This document shows positions 1-64,000 of a DNA stretch of 64,000 nt, piece by piece. The stretch covers positions 35,387,703 through 35,451,702 of the forward strand of contig CP154954.1 of the NCBI GenBank assembly GCA_039621445.1. The letters run 5' to 3'. The stretch is from Euglena gracilis (Eukaryota). The notes beneath the pieces were generated by a model, which saw only the letters and a program-made list of their open reading frames with translations, ran no database searches and was not told the DNA's origin. Each line of letters opens with the position of its first letter. Position 1 is the stretch's first letter. The position numbers were made by a program, and so were the translations under genes.

Positions 1-18
1 CCAGAGCCGGAGTATACC

Positions 19-1458
19 ATGGAAACCGACGAACCACCTCAACCGGCCCCTCCACCATCACAACTCGTACAAACTCAACCATCGGTACAATCTCAACCGC
101 AACCACCGTCAACCTCCGCCGTACCGCTGCCGGAACCGACAGCGATACGGGTTGTCGGAGAAAACCCCCTGCGTCCCGTAGTGGACAATATTCACTATGA
201 ACGAGTACCACAATCTGCTGATTTCGCTTACACATCCAAAGGAGAACAATATCTTCCCCTTGACAAAATTTACGAACTTGGATCCCATTTGGGAGCCATC
301 AATGTGAAAGGAGTGATAATGGATGGCATTGGTCCAAATTCCAAAATTTTGGGTATACCCACCTGGGCACTACCTGAAGTTTTGCGTGTGAATGCACCAC
401 CACATCCACCTGGTCCAATGGAACAACTCGCTTCGGCGACGAATCTTGTGCCGCCAGTAGCTCAACCTACTTCGGCACCACAAACAAAACCGGTACAAGC
501 AGTTTCGACTGCACAATCAACATCTACACCACCTGCCGCATCAGCAGCAGGTTCAAACCAACCTACACCTATACAAAGAACAGGACCCCCAGCTCAAGCC
601 GCGCAGTCGGCACGTGCAAAAGCACCCGCACAATCTACAATTCCTGTTCGAGCACCTCCTGTCACAACCCCTTCACAACCGGCTTCGGCTGGACAGACAC
701 AACCACCTGTTGAACCGGGACAACCTTTCTCGGGTCAACCTCGGTTTCAGTCGCCAGCACAGCACGCTACTTACAAGGAAGCTCTACAACATTTAACAGC
801 TCCAGCTAAACCCTACAACGTTGACGCACGCAAACGTCCGCGTGGACCGGAGTTTGCGACACCTCCACAAACACGTCCAACGCCCGACACACAACGTCGT
901 CGTTTGGACGACAACCCACAAAGCGCGGACGCGCAACGAGATCGTCAGGACAACGATGACCTGCCGATCCCGTCCAACGTACAACGATCTTTACAAGAAA
1001 TCTATCATCTAATGCGTCCAGACAAGCCCTTCGACGACATCGCTGGACATTACACCGCTGGTGTAACTGTTACAATGTGGAGAAAAACACGAGCATACCG
1101 AAAAGACGGTGCATACCGTTGGAACGAACAAGAGCGCGAAGCCGCAAAAGGACAGAAAGGCCAGAAAGGCAAAGGAAAGAGCGAAGGCTCACCTGGTTAC
1201 GACTTGGACGTACAATTTATGATTGACCATCTGTTCTGGATTTCAGACGGATGTGATACAATTATGCACGAGTACTACGAGGGACAACACCCTGGGTTGT
1301 TGCTCCCGAAGTACATCACAACATGGTTAAACTCTACAAGGAAAAAGCTCGTGGCTTTTTCTTCGACGGTACAATTTCCTGTTACGAAAGCCAGGATGGC
1401 ATCGACAAATTGCCGGGTTTCTGGCAACTACTTTTCTGGCTTGGATTCCATTGCCTGA
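19..1458 (+). CDS. Accessory ORF of element A, N-terminal segment (Pro/Gln/Thr-rich, with a KGQKGKGK motif); frame is open from base 1 and the true protein probably shifts frame near 1320
   Basis: 479-aa ORF. RKRPRGPEFATP and KGQKGQKGKGK...YDLDV match KRDRGPENLTP and KGKGKGKG...DYDV in element B. Homology continues in the 1323 frame. Confidence 0.65.
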   Translation: METDEPPQPAPPPSQLVQTQPSVQSQPQPPSTSAVPLPEPTAIRVVGENPLRPVVDNIHYERVPQSADFAYTSKGEQYLPLDKIYELGSHLGAINVKGVIMDGIGPNSKILGIPTWALPEVLRVNAPPHPPGPMEQLASATNLVPPVAQPTSAPQTKPVQAVSTAQSTSTPPAASAAGSNQPTPIQRTGPPAQAAQSARAKAPAQSTIPVRAPPVTTPSQPASAGQTQPPVEPGQPFSGQPRFQSPAQHATYKEALQHLTAPAKPYNVDARKRPRGPEFATPPQTRPTPDTQRRRLDDNPQSADAQRDRQDNDDLPIPSNVQRSLQEIYHLMRPDKPFDDIAGHYTAGVTVTMWRKTRAYRKDGAYRWNEQEREAAKGQKGQKGKGKSEGSPGYDLDVQFMIDHLFWISDGCDTIMHEYYEGQHPGLLLPKYITTWLNSTRKKLVAFSSTVQFPVTKARMASTNCRVSGNYFSGLDSIA

Positions 1459-2342
1459 ACTTCGGTTCATTTGCAATGCCGGCCAGCAAAGCGCACTACT
1501 TGCCACATCCAAAGCTACAATACGGATGGGAATCATCCCTTGACGCACTGAAGACAATGTTCGACAATATCCGAGAAATCGGACCACAAGGCATACAATG
1601 GGAAGTATTCCCACTTCCAAAGGACATACAATTGGTCACACACGAAATGTTCTGTTACAATTACCAAATTTTCCTCAACGAACACTACGGCCCACACTTC
1701 CAAGTGGTCGGAATCGACCTGACATACCCACAAAAATTCGTGCTTTGGTGCACCCACTGCCACCACAAGTTCCCCGTGGACTTCTGGGGCTTTGGCGTGC
1801 GCGGTCGGACAACCGACCGCCCAAATGCACAAAGGGCGCAGCCCCACCAACGCGAATGGGCGGAGGCCCAACAACAACGAAGACTACTCGGACACATCTG
1901 CCACAATCCCCTCGAAGTCAGGGAAATCGGATACGCCAGACGAAACCACCGACAAATGCTTCTGCATATGCAGACCTTCCAATGGAGAGCATGGGTGTCC
2001 TATGCTCTGGAAATCTACAACCTACTCAACCCAAAACCAACACATCCACAGGAATACCTCCCTCTTCGACCTGCATGGGACGAAGAAGGAAAACGGAAGT
2101 ACATCAAACGCCTGTTTGGCGAAACCCTCCGAAGAGAGGACTTTGCCCCATTTTTCAAGGGCAAACGTACAAATAAGGATGGGTTGGCCATCCCGATACT
2201 GGACTGGCTTCCTCGCGGATTGGGAGGAAACAGATTTGTCGGATGGCAAAACTTCCGTCTGCGACCACGTATAAAACTTCCTGAACCTGAAACTGAACCC
2301 CAGCCGCGGAGTCCGAAGCAGCGCAGTCTGCAACAACAATAA
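1323..2342 (+). CDS. Accessory ORF of element A, conserved globular domain with a CxxC...HxC putative zinc site
   Basis: Collinear similarity over ~170 aa with ORF 35372-36406 (-): PGFW.L.FWLG..C.NFG, GIQW...PLP, YP....L.C..C, VDFWGFG.RG, H.C..P. Confidence 0.75.
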   Translation: MVKLYKEKARGFFFDGTISCYESQDGIDKLPGFWQLLFWLGFHCLNFGSFAMPASKAHYLPHPKLQYGWESSLDALKTMFDNIREIGPQGIQWEVFPLPKDIQLVTHEMFCYNYQIFLNEHYGPHFQVVGIDLTYPQKFVLWCTHCHHKFPVDFWGFGVRGRTTDRPNAQRAQPHQREWAEAQQQRRLLGHICHNPLEVREIGYARRNHRQMLLHMQTFQWRAWVSYALEIYNLLNPKPTHPQEYLPLRPAWDEEGKRKYIKRLFGETLRREDFAPFFKGKRTNKDGLAIPILDWLPRGLGGNRFVGWQNFRLRPRIKLPEPETEPQPRSPKQRSLQQQ

Positions 2343-2827
2343 TGGCTGCATCATCTACAACAACAACAACGAAGCAGCAGCGAAGCCTGCAACACAAACG
2401 TTCGAAGAACGTTTACCCCACCTTCACCTGCTCCTACAATGCCGGTGGAACAAACCCGTACACTCTTCGGACTCATCCGTTTCCTCTTCTGGTCCCTCCC
2501 GCGATGAGGAAATGGAAGAAGGGACAGACAATGAACACAGTACACGCTCCGTCTCCTCCGCATCTGTGGATTCTGAAAGCGGAGAAGGTAGCGTACAACA
2601 GGCTCTAAGGGCCGAAGTGCCACCCACAACGCCTGTTCAGCAACGACCACAAACACCATTACCAGAACAGAACCGGAGACACCTACGGAACCTCCAACGG
2701 CCGGAGGCCTACAACTCCCACAATGGCCGAAATGCCTTCCGAACACGACAGCCCCTGTACCTTCGTCAGACACGGTTCCTTCCGCCTGGGCAAATGCGCC
2801 AGTCGTAAGAGAAATCACTGACGAAGA

Positions 2828-4744
2828 ATGGCACAAAGATGGACAGAACCGAACGACTTTATACTTATACCACCCGAAGTCGGACGAGCCGCCGGACGCG
2901 TCCTCGGAAGCGTCCGAAGTGGCGTAGCCTCGATGGTTGCAATGGTGCGATCGAGGTCTTCTTCTTCGACGCGAAGTCCCCGCGACACGGGACTTGGCGA
3001 AGCAACCACACAAGAAGCTCCGGCTTCGACAACAACACTGGCCGCAGACGCGGTTGATGTCCAAACACCCGAAGCGGTGACAACAACCGAATCGACTACG
3101 GTCGAACAAACGCCAGCACATGACACAACACCCGTAGTGGTACACACACCTGAACAGGTGGTACCGACGGCTGCTGACGTACCATCTAATACCACTACTA
3201 CTACCACACCAACAGCCAAACCTGCTCCAAAATCGCCTGCAGAACGCCCTCTTCCGCCGCAGCGGAAAGAGAAAGGCAGTAAGTCCAAAGCCAAACCTCA
3301 GCTTGCAGAACCATGCAAACCGGCTGAGCGACACAACGAGCCAAAACCACCACCGCCTGGGAGTGGTAGCAAATCAGGAAAGAAGGCGAAAACCTCAGCC
3401 GCTACCACACCAGCCCCGACATATACCGAAGTGGCCGGGAAAAGCCGGGTCACTTCTACCATTCGAGGTAGAACGCGACAAGATACAACGTCGGAGACCT
3501 CACAAGATGACAACATGCCGGTTGATGATAATGCCACACTTTGGCAAGAAGACATTATCTCCAACCTGCCGAGCGTCGGAGAACGCATTGTCAACATACA
3601 ATTAGCCCGCGAACGCGGACAACCGTTGAACAAGTGGATTCAACCGCTTTTCTTCAACGAAGAGAGGTACAATTACTATGTTCGACATATTTGGCGATTC
3701 TACAATGCCAGATCACCAAGAGTGTTTGCCCAATACCTTGGGGAGACATTCCTGTTTGACAATCGGCCGAATGGCCAAACAACCTGGCTCTGTACAGTCT
3801 GTCACAACATCCGTAACAGCATGCCCGCTGTGCATGTCTGTTATGCAGACAACAAACGGAAGAACTTTCACCACAATGAATTCGTGCCAAACACAGCCGC
3901 CCTGATTTGTGGTGATTGTATGCTTGCCTGGAGAAAACTGAACAACTTCCGGTGGTCGGAAGAGGACAGAGACCGTGACGTACCAGTTTTCTGTGTCAAC
4001 TGCCTACGGGCAGACATATGGTTGCCCGCAGATGGCGGAAATCTCAAGATCGTACCCGGAAACGAGGAAGTTCTTGAAGATTTCCTGAACTACTACAAAT
4101 CGAAACGACAAATGTACCAATTCAAAAGTTTCAAGAAAGCTGATGCTTTTGAGCGCGGCGGAATCGCCTTTGACTTCCAAACTGATTCCGGCGGAATCAG
4201 ACTGGCTGTGGAATGTACAAAAGGGCGATTGCCCCTGCTGTTCAATGATGACGACTGGAAACGCGTCATCTACCCACTGTTTACAAAGCCTTCAACGGTT
4301 TCTGAAACCACACAACGTTGGTTACTCCCTGACTACCCACCAGAACGACATGGATACGAACACTATTCAGAATGGGTTGGCTCCATTCTGAAACCCCATA
4401 TAACCCGTTGTGCCTGTGCATCCCGCGTGCATAACGTTGATTTCAACGCTATGCCTGGCATGCCACCACAGGTACCAGCAAATCATCCAAGATGGAACTA
4501 CTACATTTGGCCTGCAACTTTTCCGAGAGTTTTCTGGGAAAACTTGCAAATTTACCTCCACAAGCGAGCTGAAACGCTCAGAACAGAACTTCCCAAGGAG
4601 ATACAAGAAGTCAAAAGTTGGGTTATCCCCAGGATTGACATGGATAATCCTGACAAGGATACCCTGGACCTACGTCCAACCGAAATGACCTTGGTACAAG
4701 ACCCACACATGGGTGAGTCATTCAAGGAAACCCACAAACGTTGA
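2828..4744 (+). CDS. Accessory ORF of element A, C-terminal segment: Thr/Pro-rich linker plus a Cys-rich RING-like domain
   Basis: 638-aa ORF containing CTVC...HVC...ICGDCMLAW...FCVNCLR. A homolog lies on the minus strand at 63716-64000 (VCAKCVDSW...VPVLCVNCLR). Confidence 0.75.
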   Translation: MAQRWTEPNDFILIPPEVGRAAGRVLGSVRSGVASMVAMVRSRSSSSTRSPRDTGLGEATTQEAPASTTTLAADAVDVQTPEAVTTTESTTVEQTPAHDTTPVVVHTPEQVVPTAADVPSNTTTTTTPTAKPAPKSPAERPLPPQRKEKGSKSKAKPQLAEPCKPAERHNEPKPPPPGSGSKSGKKAKTSAATTPAPTYTEVAGKSRVTSTIRGRTRQDTTSETSQDDNMPVDDNATLWQEDIISNLPSVGERIVNIQLARERGQPLNKWIQPLFFNEERYNYYVRHIWRFYNARSPRVFAQYLGETFLFDNRPNGQTTWLCTVCHNIRNSMPAVHVCYADNKRKNFHHNEFVPNTAALICGDCMLAWRKLNNFRWSEEDRDRDVPVFCVNCLRADIWLPADGGNLKIVPGNEEVLEDFLNYYKSKRQMYQFKSFKKADAFERGGIAFDFQTDSGGIRLAVECTKGRLPLLFNDDDWKRVIYPLFTKPSTVSETTQRWLLPDYPPERHGYEHYSEWVGSILKPHITRCACASRVHNVDFNAMPGMPPQVPANHPRWNYYIWPATFPRVFWENLQIYLHKRAETLRTELPKEIQEVKSWVIPRIDMDNPDKDTLDLRPTEMTLVQDPHMGESFKETHKR

Positions 4745-5117
4745 GGGTTTCCTGCCTCCAACAATCAGCTACGGCTGAGATGGGCGTAGTCCCGCATAAT
4801 GAGCGAAGTCTCGAGCGTGAATACGCACTTCATCATCGCGTTCAACACCGTTTCAAGACACAATGGCGGAATCGCCTTAAGTTTGGTGGATAACACGTTG
4901 ATCGCGAAGATTCAAGACCACAAAGACACTACGGTGTCAAGTAAGAAGACACACGAAGCACAGCATGCGCGCCAGAATTCTTTTGCGCTTTGTGCTCCAA
5001 ACAAGGTAACCGTAATTGGGAACCAGACCATGGTATCCTGGTACTGTCTCCCTGAACCTGGGACTGTGCCTGGCATCCCGACTGGCCTGGTCCAGAAGGG
5101 AAATCGGGCAGAGCCCT

Positions 5118-5127
5118 GGGAGGGGGA
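5118..5127 (+). promoter_or_regulatory. Polypurine tract (plus-strand primer) of element A
   Basis: GGGAGGGGGA immediately followed by TGTGTAC, the expected PPT/3' LTR arrangement. Confidence 0.65.
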
Positions 5128-5560
5128 TGTGTACCAGGCAGCCATTCTGCCATGGCACTGTGTACCAGATACAAGGGGCTACGGCCTACAACCTGGCTAC
5201 GGCCGGGCCGTACACAGTGGCATGGTTAAAACCATAAGACAAAGAGAGAATCTCAGAGCTAGCGAAAGCTTAGCGAAAGTAACTGGTTCCTAATTCAAGG
5301 TTACAGGGTTTGGTGCTTTGCAATTCTGTTTTAGAATTCTGAGGGCGAAGTCCCATTTGAATAGAAGTTTTCTTTCTTTCTTTTACAAAGCTCGAAAGAG
5401 CAAAAGTCACAATCATATAAGGGACTGCGGTCCCACCAATTCTTCTGCTTGTGTGCTTTGCATTCAAAAGGGGAAAAGGGAAGCAAATTTTATTGTTACT
5501 CCCCCCGCGGGCTTTTCAGGAGGAAAGCGTAAGTAGAAAAGCCGGGGTGGGACGTACACT
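5128..5560 (+). repeat. Putative 3' LTR of element A (~433 bp)
   Basis: Starts TGTGTAC right after the PPT and ends GTACACT (6-bp perfect inverted repeat GTGTAC/GTACAC). Satellite sequence begins at 5561 (attgggccttactcc). The partner 5' LTR is not in the window. Confidence 0.65.
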
Positions 5561-8500
5561 ATTGGGCCTTACTCCGAGTAACCGAATGGGTGTTCCAGGA
5601 GGCCTCCAAAGTCAGGGGAACCGTTGGTTTCATGATTGTCGTGGTTTAATGGTAAGAATAACATGCAGCCGAAAGGTTGGTTGCAATAAATGAGCACATT
5701 TAGATGGGTGCATTCGACCATTCCGGGGGACATTTACCAGGTCAGCCCAGGTTACCATGTAAAAATGGACCAAATTGGGCCGTACTCCGAGTTACCGAAT
5801 GGGTGTTCCAGGAGGCCTCCAAAGTCAGGGGACCCGTTGGTTTCATGATTGTCGTGGTTTAATGGTAAGAAAAACATGCACCCGAAAGGTTGGTTGCAAG
5901 AAATGAGCAGATTTAGATGGGTGCATTCGACCATTCCGGGGGACATTTACCAGGTCAGCCCAGGTTGCCATGTAAAAATGGACCAAGTTGGGCCTTACTC
6001 CGAGTAACCGAATGGGTGTTCCAGGACGCCTCCAAAGTCAGGGGACCCGTTGGTTTCACGATTCTCGTGGTTTACTGGTAAGAAAAACATGCAGCCGGAA
6101 GGTTGGTTGCAAGGAATGAGCACATTTAGATGGGTGCATTCGACCATTCCGGGGGACATTTACCAGGTCAGCCCAGGTTACCATGTAAAAATGGACCAAA
6201 TTGGGCCTTACTCCGAGTAACCGAATGGGTGTTCCAGGAGGCCTCCAAAGTCAGGGGACCCGTTGGTTTCATGATTGTCGTGGTTTAATGGTAAGAAAAA
6301 CATGCAGCCGGAAGGTTGGTTGCAAGAAATGAGCACATTTAGATGGGTGCATTCGACCATTCCGGGGGACATATACCAGGTCAGCCCAGGTTACCATGTA
6401 AAAATGGACCAAATTGGGCCTTATTCCGAGTAACCGAATGGGTGTTCCAGGAGGCCTCCAAAGTCAGGGGACCCGTTGGTTTCATGATTTTCGTGGTTTA
6501 ATGGTAAGAATAACATGCAGCCGAAAGGTTGGTTGCAATAAATGAGCACATTTAGATGGGTGCATTCGACCATTCCGGGGGACATTTACCAGGTCAGCCC
6601 AGGTTACCATGTAAAAATGGACCAAATTGGGCCTTACTCCGAGTTAGCGAATGGGTGTTCCAGGAGGCCTCCAAAGTCAGGGGAACCGTTGGTTTCATGA
6701 TCGTCGTGGTTTAATGGAAGAAGAACATGCAGCCGAAAGGTTGGTTGCAATAAATGAGCACATTTAGATGGGTGCATTCGACCATTCCGGGGGACATTTT
6801 CTAGGTCAGCCCAGGTTACCATGTAAAAAGGGACCAAATTGGGCCTTACTCCGAGTAACCGAATGGGTGTTCCAGGACGCCTCCAAAGTCAGGGGACCCG
6901 TTGGTTTCACGATTGCGTGGTTTAATGGTAAAAAAAACATGCAGCCGGAAGGTTGGTTGCAAGAAATGAGCAGATTTAGATGGGTGCATTCGACCATTCC
7001 GGGGGACATTTACCAGGTCAGCCCAGGTTGCCATGTAAAAATGGACCAAATTGGGCCTTACTCCGAGTAACCGAATGGGTGTTCCAGGAGGCCGCCAAAG
7101 TCAGGGGACCCGTTGGTTTCACGATTGTCGTGGTTTAATGGTAAGAAAAACATGCAGCCGGAAGGTTGGTTGCAAGAAATGAGCAGATTTAGATGGGTGC
7201 ATTCGACCATTCCGGGGGACATTTACCAGGTCAGCCCAGGTTGCCATGTAAAAATGGACCAAATTGGGCCTTACTCCGAGTAACCGAATGGGTGTTCCAG
7301 GAGGCCGCCAAAGTCAGGGGACCCGTTGGTTTCACGATTGTCGTGGTTTAATGGTAAGAAAAACATGCAGCCGGAAGGTTGGTTGCAAGAAATGAGCACA
7401 TTTAGATGGGTGCATTCGACCATTCCGGGGGACATTTACCAGGTCAGCCCAGGTTACCATGTAAAAATGGACCAAATTGGGCCTTACTCCGAGTAACCGA
7501 ATGGGTGTTCCAGGAGGCCTCCAAAGTCAGGGGACCCGTTGGTTTCACGATTGTCGTGGTTTAATGGTAAGAAAAACATGCAGCCGGAAGGTTGGTTGCA
7601 AGAAATGAGCAGATTTAGATGGGTGCATTCGACCATTCCGGGGGACATTTACCAGGTCAGCCCAGGTTACCATGTAAAAATGGACCAAATTGGGCCTTAC
7701 TCCGAGTAACCGAATGGGTGTTCCAGGAGGCCGCCAAAGTCAGGGGACCCGTTGGTTTCACGATTGTCGTGGTTTAATGGTAAGAAAAACATGCAGCGGG
7801 AATGTTGGTTGCAAGAAACGAGCAGATTTAGATGGGTGCATTCGACCATTCCGGGGGACATTTACCAGGTCAGCCCAGGTTACCATGTAAAAATGGACCA
7901 AACTGGGCCTTACTCCGAGTAACCGAATGGGTGTTCCAGGAGGCCTCCAAAGTCAGGGGAGCCGTTGGTTTCATGATTGTCGTGGTTTAATGGTAAGAAA
8001 TACATGCAGCCGGAAGGTTGGTTGCAAGAAATGAGCAGATTGAGATGGGTGCATTCGACCATTCCGGGGGACATTTACCAGGTCAGCCCAGGTTACCATG
8101 TAAAAATGGACCAAATTGGGCCTTACTCCGAGTAACCGAATGGGTGTTCCAGGAGGCCTCCAAAGTCAGGGGACCCGTTGGTTTCACGATTGTCGTGGTT
8201 TAATGGTAAGAAAAACATGCAGCCGGAAGGTTGGTTGCAAGGAATGAGCCCATTTAGATGGGTGCACTCGACCATTCCGGGGGACATTTACCAGGTCAGC
8301 CCAGGTTACCATGTAAAAATGGACCAAATTGGGCCTTACTCCGAGTAACCGAATGGGTGTTCCAGGAGGCCTCCAAAGTCAGGGGACCCGTTGGTTTCAC
8401 GATTGTCGTGGTTAAATGGTAAGAAAAACATGCAGCCGGAAGGTTGGTTGCAGGAAATGAGCAGATTTAGATGGGTGCATTCGACCATTCCGGGGGACAT

Positions 8501-11500
8501 TTACCAGGTCAGCCCAGGTTACCATGTAAAAATGGACCAAATTGGGCCTTACTCCGAGTAACCGAATGGGTGTTCCAGGAGGCCTCCAAAGTCAGGGGAC
8601 CCGTTGGTTTCACGATTGTCGTGGTTTAATGGTAAGAAAAACATGCAGCCGGAAGGTTGGTTGCAAGAAATGAGCAGATTTAGATGGGTGCATTCGACCA
8701 TTCCGGGGGACATTTACCAGGTCAGCCCAGGTTACCATGTAAAAATGGACCAAATTGGGCCTTACTCCGAGTAACCGAATGGGTGTTCCAGGAGGCCGCC
8801 AAAGTCAGGGGACCCGTTGGTTTCACGATTGTCGTGGTTTAATGGTAAGAAAAACATGCAGCGGGAATGTTGGTTGCAAGAAATGAGCAGATTTAGATGG
8901 GTGCATTCGACCATTCCGGGGGACATTTACCAGGTCAGCCCAGGTTACCATGTAAAAATGGACCAAATTGGGCCTTACTCCGAGTAACCGAATGGGTGTT
9001 CCAGGAGGCCTCCAAAGTCAGGGGACCCGTTGGTTTCATGATTGTCGTGGTTTAATGGTAAGAAAAACATGCAGCGGGAATGTTGGTTGCAAGAAATGAG
9101 CAGATTTAGATCGGTGCATTCGACCATTCCGGGGGACATTTACCAGGTCAGCCCAGGTTACCATGTAAAAATGGACCAAACTGGGCCTTACTCCGAGTAA
9201 CCGAATGGGTGTTCCAGGAGGCCTCCAAAGTCAGGGGACCCGTTGGTTTCATGATTGTCGTGGTTTAATGGTAAGAAAAACATGCAGCGGGAATGTTGGT
9301 TGCAAGAAACGAGCAGATTTAGATGGGGGCATTCGACCATTCCGGGGGACATTTACCAGGTCAGCCCAGGTTACCATGTAAAAATGGACCAAACTGGGCC
9401 TTACTCCGAGTAACCGAATGGGTGTTCCAGGAGGCCTCCAAAGTCAGGGGAGCCGTTGGTTTCATGATTGTCGTGGTTTAATGGTAAGAAAAACATGCAG
9501 CGGGAATGTTGGTTGCAAGAAATGAGCAGATTTAGATGGGTGCATTCGACCATTCCGGGGGACATTTACCAGGTCAGCCCAGGTTACCATGTAAAAATGG
9601 ACCAAATTGGGCCTTACTCCGAGTAACCAAATGGGTGTTCCAGGACGCCTCCAAAGTCAGGGGACCCGTTGGTTTCATGATTGTCGTGGTTTAATGGTAA
9701 GAAAAACATGCAGCCGGAAGGTTGGTTGCAAGAAATGAGCAGATTTAGATGGGTGCATTCGACCATTCCGGGGGACATTTACCAGGTCAGCCCAGGTTAC
9801 CATGTAAAAATGGACCAAATTGGGCCTTACTCCGAGTAACCGAATGGGTGTTCCAGGACGCCTCCAAAGTCAGGGGACCCGTTGGTTTCATGATTGTCGT
9901 GGTTTAATGGTAAGAAAAACATGCAGCCGGAAGGTTGGTTGCAAGAAATGAGCAGATTTAGATGGGTGCATTCGACCATTCCGGGGGACATTTACCAGGT
10001 CAGCCCAGGTTACCATGTAAAAATGGACCAAATTGGGCCTTACTCCGAGTAACCGAATGGGTGTTCCAGGAGGCCGCCAAAGTCAGGGGACCCGTTGGTT
10101 TCACGATTGTCGTGGTTTAATGGTAAGAAAAACATGCAGCGGGAATGTTGGTTGCAAGAAACGAGCAGATTTAGATGGGTGCATTCGACCATTCCGGGGG
10201 ACATTTACCAGGTCAGCCCAGGTTACCATGTAAAAATGGACCAAACTGGGCCTTACTCCGAGTAACCGAATGGGTGTTCCAGGAGGCCGCCAAAGTCAGG
10301 GGACCCGTTGGTTTCACGATTGTCGTGGTTTAATGGTAAGAAAAACATGCAGCGGGAATGTTGGTTGCAAGAAACGAGCAGATTTAGATGGGTGCATTCG
10401 ACCATTCCGGGGGACATTTACCAGGTCAGCCCAGGTTACCATGTAAAAATGGACCAAACTGGGCCTTACTCCGAGTAACCGAATGGGTGTTCCAGGAGGC
10501 CTCCAAAGTCAGGGGAGCCGTTGGTTTCATGATTGTCGTGGTTTAATGGTAAGAAAAGCATGCAGCGGGAATGTTGGTTGCAAGAAATGAGCAGATTTAG
10601 ATGGGTGCATTCGACCATTCCGGGGGACATTTACCAGGTCAGCCCAGGTTACCATGTAAAAATGGACCAAACTGGGCCTTACTCCGAGTAACCGAATGGG
10701 TGTTCCAGGAGGCCTCCAAAGTCAGGGGACCCGTTGGTTTCACGATTGTCGTGGTTTAATGGTAAGAAAAACATGCAGCCGGAAGGTTGGTTGCAAGAAA
10801 TGAGCAGATTTAGATGGGTGCATTCGACCATTCCGGGGGACATTTACCAGGTCAGCCCAGGTTACCATGTAAAAATGGACCAAATTGGGCCTTACTCCGA
10901 GTAACCGAATGGGTGTTCCAGGAGGCCGCCAAAGTCAGGGGACCCGTTGGTTTCACGATTGTCGTTGTTTAATGGTAAGAAAAACATGCAGCGGGAATGT
11001 TGGTTGCAAGAAATGAGCAGATTTAGATGGGGGCATTCGACCATTCCGGGGGACATTTACCAGGTCAGCCCAGGTTACCATGTAAAAATGGACCAAACTG
11101 GGCCTTACTCCGAGTACCGAATGGGTGTTCCAGGAGGCCTCCAAAGTCAGGGGAGCCGTTGGTTTCATGATTGTCGTGGTTTAATGGTAAGAAAAACAAG
11201 CAGCGGGAATGTTGGTTGCAAGAAATGAGCAGATTTAGATGGGTGCATTCGACCATTCCGGGGGACATTTACCAGGTCAGCCCAGGTTACCATGTAAAAA
11301 TGGACCAAACTGGGCCTTACTCCGAGTAACCGAATGGGTGTTCCAGGAGGCCTCCAAAGTCAGGGGACCCGTTGGTTTCATGATTGTCGTGGTTTAATGG
11401 TAAGAAAAACATGCAGCCGGAAGGTTGGTTGCAAGAAATGAGCACATTTAGATGGGTGCATTCGACCATTCCGGGGGACATTTACCAGGTCAGCCCAGGT

Positions 11501-14500
11501 TACCATGTAAAAGTGGACCAAATTGGGCCTTACTCCGAGTAACCGAATGGGTGTTCCAGGAGGCCTCCAAAGTCAGGGGACCCGTTGGTTTCATGATTGT
11601 CGTGGTTTAATGGTAAGAAATACATGCAGCCGGAAGGTTGGTTGCAAGAAATGAGCACATTTAGATGGGTGCATTCGACCATTCCGGGGGACATTTACCA
11701 GGTCAGCCCAGGTTACCATGTAAAAATGGACCAAATTGGGCCTTACTCCGAGTAACCGAATGGGTGTTCCAGGAGGCCTCCAAAGTCAGGGGACCCGTTG
11801 GTTTCATGATTGTCGTGGTTTAATGTTAAGAAAAACATGCAGCCGGAAGGTTGGTTGCAAGAAATGAGCAGATTTAGATGGGTGCATTCTACCATTCCGA
11901 GGGACATTTACCAGGTCAGCCCAGGTTACCATGTAAAAATGGACCAAACTGGGCCTTACTCCGAGTAACCGAATGGGTGTTCCAGGAGGCCTCCAAAGTC
12001 AGGGGACCCGTTGGTTTCATGATTGTCGTGGTTTAATGGTAAGCAAAACATGCAGCGGGAAGGTTGGTTGCAAGAAATGAGCACATTTAGATGGGTGCAT
12101 TCGACCATTCCGGGGGACATTTACCAGGTCAGCCCAGGTTACCATGTAAAAATGGACCAAATTGGGCCTTACTCCGAGTAACCGAATGGGTGTTCCAGGA
12201 GGCCTCCAAAGTCAGGGGACCCGTTGGTTTCATGATTGTCGTGGTTTAATGGTAAGAAAAACATGCAGCCGGAAGGTTGGTTGCAAGAAATGAGCAGATT
12301 TAGATGGGTGCATTCGACCATTCCGGGGGACATTTACCAGGTCAGCCCAGGTTACCATGTAAAAATGGACCAAATTGGGCCTTACTCCGAGTTACCGAAT
12401 GGGTGTTCCAGGAGGCCTCCAAAGTCAGGGGACCCGTTGGTTTCATGATTGTCGTGGTTTAATGGTAAGAAAAACATGCAGCCGGAAGGCTGGTTGTAAG
12501 TAGTGAGCAGATTTAGATGGGTGCATTCGACCATTCCGATGGACATTTACCAGGTCAGCCCAGGTTACCATGTAAAAATGGACCAAATTGGGCCTTACTC
12601 CGAGTAACCGAATGGGTGTTCCAGGAGCCTCCAAAGTCAGGGGACCCGTTGGTTTCATGATTGTCGTGGTTTAATGGTAAGAAAAACATGCAGCCGGAAG
12701 GTTGGTTGCAAGAAATGAGCAGATTTAGATGGGTGCATTCGACCATTCCGGGGGACATTTACCAGGTCAGCCCAGGTTACCATGTAAAAATGGACCAAAT
12801 TGGGCCTTACTACGAGTAACCGAATGGGTGTTCCAGGACAGGGGACCCGTTGGTTTCATGATTGTCGTGGTTTAATGGTAAGAAAAACATGCATCCGGAA
12901 GGTTGGTTGCAAGAAATGAGCACATTTAGATGGGTGCATTCGACCATTCCGGGGGACATTTACCAGGTCAGCCCAGGTTACCATGTAAAAATGGACCAAA
13001 TTGGGCCTTACTCCGAGTAACCGAATGGGTGTTCCAGGAGGCCTCCAAAGTCAGGGGACCCGTTGGTTTCATGATTGTCGTGGTTTAATGGTAAGAAAAA
13101 ACATGCAGCCGGAATGTTGGTTGCAAGAAATGAGCAGATTTAGATGGGTGCATTCGACCATTCCGGGGGACATTTACCAGGTCAGCCCAGGTTACCATGT
13201 AAAATGGACCAAATTGGGCCTTACTCCGAGTAACCGAATGGGTGTTCCAGGAGGCCTCCAAAGTCAGGGGACCCGTTGGTTTCATGATTGTCGTGGTTTA
13301 ATGGTAAGAAAAACATGCAGCCGGAAGGTTGGTTGCAAGAAATGAGCACATTTAGATGGGTGCATTCGACCATTCCGGGGGACATTTACCAGGTCAGCCC
13401 AGGTTACCATGTAAAATGGACCAAATTGGGCCTTACTCCGAGTAACCGAATGGGTGTTCCAGGAGGCCTCCAAAGTCAGGGGACCCGTTGGTTTCATGAT
13501 TGTCGTGGTTTAATGGTAAGAAAAACATGCAGCCGGAAGGTTGGTCGCAAGGAATGAGCACATTTAGATGGGTGCATTCGACCATTCCGGGGGACATTTA
13601 CCAGGTCAGCCCAGGTTACCATGCAAAAATGGACCAAATTGGGCCTTACTCCGAGTAACCGAATGGGTGTTCCAGGAGGCCTCCAAAGTCAGGGGACCCG
13701 TTGGTTTCATGATTGTCGTGGTTTATTGATAAGAAAAACATGCAGCCGGAAGGTTGGTTGCAAGAAATGAGCAGATTTAGATGGGTGCATTCGACCATTC
13801 CGGGGGACATTTACCAGGTCAGCCCAGGTTACCATGTAAAAATGGACCAAATTGGGCCTTACTCCGAGTAACCGAATGGGTGTTCCAGGAGGCCTCCAAA
13901 GTCAGGGGACCCGTTGGTTTCATGATTGTCGTGGTTTAATGGTAAGAAAAACATGCAGCCGGAAGGTTGGTTCCGGCTGCATGGTTGCAAGAAATGAGCA
14001 TATTTAGATGGGTGCATTCGACCATTCCGGGGGACATTTACCAGGTCAGCCCAGGTTACCATGTAAAAATGGACCAAATTGGGCCTTACTCCGAGTAACC
14101 GAATGGGTGTTCCAGGAGGCCTCCAAAGTCAGGGGACCCGTTGGTTTCATGATTGTCGTGGTTTAATGGTAAGAAAAACATGCAGCCGGAAGATTGTTTG
14201 CAAGAAATGAGCAGATTTAGATGGGTGCATTCGACCATTCCGGGGGACATTTACCAGGTCAGCCCAGGTTACCATGTAAAAATGGACCAAATTGGGCCTT
14301 ACTCCGAGTAACCGAATGGGTGTTCCAGGAGGCCTCCAAAGTCAGGGGACCCGTTGGTTTCATGATTGCCGTGGTTTAATGGTAAGAAAAACATGCAGCC
14401 GGAATGTTGGTTGCAAGAAATGAGCAGATTTAGATGGGTGCATTCGACCATTCCGGGGGACACTTACCAGGTCAGCCCAGGTTACCATGCAAAAATGGAC

Positions 14501-17500
14501 CAAAATGGGTCTTACTCCGAGTTACCGAATGGGTGTTCCAGGAGGCCTCCAAAGTCAGGGGACCCGTTGGTTTCATGATTGTCGTGGTTTAATGGTAAGA
14601 AAATCATGCAGCCAGAAGGTTGGTTGCAAGAAAGGAGCAGATTTAGATGGGTGCATTCGACCATTCCGGGGGACGTTTACCAGGTCAACCCAGGTTACCA
14701 TGTAAAAATGGACCAAATTGGGCCTTACTCCGAGTAACCGAATGGGTGTTCCAGGAGGCCTCCAAAGTCAGGGGACCCGTTGGTTTCATGATTGTCGTGG
14801 TTTAATGGTAAGAAAAACATGAAGCGGGAATGTTGGTTGCAAGAAATGAGCAGATTTAGATGGGTGCATTCGACCGTTCTGGGGAACATTTACCAGGTCA
14901 GCCCAGGTTACCATGTAAAAATGGACCAAATTGGGCCTTACTCCGAGTAACCGAATGGGTGTTCCAGGAGGCCTCCAAAGTCAGGGGACCCGTTGGTTTC
15001 ATGATTGTCGTGGTTTAATGGTAAGAAAAACATGCAGCCGGAAGGTTGGTTGCAAGAAATGAGCAGATTTAGATGGGTGCATTCGACCATTCCGGGGGAC
15101 ATTTACCAGGTCAGCCCAGGTTACCATGTAAAAATGGACCAAATTGGGCCTTACTCCGAGTTACCGAATGGGTGTTCCAGGAGGCCTCCAAAGTCAGGGG
15201 ACCCGTTGGTTTCATGATTGTCGTGGTTTAATGGTAAGAAAAACATGCAGCCGGAAGGTTGGTTGCAAGAAATGAGCAAATTTAGATGGGTGCATTCGAC
15301 CATTCCGGGGGACATTTACCAGGTCAGCCCAGGTTACCAGGTATAAATGGACCAAATTGGGTCTTACTCCGAGTAACCGAATGGGTGTTCCAGGAGGCCT
15401 CCAAAGTCAGTGGACCTGTTGGTTTCATGATTGTCGTGGTTTAATGGTAAGAAAAACATGCAGCGGGATTGTTGGTTGCAAGAAATGAGCAGATTTAGAT
15501 GGGTGCATTCGACCATTCCGGGGGACATTTACCAGGTCAGCCCAGGTTACCATGCAAAAATGGACCAAATTGGGCCTTACTCCGAGTAACCGAATGGGTG
15601 TTCCAGGAGGCCTCCAAAGTCAGGGGACCCGTTGGTTTCATGATTGTCGTGGTTTAATGGTAAGAAAAACATGCACCGGGAATGTTGGTTGCAAGAAATG
15701 AGCAGATTTAGATGGGTGCATTCGACCATTCCGGGGGACATTTACCAGGTCAGCCCAGGTTACCATGTAAAAATGGACCAAATTGGGCCTTACTCCGAGT
15801 TACCGAATGGGTGTTCCAGGAGGCCTCCAAAGTCAGGGGACCCGTTGGTTTCATGATTGTCGTGGTTTAATGGTAAGAAAAACGTGCAGCCGGAAGGTTG
15901 GTTGCAAGAACTGAGCAAATTTAGATGGGTGCATTCGACCGTTCTGGGGAACATTTACCAGGTCAGCCCAGGTTACCATGTAAAAATGGACCAAATTGGG
16001 CCTTACTCCGAGTAACCGAATGGGTGTTCCAGGAGGCCTCCAAAGTCAGGGGACCCGTTGGTTTCATGATTGTCGTGGTTTAATGGTAAGGAAAACATGC
16101 AGCCGGAAGGTTGGTTGCAAGAAATGAGCAGATTTAGATGGGTGCATTCGACCATTCCGGGGGACATTTACCAGGTCAGCCCAGGTTACCAGGTATAAAT
16201 GGACCAAATTGGGTCTTACTCCGAGTAACCGAATGGGTGTTCCAGGAGGCCTCCAAAGTCAGGGGACCCGTTGGTTTCATGATTGTCGTGGTTTAATGGT
16301 AAGAAAAACATGCAGCGGGGTTGTTGGTTGCAAGAAATGAGCAGATTTAGATGGGTGCATTCGACCATTCCGGGGGACATTTACCAGGTCAGCCCAGGTT
16401 ACCATGTAAAAATGGACCAAATTGGGCCTTACTCCGAGTAACCGAATGGGTGTTCCAGGAGGCCTCCAAAGTCAGGGGACCCGTTGGTTTCATGATTGTC
16501 GTGGTTTAATGGTAAGAAAAACATGCACCGGGAATGTTGGTTGCAAGAAATGAGCAGATTTAGATGGGTGCATTCGACCATTCCGGGGGACATTTACCAG
16601 GTCAGCCCAGGTTACCATGTAAAAATGGACCAAATTGGGCCTTACTCCGAGTTACCGAATGGGTGTTCCAGGAGGCCTCCAAAGTCAGGGGACCCGTTGG
16701 TTTCATGATTGTCGTGGTTTAATGGTAAGAAAAACATGCAGCCGGAAGGTTGGTTGCAAAAAATGAGCACATTTAGATGGGTGCATTCGACCATTCCGGG
16801 GGACATTTACCAGGTCAGCCCAGGTTACCATGTAAAAATGGACCAAATTGGGCCTTACTCCGAGTTACCGAATGGGTGTTCCAGGAGGCCTCCAAAGTCA
16901 GGGGACCCGTTGGTTTCATGATTGTCGTGGTTTAACGGTAGAAAAACATGCAGCGGGAATGTTGGTTGCAAGAAATGAGCAGATTTAGATGGGTGCATTC
17001 GACCATTCCGGGGGACATTTACCAGGTCAGCCCAGGTTACCATGTAAAAATGGACCAAATTGGGCCTTACTCAGAGTCACCGAATGGGTGCTCCAGGAGG
17101 CCTCCAAAGTCAGGGGACCCGTTGGTTTCATGATTGTCGTGGTTTAATGGTAAGAAAAACATGCACCGGGAATGTTGGTTGCAAGAAATGAGCAGATTTA
17201 GATGGGTGCATTCGACCATTCCGGGGGACATTTACCAGGTCAGCCCAGGTTACCATGTAAAAATGGACCAAATTGGGCCTTACTCCGAGTAACCGAATGG
17301 GTGTTCCAGGAGGCCTCCAAAGTCAGGGGACCCGTTGGTTTCATGATTGTCGTGGTTTTATGGTAAGAAAAACATGCACCGGGAATGTTGGTTGCAAGAA
17401 ATGAGCAGATTTAGATGGGTGCATTCGACCATTCCGGGGGACATTTACCAGGTCAGCCCAGGTTACCATGTAAAAATGGACCAAATTGGGCCTTACTCCG

Positions 17501-20500
17501 AGTTACCGAATGGGTGTTCCAGGAGGCCTCCAAAGTCAGGGGACCCGTTGGTTTCATGATTGTCGTGGTTTAATGGTAAGAAAAACATGCAGCGGGAATG
17601 TTGGTTGCAAGAAATGAGCAGATTTAGATGGGTGCATTCGACCATTCCGGGGGACATTTACCAGGTCAGCCCAGGTTACCATGTAAAAATGGACCAAATT
17701 GGGCCTTACTCCGAGTTACCGAATGGGTGTTCCAGGAGGCCTCCAAAGTCAGGGGACCCGTTGGTTTCATGATTGTCGTGGTTTAACGGTAAGAAAAACA
17801 TGCAGCGGGAATGTTGGTTGCAAGAAATGAGCAGATTTAGATGGGTGCATTCGACCATTCCGGGGGACATTTACCAGGTCAGCCCAGGTTACCATGTATA
17901 AATGGACCAAATTGGGCCTTACTCAGAGTCACCGAATGGGTGCTCCAGGAGGCCTCCAAAGTCAGGGGACCCGTTGGTTTCATGATTGTCGTGGTTTAAT
18001 GGTAAGAAAAACATGCAGCGGGAATGTTGGTTGCAAGAAATGAGCAGATTTAGATGGGTGCATTCGACCATTCCGGGGGACATTTACCAGGTCAGCCCAG
18101 GTTACCATGCAAAAATGGACCAAATTGGGCCTTACTCCGAGTAACCGAATGGGTGTTCCAGGAGGCCTCCAAAGTCAGGGGACCCGTTGGTTTCATGATT
18201 GTCGTGGTTTAATGGTAAGAAAAACATGCACCGGGAATGTTGGTTGCAAGAAATGAGCAGATTTAGATGGGTGCATTCGACCATTCCGGGGGACATTTAC
18301 CAGGTCAGCCCAGGTTACCATGTAAAAATGGACCAAATTGGGCCTTACTCCGAGTTACCGAATGGGTGTTCCAGGAGGCCTCCAAAGTCAGGGGACCCGT
18401 TGGTTTCATGATTGTCGTGGTTTAATGGTAAGAAAAACATGCAGCCGGAAGGTTGGTTGCAAAAAATGAGCAGATTTAGATGGGTGCATTCGACCATTCC
18501 GGGGGACATTTACCAGGTCAGCCCAGGTTACCATGTAAAAATGGACCAAATTGGGCCTTACTCCGAGTTACCGAATGGGTGTTCCAGGAGGCCTCCAAAG
18601 TCAGGGGACCCGTTGGTTTCATGATTGTCGTGGTTTAATGGTAAGAAAAACATGCAGCGGGAATGTTGGTTGCAAGAAATGAGCAGATTTAGATGGGTGC
18701 ATTCGACCATTCCGGGGGACATTTACCAGGTCAGCCCAGGTTACCATGTAAAAATGGACCAAATTGGGCCTTACTCAGAGTCACCGAATGGGTGCTCCAG
18801 GAGGCCTCCAAAGTCCAGGGGACCCGTTGGTTTCATGATTGTCGTGGTTTAATGGTAAGAAAAACATGCACCGGGAATGTTGGTTGCAAGAAATGAGCAG
18901 ATTTAGATGGGTGCATTCGACCATTCCGGGGGACATTTACCAGGTCAGCCCAGGTTACCATGTAAAAATGGACCAAATTGGGCCTTACTCCGAGTAACCG
19001 AACGGGTGTTCCAGGAGGCCTCCAAAGTCAGGGGACCCGTTGGTTTCATGATTGTCGTGGTTTAATGGTAAGAAAAAGATGCACCGGGAATGTTGGTTGC
19101 AAGAAATGAGCAGATTTAGATGGGTGCATTCGACCATTCCGGGGGACATTTACCAGGTCAGCCCAGGTTACCATGTAAAAATGGACCAAATTGGGCCTTA
19201 CTCCGATTAACCGAATGGGTGTTCCAGGAGGCCTGCAAAGTCAGGGCCGGTTGGTTTCATGATTGTCGTGGTTTAATGGTAAGAAAAACATGCAGCGGGA
19301 ATGTTGGTTGCAAGAAATGAGCAGATTTAGATGGGTGCATTCGACCATTCCGGGGGACATTTACCAGGTCAGCCCAGGTTACCATGTAAAAATGGACCAA
19401 ATTGGGCCTTACTCCGAGTTACCGAATGGGTGTTCCAGGAGGCCTCCAAAGTCAGGGGACCCGTTGGTTTCATGATTGTCGTGGTTTAACGGTAAAAAAA
19501 ACATGCAGCGGGAATGTTGGTTGCAAGAAATGAGCAGATTTAGATGGGTGCATTCGACCATTCCGGGGGACATTTACCAGGTCAGCCCAGGTTACCATGT
19601 ATAAATGGACCAAATTGGGCCTTACTCAGAGTCACCGAATGGGTGCTCCAGGAGGCCTCCAAAGTCAGGGGACCCGTTGGTTTCATGATTGTCGTGGTTT
19701 AATGGTAAGAAAAACATGCAGCGGGAATGTTGGTTGCAAGAAATGAGCAGATTTAGATGGGTGCATTCGACCATTCCGGGGGACATTTACCAGGTCAGCC
19801 CAGGTTACCATGTAAAAATGGACCAAATTGGGCCTTACATCGAGTTACCGAATGGGTGTTCCAGGAGGCCTCCAAAGTCAGGGGACCCGTTGGTTTCATG
19901 ATTGTCGTGGTTTAATGGTAAAAAAAAACATGCAGCGGGAATGTTGGTTGCAAGAAATGAGCAGATTTAGATGGGTGCATTCGACCATTCCGGGGGACAT
20001 TTACCAGGTCAGCCCAGGTTACCATGTATAAATGGACCAAATTGGGCCTTACTCAGAGTCACCGAATGGGTGCTCCAGGAGGCCTCCAAAGTCAGGGGAC
20101 CCGTTGGTTTCATGATTGTCGTGGTTTAATGGTAAGAAAAACATGCAGCGGGAATGTTGGTTGCAAGAAATGAGCAGATTTAGATGGGTGCGTTCGACCA
20201 TTCCGGGGGACATTTACCAGGTCAGCCCAGGTTACCATGTAAAAATGGACCAAATTGGGCCTTACTCCGAGTTACCGAATGGGTGTTCCAGGAGGCCTCC
20301 AAAGTCAGGGGACCCGTTGGTTTCATGATTGTCGTGGTTTAATGGTAAGAAAAACATGCAGCGGGAATGTTGGTTGCAAGAAATGAGCAGATTTAGATGG
20401 GTGCATTCGACCATTCCGGGGGACATTTACCAGGTCAGCCCAGGTTACCATGAAAAAATGGACCAAATTGGGCCTTACTCCGAGTAACCGAATGGGTGTT

Positions 20501-23500
20501 CCAGGAGGCCTCCAAAGTCAGGGGACCCGTTGGTTTCATGATTGTCGTGGTTTAATGGTAAGAAAAACATGCACCGGGAATGTTGGTTGCAAGAAATGAG
20601 CAGATTTAGATGGGTGCATTCGACCATTCCGGGGGACATTTACCAGGTCAGCCCAGGTTACCATGTAAAAATGGACCAAATTGGGCCTTACTCCGAGTAA
20701 CCGAATGGGTGTTCCAGGAGGCCTCCAAAGTCAGGGGACCCGTTGGTTTCATGATTGTCGTGGTTTAATGGTAAGAAAAACATGCAGCGGAATGTTGGTT
20801 GCAAGAAATGAGCAGATTTAGATGGGTGCATTCGACCATTCCGGGGGACATTTACCAGGTCAGCCCAGGTTACCATGTAAAAATGGACCAAATTGGGCCT
20901 TACTCCGAGTAACCGAATGGGTGTTCCAGGAGGCCTCCAAAGTCAGGGGACCCGTTGGTTTCATGATTGTCGTGGTTTAATGGTAAGAAAAACATGCAGC
21001 GGGAATGTTGGTTGCAAGAAATGAGCAGATTTAGATGGGTGCATTCGACCATTCCGGGGGGACATTTACCAGGTCAGCCCAGGTTACCATGTAAAAATGG
21101 ACCAAATTGGGCCTTACTCCGAGTAACCGAATGGGTGTTCCAGGAGGCCTCCAAAGTCAGGGGACCGTTGGTTTCATGATTGTCGTGGTTTAATGGTAAG
21201 AAAAACGTGCAGCGGGAATGTTGGTTGCAAGAAATGAGCAGATTTAGATGGGTGCGTTCGACCATTCCGGGGGACATTTACCAGGTCAGCCCAGGTTACC
21301 ATGTAAAAATGGACCAAATTGGGCCTTACATCGAGTTACCGAATGGGTGTTCCAGGAGGCCTCCAAAGTCAGGGGACCCGTTGATTTCATGATTGTCGTG
21401 GTTTAATGTTAAAAAAAACATGCAGCGGGAATGTTGGTTGCAAGAAAGGAGCAGATTTAGATGGGTGCACTCGACCATTCCGGGGGACATTTACCAGGTC
21501 AGCCCAGGTTACCATGTAAAAAAGGACCAAAATGGGCCTTACTCCGAGTTACCGAATGGGTGTTCCAGGAGGCCTCCAAAGTCAGGGGACCCGTTGGTTT
21601 CATGATTGTCGTGGTTTAATGGTAAGAAAAACATGCAGCCGGAAGGTTGGTTGCAAGAAATGAGCAGATTTAGATGGGTTCATTCGACCATTCCGGGGGA
21701 CATTTACCAGGTCAGCCCAGGTTACCATGTAAAAATGGACCAAATTGGGCCTTACTCCGAGTTACCGAATGGGTGTTCCAGGAGGCCTCCAAAGTCAGGG
21801 GACCCGTTGGTTTCATGATTGTCGTGGTTTCATGGTAAGAAAAACATGCAGCGGGAATGTTGGTTGCAAGAAACGAGCAGATTTAGATGGGTGCATTCGA
21901 CCATTCCCGGGGACATTTACCAGGTCAGCCCAGGTTACCATGTATAAATGGACCAAATTGGGCCTTACTCAGAGTCACCGAATGGGCGTTCCAGGAGGCC
22001 TCCAAAGTCAGGGGACCCGTTGGTTTCATGATTATCGTGGTTTAATGGTAAGAAAAACATGCAGCAGGAATGTTGGTTGCAAGAAATGAGCAGATTTAGA
22101 TGGGTGCATTCGACCATTCCGGGGGACATTTACCAGGTCAGCCCAGGTTACCATGTAAAAATGGACCAAATTGGGCCTTACTCCGAGTAACCGAATGGGT
22201 GTTCCAGGAGGCCTCCAAAGTCAGGGGACCCGTTGGTTTCATGATTGTCGTGGTTTAATGGTAAGAAAAACATGCAGCGGGAATGTTGGTTGCAAGAAAC
22301 GAGCAGATTTAGATGGGTGCATTCGACCATTCCGGGGGACATTTACCAGGTCAGCCCAGGTTACCATGTATAAATGGACCAAATTGGGCCTTACTCAGAG
22401 TCACCGAATGGGTGCTCCAGGAGGCCTCCAAAGTCCAGGGGACCCGTTGGTTTATTGATTGTCGTGGTTTAATGGTAAGAAAAACATGCAGCGGGAATGT
22501 TGGTTGCAAGAAATGAGCAAATTTAGATGGGTGCGTTCGACCATTCGGGGGGACATTTACCAGGTCAGCCCAGGTTACCATGTAAAAATGGACCAAATTG
22601 GGCCTTACTCCGAGTTACCGAATGGGTTCTCCAGGAGGCCTCCAAAGTCAGGGGACCCGTTGGTTTCATGATTGTCGTGGTTTAATGGTAAGAAAAACAT
22701 GCAGCGGGAATGTTGGTTGCAAGAAATGAGCAGATTTAGATGGGTGCGTTCGACCATTCCGGGGGACATTTACCAGGTCAGCCCAGGTTACCATGTATAA
22801 ATGGACCAAATTGGGCCTTACTCAGAGTCACCGAATGGGTGCTCCAGGAGGCCTCCAAAGTCCAGGGGACCCGTTGGTTTATTGATTGTCGTGGTTTAAT
22901 GGTAAGAAAAACATGCAGCGGGAAGGTTGGTTGCAAGAAAAGAGCAGATTTAGATGGGTGCATTCGACCATTCCGGGGGACATTTACCAGGTCAGCCCAG
23001 GTTACCATGTAAAAATGGACCAAATTGGGCCTTACTCCGAGTTACCGAATGGGTTCTCCAGGAGGCCTCCAAAGTCAGGGGACCCGTTGGGTTCATGATT
23101 GTCGTGGTTTAATGGTAAGAAAAACATGCAGCGGGAATGTTGGTTGCAAGAAATGAGCAGATTTAGATGGGTGCGTTCGACCATTCGGGGGGACATTTAC
23201 CAGGTCAGCCCAGGTTACCATGTAAAAATGGACCAAATTGGGCCTTACTCCGAGTAACCGAATGGGTGCTCCAGGAGGCCTCCAAAGTCAGGGGACCCGT
23301 TGGTTTCATGATTGTCGTGGTTTAATGGTAAGAAAAAACATGCAGCGGAAATGTTGGTTGCAAGAAATGAGCAGATTCAGATGGGGGCATTCGACCATTC
23401 CGGGGGACATTTACCAGGTCAGCCCAGGTTACCATGTAAAAATGGACCAAATTGGGCCTTACTCCGAGTTACCGAATGGGTGTTCCAGGAGGCCTCCAAA

Positions 23501-26500
23501 GTCAGGGGACCCGTTGGTTTCATGATTGTCGTGGTTTAATGGTAAGAAAAACATGCAGCGGGAATGTTGGTTGCAAGAAAGGAGCAGGTTTAGATGGGTG
23601 CATTCGACCATTCCGGGGGACATTTACCAGGTCAGCCCAGGTTACCATGTAAAAATGGACCAAAATGGGCCTTACTCCGAGTAACCGAATGGGTGTTCCA
23701 TGAGGCCTCCAAAGTCAGGGGACCCGTTGGTTTCATGATTGTCGTGGTTTAATGGTAAGAAAAACATGCAGCCGGAAGGTTGGTTGCAAGAAATGAGCAG
23801 ATTTAGATGGGTGCATTCGACCATTCCGGGGGACATTTACCAGGTCAGCCCAGGTTACCATGTAAAAATGGACCACATTGGGCCTTACTCCGAGTAACCG
23901 AATGGGTGTTCCAGGAGGCCTCCAAAGTCAGGGGACCCGTTGGTCTCATGATTGTCGTGGTTTAATGGTAAGAAAAACATGCAGCGGGAATGTTGGTTGG
24001 AAGAAATGAGCAGACTTAGATGGGTGCGTTCGACCATTCCGCGGGACATTTACCAGGTCAGCCCAGGTTACCATGTAAAAATGGACCAAATTGGGCCTTA
24101 CTCCGAGTTACCGAATGGGTGTTCCAGGAGGCCTCCAAAGTCAGGGGACCCGTTGGTTTCATGATTGTCGTGGTTTAATGGTAAGAAAAACATGCAGCGG
24201 GAATGTTGGTTGCAAGAAATGAGCAGATTTAGATGGGTGCATTCGACCATTCCGGGGGACATTTACCAGGTCAGCCCAGGTTACCATGTAAAAATGGACC
24301 AAATTGGGCCTTACTCCGAGTTACCGAATGGGTGTTCCAGGAGGCCTCCAAAGTCAGGGGACCCGTTGGTTTCATGATTGTCGTGGTTTAATGGTAAGAA
24401 AAACATGCAGCGGGAATGTTGGTTGCAAGAAAGGAGCAGATTTAGATGGGTGCATTCGACCATTCCGGGGGACATTTACCAGGTCAGCCCAGGTTACCAT
24501 GTAAAAATGGACCAAATTGGGCCTTACTCCGAGTAACCGAATGGGTGTTCCAGGAGGCCTCCAAAGTCAGGGGACCCGTTGGTTTCATGATTGTCGTGGT
24601 TTAATGGTAAGAAAAACATGCAGCCGGAAGGTTGGTTGCAAGAAATGAGCAGATTTAGATGGGTGCATTCGACCATTCCGGGGGACATTTACCAGGTCAG
24701 CCCAGGTTACCATGTAAAAATGGACCAAATTGGGCGTTACTCCGAGTTACCAAATGGGTGTTCCAGGAGGCCTCCAAAGTCAGGGGACCCGTTGGTTTCA
24801 TGATTGTCGTGGTTTAATGGTAAGAAAAACATGCAGCCGGAAGGTTGGTTGCAAGAAATGAGCAGACTTAGATGGGTGCGTTCGACCATTCCGGGGGACA
24901 TTTACCAGGTCAGCCCAGGTTACCATGTAAAAATGGACCAAATTGGGCCTTACTCCGAGTAACCGAATGGGTGTTCCAGGAGGCCTCCAAAGTCAGGGGA
25001 CCCGTTGGTTTCATGATTGTCGTGGTTTAATGGTAAGAAAAACATGCAGCCGGAAGGTTGGTTGCAAGAAATGAGCAGATTTAGATGGGTGCATTCGACC
25101 ATTCCGGGGGACATTTACCAGGTCAGCCCAGGTTACCATGTAAAAATGGACCAAATTGGGCCTTACTCCGAGTTACCGAATGGGTGTTCCAGGAGGCCTC
25201 CAAAGTCAGGGGACCCGTTGGTTTCATGATTGTCGTGGTCTAATGGTAAGAAAAACATGCAGCGGGAATGTTGGTTGCAAGAAAGGAGCAGGTTTAGATG
25301 GGTGCGTTCGACCATTCCGGGGGACATTTACCAGGTCAGCCCAGGTTACCATGTAAAAATGGACCAAATTGGGCCTTACTCCGAGTAACCGAATGGGTGT
25401 TCCAGGAGGCCTCCAAAGTCAGGGGACCCGTTGGTTTCATGATTGTCGTTGTTTAATGGTAAGAAAAACATGCAGCGGGAATGTTGGTTGCAAGAAATGA
25501 GCAGATTTAGATGGGTGCGTTCGACCATTCCGGGGGACATTTACCAGGTCAGCCCAGGTTACCATGTAAAAATGGACCAAATTGGGCCTTACTCCGAGTT
25601 ACCGAATGGGTGTTCCAGGAGGCCTCCAAAGTCACGGGACCCGTTGTTTCCATGATTGTCGTGGTTTAATGGTAAGAAAAACATGCAGCGGGAATGTTGG
25701 TTGCAAGAAATGAGCAGATTTAGATGGGTGCATTCGACCATTCCGGGGGACATTTACCAGGTCAGCCCAGGTTACCATGTAAAAATGGACCAAATTGGGC
25801 CTTACTCCGAGTTACCGAATGGGTGTTCCAGGAGGCCTCCAAAGTCAGGGGACCCGTTGGTTTCATGATTGTCGTGGTTTAATGGTAAGAAAAACATGCA
25901 GCCGGAAGGTTGGTTGCAAGAAATGAGCAGATTTAGATGGGTGCATTCGACCATTCCGGGGGACATTTACCAGGTCAGCCCAGGTTACCATGTAAAAATG
26001 GACCAAATTGGGCCTTACTCCGAGTAACCGAATGGGTGTTCCAGGAGGCCTCCAAAGTCAGGGGACCCGTTGGTTTCATGATTGTCGTGGTTTAATGGTA
26101 AGAAAAACATGCAGCCGGAAGGTTGGTTGCAAGAAATGAGCAGATTTAGATGGGGTCATTCGACCATTCCGGGGGACATTTACCAGGTCAGCCCAGGTTA
26201 CCATGCAAAAATGGACCAAATTGGGCCTTACTCCGAGTAACCGAATGGGTGTTCCAGGAGGCCTCCAAAGTCAGGGGACCCGTTGGTTTCATGATTGTCG
26301 TGGTTTAATGGTAAGAAAAACATGCAGCGGGAATGTTGGTTGCAAGAAATGAGCAGACTTAGATGGGTGCGTTCGACCATTCCGCGGGACATTTACCAGG
26401 TCAGCCCAGGTTACCATGTAAAAATGGACCAAATTGGGCCTTACTCCGAGTTACCGAATGGGTGTTCCAGGAGGCCTCCAAAGTCAGGGGACCCGTTGGT

Positions 26501-29500
26501 TTCATGATTGTCGTGGTTTAATGGTAAGAAAAACATGCAGCGGGAATGTTGGTTGCAAGAAATGAGCAGATTTAGATGGGTGCATTCGACCATTCCGGGG
26601 GACATTTACCAGGTCAGCCCAGGTTACCATGTAAAAATGGACCAAATTGGGCCTTACTCCGAGTAACCGAATGGGTGTTCCAGGAGGCCTCCAAAGTCAG
26701 GGGACCCGTTGGTTTCATGATTGTCGTGGTTTAATGGTAAGAAAAACATGCAGCCGGAAGGTTGGTTGCAAGAAATGAGCAGATTTAGATGGGTGCATTC
26801 GACCATTCCGGGGGACATTTACCAGGTCAGCCCAGGTTACCATGTAAAAATGGACCAAATTGGGCCTTACTCCGAGTTACCGAATGGGTGTTCCAGGAGG
26901 CCTCCAAAGTCAGGGGACCCGTTGGTTTCATGATTGTCGTGGTTTAATGGTAAGAAAAACATGCAGCCGGAAGGTTGGTTGCAAGAAATGAGCAGACTTA
27001 GATGGGTGCGTTCGACCATTCCGGGGGACATTTACCAGGTCAGCCCAGGTTACCATGTAAAAATGGACCAAATTGGGCCTTACTCCGAGTTACCGAATGG
27101 GTGTTCCAGGAGGCCTCCAAAGTCAGGGGACCCGTTGGTTTCATGATTGTCGTGGTTTAATGGTAAGAAAAACATGCAGCAGGAAGGTTGGTTGCAAGAA
27201 ATGAGCAGATTTAGATGGGTGCATTCGACCATTCCGGGGGACATTTACCAGGTCAGCCCAGGTTACCATGTAAAAATGGACCAAATTGGGCCTTACTCCG
27301 AGTCACCGAATGGGTGTTCCAGGAGGCCTCCAAAGTCAGGGGACCCGTTGGTTTCATGATTGTCGTGGTTTAATGGTAAGAAAAACATGCAGCGGGAAGG
27401 TATGTTGCAAGAAATGAGCAGATTTAGATGGGTGCATTCGACCATTCCGGGGGACATTTACCAGGTCAGCCCAGGTTACCATGTAAAAATGGACCAAGTT
27501 GGGCCTTACTCCGAGTTACCGAATGGGTGTTCAGGAGGCCTCCAAAGTCAGGGGACCCGTTGGTTTCATGATTGTCGTGGTTTAATGGTAAGAAAAACAT
27601 GCAGCCGGAAGGTTGGTTGCAAGAAATGAGCAGATTTAGATGGGTGCATTCGACCATTCCGGGGGACATTTACCAGGTCAGCCCAGGTTACCATGTAAAA
27701 ATGGACCAAATTGGGCCTTACTCCGAGTAACCGAATGGGTGTTCCAGGAGGCCTCCAAAGTCAGGGGACCCGTTGGTTTCATGATTGTCGTGGTTTAATG
27801 GTAAGAAAAACATGCAGCCGGAAGGTTGGTTGCAAGAAATGAGCAGATTTAGATGGGTGCATTCGACCATTCCGGGGGACATTTACCAGGTCAGCCCAGG
27901 TTACCATGTAAAAATGGACCAAATTGGGCGTTACTCCGAGTAACCGAATGGGTGTTCCAGGAGGCCTCCAAAGTCAGGGGACCCGTCGGTTTCATGATTG
28001 TCGTGGTTTAATGGTGAGAAAAACATGCAGCGGGAATGTTGGTTGCAAGAAATGAGCAGAAAATTAATTGGGTGCATTCGACGATTCCGGGGGACATTTA
28101 CCAGGTCAGCCCAGGTTACCATGTAAAAATGGACCAAATTGGGCGTTACTCCGAGTAACCGAATGGGTGTTCCAGGAGGCCTCCAAAGTCAGGGGACCCG
28201 TTGGTTTCATGATTGTCGTGGTTTAATGGTAAGAAAAACATGCATCCGGAAGGTTGGTTGCAAGAAATGAGCAGATTTAGATGGGTGCATTCGACCATTC
28301 CGGGGGACATTTACCAGGTCAGCCCAGGTTACCATGTAAAAATGGACCAAATTGGGCCTTACTCCGAGTAACCGAATGGGTGTTCCAGGAGGCCTCCAAA
28401 GTCAGGGGACCCGTTGGTTTCATGATTGTCGTGGTTTAATGGTAAGAAAAACATGCAGCCGGAAGGTTGGTTGCAAGAAATGAGCAGATTTAGATGGGTG
28501 CATTCGACCATTCCGGGGGACATTTACCAGGTCAGCCCAGGTTACCATGTAAAAATGGACCAAATTGGGCCTTACTCCGAGTAACCGAATGGGTGTTCCA
28601 GGAGGCCTCCAAAGTCAGGGGACCCGTTGGTTTCATGATTGTCGTGGTTTAATGGTAAGAAAAACATGCAGCCGGAATGTTGGTTGCAAGAAATGAGCAG
28701 ATTTAGATGGGTGCATTCGACCATTCCGGGGGACATTTACCAGGTCAGCCCAGGTTACCATGTAAAAATGGACCAAATTGGGCCTTACTCCGAGTCACCG
28801 AATGGGTGTTCCAGGAGGCCTCCAAAGTCAGGGGACCCGTTGGTTTCATGATTGTCGTGGTTTAATGGTAAGAAAAACATGCAGCGGGAAGGTATGTTGC
28901 AAGAAATGAGCAGATTTAGATGGGTGCATTCGACCATTCCGGGGGACATTTACCAGGTCAGCCCAGGTTACCATGTAAAAATGGACCAAATTGGGCCTTA
29001 CTCCGAGTTACCGAATGGGTGTTCCAGGAGGCCTCCAAAGTCAGGGGACCCGTTGGTTTCATGATTGTCGTGGTTTAATGGTAAGAAAAACATGCAGCCG
29101 GAAGGTTGGTTGCAAGAAATGAGCAGATTTAGATGGGTGCATTCGACCATTCCGGGGGACATTTACCAGGTCAGCCCAGGTTACCATGTAAAAATGGACC
29201 AAATTGGGCCTTACTCCGAGTAACCGAATGGGTGTTCCAGGAGGCCTCCAAAGTCAGGGGACCCGTTGGTTTCATGATTGTCGTGGTTTAATGGTAAGAA
29301 AAACATGCAGCCGGAAGGTTGGTTGCAAGAAATGAGCAGATTTAGATGGGTGCATTCGACCATTCCGGGGGACATTTACCAGGTCAGCCCAGGTTACCAT
29401 GTAAAAATGGACCAAATTGGGCCTTACTCCGAGTAACCGAATGGGTGTTCCAGGAGGCCTCCAAAGTCAGGGGACCCGTTGGTTTCATGATTGTCGTGGT

Positions 29501-32500
29501 TTAATGGTAAGAAAAACATGCAGCGGGAATGTTGGTTGCAAGAAATGAGCAGATTTAGATGGGTGCATTCGACCATTCCGGGGGACATTTACCAGGTCAG
29601 CCCAGGTTACCATGTAAAAATGGACCAAATTGGGCCTTACTCCGAGTAACCGAATGGGTGTTCCAGGAGGCCTCCAAAGTCAGGGGACCCGTTGGTTTCA
29701 TGATTGTCGTGGTTTAATGGTAAGAAAAACATGCAGCGGGAAGGTTGGTTGCAAGAAATGAGCAGATTTAGATGGGTGCATTCGACCATTCCGGGGGACA
29801 TTTACCAGGTCAGCCCAGGTTACCATGTAAAAATGGACCAAATTGGGCCTTACTCCGAGTAACCGAATGGGTGTTCCAGGAGGCCTCCAAAGTCAGGGGA
29901 CCCGTTGGTTTCATGATTGTCGTGGTTTAATGGTAAGAAAAACATGCAGCGGGAATGTTGGTTGCAAGAAATGAGCACATTTAGATGGGTGCATTCGACC
30001 ATTCCGGGGGACATTTACCAGGTCAGCCCAGGTTACCATGTAAAAATGGACCAAATTGGGCCTTACTCCGAGTAACCGAATGGGTGTTCCAGGAGGCCTC
30101 CAAAGTCAGGGGACCCGTTGGTTTCATGATTGTCGTGGTTTAATGGTAAGAATAACATGCAGCCGAAAGGTTGGTTGCAATAAATGAGCACATTTAGATG
30201 GGTGCATTCGACCATTCCGGGGGACATTTACCAGGTCAGCCCAGGTTACCATGTAAAAATGGACCAAATTGGGCCTTACTCCGAGTTAGCGAATGGGTGT
30301 TCCAGGAGGCCTCCAAAGTCAGGGGAACCGTTGGTTTCATGATTGTCGTGGTTTAATGGTAAGAAAAACATGCAGCCGGAAGGTTGGTTGCAAGAAATGA
30401 GCACATTTAGATGGGTGCATTCGACCATTCCGGGGGACATTTACCAGGTCAGCCCAGGTTACCATGTAAAAATGGACCAAATTGGGCCTTACTCCGAGTA
30501 ACCGAATGGGTGTTCCAGGAGGCCTCCAAAGTCAGGGGACCCGTTGGTTTCATGATTGTTGTGGTTTAATGGTAAGAAAAACATGCCGCGGGAATGTTGG
30601 TTGCAAGAAATGAGCACATTTAGATGGGTGCATTCGACCATTCCGGGGGACATTTACCAGGTCAGCCCAGGTTACCATGTAAAAATGGACCAAATTGGGC
30701 CTTACTCCGAGTAACCGAATGGGTGTTCCAGGACGCCTCCAAAGTCAGGGGACCCGTTGGTTTCATGATTGTCGTGGTTTAATGGTAAGAAAAACATGCA
30801 GCCGGAAGGTTGGTTGCAAGAAATGAGCACATTTAGATGGGTGCATTCGACCATTCCGGGGGACATTTACCAGGTCAGCCCAGGTTGCCATGTAAAAATG
30901 GACCAAATTGGGCCTTACTCCGAGTAACCGAATGGGTGTTCCAGGAGGCCTCCAAAGTCAGGGGACCCGTTGGTTTCATGATTGTCGTGGTTTAATGGTA
31001 AGAATAACATGCAGCCGAAAGGTTGGTTGCAAGAAATGAGCACATTTAGATGGGTGCATTCGACCATTCCGGGGGACATTTACCAGGTCAGCCCAGGTTA
31101 CCATGTAAAAATGGACCAAATTGGGCCTTACTCCGAGTTAGCGAATGGGTGTTCCAGGAGGCCTCCAAAGTCAGGGGACCCGTTGGTTTCATGATTGTCG
31201 TGGTTTAATGGTAAGAAAAACATGCAGCCGGAAGGTTGGTTGCAAGAAATGAGCACATTTAGATGGGTGCATTCGACCATTCCGGGGGACATTTACCAGG
31301 TCAGCCCAGGTTACCATGTAAAAATGGACCAAATTGGGCCTTACTCCGAGTAACCGAATGGGTGTTCCAGGAGGCCTCCAAAGTCAGGGGACCCGTTGGT
31401 TTCATGATTGTCGTGGTTTAATGGTAAGAATAACATGCAGCCGGAAGGTTGGTTGCAAGAAATGAGCACATTTAGATGGGTGCATTCGACCATTCCAGGG
31501 GACATTTACCAGGTCAGCCCAGGTTACCATGTAAAAATGGACCAAATTGGGCCTTACTCCGAGTAACCGAATGGGTGTTCCAGGAGGCCTCCAAAGTCAG
31601 GGGAACCGTTGGTTTCATGATTGTCGTGGTTTAATGGTAAGAATAACATGCAGCCGAAAGGTTGGTTGCAATAAATGAGCACATTTAGATGGGTGCATTC
31701 GACCATTCCGGGGGACATTTACCAGGTCAGCCCAGGTTACCATGTAAAAATGGACCAAATTGGGCCTTACTCCGAGTTAGCGAATGGGTGTTCCAGGAGG
31801 CCTCCAAAGTCAGGGGAACCGTTGGTTTCATGATTGTCGTGGTTTAATGGTAAGAATAACATGCAGCCGAAAGGTTGGTTGCAATAAATGAGCACATTTA
31901 GATGGGTGCATTCGACCATTCCGGGGGACATTTACCAGGTCAGCCCAGGTTGCCATGTAAAAATGGACCAAATTGGGCCTTACTCCGAGTAACCGAATGG
32001 GTGTTCCAGGACGCCTCCAAAGTCAGGGGACCCGTTGGTTTCACGATTCTCGTGGTTTAATGGTAAGAAAAACATGCAGCCGGAAGGTTGGTTGCAAGGA
32101 ATGAGCACATTTAGATGGGTGCATTCGACCATTCCGGGGGACATTACCAGGTCAGCCCAGGTTACCATGTAAAAAGGGACCAAATTGGGCCTTACTCCGA
32201 GTAACCGAATGGGTGTCCAGGACGCCTCCAAAGTCAGGGCACCCGTTGGTTTCATGATTGTCGTGGTTTAATGGTAAGAAAAACATGCAGCCGGAAGGTT
32301 GGTTGCAAGAAATGAGCACATTTAGATGGGTGCATTCGACCATTCCGGGGGACATTTACCAGGTCAGCCCAGGTTACCATGTAAAAATGGACCAAATTGG
32401 GCCTTACTCCGAGTAACCGAATGGGTGTTCCAGGAGGCCTCCAAAGTCAGGGGACCCGTTGGTTTCATGATTGTCGTGGTTTAATGGTAAGAATAACATG

Positions 32501-35392
32501 CAGCCGGAAGGTTGGTTGCAAGAAATGAGCACATTTAGATGGGTGCATTCGACCATTCCAGGGGACATTTACCAGGTCAGCCCAGGTTACCATGTAAAAA
32601 TGGACCAAATTGGGCCTTACTCCGAGTTAGCGAATGGGTGTTCCAGGAGGCCTCCAAAGTCAGGGGAACCGTTGGTTTCATGATTGTCGTGGTTTAATGG
32701 TAAGAAAAACATGCAGCCGGAAGGTTGGTTGCAAGAAATGAGCACATTTAGATGGGTGCATTCGACCATTCCGGGGGACATTTACCAGGTCAGCCCAGGT
32801 TACCATGTAAAAATGGACCAAATTGGGCCTTACTCCGAGTAACCGAATGGGTGTTCCAGGAGGCCTCCAAAGTCAGGGGACCCGTTGGTTTCATGATTGT
32901 TGTGGTTTAATGGTAAGAAAAACATGCAGCCGGAAGGTTGGTTGCAAGAAATGAGCACATTTAGATGGGTGCATTCGACCATTCCGGGGGACATTTACCA
33001 GGTCAGCCCAGGTTACCATGTAAAAAGGGACCAAATTGGGCCTTACTCCGAGTAACCGAATGGGTGTTCCAGGAGGCCTCCAAAGTCAGGGGACCCGTTG
33101 GTTTCATGATTGTCGTGGTTTAATGGTAAGAAAAACATGCAGCCGGAAGGTTGGTTGCAAGAAATGAGCACATTTAGATGGGTGCATTCGACCATTCCGG
33201 GGGACATTTACCAGGTCAGCCCAGGTTACCATGTAAAAATGGACCAAATTGGGCCTTACTCCGAGTAACCGAATGGGTGTTCCAGGAGGCCTCCAAAGTC
33301 AGGGGACCCGTTGGTTTCATGATTGTCGTGGTTTAATGGTAAGAAAAACATGCAGCCGGAAGGTTGGTTGCAAGAAATGAGCAGATTTAGATGGGTGCAT
33401 TCGACCATTCCGGGGGACATTTACCAGGTCAGCCCAGGTTACCATGTAAAAATGGACCAAATTGGGCCTTACTCCGAGTAACCGAATGGGTGTTCCAGGA
33501 GGCCTCCAAAGTCAGGGGACCCGTTGGTTTCATGATTGTCGTGGTTTAATGGTAAGAAAAACATGCAGCCGGAAGGTTGGTTGCAAGAAATGAGCAGATT
33601 TAGATGGGTGCATTCGACCATTCCGGGGGACATTTACCAGGTCAGCCCAGGTTACCATGTAAAAATGGACCAAATTGGGCCTTACTCCGAGTAACCGAAT
33701 GGGTGTTCCAGGAGGCCTCCAAAGTCAGGGGACCCGTTGGTTTCATGATTGTCGTGGTTTAATGGTAAGAAAAACATGCAGCCGGAAGGTTGGTTGCAAG
33801 AAATGAGCACATTTAGATGGGTGCATTCGACCATTCCGGGGGACATTTACCAGGTCAGCCCAGGTTACCATGTAAAAATGGACCAAATTGGGCCTTACTC
33901 CGAGTAACCGAATGGGTGTTCCAGGAGGCCTCCAAAGTCAGGGGACCCGTTGGTTTCATGATTGTCGTGGTTTAATGGTAAGAAAACATGCAGCCGGAAG
34001 GTTGGTTGCAAGAAATGAGCAGATTTAGATGGGTGCATTCGACCATTCCGGGGGACATTTACCAGGTCAGCCCAGGTTACCATGTAAAAATGGACCAAAT
34101 TGGGCCTTACTCCGAGTAACCGAATGGGTGTTCCAGGAGGCCTCCAAAGTCAGGGGACCCGTTGGTTTCACGATTGTCGTGGTTTAATGGTAAGAAATAC
34201 ATGCAGCCGGAAGGTTGGTTGCAAGAAATGAGCAGATTTAGATGGGTGCATTCGACCATTCCGGGGGACATTTACCAGGTCAGCCCAGGTTACCATGTAA
34301 AAATGGACCAAATTGGGCCTTACTCCGAGTAACCGAATGGGTGTTCCAGGAGGCCTCCAAAGTCAGGGGACCCGTTGGTTTCATGATTGTCGTGGTTTAA
34401 TGGTAAGAAAAACATGCAGGAAGGTTGGTTGCAAGAAATGAGCAGATTTAGATGGGTGCATTCGACCATTCCGGGGGACATTTACCAGGTCAGCCCAGGT
34501 TACCATGTAAAAATGGACCAAATTGGGCCTTACTCCGAGTAACCGAATGGGTGTTCCAGGAGGCCTCCAAAGTCAGGGGACCCGTTGGTTTCATGATTGT
34601 CGTGGTTTAATGGTAAGAAAAACATGCAGCCGGGAGGTTGGTTGCAAGAAATGAGCACATTTAGATGGGTGCATTCGACCATTCCGGGGGACATTTACCA
34701 GGTCAGCCCAGGTTACCATGTAAAAATGGACCAAATTGGGCCTTACTCCGAGTATCCAGGAGGCCTCCAAAGTCAGGGGACCCGTTGGTTTCATGATTGT
34801 CGTGGTTTAATGGTAAGAAAAACATGCAGCGGGAATGTTGGTTGCAAGAAATGAGCAGATTTAGATGGGTGCATTCGACCATTCCGGGGGACATTTACCA
34901 GGTCAGCCCAGGTTACCATGTAAAAATGGACCAAATTGGGCCTTACTCCGAGTAACCGAATGGGTGTTCCAGGAGGCCTCCAAAGTCAGGGGACCCGTTG
35001 GTTTCATGATTGTCGTGGTTTAATGGTAAGAAAAACATGCAGCGGGAAGGTTGGTTGCAAGAAATGAGCACATTTAGATGGGTGCATTCGACCATTCCGG
35101 GGGACATTTACCAGGTCAGCCCAGGTTACCATGTAAAAATGGACCAAATTGGGCCTTACTCCGAGTAACCGAATGGGTGTTCCAGGAGGCCTCCAAAGTC
35201 AGGGGACCCGTTGGTTTCATGATTGTCGTGGTTTAATGGTAAGAAAAACATGCAGCCGGAAGGTTGGTTGCAAGAAATGAGCAGATTTAGATGGGTGCAT
35301 TCGACCATTCCGGGGGACATTTACCAGGTCAGCCCAGGTTACCATGTAAAAAATGGACCAAATTGGGCCTCTTACTCCGAGTAACCGAATGG
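5561..35392. repeat. 213-bp tandem satellite array 1 (~140 head-to-tail monomers), centromere/heterochromatin-like
   Basis: The monomer attgtcgtggtttaatggtaagaaaaacatgcagccggaagg...ggaggcctccaaagtcaggggacccgttggtttcatg recurs every 213 nt (e.g. 16496, 16709; 18199, 18412, 18625), with only a few substitutions per copy. Confidence 0.98.
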
Positions 35393-36406
35393 TTTCTGCC
35401 TGTGCTGTTTCAGCACCTTTCGATCTTGTGTTCCGATCTGGGGCTTTCGGCACTGATGCAGGAGAAATCTCCTGGTCAGTGGGCTGCCGGCATTCTCGGC
35501 AGTCGGAGGCGGTTTTCCACGCTCACCGAAACCCCAGAAATCAACAATGTGTTGCTCTTTGCAAAACTGGCATTCCAGCTTGTATCGCTTCGGATAGGCG
35601 AGGTCCACGTCCAGTACCTTGAACAGCATGCCATACATGCTATCCAAGAATACTTGGAGGTTGTTCGTGAACATTACCGCAGCCTGCACCTGGAGTTTCT
35701 CCGGCAGGGGGTAATACTTCCACTGGATTCCCAGTGCGCTGACGGAATACATGTGGTTGAAGATTTCCTTCAACTGTGCGACGAACGTTTCATCGTCAGG
35801 ACATGTTCCCAAACAGTTCACGTACGACTGACCGTTTCGGTCAGTAAAGATGCCGAAGTTCTGGCAGGGGTATCCCAACCAGAACCACAGCTCCCAGAAA
35901 CCGGGCATCCGGTCCAGGACGACTTCATTCGAATGAGGGTATCCCTCAAATGCATGAAGTTCAGAACTGTAGAAAAATCGCTTGCAGTGATCGTACATAC
36001 GATCCTGTACCACTTCGAGCACCGCTTCCGGTGGTCGGTGGATGACGTTACCTGCACGCGTGTACTGCTGAAGATTTTCTTTAATTTTCGGCCAGATCTC
36101 ATCCAGGTAGTCGAACACCTGGTTAACGTCGTAATCCTTCGTTTTCGAAGGGTCGGCGGCTTTTCCGCCTTTTCCTGTCGGGGGTCCGGCAGATTTTCCG
36201 CCTTTGCCTGGAGCTGGTCCAGCGGGTTTTCCGCCTTTCCCAGATGGGGCTTTCCCACCTTTCTCCTGGCCTTTACCTTTACCCTTACCCTTGCCTTTTC
36301 CTTTTCCCTTGCCCTTCGTGTTGGACAGCCATTCTATCGTCGCCCGATATGGGTCCCAATATTCCCAGTATTCTGGGTCTTCTTCTGTATACACAGGATA
36401 AGTCAC
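35393..36406 (-). pseudogene. Accessory ORF of element B (KG-repeat plus conserved domain), 3'-truncated by satellite
   Basis: ORF 35372-36406 is homologous to 1140-1910 of element A. Its last residues (PFGYSE*) are satellite-derived. Upstream the same frame continues through one TAG (36437-36439) to ~36570. Confidence 0.75.
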
Positions 36407-36542
36407 GGATTCCGTGCTTGGTGTTCGAGCAAATTCCTACTCAGCATCACCACGATTCGAGTAAACCGGTGCGACTGGGGATGGTCGGGTTTCCCGACGT
36501 GCCCGTTCTGCCGTCACGTCGGGCGCTGGCGGAGCTTCCTCC

Positions 36543-39185
36543 TCAGCGTCGACGTGCATCGCCGCGGCGGGCCGACCTCGGCGAGCGGCGTTGTGGCTGC
36601 GGCGTCAGATTTTCCGGGCCGCGGTCACGTTTGCCGGCGGCAGAGCTTGTGGGTCGTGCTGGTGGCGCTTCCGCCACAGCCACGTCCCGCTGTCGCGCTG
36701 GTTGACTTAACCGTGATGGATCTGGGACTCCTGTGAGAGCCGACACAGCAGCATCATACTGCTGGCGCTCTTCCCGTGTCATTTCCGCCCGGGCAGGGTA
36801 TCCCTGGCCGGCGGAAACAGGGGGACGACGTGCTATTTGTCGTTGGATTGTCACAGCATATTCATACTGTTGACGGTCCTCCTCAGTCTCGAACGGCCGA
36901 CCAGTCCACGGGTTAACGGGTTCATCCCGTGCCGGGGTAACTGGTGCCGCACGAGGCGCTGTCGCGGCTTCCCGCGGACGAGCGCTTCGGGCAGAGTCAG
37001 ACGCCGGGGGAGGATTTCCCTCCGCAGGACGTCGTGGGATAGGGTCAGGTATGGTTGGGTGGGGTTGAGGTGGATATACGTACTGATCCCGTGGCATTGG
37101 CGCCTCCTGGGGGTAATCCCCAGAGACGGTATACTGAGACACAGGCTCCTGCGCAGGATCCTCGGGCCCATACCCTTTCCAGCGGACCTTCCAAAGGTGC
37201 ATACCTTTGTCGATTTTGTGATCGATAATTTTATCGACTACAAAGTCGTCCGTCTCAGGTAATCTGGAACGGGGTTTGAAGTGCAAACACGGGATGGGTT
37301 TCCCATCCGGTGGCGACAGGTATGGTTTGAAGTCGTCCATATGAACGTCCTCAACACCATTCGGTAATGCAACCTTGTAACGCCCGCTGGTACCTAGTCT
37401 TTCTAGGATTTCACAGGGGCCGAGCCAGAGGGGGTCCAGCTTGGAAGACTGCATGCGAGTACGGCTATTCCGTACCCACACGCGGTCGCCAGGACTATAC
37501 ACAGGTGCCTTGAAGTTCTGCAAAAACGATTTCCGTTTTGCTGCATGAATATCAGTCACACGTTTCTGGACTGCAGAACGTAGATTTTCTCCTTCCGCAA
37601 AACAGGTTGCGACACTGACACTCGTTCGGGCGGGTCTCTCCGAAGGGACATCCCCTATGGTCGGAGGGTCCCGTCCGAAAACTAATTTATAGGGGGAATG
37701 AGGTAAAACCAACCCTGGTAGGGTATTGATATAAAACAAAGACCATGGTAGAACTGATATCCAGTTGCTGCGCGAGTCAGCCAGTGAAAGGCGAAGCATA
37801 TTCACGACGGATTTCACGGCTGCCTCGGCTCTACCATTGCCTTTGGGTCGGTATATAATGGAAAAATGTTGCTCGATTCCGAGTAAACCGCACAAAGTGG
37901 TGAAAAACCTTGAAGAAATCAAATGGTCTTGATCACTCACAATTTCGTTCGGTAAACCCATCAAGCAAATGCATTTCTCCAAAAATATAGTTGCCAAACT
38001 TTGGGCAGTCAACCCTGACTTCTGGCATGGAATGGCTACAATGTACCCACTCAGCCTGCAGACGACAACAAAGACGTAATCGTAAGTTTTGTCGTCTGTT
38101 CCTTTGCACGGTTCTAATTCCAGAAAATCCATGCAGAGGGATGTAAAAATGTCAGGGGGTACGGGGAAAAAGTCCATCGTACCAGGGGGGGTACCTCTGC
38201 GTGGTTTTACCGCTTGACAAATTTGACACCGTTGCGTTATTCGCAAACAGCGTGAGTAAAACTCTTTCTCGCTCAGGGTTGTGCAATACCTGCGGCCCAC
38301 CAACGAAAGAAGTTTGGGGGCCCCAGGGTGACCATGGTTGTGATAACACAAAATCACATCATCAACCAGGTCCTGGGGAATACAATATTTGTAACCCGAT
38401 TCATTGTGAAAAACCAACCGTAAAGGTGAAAGAGTGTAATTGTCCAGTACTTCGCCATTACGAAGTCTGGTGACAATGGTGTCATACACCGGATCACGAC
38501 TATAATCCCATTCGCGAAAGAACAGTGGGGAAGGGGACTCCGTGCGCATAATACGCCGGGGCCCGGGCGTGCTTCCACGTCGGCGCCTTCCTCGCACTGG
38601 TGCGACCAGGAATAGTTGTGAAACGGGAAAGGAATCCAAAAGATTATCCGCAGCGTCGTTTCGACGTGCGTAGTCGTCAGCTTCCTGACTTCCATGAAAA
38701 GTCGCGTCTCCCTCATCCGGGTTCCCAGGGTAATACCAAGGGGCCCGACTGAGCGGATCCGCTACTTTTTGTGTGTGACCAGGGGTATAGATAACCACAA
38801 GGTTGAATTGACTCAAGAACTCATGCCATCTGCATCGCCTTCCGACCGATGACATGGCCTTGTTCAAATCCTCGGTGTACCAGTGTTGGAGACTCTCATG
38901 GTCGGTCTTGACGAGGATCTGGACGAGACTGCTGGCTACCCAGCTTCGGAATTTCTGGAGTATAAGCACGATTGCGTAGGTTTCCTTCTCGCGTATACTC
39001 CATTTGACTTGACCTTTTCCATCGTCGCCCTGTAACTTTCTGCTGAAGAAAGCCACAGGTCGGAGCTCATTCGCCGCATTATGCTGGCTAAGAACTCCGC
39101 CAACAGCGTAATCGCTGCTGTCGACTTCCAACACGTATGGTTTGTACGGGTCCGCGATTTCGAGGACAACATTCTCCAAAAGCAA
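36543..39185 (-). CDS. pol: pol: RNase H, integrase (HHCC, DDE, GPY/F) and chromodomain, running in frame into the Pro-rich start of the accessory ORF
   Basis: RNase H LEVDSSDYAVGGVLSQ...RPVAFFSRKL...EKETYAI...KTDHESL; integrase HNHGHPG...CQICQ, CMDF, IVSDQD, GNGRAEAAV, WLGPCEI; chromodomain FVVDKIIDH...WKVRWKGYGPED. Confidence 0.93.
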   Translation of the reverse strand: MLLENVVLEIADPYKPYVLEVDSSDYAVGGVLSQHNAANELRPVAFFSRKLQGDDGKGQVKWSIREKETYAIVLILQKFRSWVASSLVQILVKTDHESLQHWYTEDLNKAMSSVGRRCRWHEFLSQFNLVVIYTPGHTQKVADPLSRAPWYYPGNPDEGDATFHGSQEADDYARRNDAADNLLDSFPVSQLFLVAPVRGRRRRGSTPGPRRIMRTESPSPLFFREWDYSRDPVYDTIVTRLRNGEVLDNYTLSPLRLVFHNESGYKYCIPQDLVDDVILCYHNHGHPGAPKLLSLVGRRYCTTLSEKEFYSRCLRITQRCQICQAVKPRRGTPPGTMDFFPVPPDIFTSLCMDFLELEPCKGTDDKTYDYVFVVVCRLSGYIVAIPCQKSGLTAQSLATIFLEKCICLMGLPNEIVSDQDHLISSRFFTTLCGLLGIEQHFSIIYRPKGNGRAEAAVKSVVNMLRLSLADSRSNWISVLPWSLFYINTLPGLVLPHSPYKLVFGRDPPTIGDVPSERPARTSVSVATCFAEGENLRSAVQKRVTDIHAAKRKSFLQNFKAPVYSPGDRVWVRNSRTRMQSSKLDPLWLGPCEILERLGTSGRYKVALPNGVEDVHMDDFKPYLSPPDGKPIPCLHFKPRSRLPETDDFVVDKIIDHKIDKGMHLWKVRWKGYGPEDPAQEPVSQYTVSGDYPQEAPMPRDQYVYPPQPHPTIPDPIPRRPAEGNPPPASDSARSARPREAATAPRAAPVTPARDEPVNPWTGRPFETEEDRQQYEYAVTIQRQIARRPPVSAGQGYPARAEMTREERQQYDAAVSALTGVPDPSRLSQPARQRDVAVAEAPPARPTSSAAGKRDRGPENLTPQPQRRSPRSARRGDARRR

Positions 39186-39245
39186 AACCTTGATTTTCTC
39201 AAGGGCGTCGCGCGCATTTGGTCATCCCAAATGACTTTGGTATTG

Positions 39246-39650
39246 TCAACAGCCCGGTTTTTTGAGCTGTTTGGTGAGGGGCACCGCGATTTTCGCGAAG
39301 TCCTTCATATAAATCGCGTAGTATTGGGCTAATCCCAAAAATCCTTTGAGGTGAGTAATCGTTTTGATTACCTCAGGGGTCCATTTCTTAATGGCTTCGA
39401 GTTTACTCGGAGCGGCTTTCCGCTGTCCATTGCTGAGGATGTGCCCACAAAATTTTATAAGTATCCGAAACAAATGCATTTTCGCGCCTTTCGCGAAAAG
39501 CACATGTTTTTGAAAAGCGGTTAATACCGCGCAAACATGGTGGAAATGTGTGACGAGGATATCCTCGCTCGATTTTGCGGATGGTGGTGGTGTTCCCACC
39601 AGCACATCATCAATGTACACAATGGCAAACGGTAAATCGCGTAGAAACAC
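39246..39650 (-). CDS. pol: pol: reverse transcriptase C-terminal half (YIDD catalytic motif), frameshifted segment
   Basis: VYIDDVLV, KFCGHILS, LKGFLGLAQYYAIYMKDFAKIAVPLT. Confidence 0.92.
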   Translation of the reverse strand: MFLRDLPFAIVYIDDVLVGTPPPSAKSSEDILVTHFHHVCAVLTAFQKHVLFAKGAKMHLFRILIKFCGHILSNGQRKAAPSKLEAIKKWTPEVIKTITHLKGFLGLAQYYAIYMKDFAKIAVPLTKQLKKPGC

Positions 39651-40554
39651 ATTGTATCATGCGCTGAAACATGGCTGGGCCATTCTTAACACCCATGGGG
39701 AGTACCGTCCATTGGTACACACCCTTGGATGTCACGAATGCCGTGTATGGTTGGGAGTCAGGGTGTAAGTGCATTTGGTGAAAACCATCCTCCAGATCGA
39801 AAATTGACCACAACCGGTTTTCCGATTGTTTGGTGATCAAATCCTCGATCAGGGGGAGCGGGAAGGGATCATCCCTTGTTTGGGAGTTCAGATACCGGTA
39901 ATCCAGCACCAGCCTCCATTTCTTCTGACCTGAGGGGTCTGGGGGTTTAGGAACAACAAATGCCTGGGATGTCCACTCGCTTTTCGAGGGTACAATCCAC
40001 TTGCGCTGAATAAGCTTCTCAATCATTTCATTGAGAGCTTGTTCGCGTTCTCCCGAACAACGAAAAAATTTTCGGTGCATTGGTTTGGCTCCATCCTTAA
40101 GCTCGATCTTACAAACACCGAACGGACCGCGTATCGCGGGGTCGATGTCGCACGCGTATACTGGATTTTCCAGCACACCGTGGAATTCGCGGGTAATCCG
40201 CGAACAGAATTCGGCTGATTTAGGATGCTGACCTGCACTCTCGATGACTGCGGAAACCGCCAGGGTATCCCTGGGGCTACCGAGCTTCCTCGGCACCGCG
40301 AATTCGGACATTCCGAATGCATCGAAGAAACATACGCGAAAAATGATTTCTTGCAAGGGTGGTAATATTTTACCACAAAAATCCTCAAAAATCGGTACAT
40401 TAGTGGGTAAATCCCACCAATAAAAAAATAAATAAGATAGTTGGGTGAACCATTCCGCTTCCGGAATGATGGGTATGAGAAAAACTCCACGGGCTTCATC
40501 CCGCAGAATTTTCTCAACCGCACATTCGATAAGTTTTGGGGGGGGTGCATCCAT
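39610..40554 (-). CDS. pol: pol: C-terminal half of the methyltransferase-like domain plus reverse transcriptase N-terminal half
   Basis: RT motifs SEWTSQAFVVPK, WRLVLDYRYLN, FPLPLIEDL, IFDLEDGFHQ, TAFVT...YQWTVLPMGVKNGPAMFQR. Confidence 0.92.
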   Translation of the reverse strand: MDAPPPKLIECAVEKILRDEARGVFLIPIIPEAEWFTQLSYLFFYWWDLPTNVPIFEDFCGKILPPLQEIIFRVCFFDAFGMSEFAVPRKLGSPRDTLAVSAVIESAGQHPKSAEFCSRITREFHGVLENPVYACDIDPAIRGPFGVCKIELKDGAKPMHRKFFRCSGEREQALNEMIEKLIQRKWIVPSKSEWTSQAFVVPKPPDPSGQKKWRLVLDYRYLNSQTRDDPFPLPLIEDLITKQSENRLWSIFDLEDGFHQMHLHPDSQPYTAFVTSKGVYQWTVLPMGVKNGPAMFQRMIQCVSTRFTVCHCVH

Positions 40555-42005
40555 AACACCGTATCACCCCAAAATTTATCAAATGCGTTGGAGTGTTGTG
40601 ACCAATGACGTGGCAAACGGGCATGTGCATTGGATGAGAAGGCATCGATTTCCAATGCCAAATCAAAAGAATCTGCCAATGTCGCAATTTTTGAAAACCA
40701 TCGTTCCAAAATGCGATATTGACCGAAATTGAAAGCATTCCATACACGTTTCGCGTATTCATGCACCCGATTTTCGGGTTGAAGGGTAGAAAAACAATGA
40801 ATGGATCCACAAACATGCGGGCTGTCTTCCACTACCACAAGGGTTAATCCCAAGGGAGTTTGGACAGGTTGGGGGTTTCCCCATTCCGCATCAAATCCGT
40901 ACCAAGTGTGATCGCGATTGTAATTAGGAATCGCGCTTTTCGCGTTTCCGAACAACGAGGCTAATCCGCGTTGTTGGAGTACTCGGTGTATCTCCGCGCA
41001 TTGAGGGCTACAACCAAGTGTATCATGGGGGGTGGATTCCGTTTTCGGAATTGCGATTAGTGTCGGATTTTGAACTAAACATCCACAATCGAAATCCGAT
41101 TGGGTGGAAATTCTCCTGCAGTGCACACATTGGAAGGAAGTGTGATGGTGTGACGGGTGTGCGTGAAAGTGGGTGTCGATGGCATTAGCCGGGGAGTCTT
41201 GTACAGGTGTGCCTGGATTCGGCACAACTGGTGGGAAACGGAGTGGTGGTGTAGCTGGGCGACTACTCGACACCGTAATTACTTCAGGCCTTTGGGCTTT
41301 CGTCTTGTAACCCAGTGAAACGGCGGGGGTACCGCTACTCGCTTGCCCTGCCTCATGTGGAACGCATGTTGGTGTGTCATTGGGCAGGGGGGAGGCTTTC
41401 TCCGTACCCCGGGTGTGGAAAACGGTTGTTGGTGTGGTGGGTAACGGTGTTGCCATTGTGGGTAACGGTGTGGGCAAAGCGGTGGTCATCATAGTGGATG
41501 ACAACGGTGATGGTGGTTTGGGTGTCAATGAAGTGGTGGGTGCTGTGCGCAAACCGTGGGAGTGGCAATCCACAACCAATCGGTACTGGCGTAAAAATGG
41601 GTATCCCAAAATTACGTCAGACCCGTGAATTCCGGACTCGTAACCCCAAATATTGGTGAAATGTTGTAATTGTGGGGGTTGTGAGTGATGCTTCGGAATG
41701 ATGGGCAAGAGTATCTCGAGCACACATCCCAAATCACCACCACACATGGGGGTGTTATCCGCGGTTGTAATTTTGATCGGTTTCTTGGCGCTTACCAAGA
41801 GCGGGGTCGGTATCAACCCCAACCGAAAGAGCAGTGCAATGCGACAACCAGTGTCAATGAGAATTTTAACTTTAGTGGAGAAATTTTGGATGCGGATTTC
41901 CGCTTGGACGAGTAATTCCATTGGTGGTACGCAAAGTGAAGGGTCTGGCGGAAATACGTTTGCATGCCAGCTCTCCCATGAACCCTTTCCTACTTTGCTC
42001 AGCAT
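40023..42005 (-). CDS. pol: pol: aspartic protease, Pro/Thr-rich and Cys/His-containing spacer, and N-terminal half of the methyltransferase-like domain (true frame ends ~40540)
   Basis: Retropepsin motifs ILIDTGC and DVILGYPFL. Confidence 0.88.
   Translation of the reverse strand: MLSKVGKGSWESWHANVFPPDPSLCVPPMELLVQAEIRIQNFSTKVKILIDTGCRIALLFRLGLIPTPLLVSAKKPIKITTADNTPMCGGDLGCVLEILLPIIPKHHSQPPQLQHFTNIWGYESGIHGSDVILGYPFLRQYRLVVDCHSHGLRTAPTTSLTPKPPSPLSSTMMTTALPTPLPTMATPLPTTPTTVFHTRGTEKASPLPNDTPTCVPHEAGQASSGTPAVSLGYKTKAQRPEVITVSSSRPATPPLRFPPVVPNPGTPVQDSPANAIDTHFHAHPSHHHTSFQCVHCRRISTQSDFDCGCLVQNPTLIAIPKTESTPHDTLGCSPQCAEIHRVLQQRGLASLFGNAKSAIPNYNRDHTWYGFDAEWGNPQPVQTPLGLTLVVVEDSPHVCGSIHCFSTLQPENRVHEYAKRVWNAFNFGQYRILERWFSKIATLADSFDLALEIDAFSSNAHARLPRHWSQHSNAFDKFWGDTVLWMHPPQNLSNVRLRKFCGMKPVEFFSYPSFRKRNGSPNYLIYFFIGGIYPLMYRFLRIFVVKYYHPCKKSFFAYVSSMHSECPNSRCRGSSVAPGIPWRFPQSSRVQVSILNQPNSVRGLPANSTVCWKIQYTRATSTPRYAVRSVFVRSSLRMEPNQCTENFFVVRENANKLSMK
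40320..40740 (-). other. Dam/DIRS-type N6-adenine (amino) DNA methyltransferase-like domain inside Pol, split by a 1-nt frameshift in a G8 run (40538-40545)
   Basis: QYRILERWF...LEIDAFSSNAHARLPRHWS...NAFDKFW...LWMHPP[P]KLIECAVEKILRDEARGVFLIPIIPEAEWFTQL matches the D(L/A)FAS..N..l..y.S, dAF...W, W.nPP, KI......vlivP......Wf..L pattern of phage Dam and DIRS MT domains. Confidence 0.75.
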
Positions 42006-42123
42006 TCCGAGCGGAAATGTGGAGTGGGGGGTTAGGGGACCCGAAATAATTCCGGGTACTGACCGTGAAGGCGGATGGGCAGGGGGGGTAAGGTTGATCA
42101 GGTCTTACCTCCATCTGTTCATC

Positions 42124-42162
42124 AGCCCAGAGGTCCGTGCCCTCGGACCTCGGGCTCCCCTA
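42124..42162 (-). promoter_or_regulatory. Putative gag-pol stop-codon readthrough signal (UAG-GGG plus a 13-bp hairpin)
   Basis: Minus strand reads TAG GGG AGCCC GAGGTCCG agggca CGGACCTC t GGGCT, and the frame stays open after the TAG. Confidence 0.55.
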
Positions 42163-44653
42163 CTCCAAGTCCGAACCGGCCGCATAGCCGGCAACGGACT
42201 TTTTGGTGGAATAGATGGAATTCAATGAGCGCACCGCCATTCGGGCCTCATTAAATTCCCCGTCCGAGGTCTCATCCCCCTCCCTGCCCGAAGCCGGGGT
42301 GTCCTCCTCCAAACAAGATATCTTGAAACCGACCTTTTGCCGGTTGGAGGAGTAACCACGGTCATCGTAGCTGGGCCGGGGGGGCAACGAGATCTGGGAC
42401 ATTTGGATGCGTGGTGATCTTTGGAACCGCAAAGTGAACAACGGGATTTGTGGCGGGATTCCGCATAACGAGGGGAACGGTATTCCGTTCGACCGTCAAA
42501 CCGTCGTGGTGAACGGGTTTCCCGTCGACCATGACCGGTGTATCGGGACTTCCCCGTTGACTCGCGTGAAGAGGATGATCCACTTCGCGAACGAGATCGT
42601 GAAGAATCGCGATTGAAATCCCGTTTTCGGGCAGGGGGCCAGGTGACCGACCGCGAGAAGGACGGGTTTCCCGACCATCTCGCGATGGTGACTTGGGCCT
42701 ACTACCGCTAAAGTGGTTCTCCGAAGAACGTGAAACTCCCGATTGACGTGAAAACGCCGAGGAACCCGATCCCCGTGAGGAGGTCGAGCCCCTTGGGCTT
42801 CCAATACGCTTTCGCGCATCGGGATTCGGGCATTCCCGAGACATGTGACCAGATTTGTTGCACAAAAAGCACAGTTTATCCGTGCCTTGGTCCGAGGTAC
42901 GCTGATTCCGCGTTTTCGGTCCCGTGGTGGGTGATCTTGGTGACATGGGTGATTTTTGCAACGCATTAACCGCACCCGCAGGGATTCCCGCGGTGGGATG
43001 CGTTTGGAAAGCGGACTGTATTTGTCCCAAAACTTGTGTGAGCTTGAGTTGCTTTGACACATAATTCCAACGTTGGGCAAGAGTCATCTCATGCCCTGCC
43101 AACTCCTCGCGATGGATATCCTTCACGAGGGATGGTGTGAAATGCAACAAAACCGCATCGAATTGTTCGCGCATTTGCTTCTCGCTAAGTTCATCAACTT
43201 CGGAAGCAAGTGCTAACCATTTGGCATACCAAAGGTCAATGGATTTCCATTTGCGATCCGATGGCGCGCTTTGTCGCCACTTCTTCTCCAGGGTAATCCT
43301 GGTGACCAAACTTGAATTGGTTGAAGCGTATTGCTCAACCAGGTCATCGAATGATACGCCATTACGTATCACCAAATTGCGTGCGCGTTCTCGCTCCTCC
43401 CTCGGTAGGCAATCGATGAATTCCATCTTGACTACCTCGGGATTCGGGTCTTGGGTGGGTCCCTTTAGTGCTCAATAGTACTCCCAGTCCCGAAAAAATT
43501 GTCTCCATGTGGTTGGATCCCCGTCCCATTGGGGCTTCACCTTGTTCGCGATTGCGATGGTGCCCTTGAAGTCTCTCTGAGTAACCCGCTGACCCTCGGT
43601 GGTATTCCAGGGGTTTGGGTCAGGGTAATTCTTAACACCAAACGCGTTTCGCGGATTTTCCGCTCCATGTGTAACCCGTGCAGGATTTCCCGCACCAAGT
43701 GTAAGGTTAGCAGGATTTTCCTGCGGGATTTGCGAAAAATTTGGTGAAATTCTCCCGGTGGGGCGGGTTTCCCGCCGAAAACCCGATGGGTAATTCGGTA
43801 ATCCAGACCCCGTTGGTGATTGGTATGATCGCGAATGCGACACATGACCAATACCAGGTGTGGGGTGTTGGCTCATACCTCGTACAAGGTTGGAATGTTT
43901 AATTTCTTGGTGGAGACTCGAATTTTCCAGTGGGGGGTCATTTTCCTCATCGGAAATGTGTTGTGAAAAATGAGTTTGTGGTGTTGGCAAATGCAAAGGT
44001 GGTACAATTCGCGTTTTCGCGGGTGGTTGTACCAAATTCGCGGTGGATGTAGGGATTCCTACTCCGGAAATGGTAATTTGAGAACGCGATTCCGGGACAT
44101 TTGAGAAACCAACCGCAGCGCTTACCGCGGTAGGTGTGGGCACAAAAGGTACCGGAGGGGACATTTTACCCAGACGCGCGGACAAGTAATGCACCGTTTC
44201 TTCCAACTGTTCCACCAACTGGACTTGGCCGCAATACGGTCAACCTTCTCATTTGCTGCAATAATGCGTTTGCGTGTAAATTGGATTTTTCCAAGTGGGC
44301 AACTTTCAGAAACCAAGTGTAATTCTTGGGCAAGATTCCTTGGGACTCCTCCACATTCCGGAGTTGACCGCAAGCGCTTTCACCGTTTGAGACGGTTTGC
44401 AATTGGTGGAGTGACTTGGTGGGGGTTTCCACGGTGGTGCGCGAATTTCCGCGGTTGGCTTTTCCAACAGCAGAAATCGTCCATCCAACCGAGAAAACCT
44501 CATCTTGCATGGATCGGGCATTCCGATTCACGCTTTCCTCAATTTGGAGCAAACTTGTACAAAATGCTTGCAAGGTTTCCTTGATGTCACCAGGCACTTT
44601 GTCATAAAATGAGCGAAATTCCGGTGACTCAGATATCCGAGCACGCGAAATGG
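42160..44653 (-). pseudogene. gag: gag, 5'-truncated, with several frameshifts and one in-frame TGA at 43472-43474; two CCHC zinc knuckles
   Basis: PQWDGDPTTWRQFFRDWEYY*ALKGP... continues in frame into ORF 42362-43426. Knuckles are CFLCNKSGHMSREC and, in another frame at ~42400-42440, CSLCGSKDHHASKC. Confidence 0.85.
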
Positions 44654-47600
44654 GTCGTGGTTTAATGTTAAGAAAAACATGCAGCCGGAAGGTTGGTTGC
44701 AAGAAATGAGCAGATTTAGATGGGTGCATTCTACCATTCCGAGGGACATTTACCAGGTCAGCCCAGGTTACCATGTAAAAATGGACCAAACTGGGCCTTA
44801 CTCCGAGTAACCGAATGGGTGTTCCAGGAGGCCTCCAAAGTCAGGGGAGCCGTTGGTTTCATGATTGTCGTGGTTTAATGGTAAGCAAAACATGCAGCGG
44901 GAAGGTTGGTTGCAAGAAATGAGCACATTTAGATGGGTGCATTCGACCATTCCGGGGGACATTTACCAGGTCAGCCCAGGTTACCATGTAAAAATGGACG
45001 AAATTGGGCCTTACTCCGAGTAACCGAATGGGTGTTCCAGGAGGCCTCCAAAGTCAGGGGACCCGTTGGTTTCATGATTGTCGTGGTTTAATGTTAAGAA
45101 AAACATGCAGCCGGAAGGTTGGTTGCAAGAAATGAGCACATTTAGATGGGTGCATTCGACCATTCCGGGGGACATTTACCAGGTCAGCCCAGGTTACCAT
45201 GTAAAAATGGACCAAATTGGGCCTTACTCCGAGTTACCGAATGGGTGTTCCAGGAGGCCTCCAAAGTCAGGGGACCCGTTGGTTTCATGATTGTTGTGGT
45301 TTAATGGTAAGAAAAACATGCAGCCGGAAGGTTGGTTGTAAGTAATGAGCAGATTTAGATGGGTGCATTCGACCATTCCGGGGGACATTTACCAGGTCAG
45401 CCCAGGTTACCATGTAAAAATGGACCAAATTGGGCCTTACTCCGAGTAACCGAATGGGTGTTCCAGGACGCCTCCAACGTCAGGGGACCCGTTGGTTTCA
45501 TGATTGTCGTGGTTTAATGGTAAGAAAAACATGCAGCCGGAAGGTTGGTTGCAAGAAATGAGCAGATTTAAATGGGTGCATTCGACCATTCCGGGGGACA
45601 TTTACCAGGTCAGCCCAGGTTACCATGTAAAAATGGACCAAATTGGGCCTTACTCCGAGTAACCGAATGGGTGTTCCAGGAGGCCTCCAAAGTCAGGGGA
45701 CCCGTTGGTTTCATGATTGTCGTCGTTTAATGGTAAGAAAAACATGCAGCCGGAAGGTTGGTTGCAAGAAATGAGCAGATTTAGATGGGTGCATTCGACC
45801 TTTCCGGGGGACATTTACCAGGTCAGCCCAGGTTACCATGTAAAAATGGACCAAATTGGGCCTTACTCCGAGTAACCGAATGGGTGTTCCAGGAGGCCTC
45901 CAAAGTCAGGGGACCCGTTGGTTTCACGATTGCCGTGGTTTAATGGTAAGAAAAACATGCAGCCGGAAGGTTGGTTGCAAGAAATGAGCAGATTTAGATG
46001 GGTGCATTCGACCTTTCCGGGGGACATTTACCAGGTCAGCCCAGGTTACCATGTAAAAATGGACCAAATTGGGCCTTACTCCGAGTAACCGAATGGGTGT
46101 TCCAGGAGGCCTTCAAAGTCAGGGGACCCGTTGGTTTCATGATTGTCGTGGTTTAATGTTAAGAAAAACATGCAGCCGGAAGGTTGGTTGCAAGAAATGA
46201 GCACATTTAGATGGGTTCATTCGACCATTCCGGGGGACATTTACCAGGTCAGCCCAGGTTACCATGTAAAAATGGACCAAATTGGGCCTTACTCCGAGTA
46301 ACCGAATGGGTGTTCCAGGAGGCCTCCAAAGTCAGGGGACCCGTTGGTTTCACGATTGCCGTGGTTTAATGGTAAGAAAAACATGCAGCCGGAAGGTTGG
46401 TTGCAAGAAATGAGCAGATTTAGATGGGTGCATTCGACCATTCCGGGGGACATTTACCAGGTCAGCCCAGGTTACCATGTAAAAATGGACCAAATTGGGC
46501 CTTACTCCGAGTAACCGAATGGGTGTTCCAGGAGGCCTCCAAAGTCAGGGGACCCGTTGGTTTCATGATTGTCGTGGTTTAATGGTAAGAAAAACATGCA
46601 GCCGGAAGGTTGGTTGCAAGAAATGAGCACATTTAGATGGGTGCATTCGACCATTCCGGGGGACATTTACCAGGTCAGCCCAGGTTACCATGTAAAAATG
46701 GACCAAATTGGGCCTTACTCCGAGTAACCGAATGGGTGTTCCAGGAGGCCTCCAAAGTCAGGGGACCCGTTGGTTTCATGATTGTCGTGGTTTAATGGTA
46801 AGAAAAACATGCAGCCGGAAGGTTGGTTGCAAGAAATGAGCACATTTAGATGGGTGCATTCGACCATTCCGGGGGACATTTACCAGGTCAGCCCAGGTTA
46901 CCATGTAAAAATGGACCAAATTGGGCCTTACTCCGAGTAACCGAATGGGTGTTCCAGGAGGCCTCCAAAGTCAGGGGACCCGTTGGTTTCATGATTGTCG
47001 TGGTTTAATGGTAAGAAAAACATGCAGCCGGAAGGTTGGTTGCAAGAAATGAGCACATTTAGATGGGTGCATTCGACCATTCCGGGGGACATTTACCAGG
47101 TCAGCCCAGGTTACCATGTAAAAATGGACCAAATTGGGCCTTACTCCGAGTAACCGAATGGGTGTTCCAGGAGGCCTCCAAAGTCAGGGGACCCGTTGGT
47201 TTCATGATTGTCGTGGTTTAATGGTAAGAAAAACATTCAGCGGGAATGTTGGTTGCAAGAAATGAGCAGAATTAGATGGGTGCATTCGACCATTCCGGGG
47301 GACATTTACCAGGTCAGCCCAGGTTACCATGTAAAAATGGACCAAATTGGGCCTTACTCCGAGTAACCGAATGGGTGTTCCAGGAGGCCTCCAAAGTCAG
47401 GGGACCCGTTGGTTTCATGATTGTCGTGGTTTAATGGTAAGAAAAACATGCAGCCGGAAGGTTGGTTGCAAGAATGAGCACATTTAGATGGGTGCATTCG
47501 ACCATTCCGGGGGACATTTACCAGGTCAGCCCAGGTTACCATGCAAAAATGGACCAAATTGGGCCTTACTCCGAGTAACCGAATGGGTGTTCCAGGAGGC

Positions 47601-47779
47601 CTCCAAAGTCAGGGGACCCGTTGGTTTCATGATTGTCGTGGTTTAATGGTAAGAAAAACATGCAGCCGGAAGGTTGGTTGCAAGAAATGAGCACATTTAG
47701 ATGGGTGCATTCGACCATTCCGGGGGACATTTACCAGGTCAGCCCAGGTTACCATGTAAAAAAACAAAAAAAAAAAAAC

Positions 47780-47815
<36 letters not shown>

Positions 47816-50800
47816 AAATGGATCAAAATGAAGCCTTATCTCGAGTTACCGAAAGGGTGTTCCAGGAGGCCTCCAAAGTCAGGGGACCCGTTGGTTTCAT
47901 GATTGTCGTGGTTTAATGGTAAGAAAAACATGCAGCCGGAAGGTTGGTTGCAAGAAATGAGCAGATTTAGATGGGTGCATTCGACCATTCCGGGGGACAT
48001 TTACCAGGTCAGCCCAGGTTACCATGTAAAAATGGACCAAATTGGGCCTTACTCCGAGTAACCGAATGGGTGTTCCAGGAGGCCTCCAAAGTCAGGGGAC
48101 CCGTTGGTTTCATGATTGTCGTGGTTTAATGGTAAGAAAAATATGCAGCCAGAAGGTTGGTTGCAAGACCTGAGCACATTTAGATGGGTGCATTCGACCA
48201 TTCCGGGGGACATTTACCAGGTCAGCCCAGGTTACCATGTAAAAATGGACCAAATTGGGCCTTACTCCGAGTAACCGAATGGGTGTTCCAGGAGGCCTCC
48301 AAAGTCAGGGGACCCGTTGGTTTCATGATTGTCGTGGTTTAATGGTAAGAAAAACATGCAGCCGGAAGGTTGGTTGCAAGAAATGAGCACATTTAGATGG
48401 GTGCATTCGACCATTCCGGGGGACATTTACCAGGTCAGCCCAGGTTACCATGTAAAAATGGACCAAATTGGGCCTTACTCCGAGTAACCGAATGGGTGTT
48501 CCAGGAGGCCTCCAAAGTCAGGGGACCCGTTGGTTTCATGATTGTCGTGGTTTAATGGTAAGAAAAACATGCAGCCGGAAGGTTGGTTGCAAGAAATGAG
48601 CAGATTTAGATGGGTGCATTCGACCATTCCGGGGGACATTTACCAGGTCAGCCCAGGTTACCATGTAAAAATGGACCAAATTGGGCCTTACTCCGAGTAA
48701 CCGAATGGGTGTTCCAGGAGGCCTCCAAAGTCAGGGGACCCGTTGGTTTCATGATTGTCGTGGTTTAATGGTAAGAAAAACATGCAGCCGGAAGGTTGGT
48801 TGCAAGAAATGAGCACATTTAGATGGGTGCATTCGACCATTCCGGGGGACATTTACCAGGTCAGCCCAGGTTACCATGTAAAAATGGACCAAATTGGGCC
48901 TTACTCCGAGTAACCGAATGGGTGTTCCAGGAGGCCTCCAAAGTCAGGGGACCCGTTGGTTTCATGATTGTCGTGGTTTAATGGTAAGAAAAACATGCAG
49001 CGGGAAGGTTGGTTGCAAGAAATGAGCAGAATTAGATGGGTGCATTCGACCATTCCGGGGGACATTTACCAGGTCAGCCCAGGTTACCATGTAAAAATGG
49101 ACCAAATTGGGCCTTACTCCGAGTAACCGAATGGGTGTTCCAGGAGGCCTCCAAAGTCAGGGGACCCGTTGGTTTCATGATTGTCGTGGTTTAATGGTAA
49201 GAAAAACATGCAGCCGGAAGGTTGGTTGCAAGAAATGAGCACATTTAGATGGGTGCATTCGACCATTCCGGGGGACATTTACCAGGTCAGCCCAGGTTAC
49301 CATGTAAAAATGGACCAAATTGGGCCTTACTCCGAGTAACCGAATGGGTGTTCCAGGAGGCCTCCAAAGTCAGGGGACCCGTTGGTTTCATGATTGTCGT
49401 GGTTTAATGGTAAGAAAAACATGCAGCCGGAAGGTTGGTTGCAAGAAATGAGCAGATTTAGATGGGTGCATTCGACCATTCCGGGGGACATTTACCAGGT
49501 CAGCCCAGGTTACCATGTAAAAATGGACCAAATTGGGCCTTACTCCGAGTAACCGAATGGGTGTTCCAGGAGGCCTCCAAAGTCAGGGGACCCGTTGGTT
49601 TCATGATTGTCGTGGTTTAATGGTAAGAAAAACATGCAGCCGGAAGGTTGGTTGCAAGAAATGACATTTAGATGGGTGCATTTGACCATTCCGGGGGACA
49701 TTTACCAGGTCAGCCCAGGTTACCATGTAAAAATGGACCAAATTGGGCCTTACTCCGAGTAACCGAATGGGTGTTCCAGGAGGCCTCCAAAGTCAGGGGA
49801 CCCGTTGGTTTCATGATTGTCGTGGTTTAATGGTAAGAAAAACATGCAGCCGGAAGGTTGGTTGCAAGAAATGAGCAGATTTAGATGGGTGCATTCGACC
49901 ATTCCGGGGGACATTTACCAGGTCAGCCCAGGTTACCATGTAAAAATGGACCAAATTGGGCCTTACTCCGAGTAACCGAATGGGTGTTCCAGGAGGCCTC
50001 CAAAGTCAGGGGACCCGTTGGTTTCATGATTGTCGTGGTTTAATGGTAAGAAAAACATGCAGCCGGAAGGTTGGTTGCAAGAAATGAGCAGATTTAGATG
50101 GGTGCATTCGACCATTCCGGGGGACATTTACCAGGTCAGCCCAGGTTACCATGTAAAAATGGACCAAATTGGGCCTTACTCCGAGTAACCGAATGGGTGT
50201 TCCAGGAGGCCTCCAAAGTCAGGGGACCCGTTGGTTTCATGATTGTCGTGGTTTAATGGTAAGAAAAACATGCAGCCGGAAGGTTGGTTGCAAGAAATGA
50301 GCATATTTAGATGGGTGCATTCGACCATTCCGGGGGACATTTACCAGGTCAGCCCAGGTTACCATGTAAAAATGGACCAAATTGGGCCTTACTCCGAGTA
50401 ACCGAATGGGTGTTCCAGGAGGCCTCCAAAGTCAGGGGACCCGTTGGTTTCATGATTGTCGTGGTTTAATGGTAAAAAAAACATGCAGCCGGAAGGTTGG
50501 TTGCAAGAAATGAGCAGATTTAGATGGGTGCATTCGACCGTTCCGGGGGACATTTACCAGGTCAGCCCAGGTTACCATGTAAAAATGGACCAAATTGGGC
50601 CTTACTCCGAGTAACCGAATGGGTGTTCCAGGAGGCCTCCAAAGTCAGGGGACCCGTTGGTTTCATGATTGTCGTGGTTTAATGGTAAGAAAAACATGCA
50701 GCCGGAAGGTTGGTTGCAAGAAATGAGCAGATTTAGATGGGTGCATTCGACCATTCCGGGGGACATTTACCAGGTCAGCCCAGGTTACCATGTAAAAATG

Positions 50801-53800
50801 GACCAAATTGGGCCTTACTCCGAGTAACCGAATGGGTGTTCCAGGAGGCCTCCAAAGTCAGGGGACCCGTTGGTTTCATGATTGTCGTGGTTTAATGGTA
50901 AGAAAAACATGCAGCCAGAAGGTTGGTTGCAAGAAATGAGCAGATTTAGATGGGTGCATTCGACCATTCCGGGGGACATTTACCAGGTCAGCCCAGGTTA
51001 CCATGTAAAAATGGACCAAATTGGGCCTTACTCCGAGTAACCGAATGGGTGTTCCAGGAGGCCTCCAAAGTCAGGGGACCCGTTGGTTTCATGATTGTCG
51101 TGGTTTAATGGTAAGAAAAACATGCAGCCGGAAGGTTGGTTGCAAGAAATGAGCAGATTTAGATGGGTGCATTCGACCGTTCCGGGGGACATTTACCAGG
51201 TCAGCCCAGGTTACCATGTAAAAATGGACCAAATTGGGCCTTACTCCGAGTAACCGAATGGGTGTTCCAGGAGGCCTCCAAAGTCAGGGGACCCGTTGGT
51301 TTCATGATTGTCGTGGTTTAATGGTAAGAAAAACATGCAGCGGGAATGTTGGTTGCAAGAAATGAGCAGATTTAGATGGGTGCATTCGACCATTCCGGGG
51401 GACATTTACCAGGTCAGCCCAGGTTACCATGTAAAAATGGACCAAATTGGGCCTTACTCCGAGTAACCGAATGGGTGTTCCAGGAGGCCTCCAAAGTCAG
51501 GGGACCCGTTGGTTTCATGATTGTCGTGGTTTAATGGTAAGAAAAACATGCAGCGGGAAGTTGGTTGCAAGAAATGAGCAGATTTAGATGGGTGCATTCG
51601 ACCATTCCGGGGGACATTTACCAGGTCAGCCCAGGTTACCATGTAAAAATGGACCAAATTGGGCCTTACTCCGAGTAACCGAATGGGTGTTCCAGGAGGC
51701 CTCCAAAGTCAGGGGACCCGTTGGTTTCATGATTGTCGTGGTTTAATGGTAAAAAAAACATGCAGCCGGGAGTGTTGGTTGCAAGAAATGAGCAGATTTA
51801 GATGGGTGCATTCGACCATTCCGGGGGACATTTACCAGGTCAGCCCAGGTTACCATGTAAAAATGGACCAAATTGGGCCTTACTCCGAGTAACCGAATGG
51901 GTGTTCCAGGAGGCCTCCAAAGTCAGGGGACCCGTTGGTTTCATGATTGTCGTGGTTTAATGGTAAAAAAAACATGCAGCGGAATGTTGGTTGCAAGAAA
52001 TGAGCAGATTTAGATGGGTGCATTCGACCATTCCGGGGGACATTTACCAGGTCAGCCCAGGTTACCATGTAAAAATGGACCAAATTGGGCCTTACTCCGA
52101 GTAACCGAATGGGTGTTCCAGGAGGCCTCCAAAGTCAGGGGACCCGTTGGTTTCATGATTGTCGTGGTTTAATGGTAAGAAAAACATGCAGCGGGAATGT
52201 TGGTTGCAAGAAATGAGCAGATTTAGATGGGTGCATTCGACCATTCCGGGGGACATTTACCAGGTCAGCCCAGGTTACCATGTAAAAATGGACCAAATTG
52301 GGCCTTACTCCGAGTTACCGAATGGGTGTTCCAGGAGGCCTCCAAAGTCAGGGGACCCGTTGGTTTCATGATTGTCGTGGTTTAATGGTAAGAAAAACAT
52401 GCAGCGGGAATGTTGGTTGCAAGAAATGAGCAGATTTAGATGGGTGCATTCGACCATTCCGGGGGACATTTACCAGGTCAGCCCAGGTTACCATGTAAAA
52501 ATGGACCAAATTGGGCCTTACTCCGAGTAACCGAATGGGTGTTCCAGGAGGCCTCCAAAGTCAGGGGACCCGTTGGTTTCATGATTGTCGTGGTTTAATG
52601 GTAAGAAAAACATGCAGCCAGAAGGTTGGTTGCAAGAAATGAGCAGATTTAGATGGGTGCATTCGACCATTCCGGGGGACATTTACCAGGTCAGCCCAGG
52701 TTACCATGTAAAAATGGACCAAATTGGGCCTTACTCCGAGTAACCGAATGGGTGTTCCAGGAGGCCTCCAAAGTCAGGGGACCCGTTGGTTTCATGATTG
52801 TCGTGGTTTAATGGTAAGAAAAACATGCACCGGGAATGTTGGTTGCAAGAAATGAGCAGATTTAGATGGGTGCATTCGACCATTCCGGGGGACATTTACC
52901 AGGTCAGCCCAGGTTACCATGTAAAAATGGACCAAATTGGGCCTTACTCCGAGTTACCGAATGGGTGTTCCAGGAGGCCTCCAAAGTCAGGGGACCCGTT
53001 GGTTTCATGATTGTCGTGGTTTAATGGTAAGAAAAACATGCAGCGGGAATGTTGGTTGCAAGAAATGAGCAGATTTAGATGGGTGCATTCGACCATTCCG
53101 GGGGACATTTACCAGGTCAGCCCAGGTTACCATGCAAAAATGGACCAAAATGGGTCTTACTCCGAGGAACCGAATGGGTGTTCCAGGAGGCCTCCAAAGT
53201 CAGGGGACCCGTTGGTTTCATGATTGTCGTGGTTTAATGGTAAGAAAAACATGCAGCGGGAATGTTGGTTGCAAGAAATGAGCAGATTTAGATGGGTGCA
53301 TTCGACCATTCCGGGGGACATTTACCAGGTCAGCCCAGGTTACCATGTAAAAATGGACCAAATTGGGCCTTACTCTGAGTAACCGAATGGGTGTTCCAGG
53401 AGGCCTCCAAAGTCAGGGGACCCGTTGGTTTCATGATTGTCGTGGTTTAATGGTAAGAAAAACATGCAGCCGGAAGGTTGGTTGCAAGAAATGAGCAGAT
53501 TTAGATGGGTGCATTCGACCATTCCGGGGGACATTTACCAGGTCAGCCCAGGTTACCATGTAAAAATGGACCAAATTGGGCAGTAACCGAATGGGTGTTC
53601 CAGGAGGCCTCCAAAGTCAGGGGACCCGTTGGTTTCATGATTGTCGTGGTTTAATGGTAAAAAAAACATGCAGCGGGAATGTTGGTTGCAAGAAATGAGC
53701 AGATTTAGATGGGTGCATTCGACCATTCCGGGGGACATTTACCAGGTCAGCCCAGGTTACCATGTAAAAATGGACCAAATTGGGCCTTACTCCGAGTAAC

Positions 53801-56800
53801 CGAATGGGTGTTCCAGGAGGCCTCCAAAGTCAGGGGACCCGTTGGTTTCATGATTGTCGTGGTTTAATGGTAAGAAAAACATGCACCGGGAATGTTGGTT
53901 GCAAGAAATGAGCAGATTTAGATGGGTGCATTCGACCATTCCGGGGGACATTTACCAGGTCAGCCCAGGTTACCATGTAAAAATGGACCAAATTGGGCCT
54001 TACTCCGAGTTACCGAATGGGTGTTCCAGGAGGCCTCCAAAGTCAGGGGACCCGTTGGTTTCATGATTGTCGTGGTTTAATGGTAGAAAAAACATGCAGC
54101 GGGAATGTTGGTTGCAAGAAATGAGCAGATTTAGATGGGTGCATTCGACCATTCCGGGGGACATTTACCAGGTCAGCCCAGGTTACCATGTAAAAATGGA
54201 CCAAATTGGGCCTTACTCCGAGTTACCGAATGGGTGTTCCAGGAGGCCTCCAAAGTCAGGGGACCCGTTGGTTTCATGATTGTCGTGGTTTAATGGTAAG
54301 AAAAACATGCAGCGGGAATGTTGGTTGCAAGAAATGAGCAGATTTAGATGGGTGCATTCGACCATTCCGGGGGACATTTACCAGGTCAGCCCAGGTTACC
54401 ATGTAAAAATGGACCAAATTGGGCCTTACTCAGAGTCACCGAATGGGTGCTCCAGGAGGCCTCCAAAGTCCAGGGGACCCGTTGGTTTCATGATTGTCGT
54501 GGTTTAATGGTAAGAAAAACATGCACCGGGAATGTTGGTTGCAAGAAATGAGCAGATTTAGATGGGTGCGTTCGACCATTCCGGGGGACATTTACCAGGT
54601 CAGCCCAGGTTACCATGTAAAAATGGACCAAATTGGGCCTTACTCCGAGTAACCGAACGGGTGTTCCAGGAGGCCTCCAAAGTCCAGGGGACCCGTTGGT
54701 TTCATGATTGTCGTGGTTTAATTGTAAGAAAAACATGCACCGGGAATGTTGGTTGCAAGAAATGAGCAGATTTAGATGGGTGCATTCGACCGTTCCGGGG
54801 GACATTTACCAGGTCAGCCCAGGTTACCATGTTAAAATGGACCAAATTGGGCCTTACTCCGAGTTACCGAATGGGTGTTCCAGGAGGCCTCCAAAGTCAG
54901 GGGACCCGTTGGTTTCATGATTGTCGTGGTTTAATGGTAAGAAAAACATGCACCGGGAATGTTGGTTGCAAGAAATGAGCAGATTTAGATGGGTGCATTC
55001 GACCATTCCGGGGGACATTTACCAGGTCAGCCCAGGTTACCATGTAAAAATGGACCAAATTGGGCCTTACTCCGAGTTACCGAATGGGTGTTCCAGGAGG
55101 CCTCCAAAGTCAGGGGACCCGTTGGTTTCATGATTGTCGTGGTTTAATGGTAAGAAAAACATGCAGCCGGAAGGTTGGTTGCAAGAAATGAGCAGATTTA
55201 GATGGGTGCATTCGACCATTCCGGGGGACATTTACCAGGTCAGCCCAGGTTACCATGTAAAAATGGACCAAATTGGGCCTTACTCCGAGTTACCGAATGG
55301 GTGTTCCAGGAGGCCTCCAAAGTCAGGGGACCCGTTGGTTTCATGATTGTCGTGGTTTAACGGTAAGAAAAACATGCAGCGGGAATGTTGGTTGCAAGAA
55401 ATGAGCAGATTTAGATGGGTGCATTCGACCATTCCGGGGGACATTTACCAGGTCAGCCCAGGTTACCATGTACAAATGGACCAAATTGGGCCTTACTCAG
55501 AGTCACCGAATCGGTGCTCCAGGAGGCCTCCAAAGTCAGGGGACCCGTTGGTTTCATGATTGTCGTGGTTTAATGGTAAGAAAAACATGCAGCGGGAATG
55601 TTGGTTGCAAGAAATGAGCAGATTTAGATGGGTGCGTTCGACCATTCCGGGGGACATTTACCAGGTCAGCCCAGGTTACCATGTAAAAATGGACCAAATT
55701 GGGCCTTACATCGAGTTACCGAATGGGTGTTCCAGGAGGCCTCCAAAGTCAGGGGACCCGTTGGTTTCATGATTGTCGTGGTTTAATGGTAAGAAAAACA
55801 TGCAGCGGGAATGTTGGTTGCAAGAAATGAGCAGATTTAGATGGGTGCATTCGACCATTCCGGGGGACATTTACCAGGTCAGCCCAGGTTACCATGTAAA
55901 AATGGACCAAAATGGGCCTTACTCCGAGTAACCGAATGGGTGTTCCAGGAGGCCTCCAAAGTCAGGGGACCCGTTGGTTTCATGATTGTCGTGGTTTAAT
56001 GGTAAGAAAAACATGCACCGGGAATGTTGGTTGCAAGAAATGAGCAGATTTAGATGGGTGCGTTCGACCATTCCGGGGGACATTTACCAGGTCAGCCCAG
56101 GTTACCATGTAAAAATGGACCAAATTGGGCCTTACTCAGAGTCACCGAATGGGTGCTCCAGGAGGCCTCCAAAGTCAGGGGACCCGTTGGTTTCATGATT
56201 GTCGTGGTTTAATGGTAAGAAAAACATGCACCGGGAATGTTGGTTGCAAGAAATGAGCAGATTTAGATGGGTGCGTTCGACCATTCCGGGGGACATTTAC
56301 CAGGTCAGCCCAGGTTACCATGTAAAAATGGACCAAATTGGGCCTTACTCCGAGTTACCGAATGGGTGTTCCAGGAGGCCTCCAAAGTCCAGGGGACCCG
56401 TTGGTTTCATGATTGTCGTGGTTTAATGGTAAGAAAAACATGCACCGGGAATGTTGGTTGCAAGAAATGAGCAGATTTAGATGGGTGCATTCGACCATTC
56501 CGGGGGACATTTACCAGGTCAGCCCAGGTTACCATGTAAAATGGACCAAATTGGGCCTTACTCCGAGTTACCGAATGGGTGTTCCAGGAGGCCTCCAAAG
56601 TCAGGGGACCCGTTGGTTTCATGATTGTCGTGGTTTAATGGTAAGAAAAACATGCACCGGGAATGTTGGTTGCAAGAAATGAGCAGATTTAGATGGGTGC
56701 TTTCGACCATTCCGGGGGACATTTACCAGGTCAGCCCAGGTTACCATGTAAAAATGGACCAAATTGGGCCTTACTCCGAGTTACCGAATGGGTGTTCCAG

Positions 56801-59800
56801 GAGGCCTCCAAAGTCAGGGGACCCGTTGGTTTCATGATTGTCGTGGTTTAATGGTAAGAAAAACATGCAGCCGGAAGGTTGGTTGCAAGAAATGAGCAGA
56901 TTTAGATGGGTGCATTCGACCATTCCGGGGGACATTTACCAGGTCAGCCCAGGTTACCATGTAAAAATGGACCAAATTGGGCCTTACTCCGAGTTACCGA
57001 ATGGGTGTTCCAGGAGGCCTCCAAAGTCAGGGGACCCGTTGGTTTCATGATTGTCGTGGTTTAACGGTAAGAAAAACATGCAGCGGGAATGTTGGTTGCA
57101 AGAAATGAGCAGATTTAGATGGGTGCATTCGACCATTCCGGGGGACATTTACCAGGTCAGCCCAGGTTACCATGTATAAATGGACCAAATTGGGCCTTAC
57201 TCAGAGTCACCGAATCGGTGCTCCAGGAGGCCTCCAAAGTCCAGGGGACCCGTTGGTTTCATGATTGTCGTGGTTTAATGGTAAGAAAAACATGCAGCGG
57301 GAATGTTGGTTGCAAGAAATGAGCAGATTTAGATGGGTGCGTTCGACCATTCCGGGGGACATTTACCAGGTCAGCCCAGGTTACCATGTAAAAATGGACC
57401 AAATTGGGCCTTACATCGAGTTACCGAATGGGTGTTCCAGGAGGCCTCCAAAGTCAGGGGACCCGTTGGTTTCATGATTGTCGTGGTTTAATGGTAAGAA
57501 AAACATGCAGCGGGAATGTTGGTTGCAAGAAAGGAGCAGATTTAGATGGGTGCACTCGACCATTCCGGGGGACATTTACCAGGTCAGCCCAGGTTACCAT
57601 GTAAAAAAGGACCAAAATGGGCCTTACTCCGAGTAACCGAATGGGTGTTCCAGGAGGCCTCCAAAGTCAGGGGACCCGTTGGTTTCATGATTGTCGTGGT
57701 TTAATGGTAAGAAAAACATGCAGCCGGAAGGTTGGTTGCAAGAAATGAGCAGATTTAGATGGGTTCATTCGACCATTCCGGGGGACATTTACCAGGTCAG
57801 CCCAGGTTACCATGTAAAAATGGACCAAATTGGGCCTTACTCCGAGTTACCGAATGGGTGTTCCAGGAGGCCTCCAAAGTCAGGGGACCCGTTGGTTTCA
57901 TGATTGTCGTGGTTTCATGGTAAGAAAAACATGCAGCGGGAATGTTGGTTGCAAGAAACGAGCAGATTTAGATGGGTGCATTCGACCATTCCGGGGGACA
58001 TTTACCAGGTCAGCCCAGGTTACCATGTAAAAATGGACCAAATTGGGCCTTACTCCGAGTAACCGAATGGGTGTTCCAGGAGGCCTCCAAAGTCAGGGGA
58101 CCCGTTGGTTTCATGATTGTCGTGGTTTCATGGTAAGAAAAACATGCAGCGGGAATGTTGGTTGCAAGAAATGAGCAGATTTAGATGGGTGCATTCGACC
58201 ATTCCGGGGGACATTTACCAGGTCAGCCCAGGTTACCATGTATAAATGGACCAAATTGGGCCTTACTCAGAGTCACCGAATGGGTGCTCCAGGAGGCCTC
58301 CAAAGTCCAGGGGACCCGTTGGTTTATTGATTGTCGTGGTTTAATGGTAAGAAAAACATGCAGCGGGAATGTTGGTTGCAAGAAATGAGCAGATTTAGAT
58401 GGGTGCGTTCGACCATTCGGGGGGACATTTACCAGGTCAGCCCAGGTTACCATGTAAAAATGGACCAAATTGGGCCTTACTCCGAGTTACCGAATGGGTT
58501 CTCCAGGAGGCCTCCAAAGTCAGGGGACCCGTTGGGTTCATGATTGTCGTGGTTTAATGGTAAGAAAAACATGCAGCGGGAATGTTGGTTGCAAGAAATG
58601 AGCAGATTTAGATGGGTGCGTTCGACCATTCGGGGGGACATTTACCAGGTCAGCCCAGGTTACCATGTATAAATGGACCAAATTGGGCCTTACTCAGAGT
58701 CACCGAATGGGTGCTCCAGGAGGCCTCCAAAGTCCAGGGGACCCGTTGGTTTATTGATTGTCGTGGTTTAATGGTAAGAAAAACATGCAGCGGGAAGGTT
58801 GGTTGCAAGAAAAGAGCAGATTTAGATGGGTGCATTCGACCATTCCGGGGGACATTTACCAGGTCAGCCCAGGTTACCATGTATAAATGGACCAAATTGG
58901 GCCTTACTCAGAGTCACCGAATGGGTGCTCCAGGAGGCCTCCAAAGTCCAGGGGACCCGTTGGTTTCATGATTGTCGTGGTTTAATGGTAAGAAAAAACA
59001 TGCAGCGGAAATGTTGGTTGCAAGAAATGAGCAGATTTAGATGGGGGCATTCGACCATTCCGGGGGACATTTACCAGGTCAGCCCAGGTTACCATGTAAA
59101 AATGGACCAAATTGGGCCTTACTCCGAGTTACCGAATGGGTGTTCCAGGAGGCCTCCAAAGTCAGGGGACCCGTTGGTTTCATGATTGTCGTGGTTTAAT
59201 GGTAAGAAAAACATGCAGCGGGAATGTCGGTTGCAAGAAATGAGCAGATTCAGATGGGTGCATTCGACCATTCCGGGGGACATTTACCAGGTCAGCCCAG
59301 GTTACCATGTAAAAATGGACCAAATTGGGCCTTACTCCGAGTTACCGAATGGGTGTTCCAGGAGGCCTCCAAAGTCAGGGGACCCGTTGGTTTCATGATT
59401 GTCGTGGTTTAATGGTAAGAAAAACATGCAGCGGGAATGTTGGTTGCAAGAAAGGAGCAGGTTTAGATGGGTGCGTTCGACCATTCCGGGGGACATTTAC
59501 CAGGTCAGCCCAGGTTACCATGTAAAAATGGACCAAAATGGGCCTTACTCCGAGTAACCGAATGGGTGTTCCAGGAGGCCTCCAAAGTCAGGGGACCCGT
59601 TGGTTTCATGATTGTCGTGGTTTAATGGTAAGAAAAACATGCAGCCGGAAGGTTGGTTGCAAGAAATGAGCAGATTTAGATGGGTGCATTCGACCATTCC
59701 GGGGGACATTTACCAGGTCAGCCCAGGTTACCATGTAAAAATGGACCACATTGGGCCTTACTCCGAGTAACCGAATGGGTGTTCCAGGAGGCCTCCAAAG

Positions 59801-62800
59801 TCAGGGGACCCGTTGGTTTCATGATTGTCGTGGTTTAATGGTAAGAAAAACATGCAGCCGGAAGGTTGGTTGCAAGAAAGGAGCAGATTTAGATGGGTGC
59901 ATTCGACCATTCCGGGGGACATTTACCAGGTCAGCCCAGGTTACCATGTAAAAATGGACCAAATTGGGCCTTACTCCGAGTTACCGAATGGGTGTTCCAT
60001 GAGGCCTCCAAAGTCAGGGGACCCGTTGGTTTCATGATTGTCGTGGTTTAATGGTAAGAAGAACATGCAGCCGGAAGGTTGGTTGCAAGAAATGAGCAGA
60101 TTTAGATGGGTGCATTCGACCATTCCGGGGGACATTTACCAGGTCAGCCCAGGTTACCATGTAAAAATGGACCAAATTGGGCGTTACTCCGAGTTACCGA
60201 ATGGGTGTTCCAGGAGGCCTCCAAAGTCAGGGGACCCGTTGGTCTCATGATTGTCGTGGTTTAATGGTAAGAAAAACATGCAGCCGGAAGGTTGGTTGCA
60301 AGAAATGAGCAGATTTAGATGGGTGCATTCGACCATTCCGGGGGACATTTACCAGGTCAGCCCAGGTTACCATGTAAAAATGGACCAAATTGGGCGTTAC
60401 TCCGAGTTACCGAATGGGTGTTCCAGGAGGCCTCCAAAGTCAGGGGACCCGTTGGTTTCATGATTGTCGTTGTTTAATGGTAAGAAAAACATGCAGCCGG
60501 AAGGTTGGTTGCAAGAAATGAGCAGATTTAGATGGGTGCATTCGACCATTCCGGGGACATTTACCAGGTCAGCCCAGGTTACCATGTATAAATGGACCAA
60601 ATTGGGCCTTACTCCGAGTCACCGAATGGGTGTTCCAGGAGGCCTCCAAGGTCAGGGGACCCGTTGGTTTCATGATTGTCGTGGTTTAATGGTAAGAAAA
60701 ACATGCAGCGGGAAGGTATGTTGCAAGAAATGAGCAGATTTAGATGGGTGCATTCGACCATTCCGGGGGACATTTACCAGGTCAGCCCAGGTTACCATGT
60801 AAAAATGGACCAAATTGGGCCTTACTCCGAGTCACCGAATGGGTGTTCCAGGAGGCCTCCAAAGTCAGGGGACCCGTTGGTTTCATGATTGTCGTGGTTT
60901 AATGGTAAGAAAAACATGCAGCGGGAAGGTTGGTTGCAAGAAATGAGCAGATTTAGATGGGTGCATTCGACCATTCCGGGGGACATTTACCAGGTCAGCC
61001 CAGGTTACCATGTAAAAATGGACCAAATTGGGCCTTACTCCGAGTTACCGAATGGGTGTTCCAGGAGGCCTCCAAAGTCAGGGGACCCGTTGGTTTCATG
61101 ATTGTCGTTGTTTAATGGTAAGAAAAACATGCAGCCGGAAGGTTGGTTGCAAGAAATGAGCAGATTTAGATGGGTGCATTCGACCATTCCGGGGGGACAT
61201 TTACCAGGTCAGCCCAGGTTACCATGTAAAAATGGACCAAATTGGGCCTTACTCCGAGTTACCGAATGGGTGTTCCAGGAGGCCTCCAAAGTCAGGGGAC
61301 CCGTTGGTTTCATGATTGTCGTGGTTTAATGGTAAGAAAAACATGCAGCCGGAAGGTTGGTTGCAAGAAATGAGCAGATTTAGATGGGTGCATTCGACCA
61401 TTCCGGGGGACATTTACCAGGTCAGCCCAGGTTACCATGTATAAATGGACCAAATTGGGCCTTACTCCGAGTCACCGAATGGGTGTTCCAGGAGGCCTCC
61501 AAGGTCAGGGGACCCGTTGGTTTCATGATTGTCGTGGTTTAATGGTAAGAAAAACATGCAGCCGGAAGGTTGGTTGCAAGAAATGAGCAGATTTAGATGG
61601 GTGCATTCGACCATTCCGGGGGACATTTACCAGGTCAGCCCAGGTTACCATGTAAAAATGGACCAAATTGGGCCTTACTCCGAGTAACCGAATGGGTGTT
61701 CCAGGAGGCCTCCAAAGTCAGGGGACCCGTTGGTTTCATGATTGTCGTGGTTTAATGGTAAGAAAAACATGCAGCCGGAAGGTTGGTTGCAAGAAATGAG
61801 CAGATTTAGATGGGTGCATTCGACCATTCCGGGGGACATTTACCAGGTCAGCCCAGGTTACCATGTAAAAATGGACCAAATTGGGCCTTACTCCGAGTTA
61901 CCGAATGGGTGTTCCAGGAGGCCTCCAAAGTCAGGGGACCCGTTGGTTTCATGATTGTCGTGGTTTAATGGTAAGAAAAACATGCAGCGGGAATGTTGGT
62001 TGGAAGAAATGAGCAGACTTAGATGGGTGCGTTCGACCATTCCGGGGGACATTTACCAGGTCAGCCCAGGTTACCATGTATAAATGGACCAAATTGGGCC
62101 TTACTCCGAGTTACCGAATGGGTGTTCCAGGAGGCCTCCAAAGTCAGGGGACCCGTTGGTTTCATGATTGTCGTGGTTTAATGGTAAGAAAAACATGCAG
62201 CCGGAAGGTTGGTTGCAAGAAATGAGCAGATTTAGATGGGTGCATTCGACCATTCCGGGGGACATTTACCAGGTCAGCCCAGGTTACCATGTAAAAATGG
62301 ACCAAATTGGGCCTTACTCCGAGTAACCGAATGGGTGTTCCAGGAGGCCTCCAAAGTCAGGGGACCCGTTGGTTTCATGATTGTCGTGGTTTAATGGTAA
62401 GAAAAACATGCAGCCGGAAGGTTGGTTGCAAGAAATGAGCAGATTTAGATGGGTGCATTCGACCATTCCGGGGGACATTTACCAGGTCAGCCCAGGTTAC
62501 CATGTAAAAATGGACCAAATTGGGCCTTACTCCGAGTTACCGAATGGGTGTTCCAGGAGGCCTCCAAAGTCAGGGGACCCGTTGGTTTCATGATTGTCGT
62601 GGTTTAATGGTAAGAAAAACATGCAGCGGAATGTTGGTTGCAAGAAATGAGCAGATTTAGATGGGTGCATTCGACCATTCCGGGGGACATTTACCAGGTC
62701 AGCCCAGGTTACCATGTATAAATGGACCAAATTGGGCCTTACTCCGAGTCACCGAATGGGTGTTCCAGGAGGCCTCCAAAGTCAGGGGACCCGTTGGTTT

Positions 62801-63715
62801 CATGATTGTCGTGGTTTAATGGTAAGAAAAACAAGGTATGTTGCAAGAAATGAGCAGATTTAGATGGGTGCGTTCGACCATTCCGGGGGACATTTACCAG
62901 GTCAGCCCAGGTTACCATGTAAAAATGGACCAAATTGGGCCTTACTCCGAGTTACCGAATGGGTGTTCCAGGAGGCCTCCAAAGTCAGGGACCCGTTGGT
63001 TTCATGATTGTCGTGGTTTAATGGTAAGAAAAACATGCAGCGGGAATGTTGGTTGCAAGAAATGAGCAGATTTAGATGGGTGCATTCGACCATTCCGGGG
63101 GACATTTACCAGGTCAGCCCAGGTTACCATGTAAAAATGGACCAAATTGGGCCTTACTCCGAGTTACCGAATGGGTGTTCCAGGAGGCCTCCAAAGTCAG
63201 GGGACCCGTTGGTTTCATGATTGTCGTGGTTTAATGGTAAGAAAAACATGCAGCGGGAATGTTGGTTGCAAGAAATGAGCAGATTTAGATGGGTGCATTC
63301 GACCATTCCGGGGGACATTTACCAGGTCAGCCCAGGTTACCATGTAAAAATGGACCAAATTGGGCCTTACTCCGAGTTACCGAATGGGTGTTCCAGGAGG
63401 CCTCCAAAGTCAGGGGACCCGTTGGTTTCATGATTGTCGTGGTTTAATGGTAAGAAAAAGATGCAGCGCGAATGTTGGTTGCAAGAAATGAGCAGATTTA
63501 GATGGGTGCATTCGACCATTCCGGGGGACATTTACCAGGTCAGCCCAGGTTACCATGTAAAAATGGACCAAATTGGGCCTTACTCCGAGTAACGAAAGGG
63601 TGTTCCAGGAGGCCTCCAAAGTCAGGGGACCCGTTGGTTTCACGATTGTCGTGGTTTAATGGTAAGAAAAACATGCAGCGGGAATGTTGGTTGCAAGAAA
63701 TGAGCAGATTTAGAT
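44654..63715. repeat. 213-bp tandem satellite array 2 (~89 monomers), same family and orientation as array 1
   Basis: Same consensus and 213-nt period (e.g. 54708, 54921, 55134, 55347). Confidence 0.98.
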
Positions 63716-64000
63716 CAGTCGTCAAGCTTGAGGTTTGAGTACTTGAAGGCGTCCTTGAACTTTCTGTTCAAGGTGGAGTATTCCTCCAGTGGCTTCTCGG
63801 CACTCGGCACGATTGTGCGAACTGCGCCTTCCGCAGTGTGCCAGAAGGTACCTCGCAGGCAGTTGACGCAGAGTACTGGTACATTCGTACCATCTCGCTC
63901 CGTGTAGCCAAAATTGTGCTTGTGGGTCCAACTGTCCACGCACTTGGCACATACCAAGGCGGCACAGTTGGGTATGTACATATCCTTGTGGAACGATTTC
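63716..64000 (-). mobile_element. Fragment of a third, diverged element (C): RING-like part of the accessory ORF, truncated by satellite; continues beyond the right edge
   Basis: KSFHKDMYIPNCAALVCAKCVDSWTHKHNF...NVPVLCVNCLR...IVPSAEKPLEE aligns with KNFHHNEFVPNTAALICGDCMLAWRKLNNF...DVPVFCVNCLR...IVPGNEEVLED of ORF 2828-4744. The stop codon straddles the satellite junction. Confidence 0.8.

Follow-up and report, generated by a model that had tools for sequence, protein, structure and literature searches.

Relics of a DAM-type chromovirus and of an apparently separate Cys/His-rich repeat family in a 213-bp satellite array of Euglena gracilis

The window, by which we mean the whole 64,000-base stretch of Euglena gracilis DNA analysed here, is read, with confidence a little above even, as satellite-rich, heterochromatin-like DNA in which a 213-bp array holds the broken relics of two high-copy families, joined at one point by rearrangement. 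The first family is a chromovirus of the Ty3/Gypsy group. Its copy in the window is dead: it lacks LTRs, is cut at both ends and carries frameshifts and stops. Judging from its domains, this retroelement is probably an added member of the DAM-LTR kind. The second, which we call X, appears from sequence comparison to be a repeat family separate from the Gypsy part. We expect that intact relatives of the chromovirus replicate by the usual LTR-retrotransposon cycle and that, by analogy with established chromovirus biology, the chromodomain of their integrase probably directs new insertions to heterochromatin bearing methylated histones, in which case copies would pile up near satellites. The fusion of pol to X would be a rearrangement at position 37159, not shared by the copies in three other runs, and the block that contains it would be a DNA fragment captured at a break, or a product of array turnover, rather than the outcome of an integrase reaction.

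Satellite accounts for 48,841 bases (76.3%) of the window, in three arrays of a 213-bp unit. One monomer used as a BLAST query gave 230 matches across the 64 kb, 206 of them full length and all on the plus strand. Monomers are on average 98.4% identical to their consensus and 97.2-97.7% identical to one another, the same within and between the three arrays, and no higher-order period was found at lags 1-12. Three non-satellite blocks, A (1-5560), B (35393-44653; 9,261 bp) and C (63716-64000), all abut this homogeneous satellite, as the initial annotation had described and as BLAST and the monomer comparison bear out. Its view that A resembles B and C as protein only is likewise upheld: tblastx is significant for A against B (E 1.6e-33) and for A against C (E 1.7e-19), with 36-41% amino-acid identity in the main matches, whereas blastn returns just 55-nt and 29-nt scraps. 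B and C did not match in the same comparison. The broader claim that every non-satellite base is Gypsy-derived was not confirmed, since Gypsy homology is limited to 7,495 of the 15,106 non-satellite bases (37159-44653); A, C and 35393-37158, which had been taken for Gypsy pieces, would instead represent family X and contain no Gypsy domain.

Table 1. Features of the window, in order of position.
Feature	Position	Strand	Basis or remark
X copy A, decayed; coding split over four frames	1..5560	+	ORFs; tblastx to B and C
X domain 1 in A: PGFWxLxFWLG, then C-x2-C (1749-1766) and H-x-C (1893-1907)	1413..1907	+	
X Cys/His cluster: C-x2-C-H, H-x-C, C-x2-C, C-x-N-C	3791..4003	+	
X C-terminal motif block PGMPPQ..NHP..N..IWP....W.NLQ	4454..4549	+	alignment A1
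All-purine tract of 18 nt in A, 77 nt short of the satellite	5466..5483	+	
213-bp satellite array 1, ~140 monomers	5561..35392	+	
X copy joined to the chromovirus: low-complexity region, KG repeats, domain 1	35393..37158	-	ORF 35372-36436
Chromodomain, final third lost at the 37159 breakpoint	37158..37250	-	Pfam Chromo and alignment A2
Dead DAM-type chromovirus (Ty3/Gypsy) fragment	37159..44653	-	Pfam; tblastn with relatives
RNase H, integrase zinc-binding, integrase core, Tf2-type SH3	37335..39152	-	Pfam; ORF 36543-39221
Reverse transcriptase	39246..39951	-	RVT_1 67.7 bits; frameshift near 39645
DAM-like (N6-adenine methyltransferase-like) domain	40312..40739	-	homology to P0013; frameshift near 40537
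Aspartic protease active-site motif LIDTGC	41844..41861	-	conserved in relatives
gag, first Met at 44164	42222..44164	-	
213-bp satellite array 2, first base at monomer phase 78	44654..47762	+	
A-rich tract, expansion of the monomer's own A5 run	47763..47815	+	
213-bp satellite array 3, last base at monomer phase 145	47816..63715	+	
X copy C: second half of the Cys/His cluster and ~40 residues on	63716..64000	-	tblastx to A 3860-4144

The Gypsy domains that had been proposed for block B are genuine, as five Pfam families exceed their cut-offs there (RVT_1, RT_RNaseH, rve, Integrase_H2C2 and zf-CCHC), and SH3_Tf2-1, at 29.4 bits, falls just short of its cut-off of 30. Along the minus strand RVT_1, RT_RNaseH, Integrase_H2C2 and rve succeed one another as in a Ty3/Gypsy pol, and the whole fragment reads gag-PR-DAM-like-RT-RH-IN-chromodomain, which supports a chromovirus-type element with a methyltransferase-like domain placed between protease and reverse transcriptase. 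The fragment is collinear with the relative P0002 by tblastn, and alignment of P0001, P0002 and P0010 passes through frames -3/-2/-3. At least four frameshifts and in-frame stops interrupt it, with single-base indels relative to other copies (contigs) at 42633, 42032, 40537 and 39645 and TGA stops inside the coding frame at 43474-43472 and 39224-39222. The two CCHC knuckles of gag (42830-42871 and 42399-42440) lie in separate frames in B, and the zf-CCHC match, at 24.9 bits, clears its cut-off of 20.8, as expected of a gag zinc knuckle; the reverse transcriptase has YIDD at 39606-39617 (minus strand), and Pfam matched no protease domain in B. A gag-UAG-PR arrangement, suggested earlier, is not established: the frame of pol does contain a TAG (42162-42160), but gag is closed by a TGA of its own frame (42224-42222), and a frameshift occurs there. 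The Chromo match in B, at 23.5 bits, stays under the 25.1-bit cut-off because the breakpoint at 37159 has removed part of the domain; in six of eight intact relatives it scores 27-38 bits. The F/W/Y positions, which we take to be the aromatic cage, are present in alignment A2.

The methyltransferase-like domain is recognised through relatives, and to that extent the initial annotation stands, although B itself has no Pfam match to Dam. A stretch of P0013 that scores 33.5 bits with Pfam Dam (cut-off 28.1) is homologous to 40793-40440 of B. Dam (PF05869) is precomputed in 19 of 82 pol relatives and, in the eight that were rescanned with Pfam, is present in seven and above the cut-off in four; for B and the clade nearest to it the match is below the cut-off or gone. 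The catalytic triplet of B reads HPP (LWMHPP, 40539-40556), with a non-aromatic residue after it. An NPP[FYW] motif is present in 15 more distant relatives. Of the ten nearest relatives with sequence at this site, none has it: five show HPP, four show NPP with I, L or V after it, and one (P0002) shows NPS. With the NPP[F/Y] motif lost, the domain in B probably has no adenine methyltransferase activity. The clade in which the motif has been replaced is well populated, with at least ten close public relatives and, in a single run, matching contigs by the tens of thousands, and this replacement bears on whether the domain is an enzyme there at all. Contigs near the B clade were found in a library whose label reads leaf litter metagenome.

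What had seemed the most unusual part, a DAM-like domain and a chromodomain in one Gypsy element, was already described in 2026, and the claim of an unrecognised architecture falls for that part: Fernandez-Moreno et al. (May 2026, bioRxiv 10.64898/2026.05.21.726589) define the DAM-LTR or DAM-chromovirus layout, chromodomain-bearing forms included. DAM-LTRs as presented there share with B and its relatives a Ty3/Gypsy-type pol, a prokaryote-like Dam (PF05869, in the relatives) and a C-terminal chromodomain, and they differ in that B and its closest relatives have lost NPP-aromatic and show a weak or absent Dam match. The preprint reports that expressed DAM domains gave no adenine methylation in E. 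coli, distinguishes five lineages and names DIRS retrotransposons as the source of the DAM/MT domain; the text consulted contains neither 'satellite' nor 'centromer' (0 occurrences each) and mentions no extra large ORF. A weak C5-methylase match in P0054 (19.1 bits, cut-off 22) resembles what the preprint calls EpiLTRs. DIRS elements have the same methyltransferase-like domain family as B, in which it sits between protease and reverse transcriptase, but the integrase of B is of the DDE type (rve, Integrase_H2C2) and not a tyrosine recombinase. The plant centromeric Gypsy lineages CRM and ATHILA, compared here by description only, resemble B in lying among satellite arrays, whereas B shows no intact insertion, LTR or target duplication. 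The CRM integrase bears a C-terminal targeting module; neither CRM nor ATHILA is known to carry a DAM domain.

The junction of pol and X lies at 37159, inside the chromodomain. Here X has pol as its upstream partner, on the same strand and in frame, and this is the only place where the upstream side of X is visible. Such an arrangement would be expected if a satellite-targeting chromovirus sublineage, ordered gag-PR-DAM-RT-RH-IN-chromo-X, carried X as a C-terminal extension or accessory gene, with A and C as 3' parts of its elements and with an internal deletion in B from the end of the chromodomain to the N-terminal part of X; we consider this explanation unlikely. Both parts of B are close to contigs of the same runs, all at about 98% identity (14 differences in 678 and 10 in 719 for pol, 10 in 448 for X), and the orientation of all three X copies would let an upstream pol fall outside the window; the regions upstream of A and C do lie outside it, so neither copy contradicts a pol-X order. 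Contigs from runs X15, X16 and X17, on which bridging was judged rather than on genomic copy counts, tell against a common element: they match pol up to 37159 and then diverge from B, and no listed contig of these runs bridges the point. Their 30-letter continuation, reverse-complemented, is a canonical chromodomain end as in P0010, and from the other side record 9 of X15 matches 36712-37159 with 10 differences before 142 letters unlike B. In seven of seven close relatives (alignment A2) pol ends ~24 residues past the chromodomain, X occurs in 0 of the 82 pol relatives, and a weak alignment, with a score reached by 3.7% of shuffles, places the B breakpoint ~100 residues inside the ORF of A. 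The proposal that the >1500-aa ORF belongs to the element is not supported, given the divergence at 37159 and the absence of X from pol relatives. The rearrangement that we prefer does have a counterpart here, in that an internal deletion within a longer pol-X element would leave the same loose ends.

The satellite junctions also speak on how B arrived. The four of them fall at monomer phases 1, 29, 78 and 145, those of B being 29 and 78, and neither LTR ends nor target duplications were seen at any of them, a further point against an accessory gene of an integrating element; between 35200 and 44900 no direct repeats were found besides the satellite and a 33-nt coding repeat. At least three of the four are truncations: a contig of X17 runs 201 letters of non-satellite sequence past 44654, at the 5' end of B; P0094 continues past the junction at ~35389-35392, where X in B loses its 3' part; and C is ended by satellite inside its ORF. 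At the site of B, 48 nt of one monomer are missing and nothing is duplicated, which fits capture or array turnover better than an integrase reaction. The lack of LTRs and target duplications, the four different phases and the truncations do not support the earlier suggestion that the family targets this satellite. An assembly error in repeat-rich sequence would weigh against our preferred reading, and long-read artefacts at some or all junctions would account for all four satellite junctions and 37159 being non-canonical, as well as for the fact that no independent run shows a bridging contig. We regard this as very improbable: the arrays flanking B have the same orientation and equal homogeneity, the junctions are clean, the window contains no N, and truncated elements are generally common in satellite arrays of real genomes.

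Family X is characterised by one large ORF, rich in Cys and His, that runs to 1,500 residues or more and includes long disordered linkers. In A, coding sequence runs through frames at 1-1458, 1257-2342, 2275-2808 and 2822-4744, followed by ~815 nt of non-coding sequence, and A is frameshifted where the ORF of B stays intact (alignment A3, whose sequences A, B and P0094 define the invariant columns of domain 1). P0094 is 91% identical to the X part of B over residues 255-350. C is bounded on its 3' side by satellite and on its 5' side by the end of the window, and A runs ~250 residues beyond the point where C ends. The Cys/His cluster noted earlier in this ORF is confirmed and is conserved, with its four pairs kept in all four sequences that contain the whole cluster (A, P0083, P0085 and P0090; alignment A1), and it probably binds two zinc ions. 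The label RING-like is unsupported: like RING and PHD fingers, the cluster has eight conserved Cys/His positions in four pairs, but its spacing (C-x2-C-x12-H-x-C-x21-C-x2-C-x25-C-x2-C) departs from the RING consensus, and the sole match is zf_RING-like in P0090 at E 1.8. With that exception, Pfam returned nothing at E up to 10 for the X parts of A, B and C and five relatives, a PDB profile search with X returned nothing, and structure models were unusable (pLDDT 37.9 for domain 1, and 40.9). Among 1.84 billion representative proteins, X has 11 relatives, all short (123-380 residues) and none fused to pol, which again argues against an accessory gene.

Most likely X is a nucleic-acid- or chromatin-binding zinc protein of another mobile or repeated element. 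A more specific form of this idea, which strikes us as improbable, would make X the large protein of a mobile element in its own right, such as a DNA transposon with a zinc-module transposase, and the window a graveyard where illegitimate recombination joined two unrelated families. Several diverged X copies are present, contigs of all four runs examined cover the X part of B, and language-model features of domain 1 lie nearest the Transposase_21, Plavaka and RAG1 RNase H clusters (0.89-0.91); these scores are at lead level, with 125-140 of 256 features in common where true members usually share at least 170. Besides the empty Pfam and PDB searches, the absence of an identifiable catalytic triad and of visible terminal repeats counts against it. 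Should X prove to be an element in its own right, it may stand for a transposon family not yet described, and if it is an accessory gene of DAM-chromoviruses, it would be a new module.

The 3' end of A bears on the latter reading. Three purine runs of at least 12 nt occur on the plus strand of A, the longest being the one at 5466-5483, close to its 3' end, which may, as a weak hint only, be a polypurine tract with an LTR stub after it. Were it one, X would lie inside an LTR element, which would go against our preferred view of two separate families. That X is a true downstream module of a long DAM-chromovirus sublineage, with B keeping the pol-then-X order minus an internal deletion and A ending in a polypurine tract and LTR stub, is in our judgement doubtful, marginally more so than the broader accessory-gene explanation; such elements would measure ~14 kb or more, live in satellite heterochromatin and encode, besides a chromodomain, both a degenerate DAM-like domain and a multi-zinc protein of ~1,500 residues. 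A 17-nt pyrimidine run lies near the same tract, and the local sequence is of low complexity.

The retroelement in block B, the middle of the three non-satellite blocks, is an additional member of the DAM-LTR class and belongs to a clade whose catalytic motif has decayed, and the large Cys/His-rich ORF of family X, found in blocks A and C and in one end of B, is a real, repeated gene that is nearly an orphan. In B, the domains that Pfam identifies on the minus strand are zf-CCHC, RVT_1, RT_RNaseH, Integrase_H2C2, rve, SH3_Tf2-1, and Chromo, in Ty3/Gypsy order, two of them just short of their cut-offs: SH3_Tf2-1 at 29.4 of the 30 bits required and Chromo at 23.5 of 25.1. With the stretch between protease and reverse transcriptase as the query, metagenome and genome assemblies yielded 82 longer proteins, 19 of which carry a precomputed match to PF05869 (Dam, N6-adenine methyltransferase). 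Among eight relatives that were rescanned, seven have Dam upstream of RVT_1, with a score above the Pfam cut-off in four (P0013, P0020, P0028, and P0054), and seven have Chromo at the C-terminus, above its cut-off in six. Since the Dam stretch of P0013 aligns to B at 40793-40440 and Dam recurs in relatives, the methyltransferase-like domain proposed in the initial annotation is real and, though B itself gives no Pfam hit there, Dam-like.

Coordinates of the principal features
Feature	Position	Strand	Remark
Block A	1-5560
Block B	35393-44653
First part of X in B	35393-37158
DTG protease motif	41844-41861	-
Block C	63716-64000
Satellite array 1	5561-35392	+	Tandem Repeats Finder
Satellite array 2	44654-47762	+	Tandem Repeats Finder
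Satellite array 3	47816-63715	+	Tandem Repeats Finder
A-rich tract, 53 bp	47763-47815		sole separator of arrays 2 and 3; expands the monomer's own A5 run

The layout, which the initial annotation did not recognize as that of a described family, is now in print: a preprint of May 2026 (bioRxiv 10.64898/2026.05.21.726589), in its available text, describes what it states to be the first report of Dam-like domains in non-DIRS LTR retrotransposons, termed "DAM-LTRs". The same text distinguishes five DAM-LTR lineages, assigns 30.9% of all DAM-carrying elements to chromodomain-bearing LTR elements, applies the name "EpiLTRs" where a cytosine methyltransferase is added, finds an Asn-Pro-Pro-aromatic pocket to be conserved, and reports that expression of the domains in E. 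coli brought no gain of 6mA; neither 'satellite' nor 'centromer' appears in it. A full-text literature search for 'DAM-LTR' returned no further paper.

Whereas the Asn-Pro-Pro-aromatic motif is conserved in the DAM-LTR class as the available text of the preprint presents it, the motif is replaced in B and its closest clade. In B, LWMHPP at the catalytic site precedes a non-aromatic residue, and NPP-aromatic occurs in none of the ten closest relatives that cover the site: HPP is found in P0001, P0004, P0005, P0006, and P0012, NPP with I, L, or V after it in P0007, P0008, P0009, and P0022, and NPS in P0002. NPP with F, Y, or W as the next residue appears in 15 more distant relatives among the 82, at about 36-47% identity to the query with the exception of P0016 (63%). 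The Pfam Dam score in the closest clade is under the cut-off or absent. Because the motif is replaced, and given its role in adenine methyltransferases as summarized in the available text of the preprint (bioRxiv 10.64898/2026.05.21.726589), the Dam-like domain of this clade is unlikely to be a conventional active enzyme. Two further features were noted around this domain. Relative P0054 has a weak C5 cytosine-methylase match at its N-terminus (19.1 bits; cut-off 22) in addition to Dam, RT, integrase, and chromodomain, a layout resembling that of the EpiLTRs as described in the available preprint text. A conserved C-x2-C ... D-F-D-C-G-C motif (41079-41135, minus strand), situated in B after the protease and ahead of the DAM-like domain, is kept in five of the six relatives covering the site in the pol alignment and is partly missing in P0007; it may be an extra zinc knuckle.

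The chromovirus copy in B is dead, and both of its ends are cut. Successive parts of it align to relatives in frames -3, -2, and -3, contigs of other copies have single-base indels exactly at its shift points (42633, 42032, 40537, and 39645), and conserved sequence is broken by TGA stops at 43474-43472 and 39224-39222. No direct repeats able to serve as LTRs were found in B. A contig from X17, an RNA-seq library, extends 201 letters past 44654 in non-satellite sequence, and the 5' end of the chromovirus is therefore truncated. The proposed gag-UAG-PR arrangement is not established: a TAG (42162-42160) does lie in the pol frame, six codons upstream of the conserved pol start, but the gag frame stops at a TGA (42224-42222), and the frameshifts obscure the mode of gag-pol expression. 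Instead of using readthrough or frameshifting, pol may have its own start codon, because three of the four relatives reaching the conserved pol start (P0004, P0005, and P0009; P0002 being the fourth) begin with Met-Gly-Thr-Asp exactly there. At this place, near 42140 on the minus strand, B reads Glu-Gly-Thr-Asp.

The other end of the chromovirus, where pol meets X at 37159, lies within the chromodomain. In the pol alignment, the seven close relatives all keep the canonical end of the domain and stop about 24 residues later; B diverges. Contigs aligned to B came from four runs, and in X15, X16, and X17 there are contigs that match pol as far as 37159 and then differ from B, the continuation on the pol side being, once reverse-complemented, the canonical chromodomain end. 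From the opposite direction, a 590-letter contig of X15 matches the X side over 36712-37159 with 10 differences and has 142 letters unlike B on its other side. Contigs whose match breaks off at 37159 also include one of 906 letters from X17, with 569 letters past the breakpoint, and one of 942 letters from X15. With contigs breaking away on both sides of 37159, B thus joins two sequences that are separate in X15, X16, and X17. Contig depths, including the near-empty bin 35932-36247 of X15 and the bin 44148-44463 of X17, were left out of consideration, such tables being ill-suited to ranking the parts of B.

One possible origin of the join is illegitimate recombination between two unrelated repeats. 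An internal deletion within a longer element carrying X downstream of pol, which would make X an accessory gene as the initial annotation held, we regard as rather unlikely, if far from negligible. Pol and X share strand and frame in B, and an 18-nt purine tract, possibly a polypurine tract, lies 77 nt before the end of A, both in keeping with such an element; against it, X is present in none of the 82 pol relatives, and a weak alignment puts the breakpoint of B about 100 residues inside the ORF of A. When the first residues of A were compared with the post-breakpoint residues of B, the similarity was not significant, its score being reached by 42% of shuffles. Near its 3' end, A has a 17-nt pyrimidine run (5368-5384) and the 18-nt purine run (5466-5483), both on the plus strand and less than 120 nt apart; a hairpin in this region is no better than shuffles (z -0.65), 38 of 200 of which fold at least equally well.

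In A, X is a single coding region broken over four frames and totalling some 1,580 codons at the least, with low-complexity Pro/Gln/Ser-rich stretches and KG repeats. Its conserved parts are domain 1 (the motif PGFWxLxFWLG with C-x2-C and H-x-C after it), a cluster whose four Cys/His pairs are intact in each of the four sequences spanning it, and a C-terminal block; C holds a segment of the Cys/His cluster. The X of B has a Lys-Gly-rich repeat (KGKGKG / GKGGKxAGP) in three tandem 33-nt units (36145-36243, minus strand); the corresponding KG run of A (1147-1179, plus strand) is shorter. Searched exhaustively, 1.84 billion representatives gave 11 relatives of X, all of 123-380 residues; a word-indexed search with the X ORF of B gave one match, P0094, and one with the tail of B gave none. 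Pattern searches of metagenome contigs with the pol alignment and with that of X domain 1 yielded 153 and 148 matches, respectively, none of which was confirmed, and no relatives of the B pol were found among viral contigs. The description of X as "RING-like" finds no support in Pfam, where nothing meaningful appears at E up to 10 and the sole match is zf_RING-like at E 1.8 in one relative. PDB profile searches with X returned nothing at E up to 10, AlphaFold models are unusable (mean pLDDT 37.9 and 40.9), and the ESM Atlas gave no usable match for domains 2 and 3. For domain 1, the nearest clusters by language-model features are Transposase_21, Plavaka, and RAG1 RNase H (0.89-0.91), which, with just 125-140 features shared, are leads only. 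Our best guess is that X belongs to a mobile element and encodes a protein that binds nucleic acid or chromatin in a zinc-dependent manner.

The 213-bp satellite makes up 48,841 bases, or 76.3%, of the window. By blastn, the reference monomer has 230 matches in the window, 206 of them full length and all on the plus strand. Mean identity to the consensus is 98.4%, pairwise identity is 97.2-97.7% within as well as between arrays, and the three arrays behave as one. Identity is flat over lags 1 to 12, and there is thus no higher-order repeat. The A-rich tract is probably a local slippage expansion rather than a retroelement tail. Derivation of the satellite from the elements was rejected, because by blastn the monomer matches A, B, or C at an E-value of 1.0 at best. 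Rfam and tRNA scans of the window gave no match, and a literature search for a 213-bp satellite returned unrelated papers only.

As the initial annotation had noted, A resembles B and C only as protein (tblastx E 1.6e-33 and 1.7e-19; blastn finds just 55-nt and 29-nt scraps); B and C do not overlap in content. The monomer phase at the satellite junctions is 1 for A, 29 to the left and 78 to the right of B, and 145 for C, and no duplication is seen at any of the four. Three are truncations: X in B ends at the satellite where P0094 and A continue, the chromovirus is cut at its 5' end, and C is cut by the satellite inside the X ORF. If any of the four is natural, it could only be the end of A. 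Because block B stands in for 48 nt of one monomer in an array that is otherwise continuous and equally homogeneous, fragment capture at a break, or array turnover, fits better than an integrase reaction. The initial observations are partly confirmed and their interpretation partly supported, the Gypsy element standing as a DAM-LTR member; targeting of the satellite is unproven, with junctions at different phases, no duplication, and three truncated ends.

It is established that chromodomain-bearing chromovirus integrases are tethered to heterochromatin. In the pol alignment, intact relatives keep the F/W/Y positions of the chromodomain, which we take to be the aromatic cage. Tethering through the chromodomain would be the most likely reason for the accumulation of such elements here; the introduction of the preprint likewise cites heterochromatin tethering of such integrases (bioRxiv 10.64898/2026.05.21.726589).

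Part of B is present in 20 run rows from 17 studies. Contigs 95-99% identical also occur in an RNA-seq library that carries the label leaf litter metagenome and in two runs only guessed to be RNA, a provenance that is no proof of transcription. The best-matching run, which may be the source sample, contains 98,379 contigs on B at ≥90% identity, and the family is therefore very abundant in that run.
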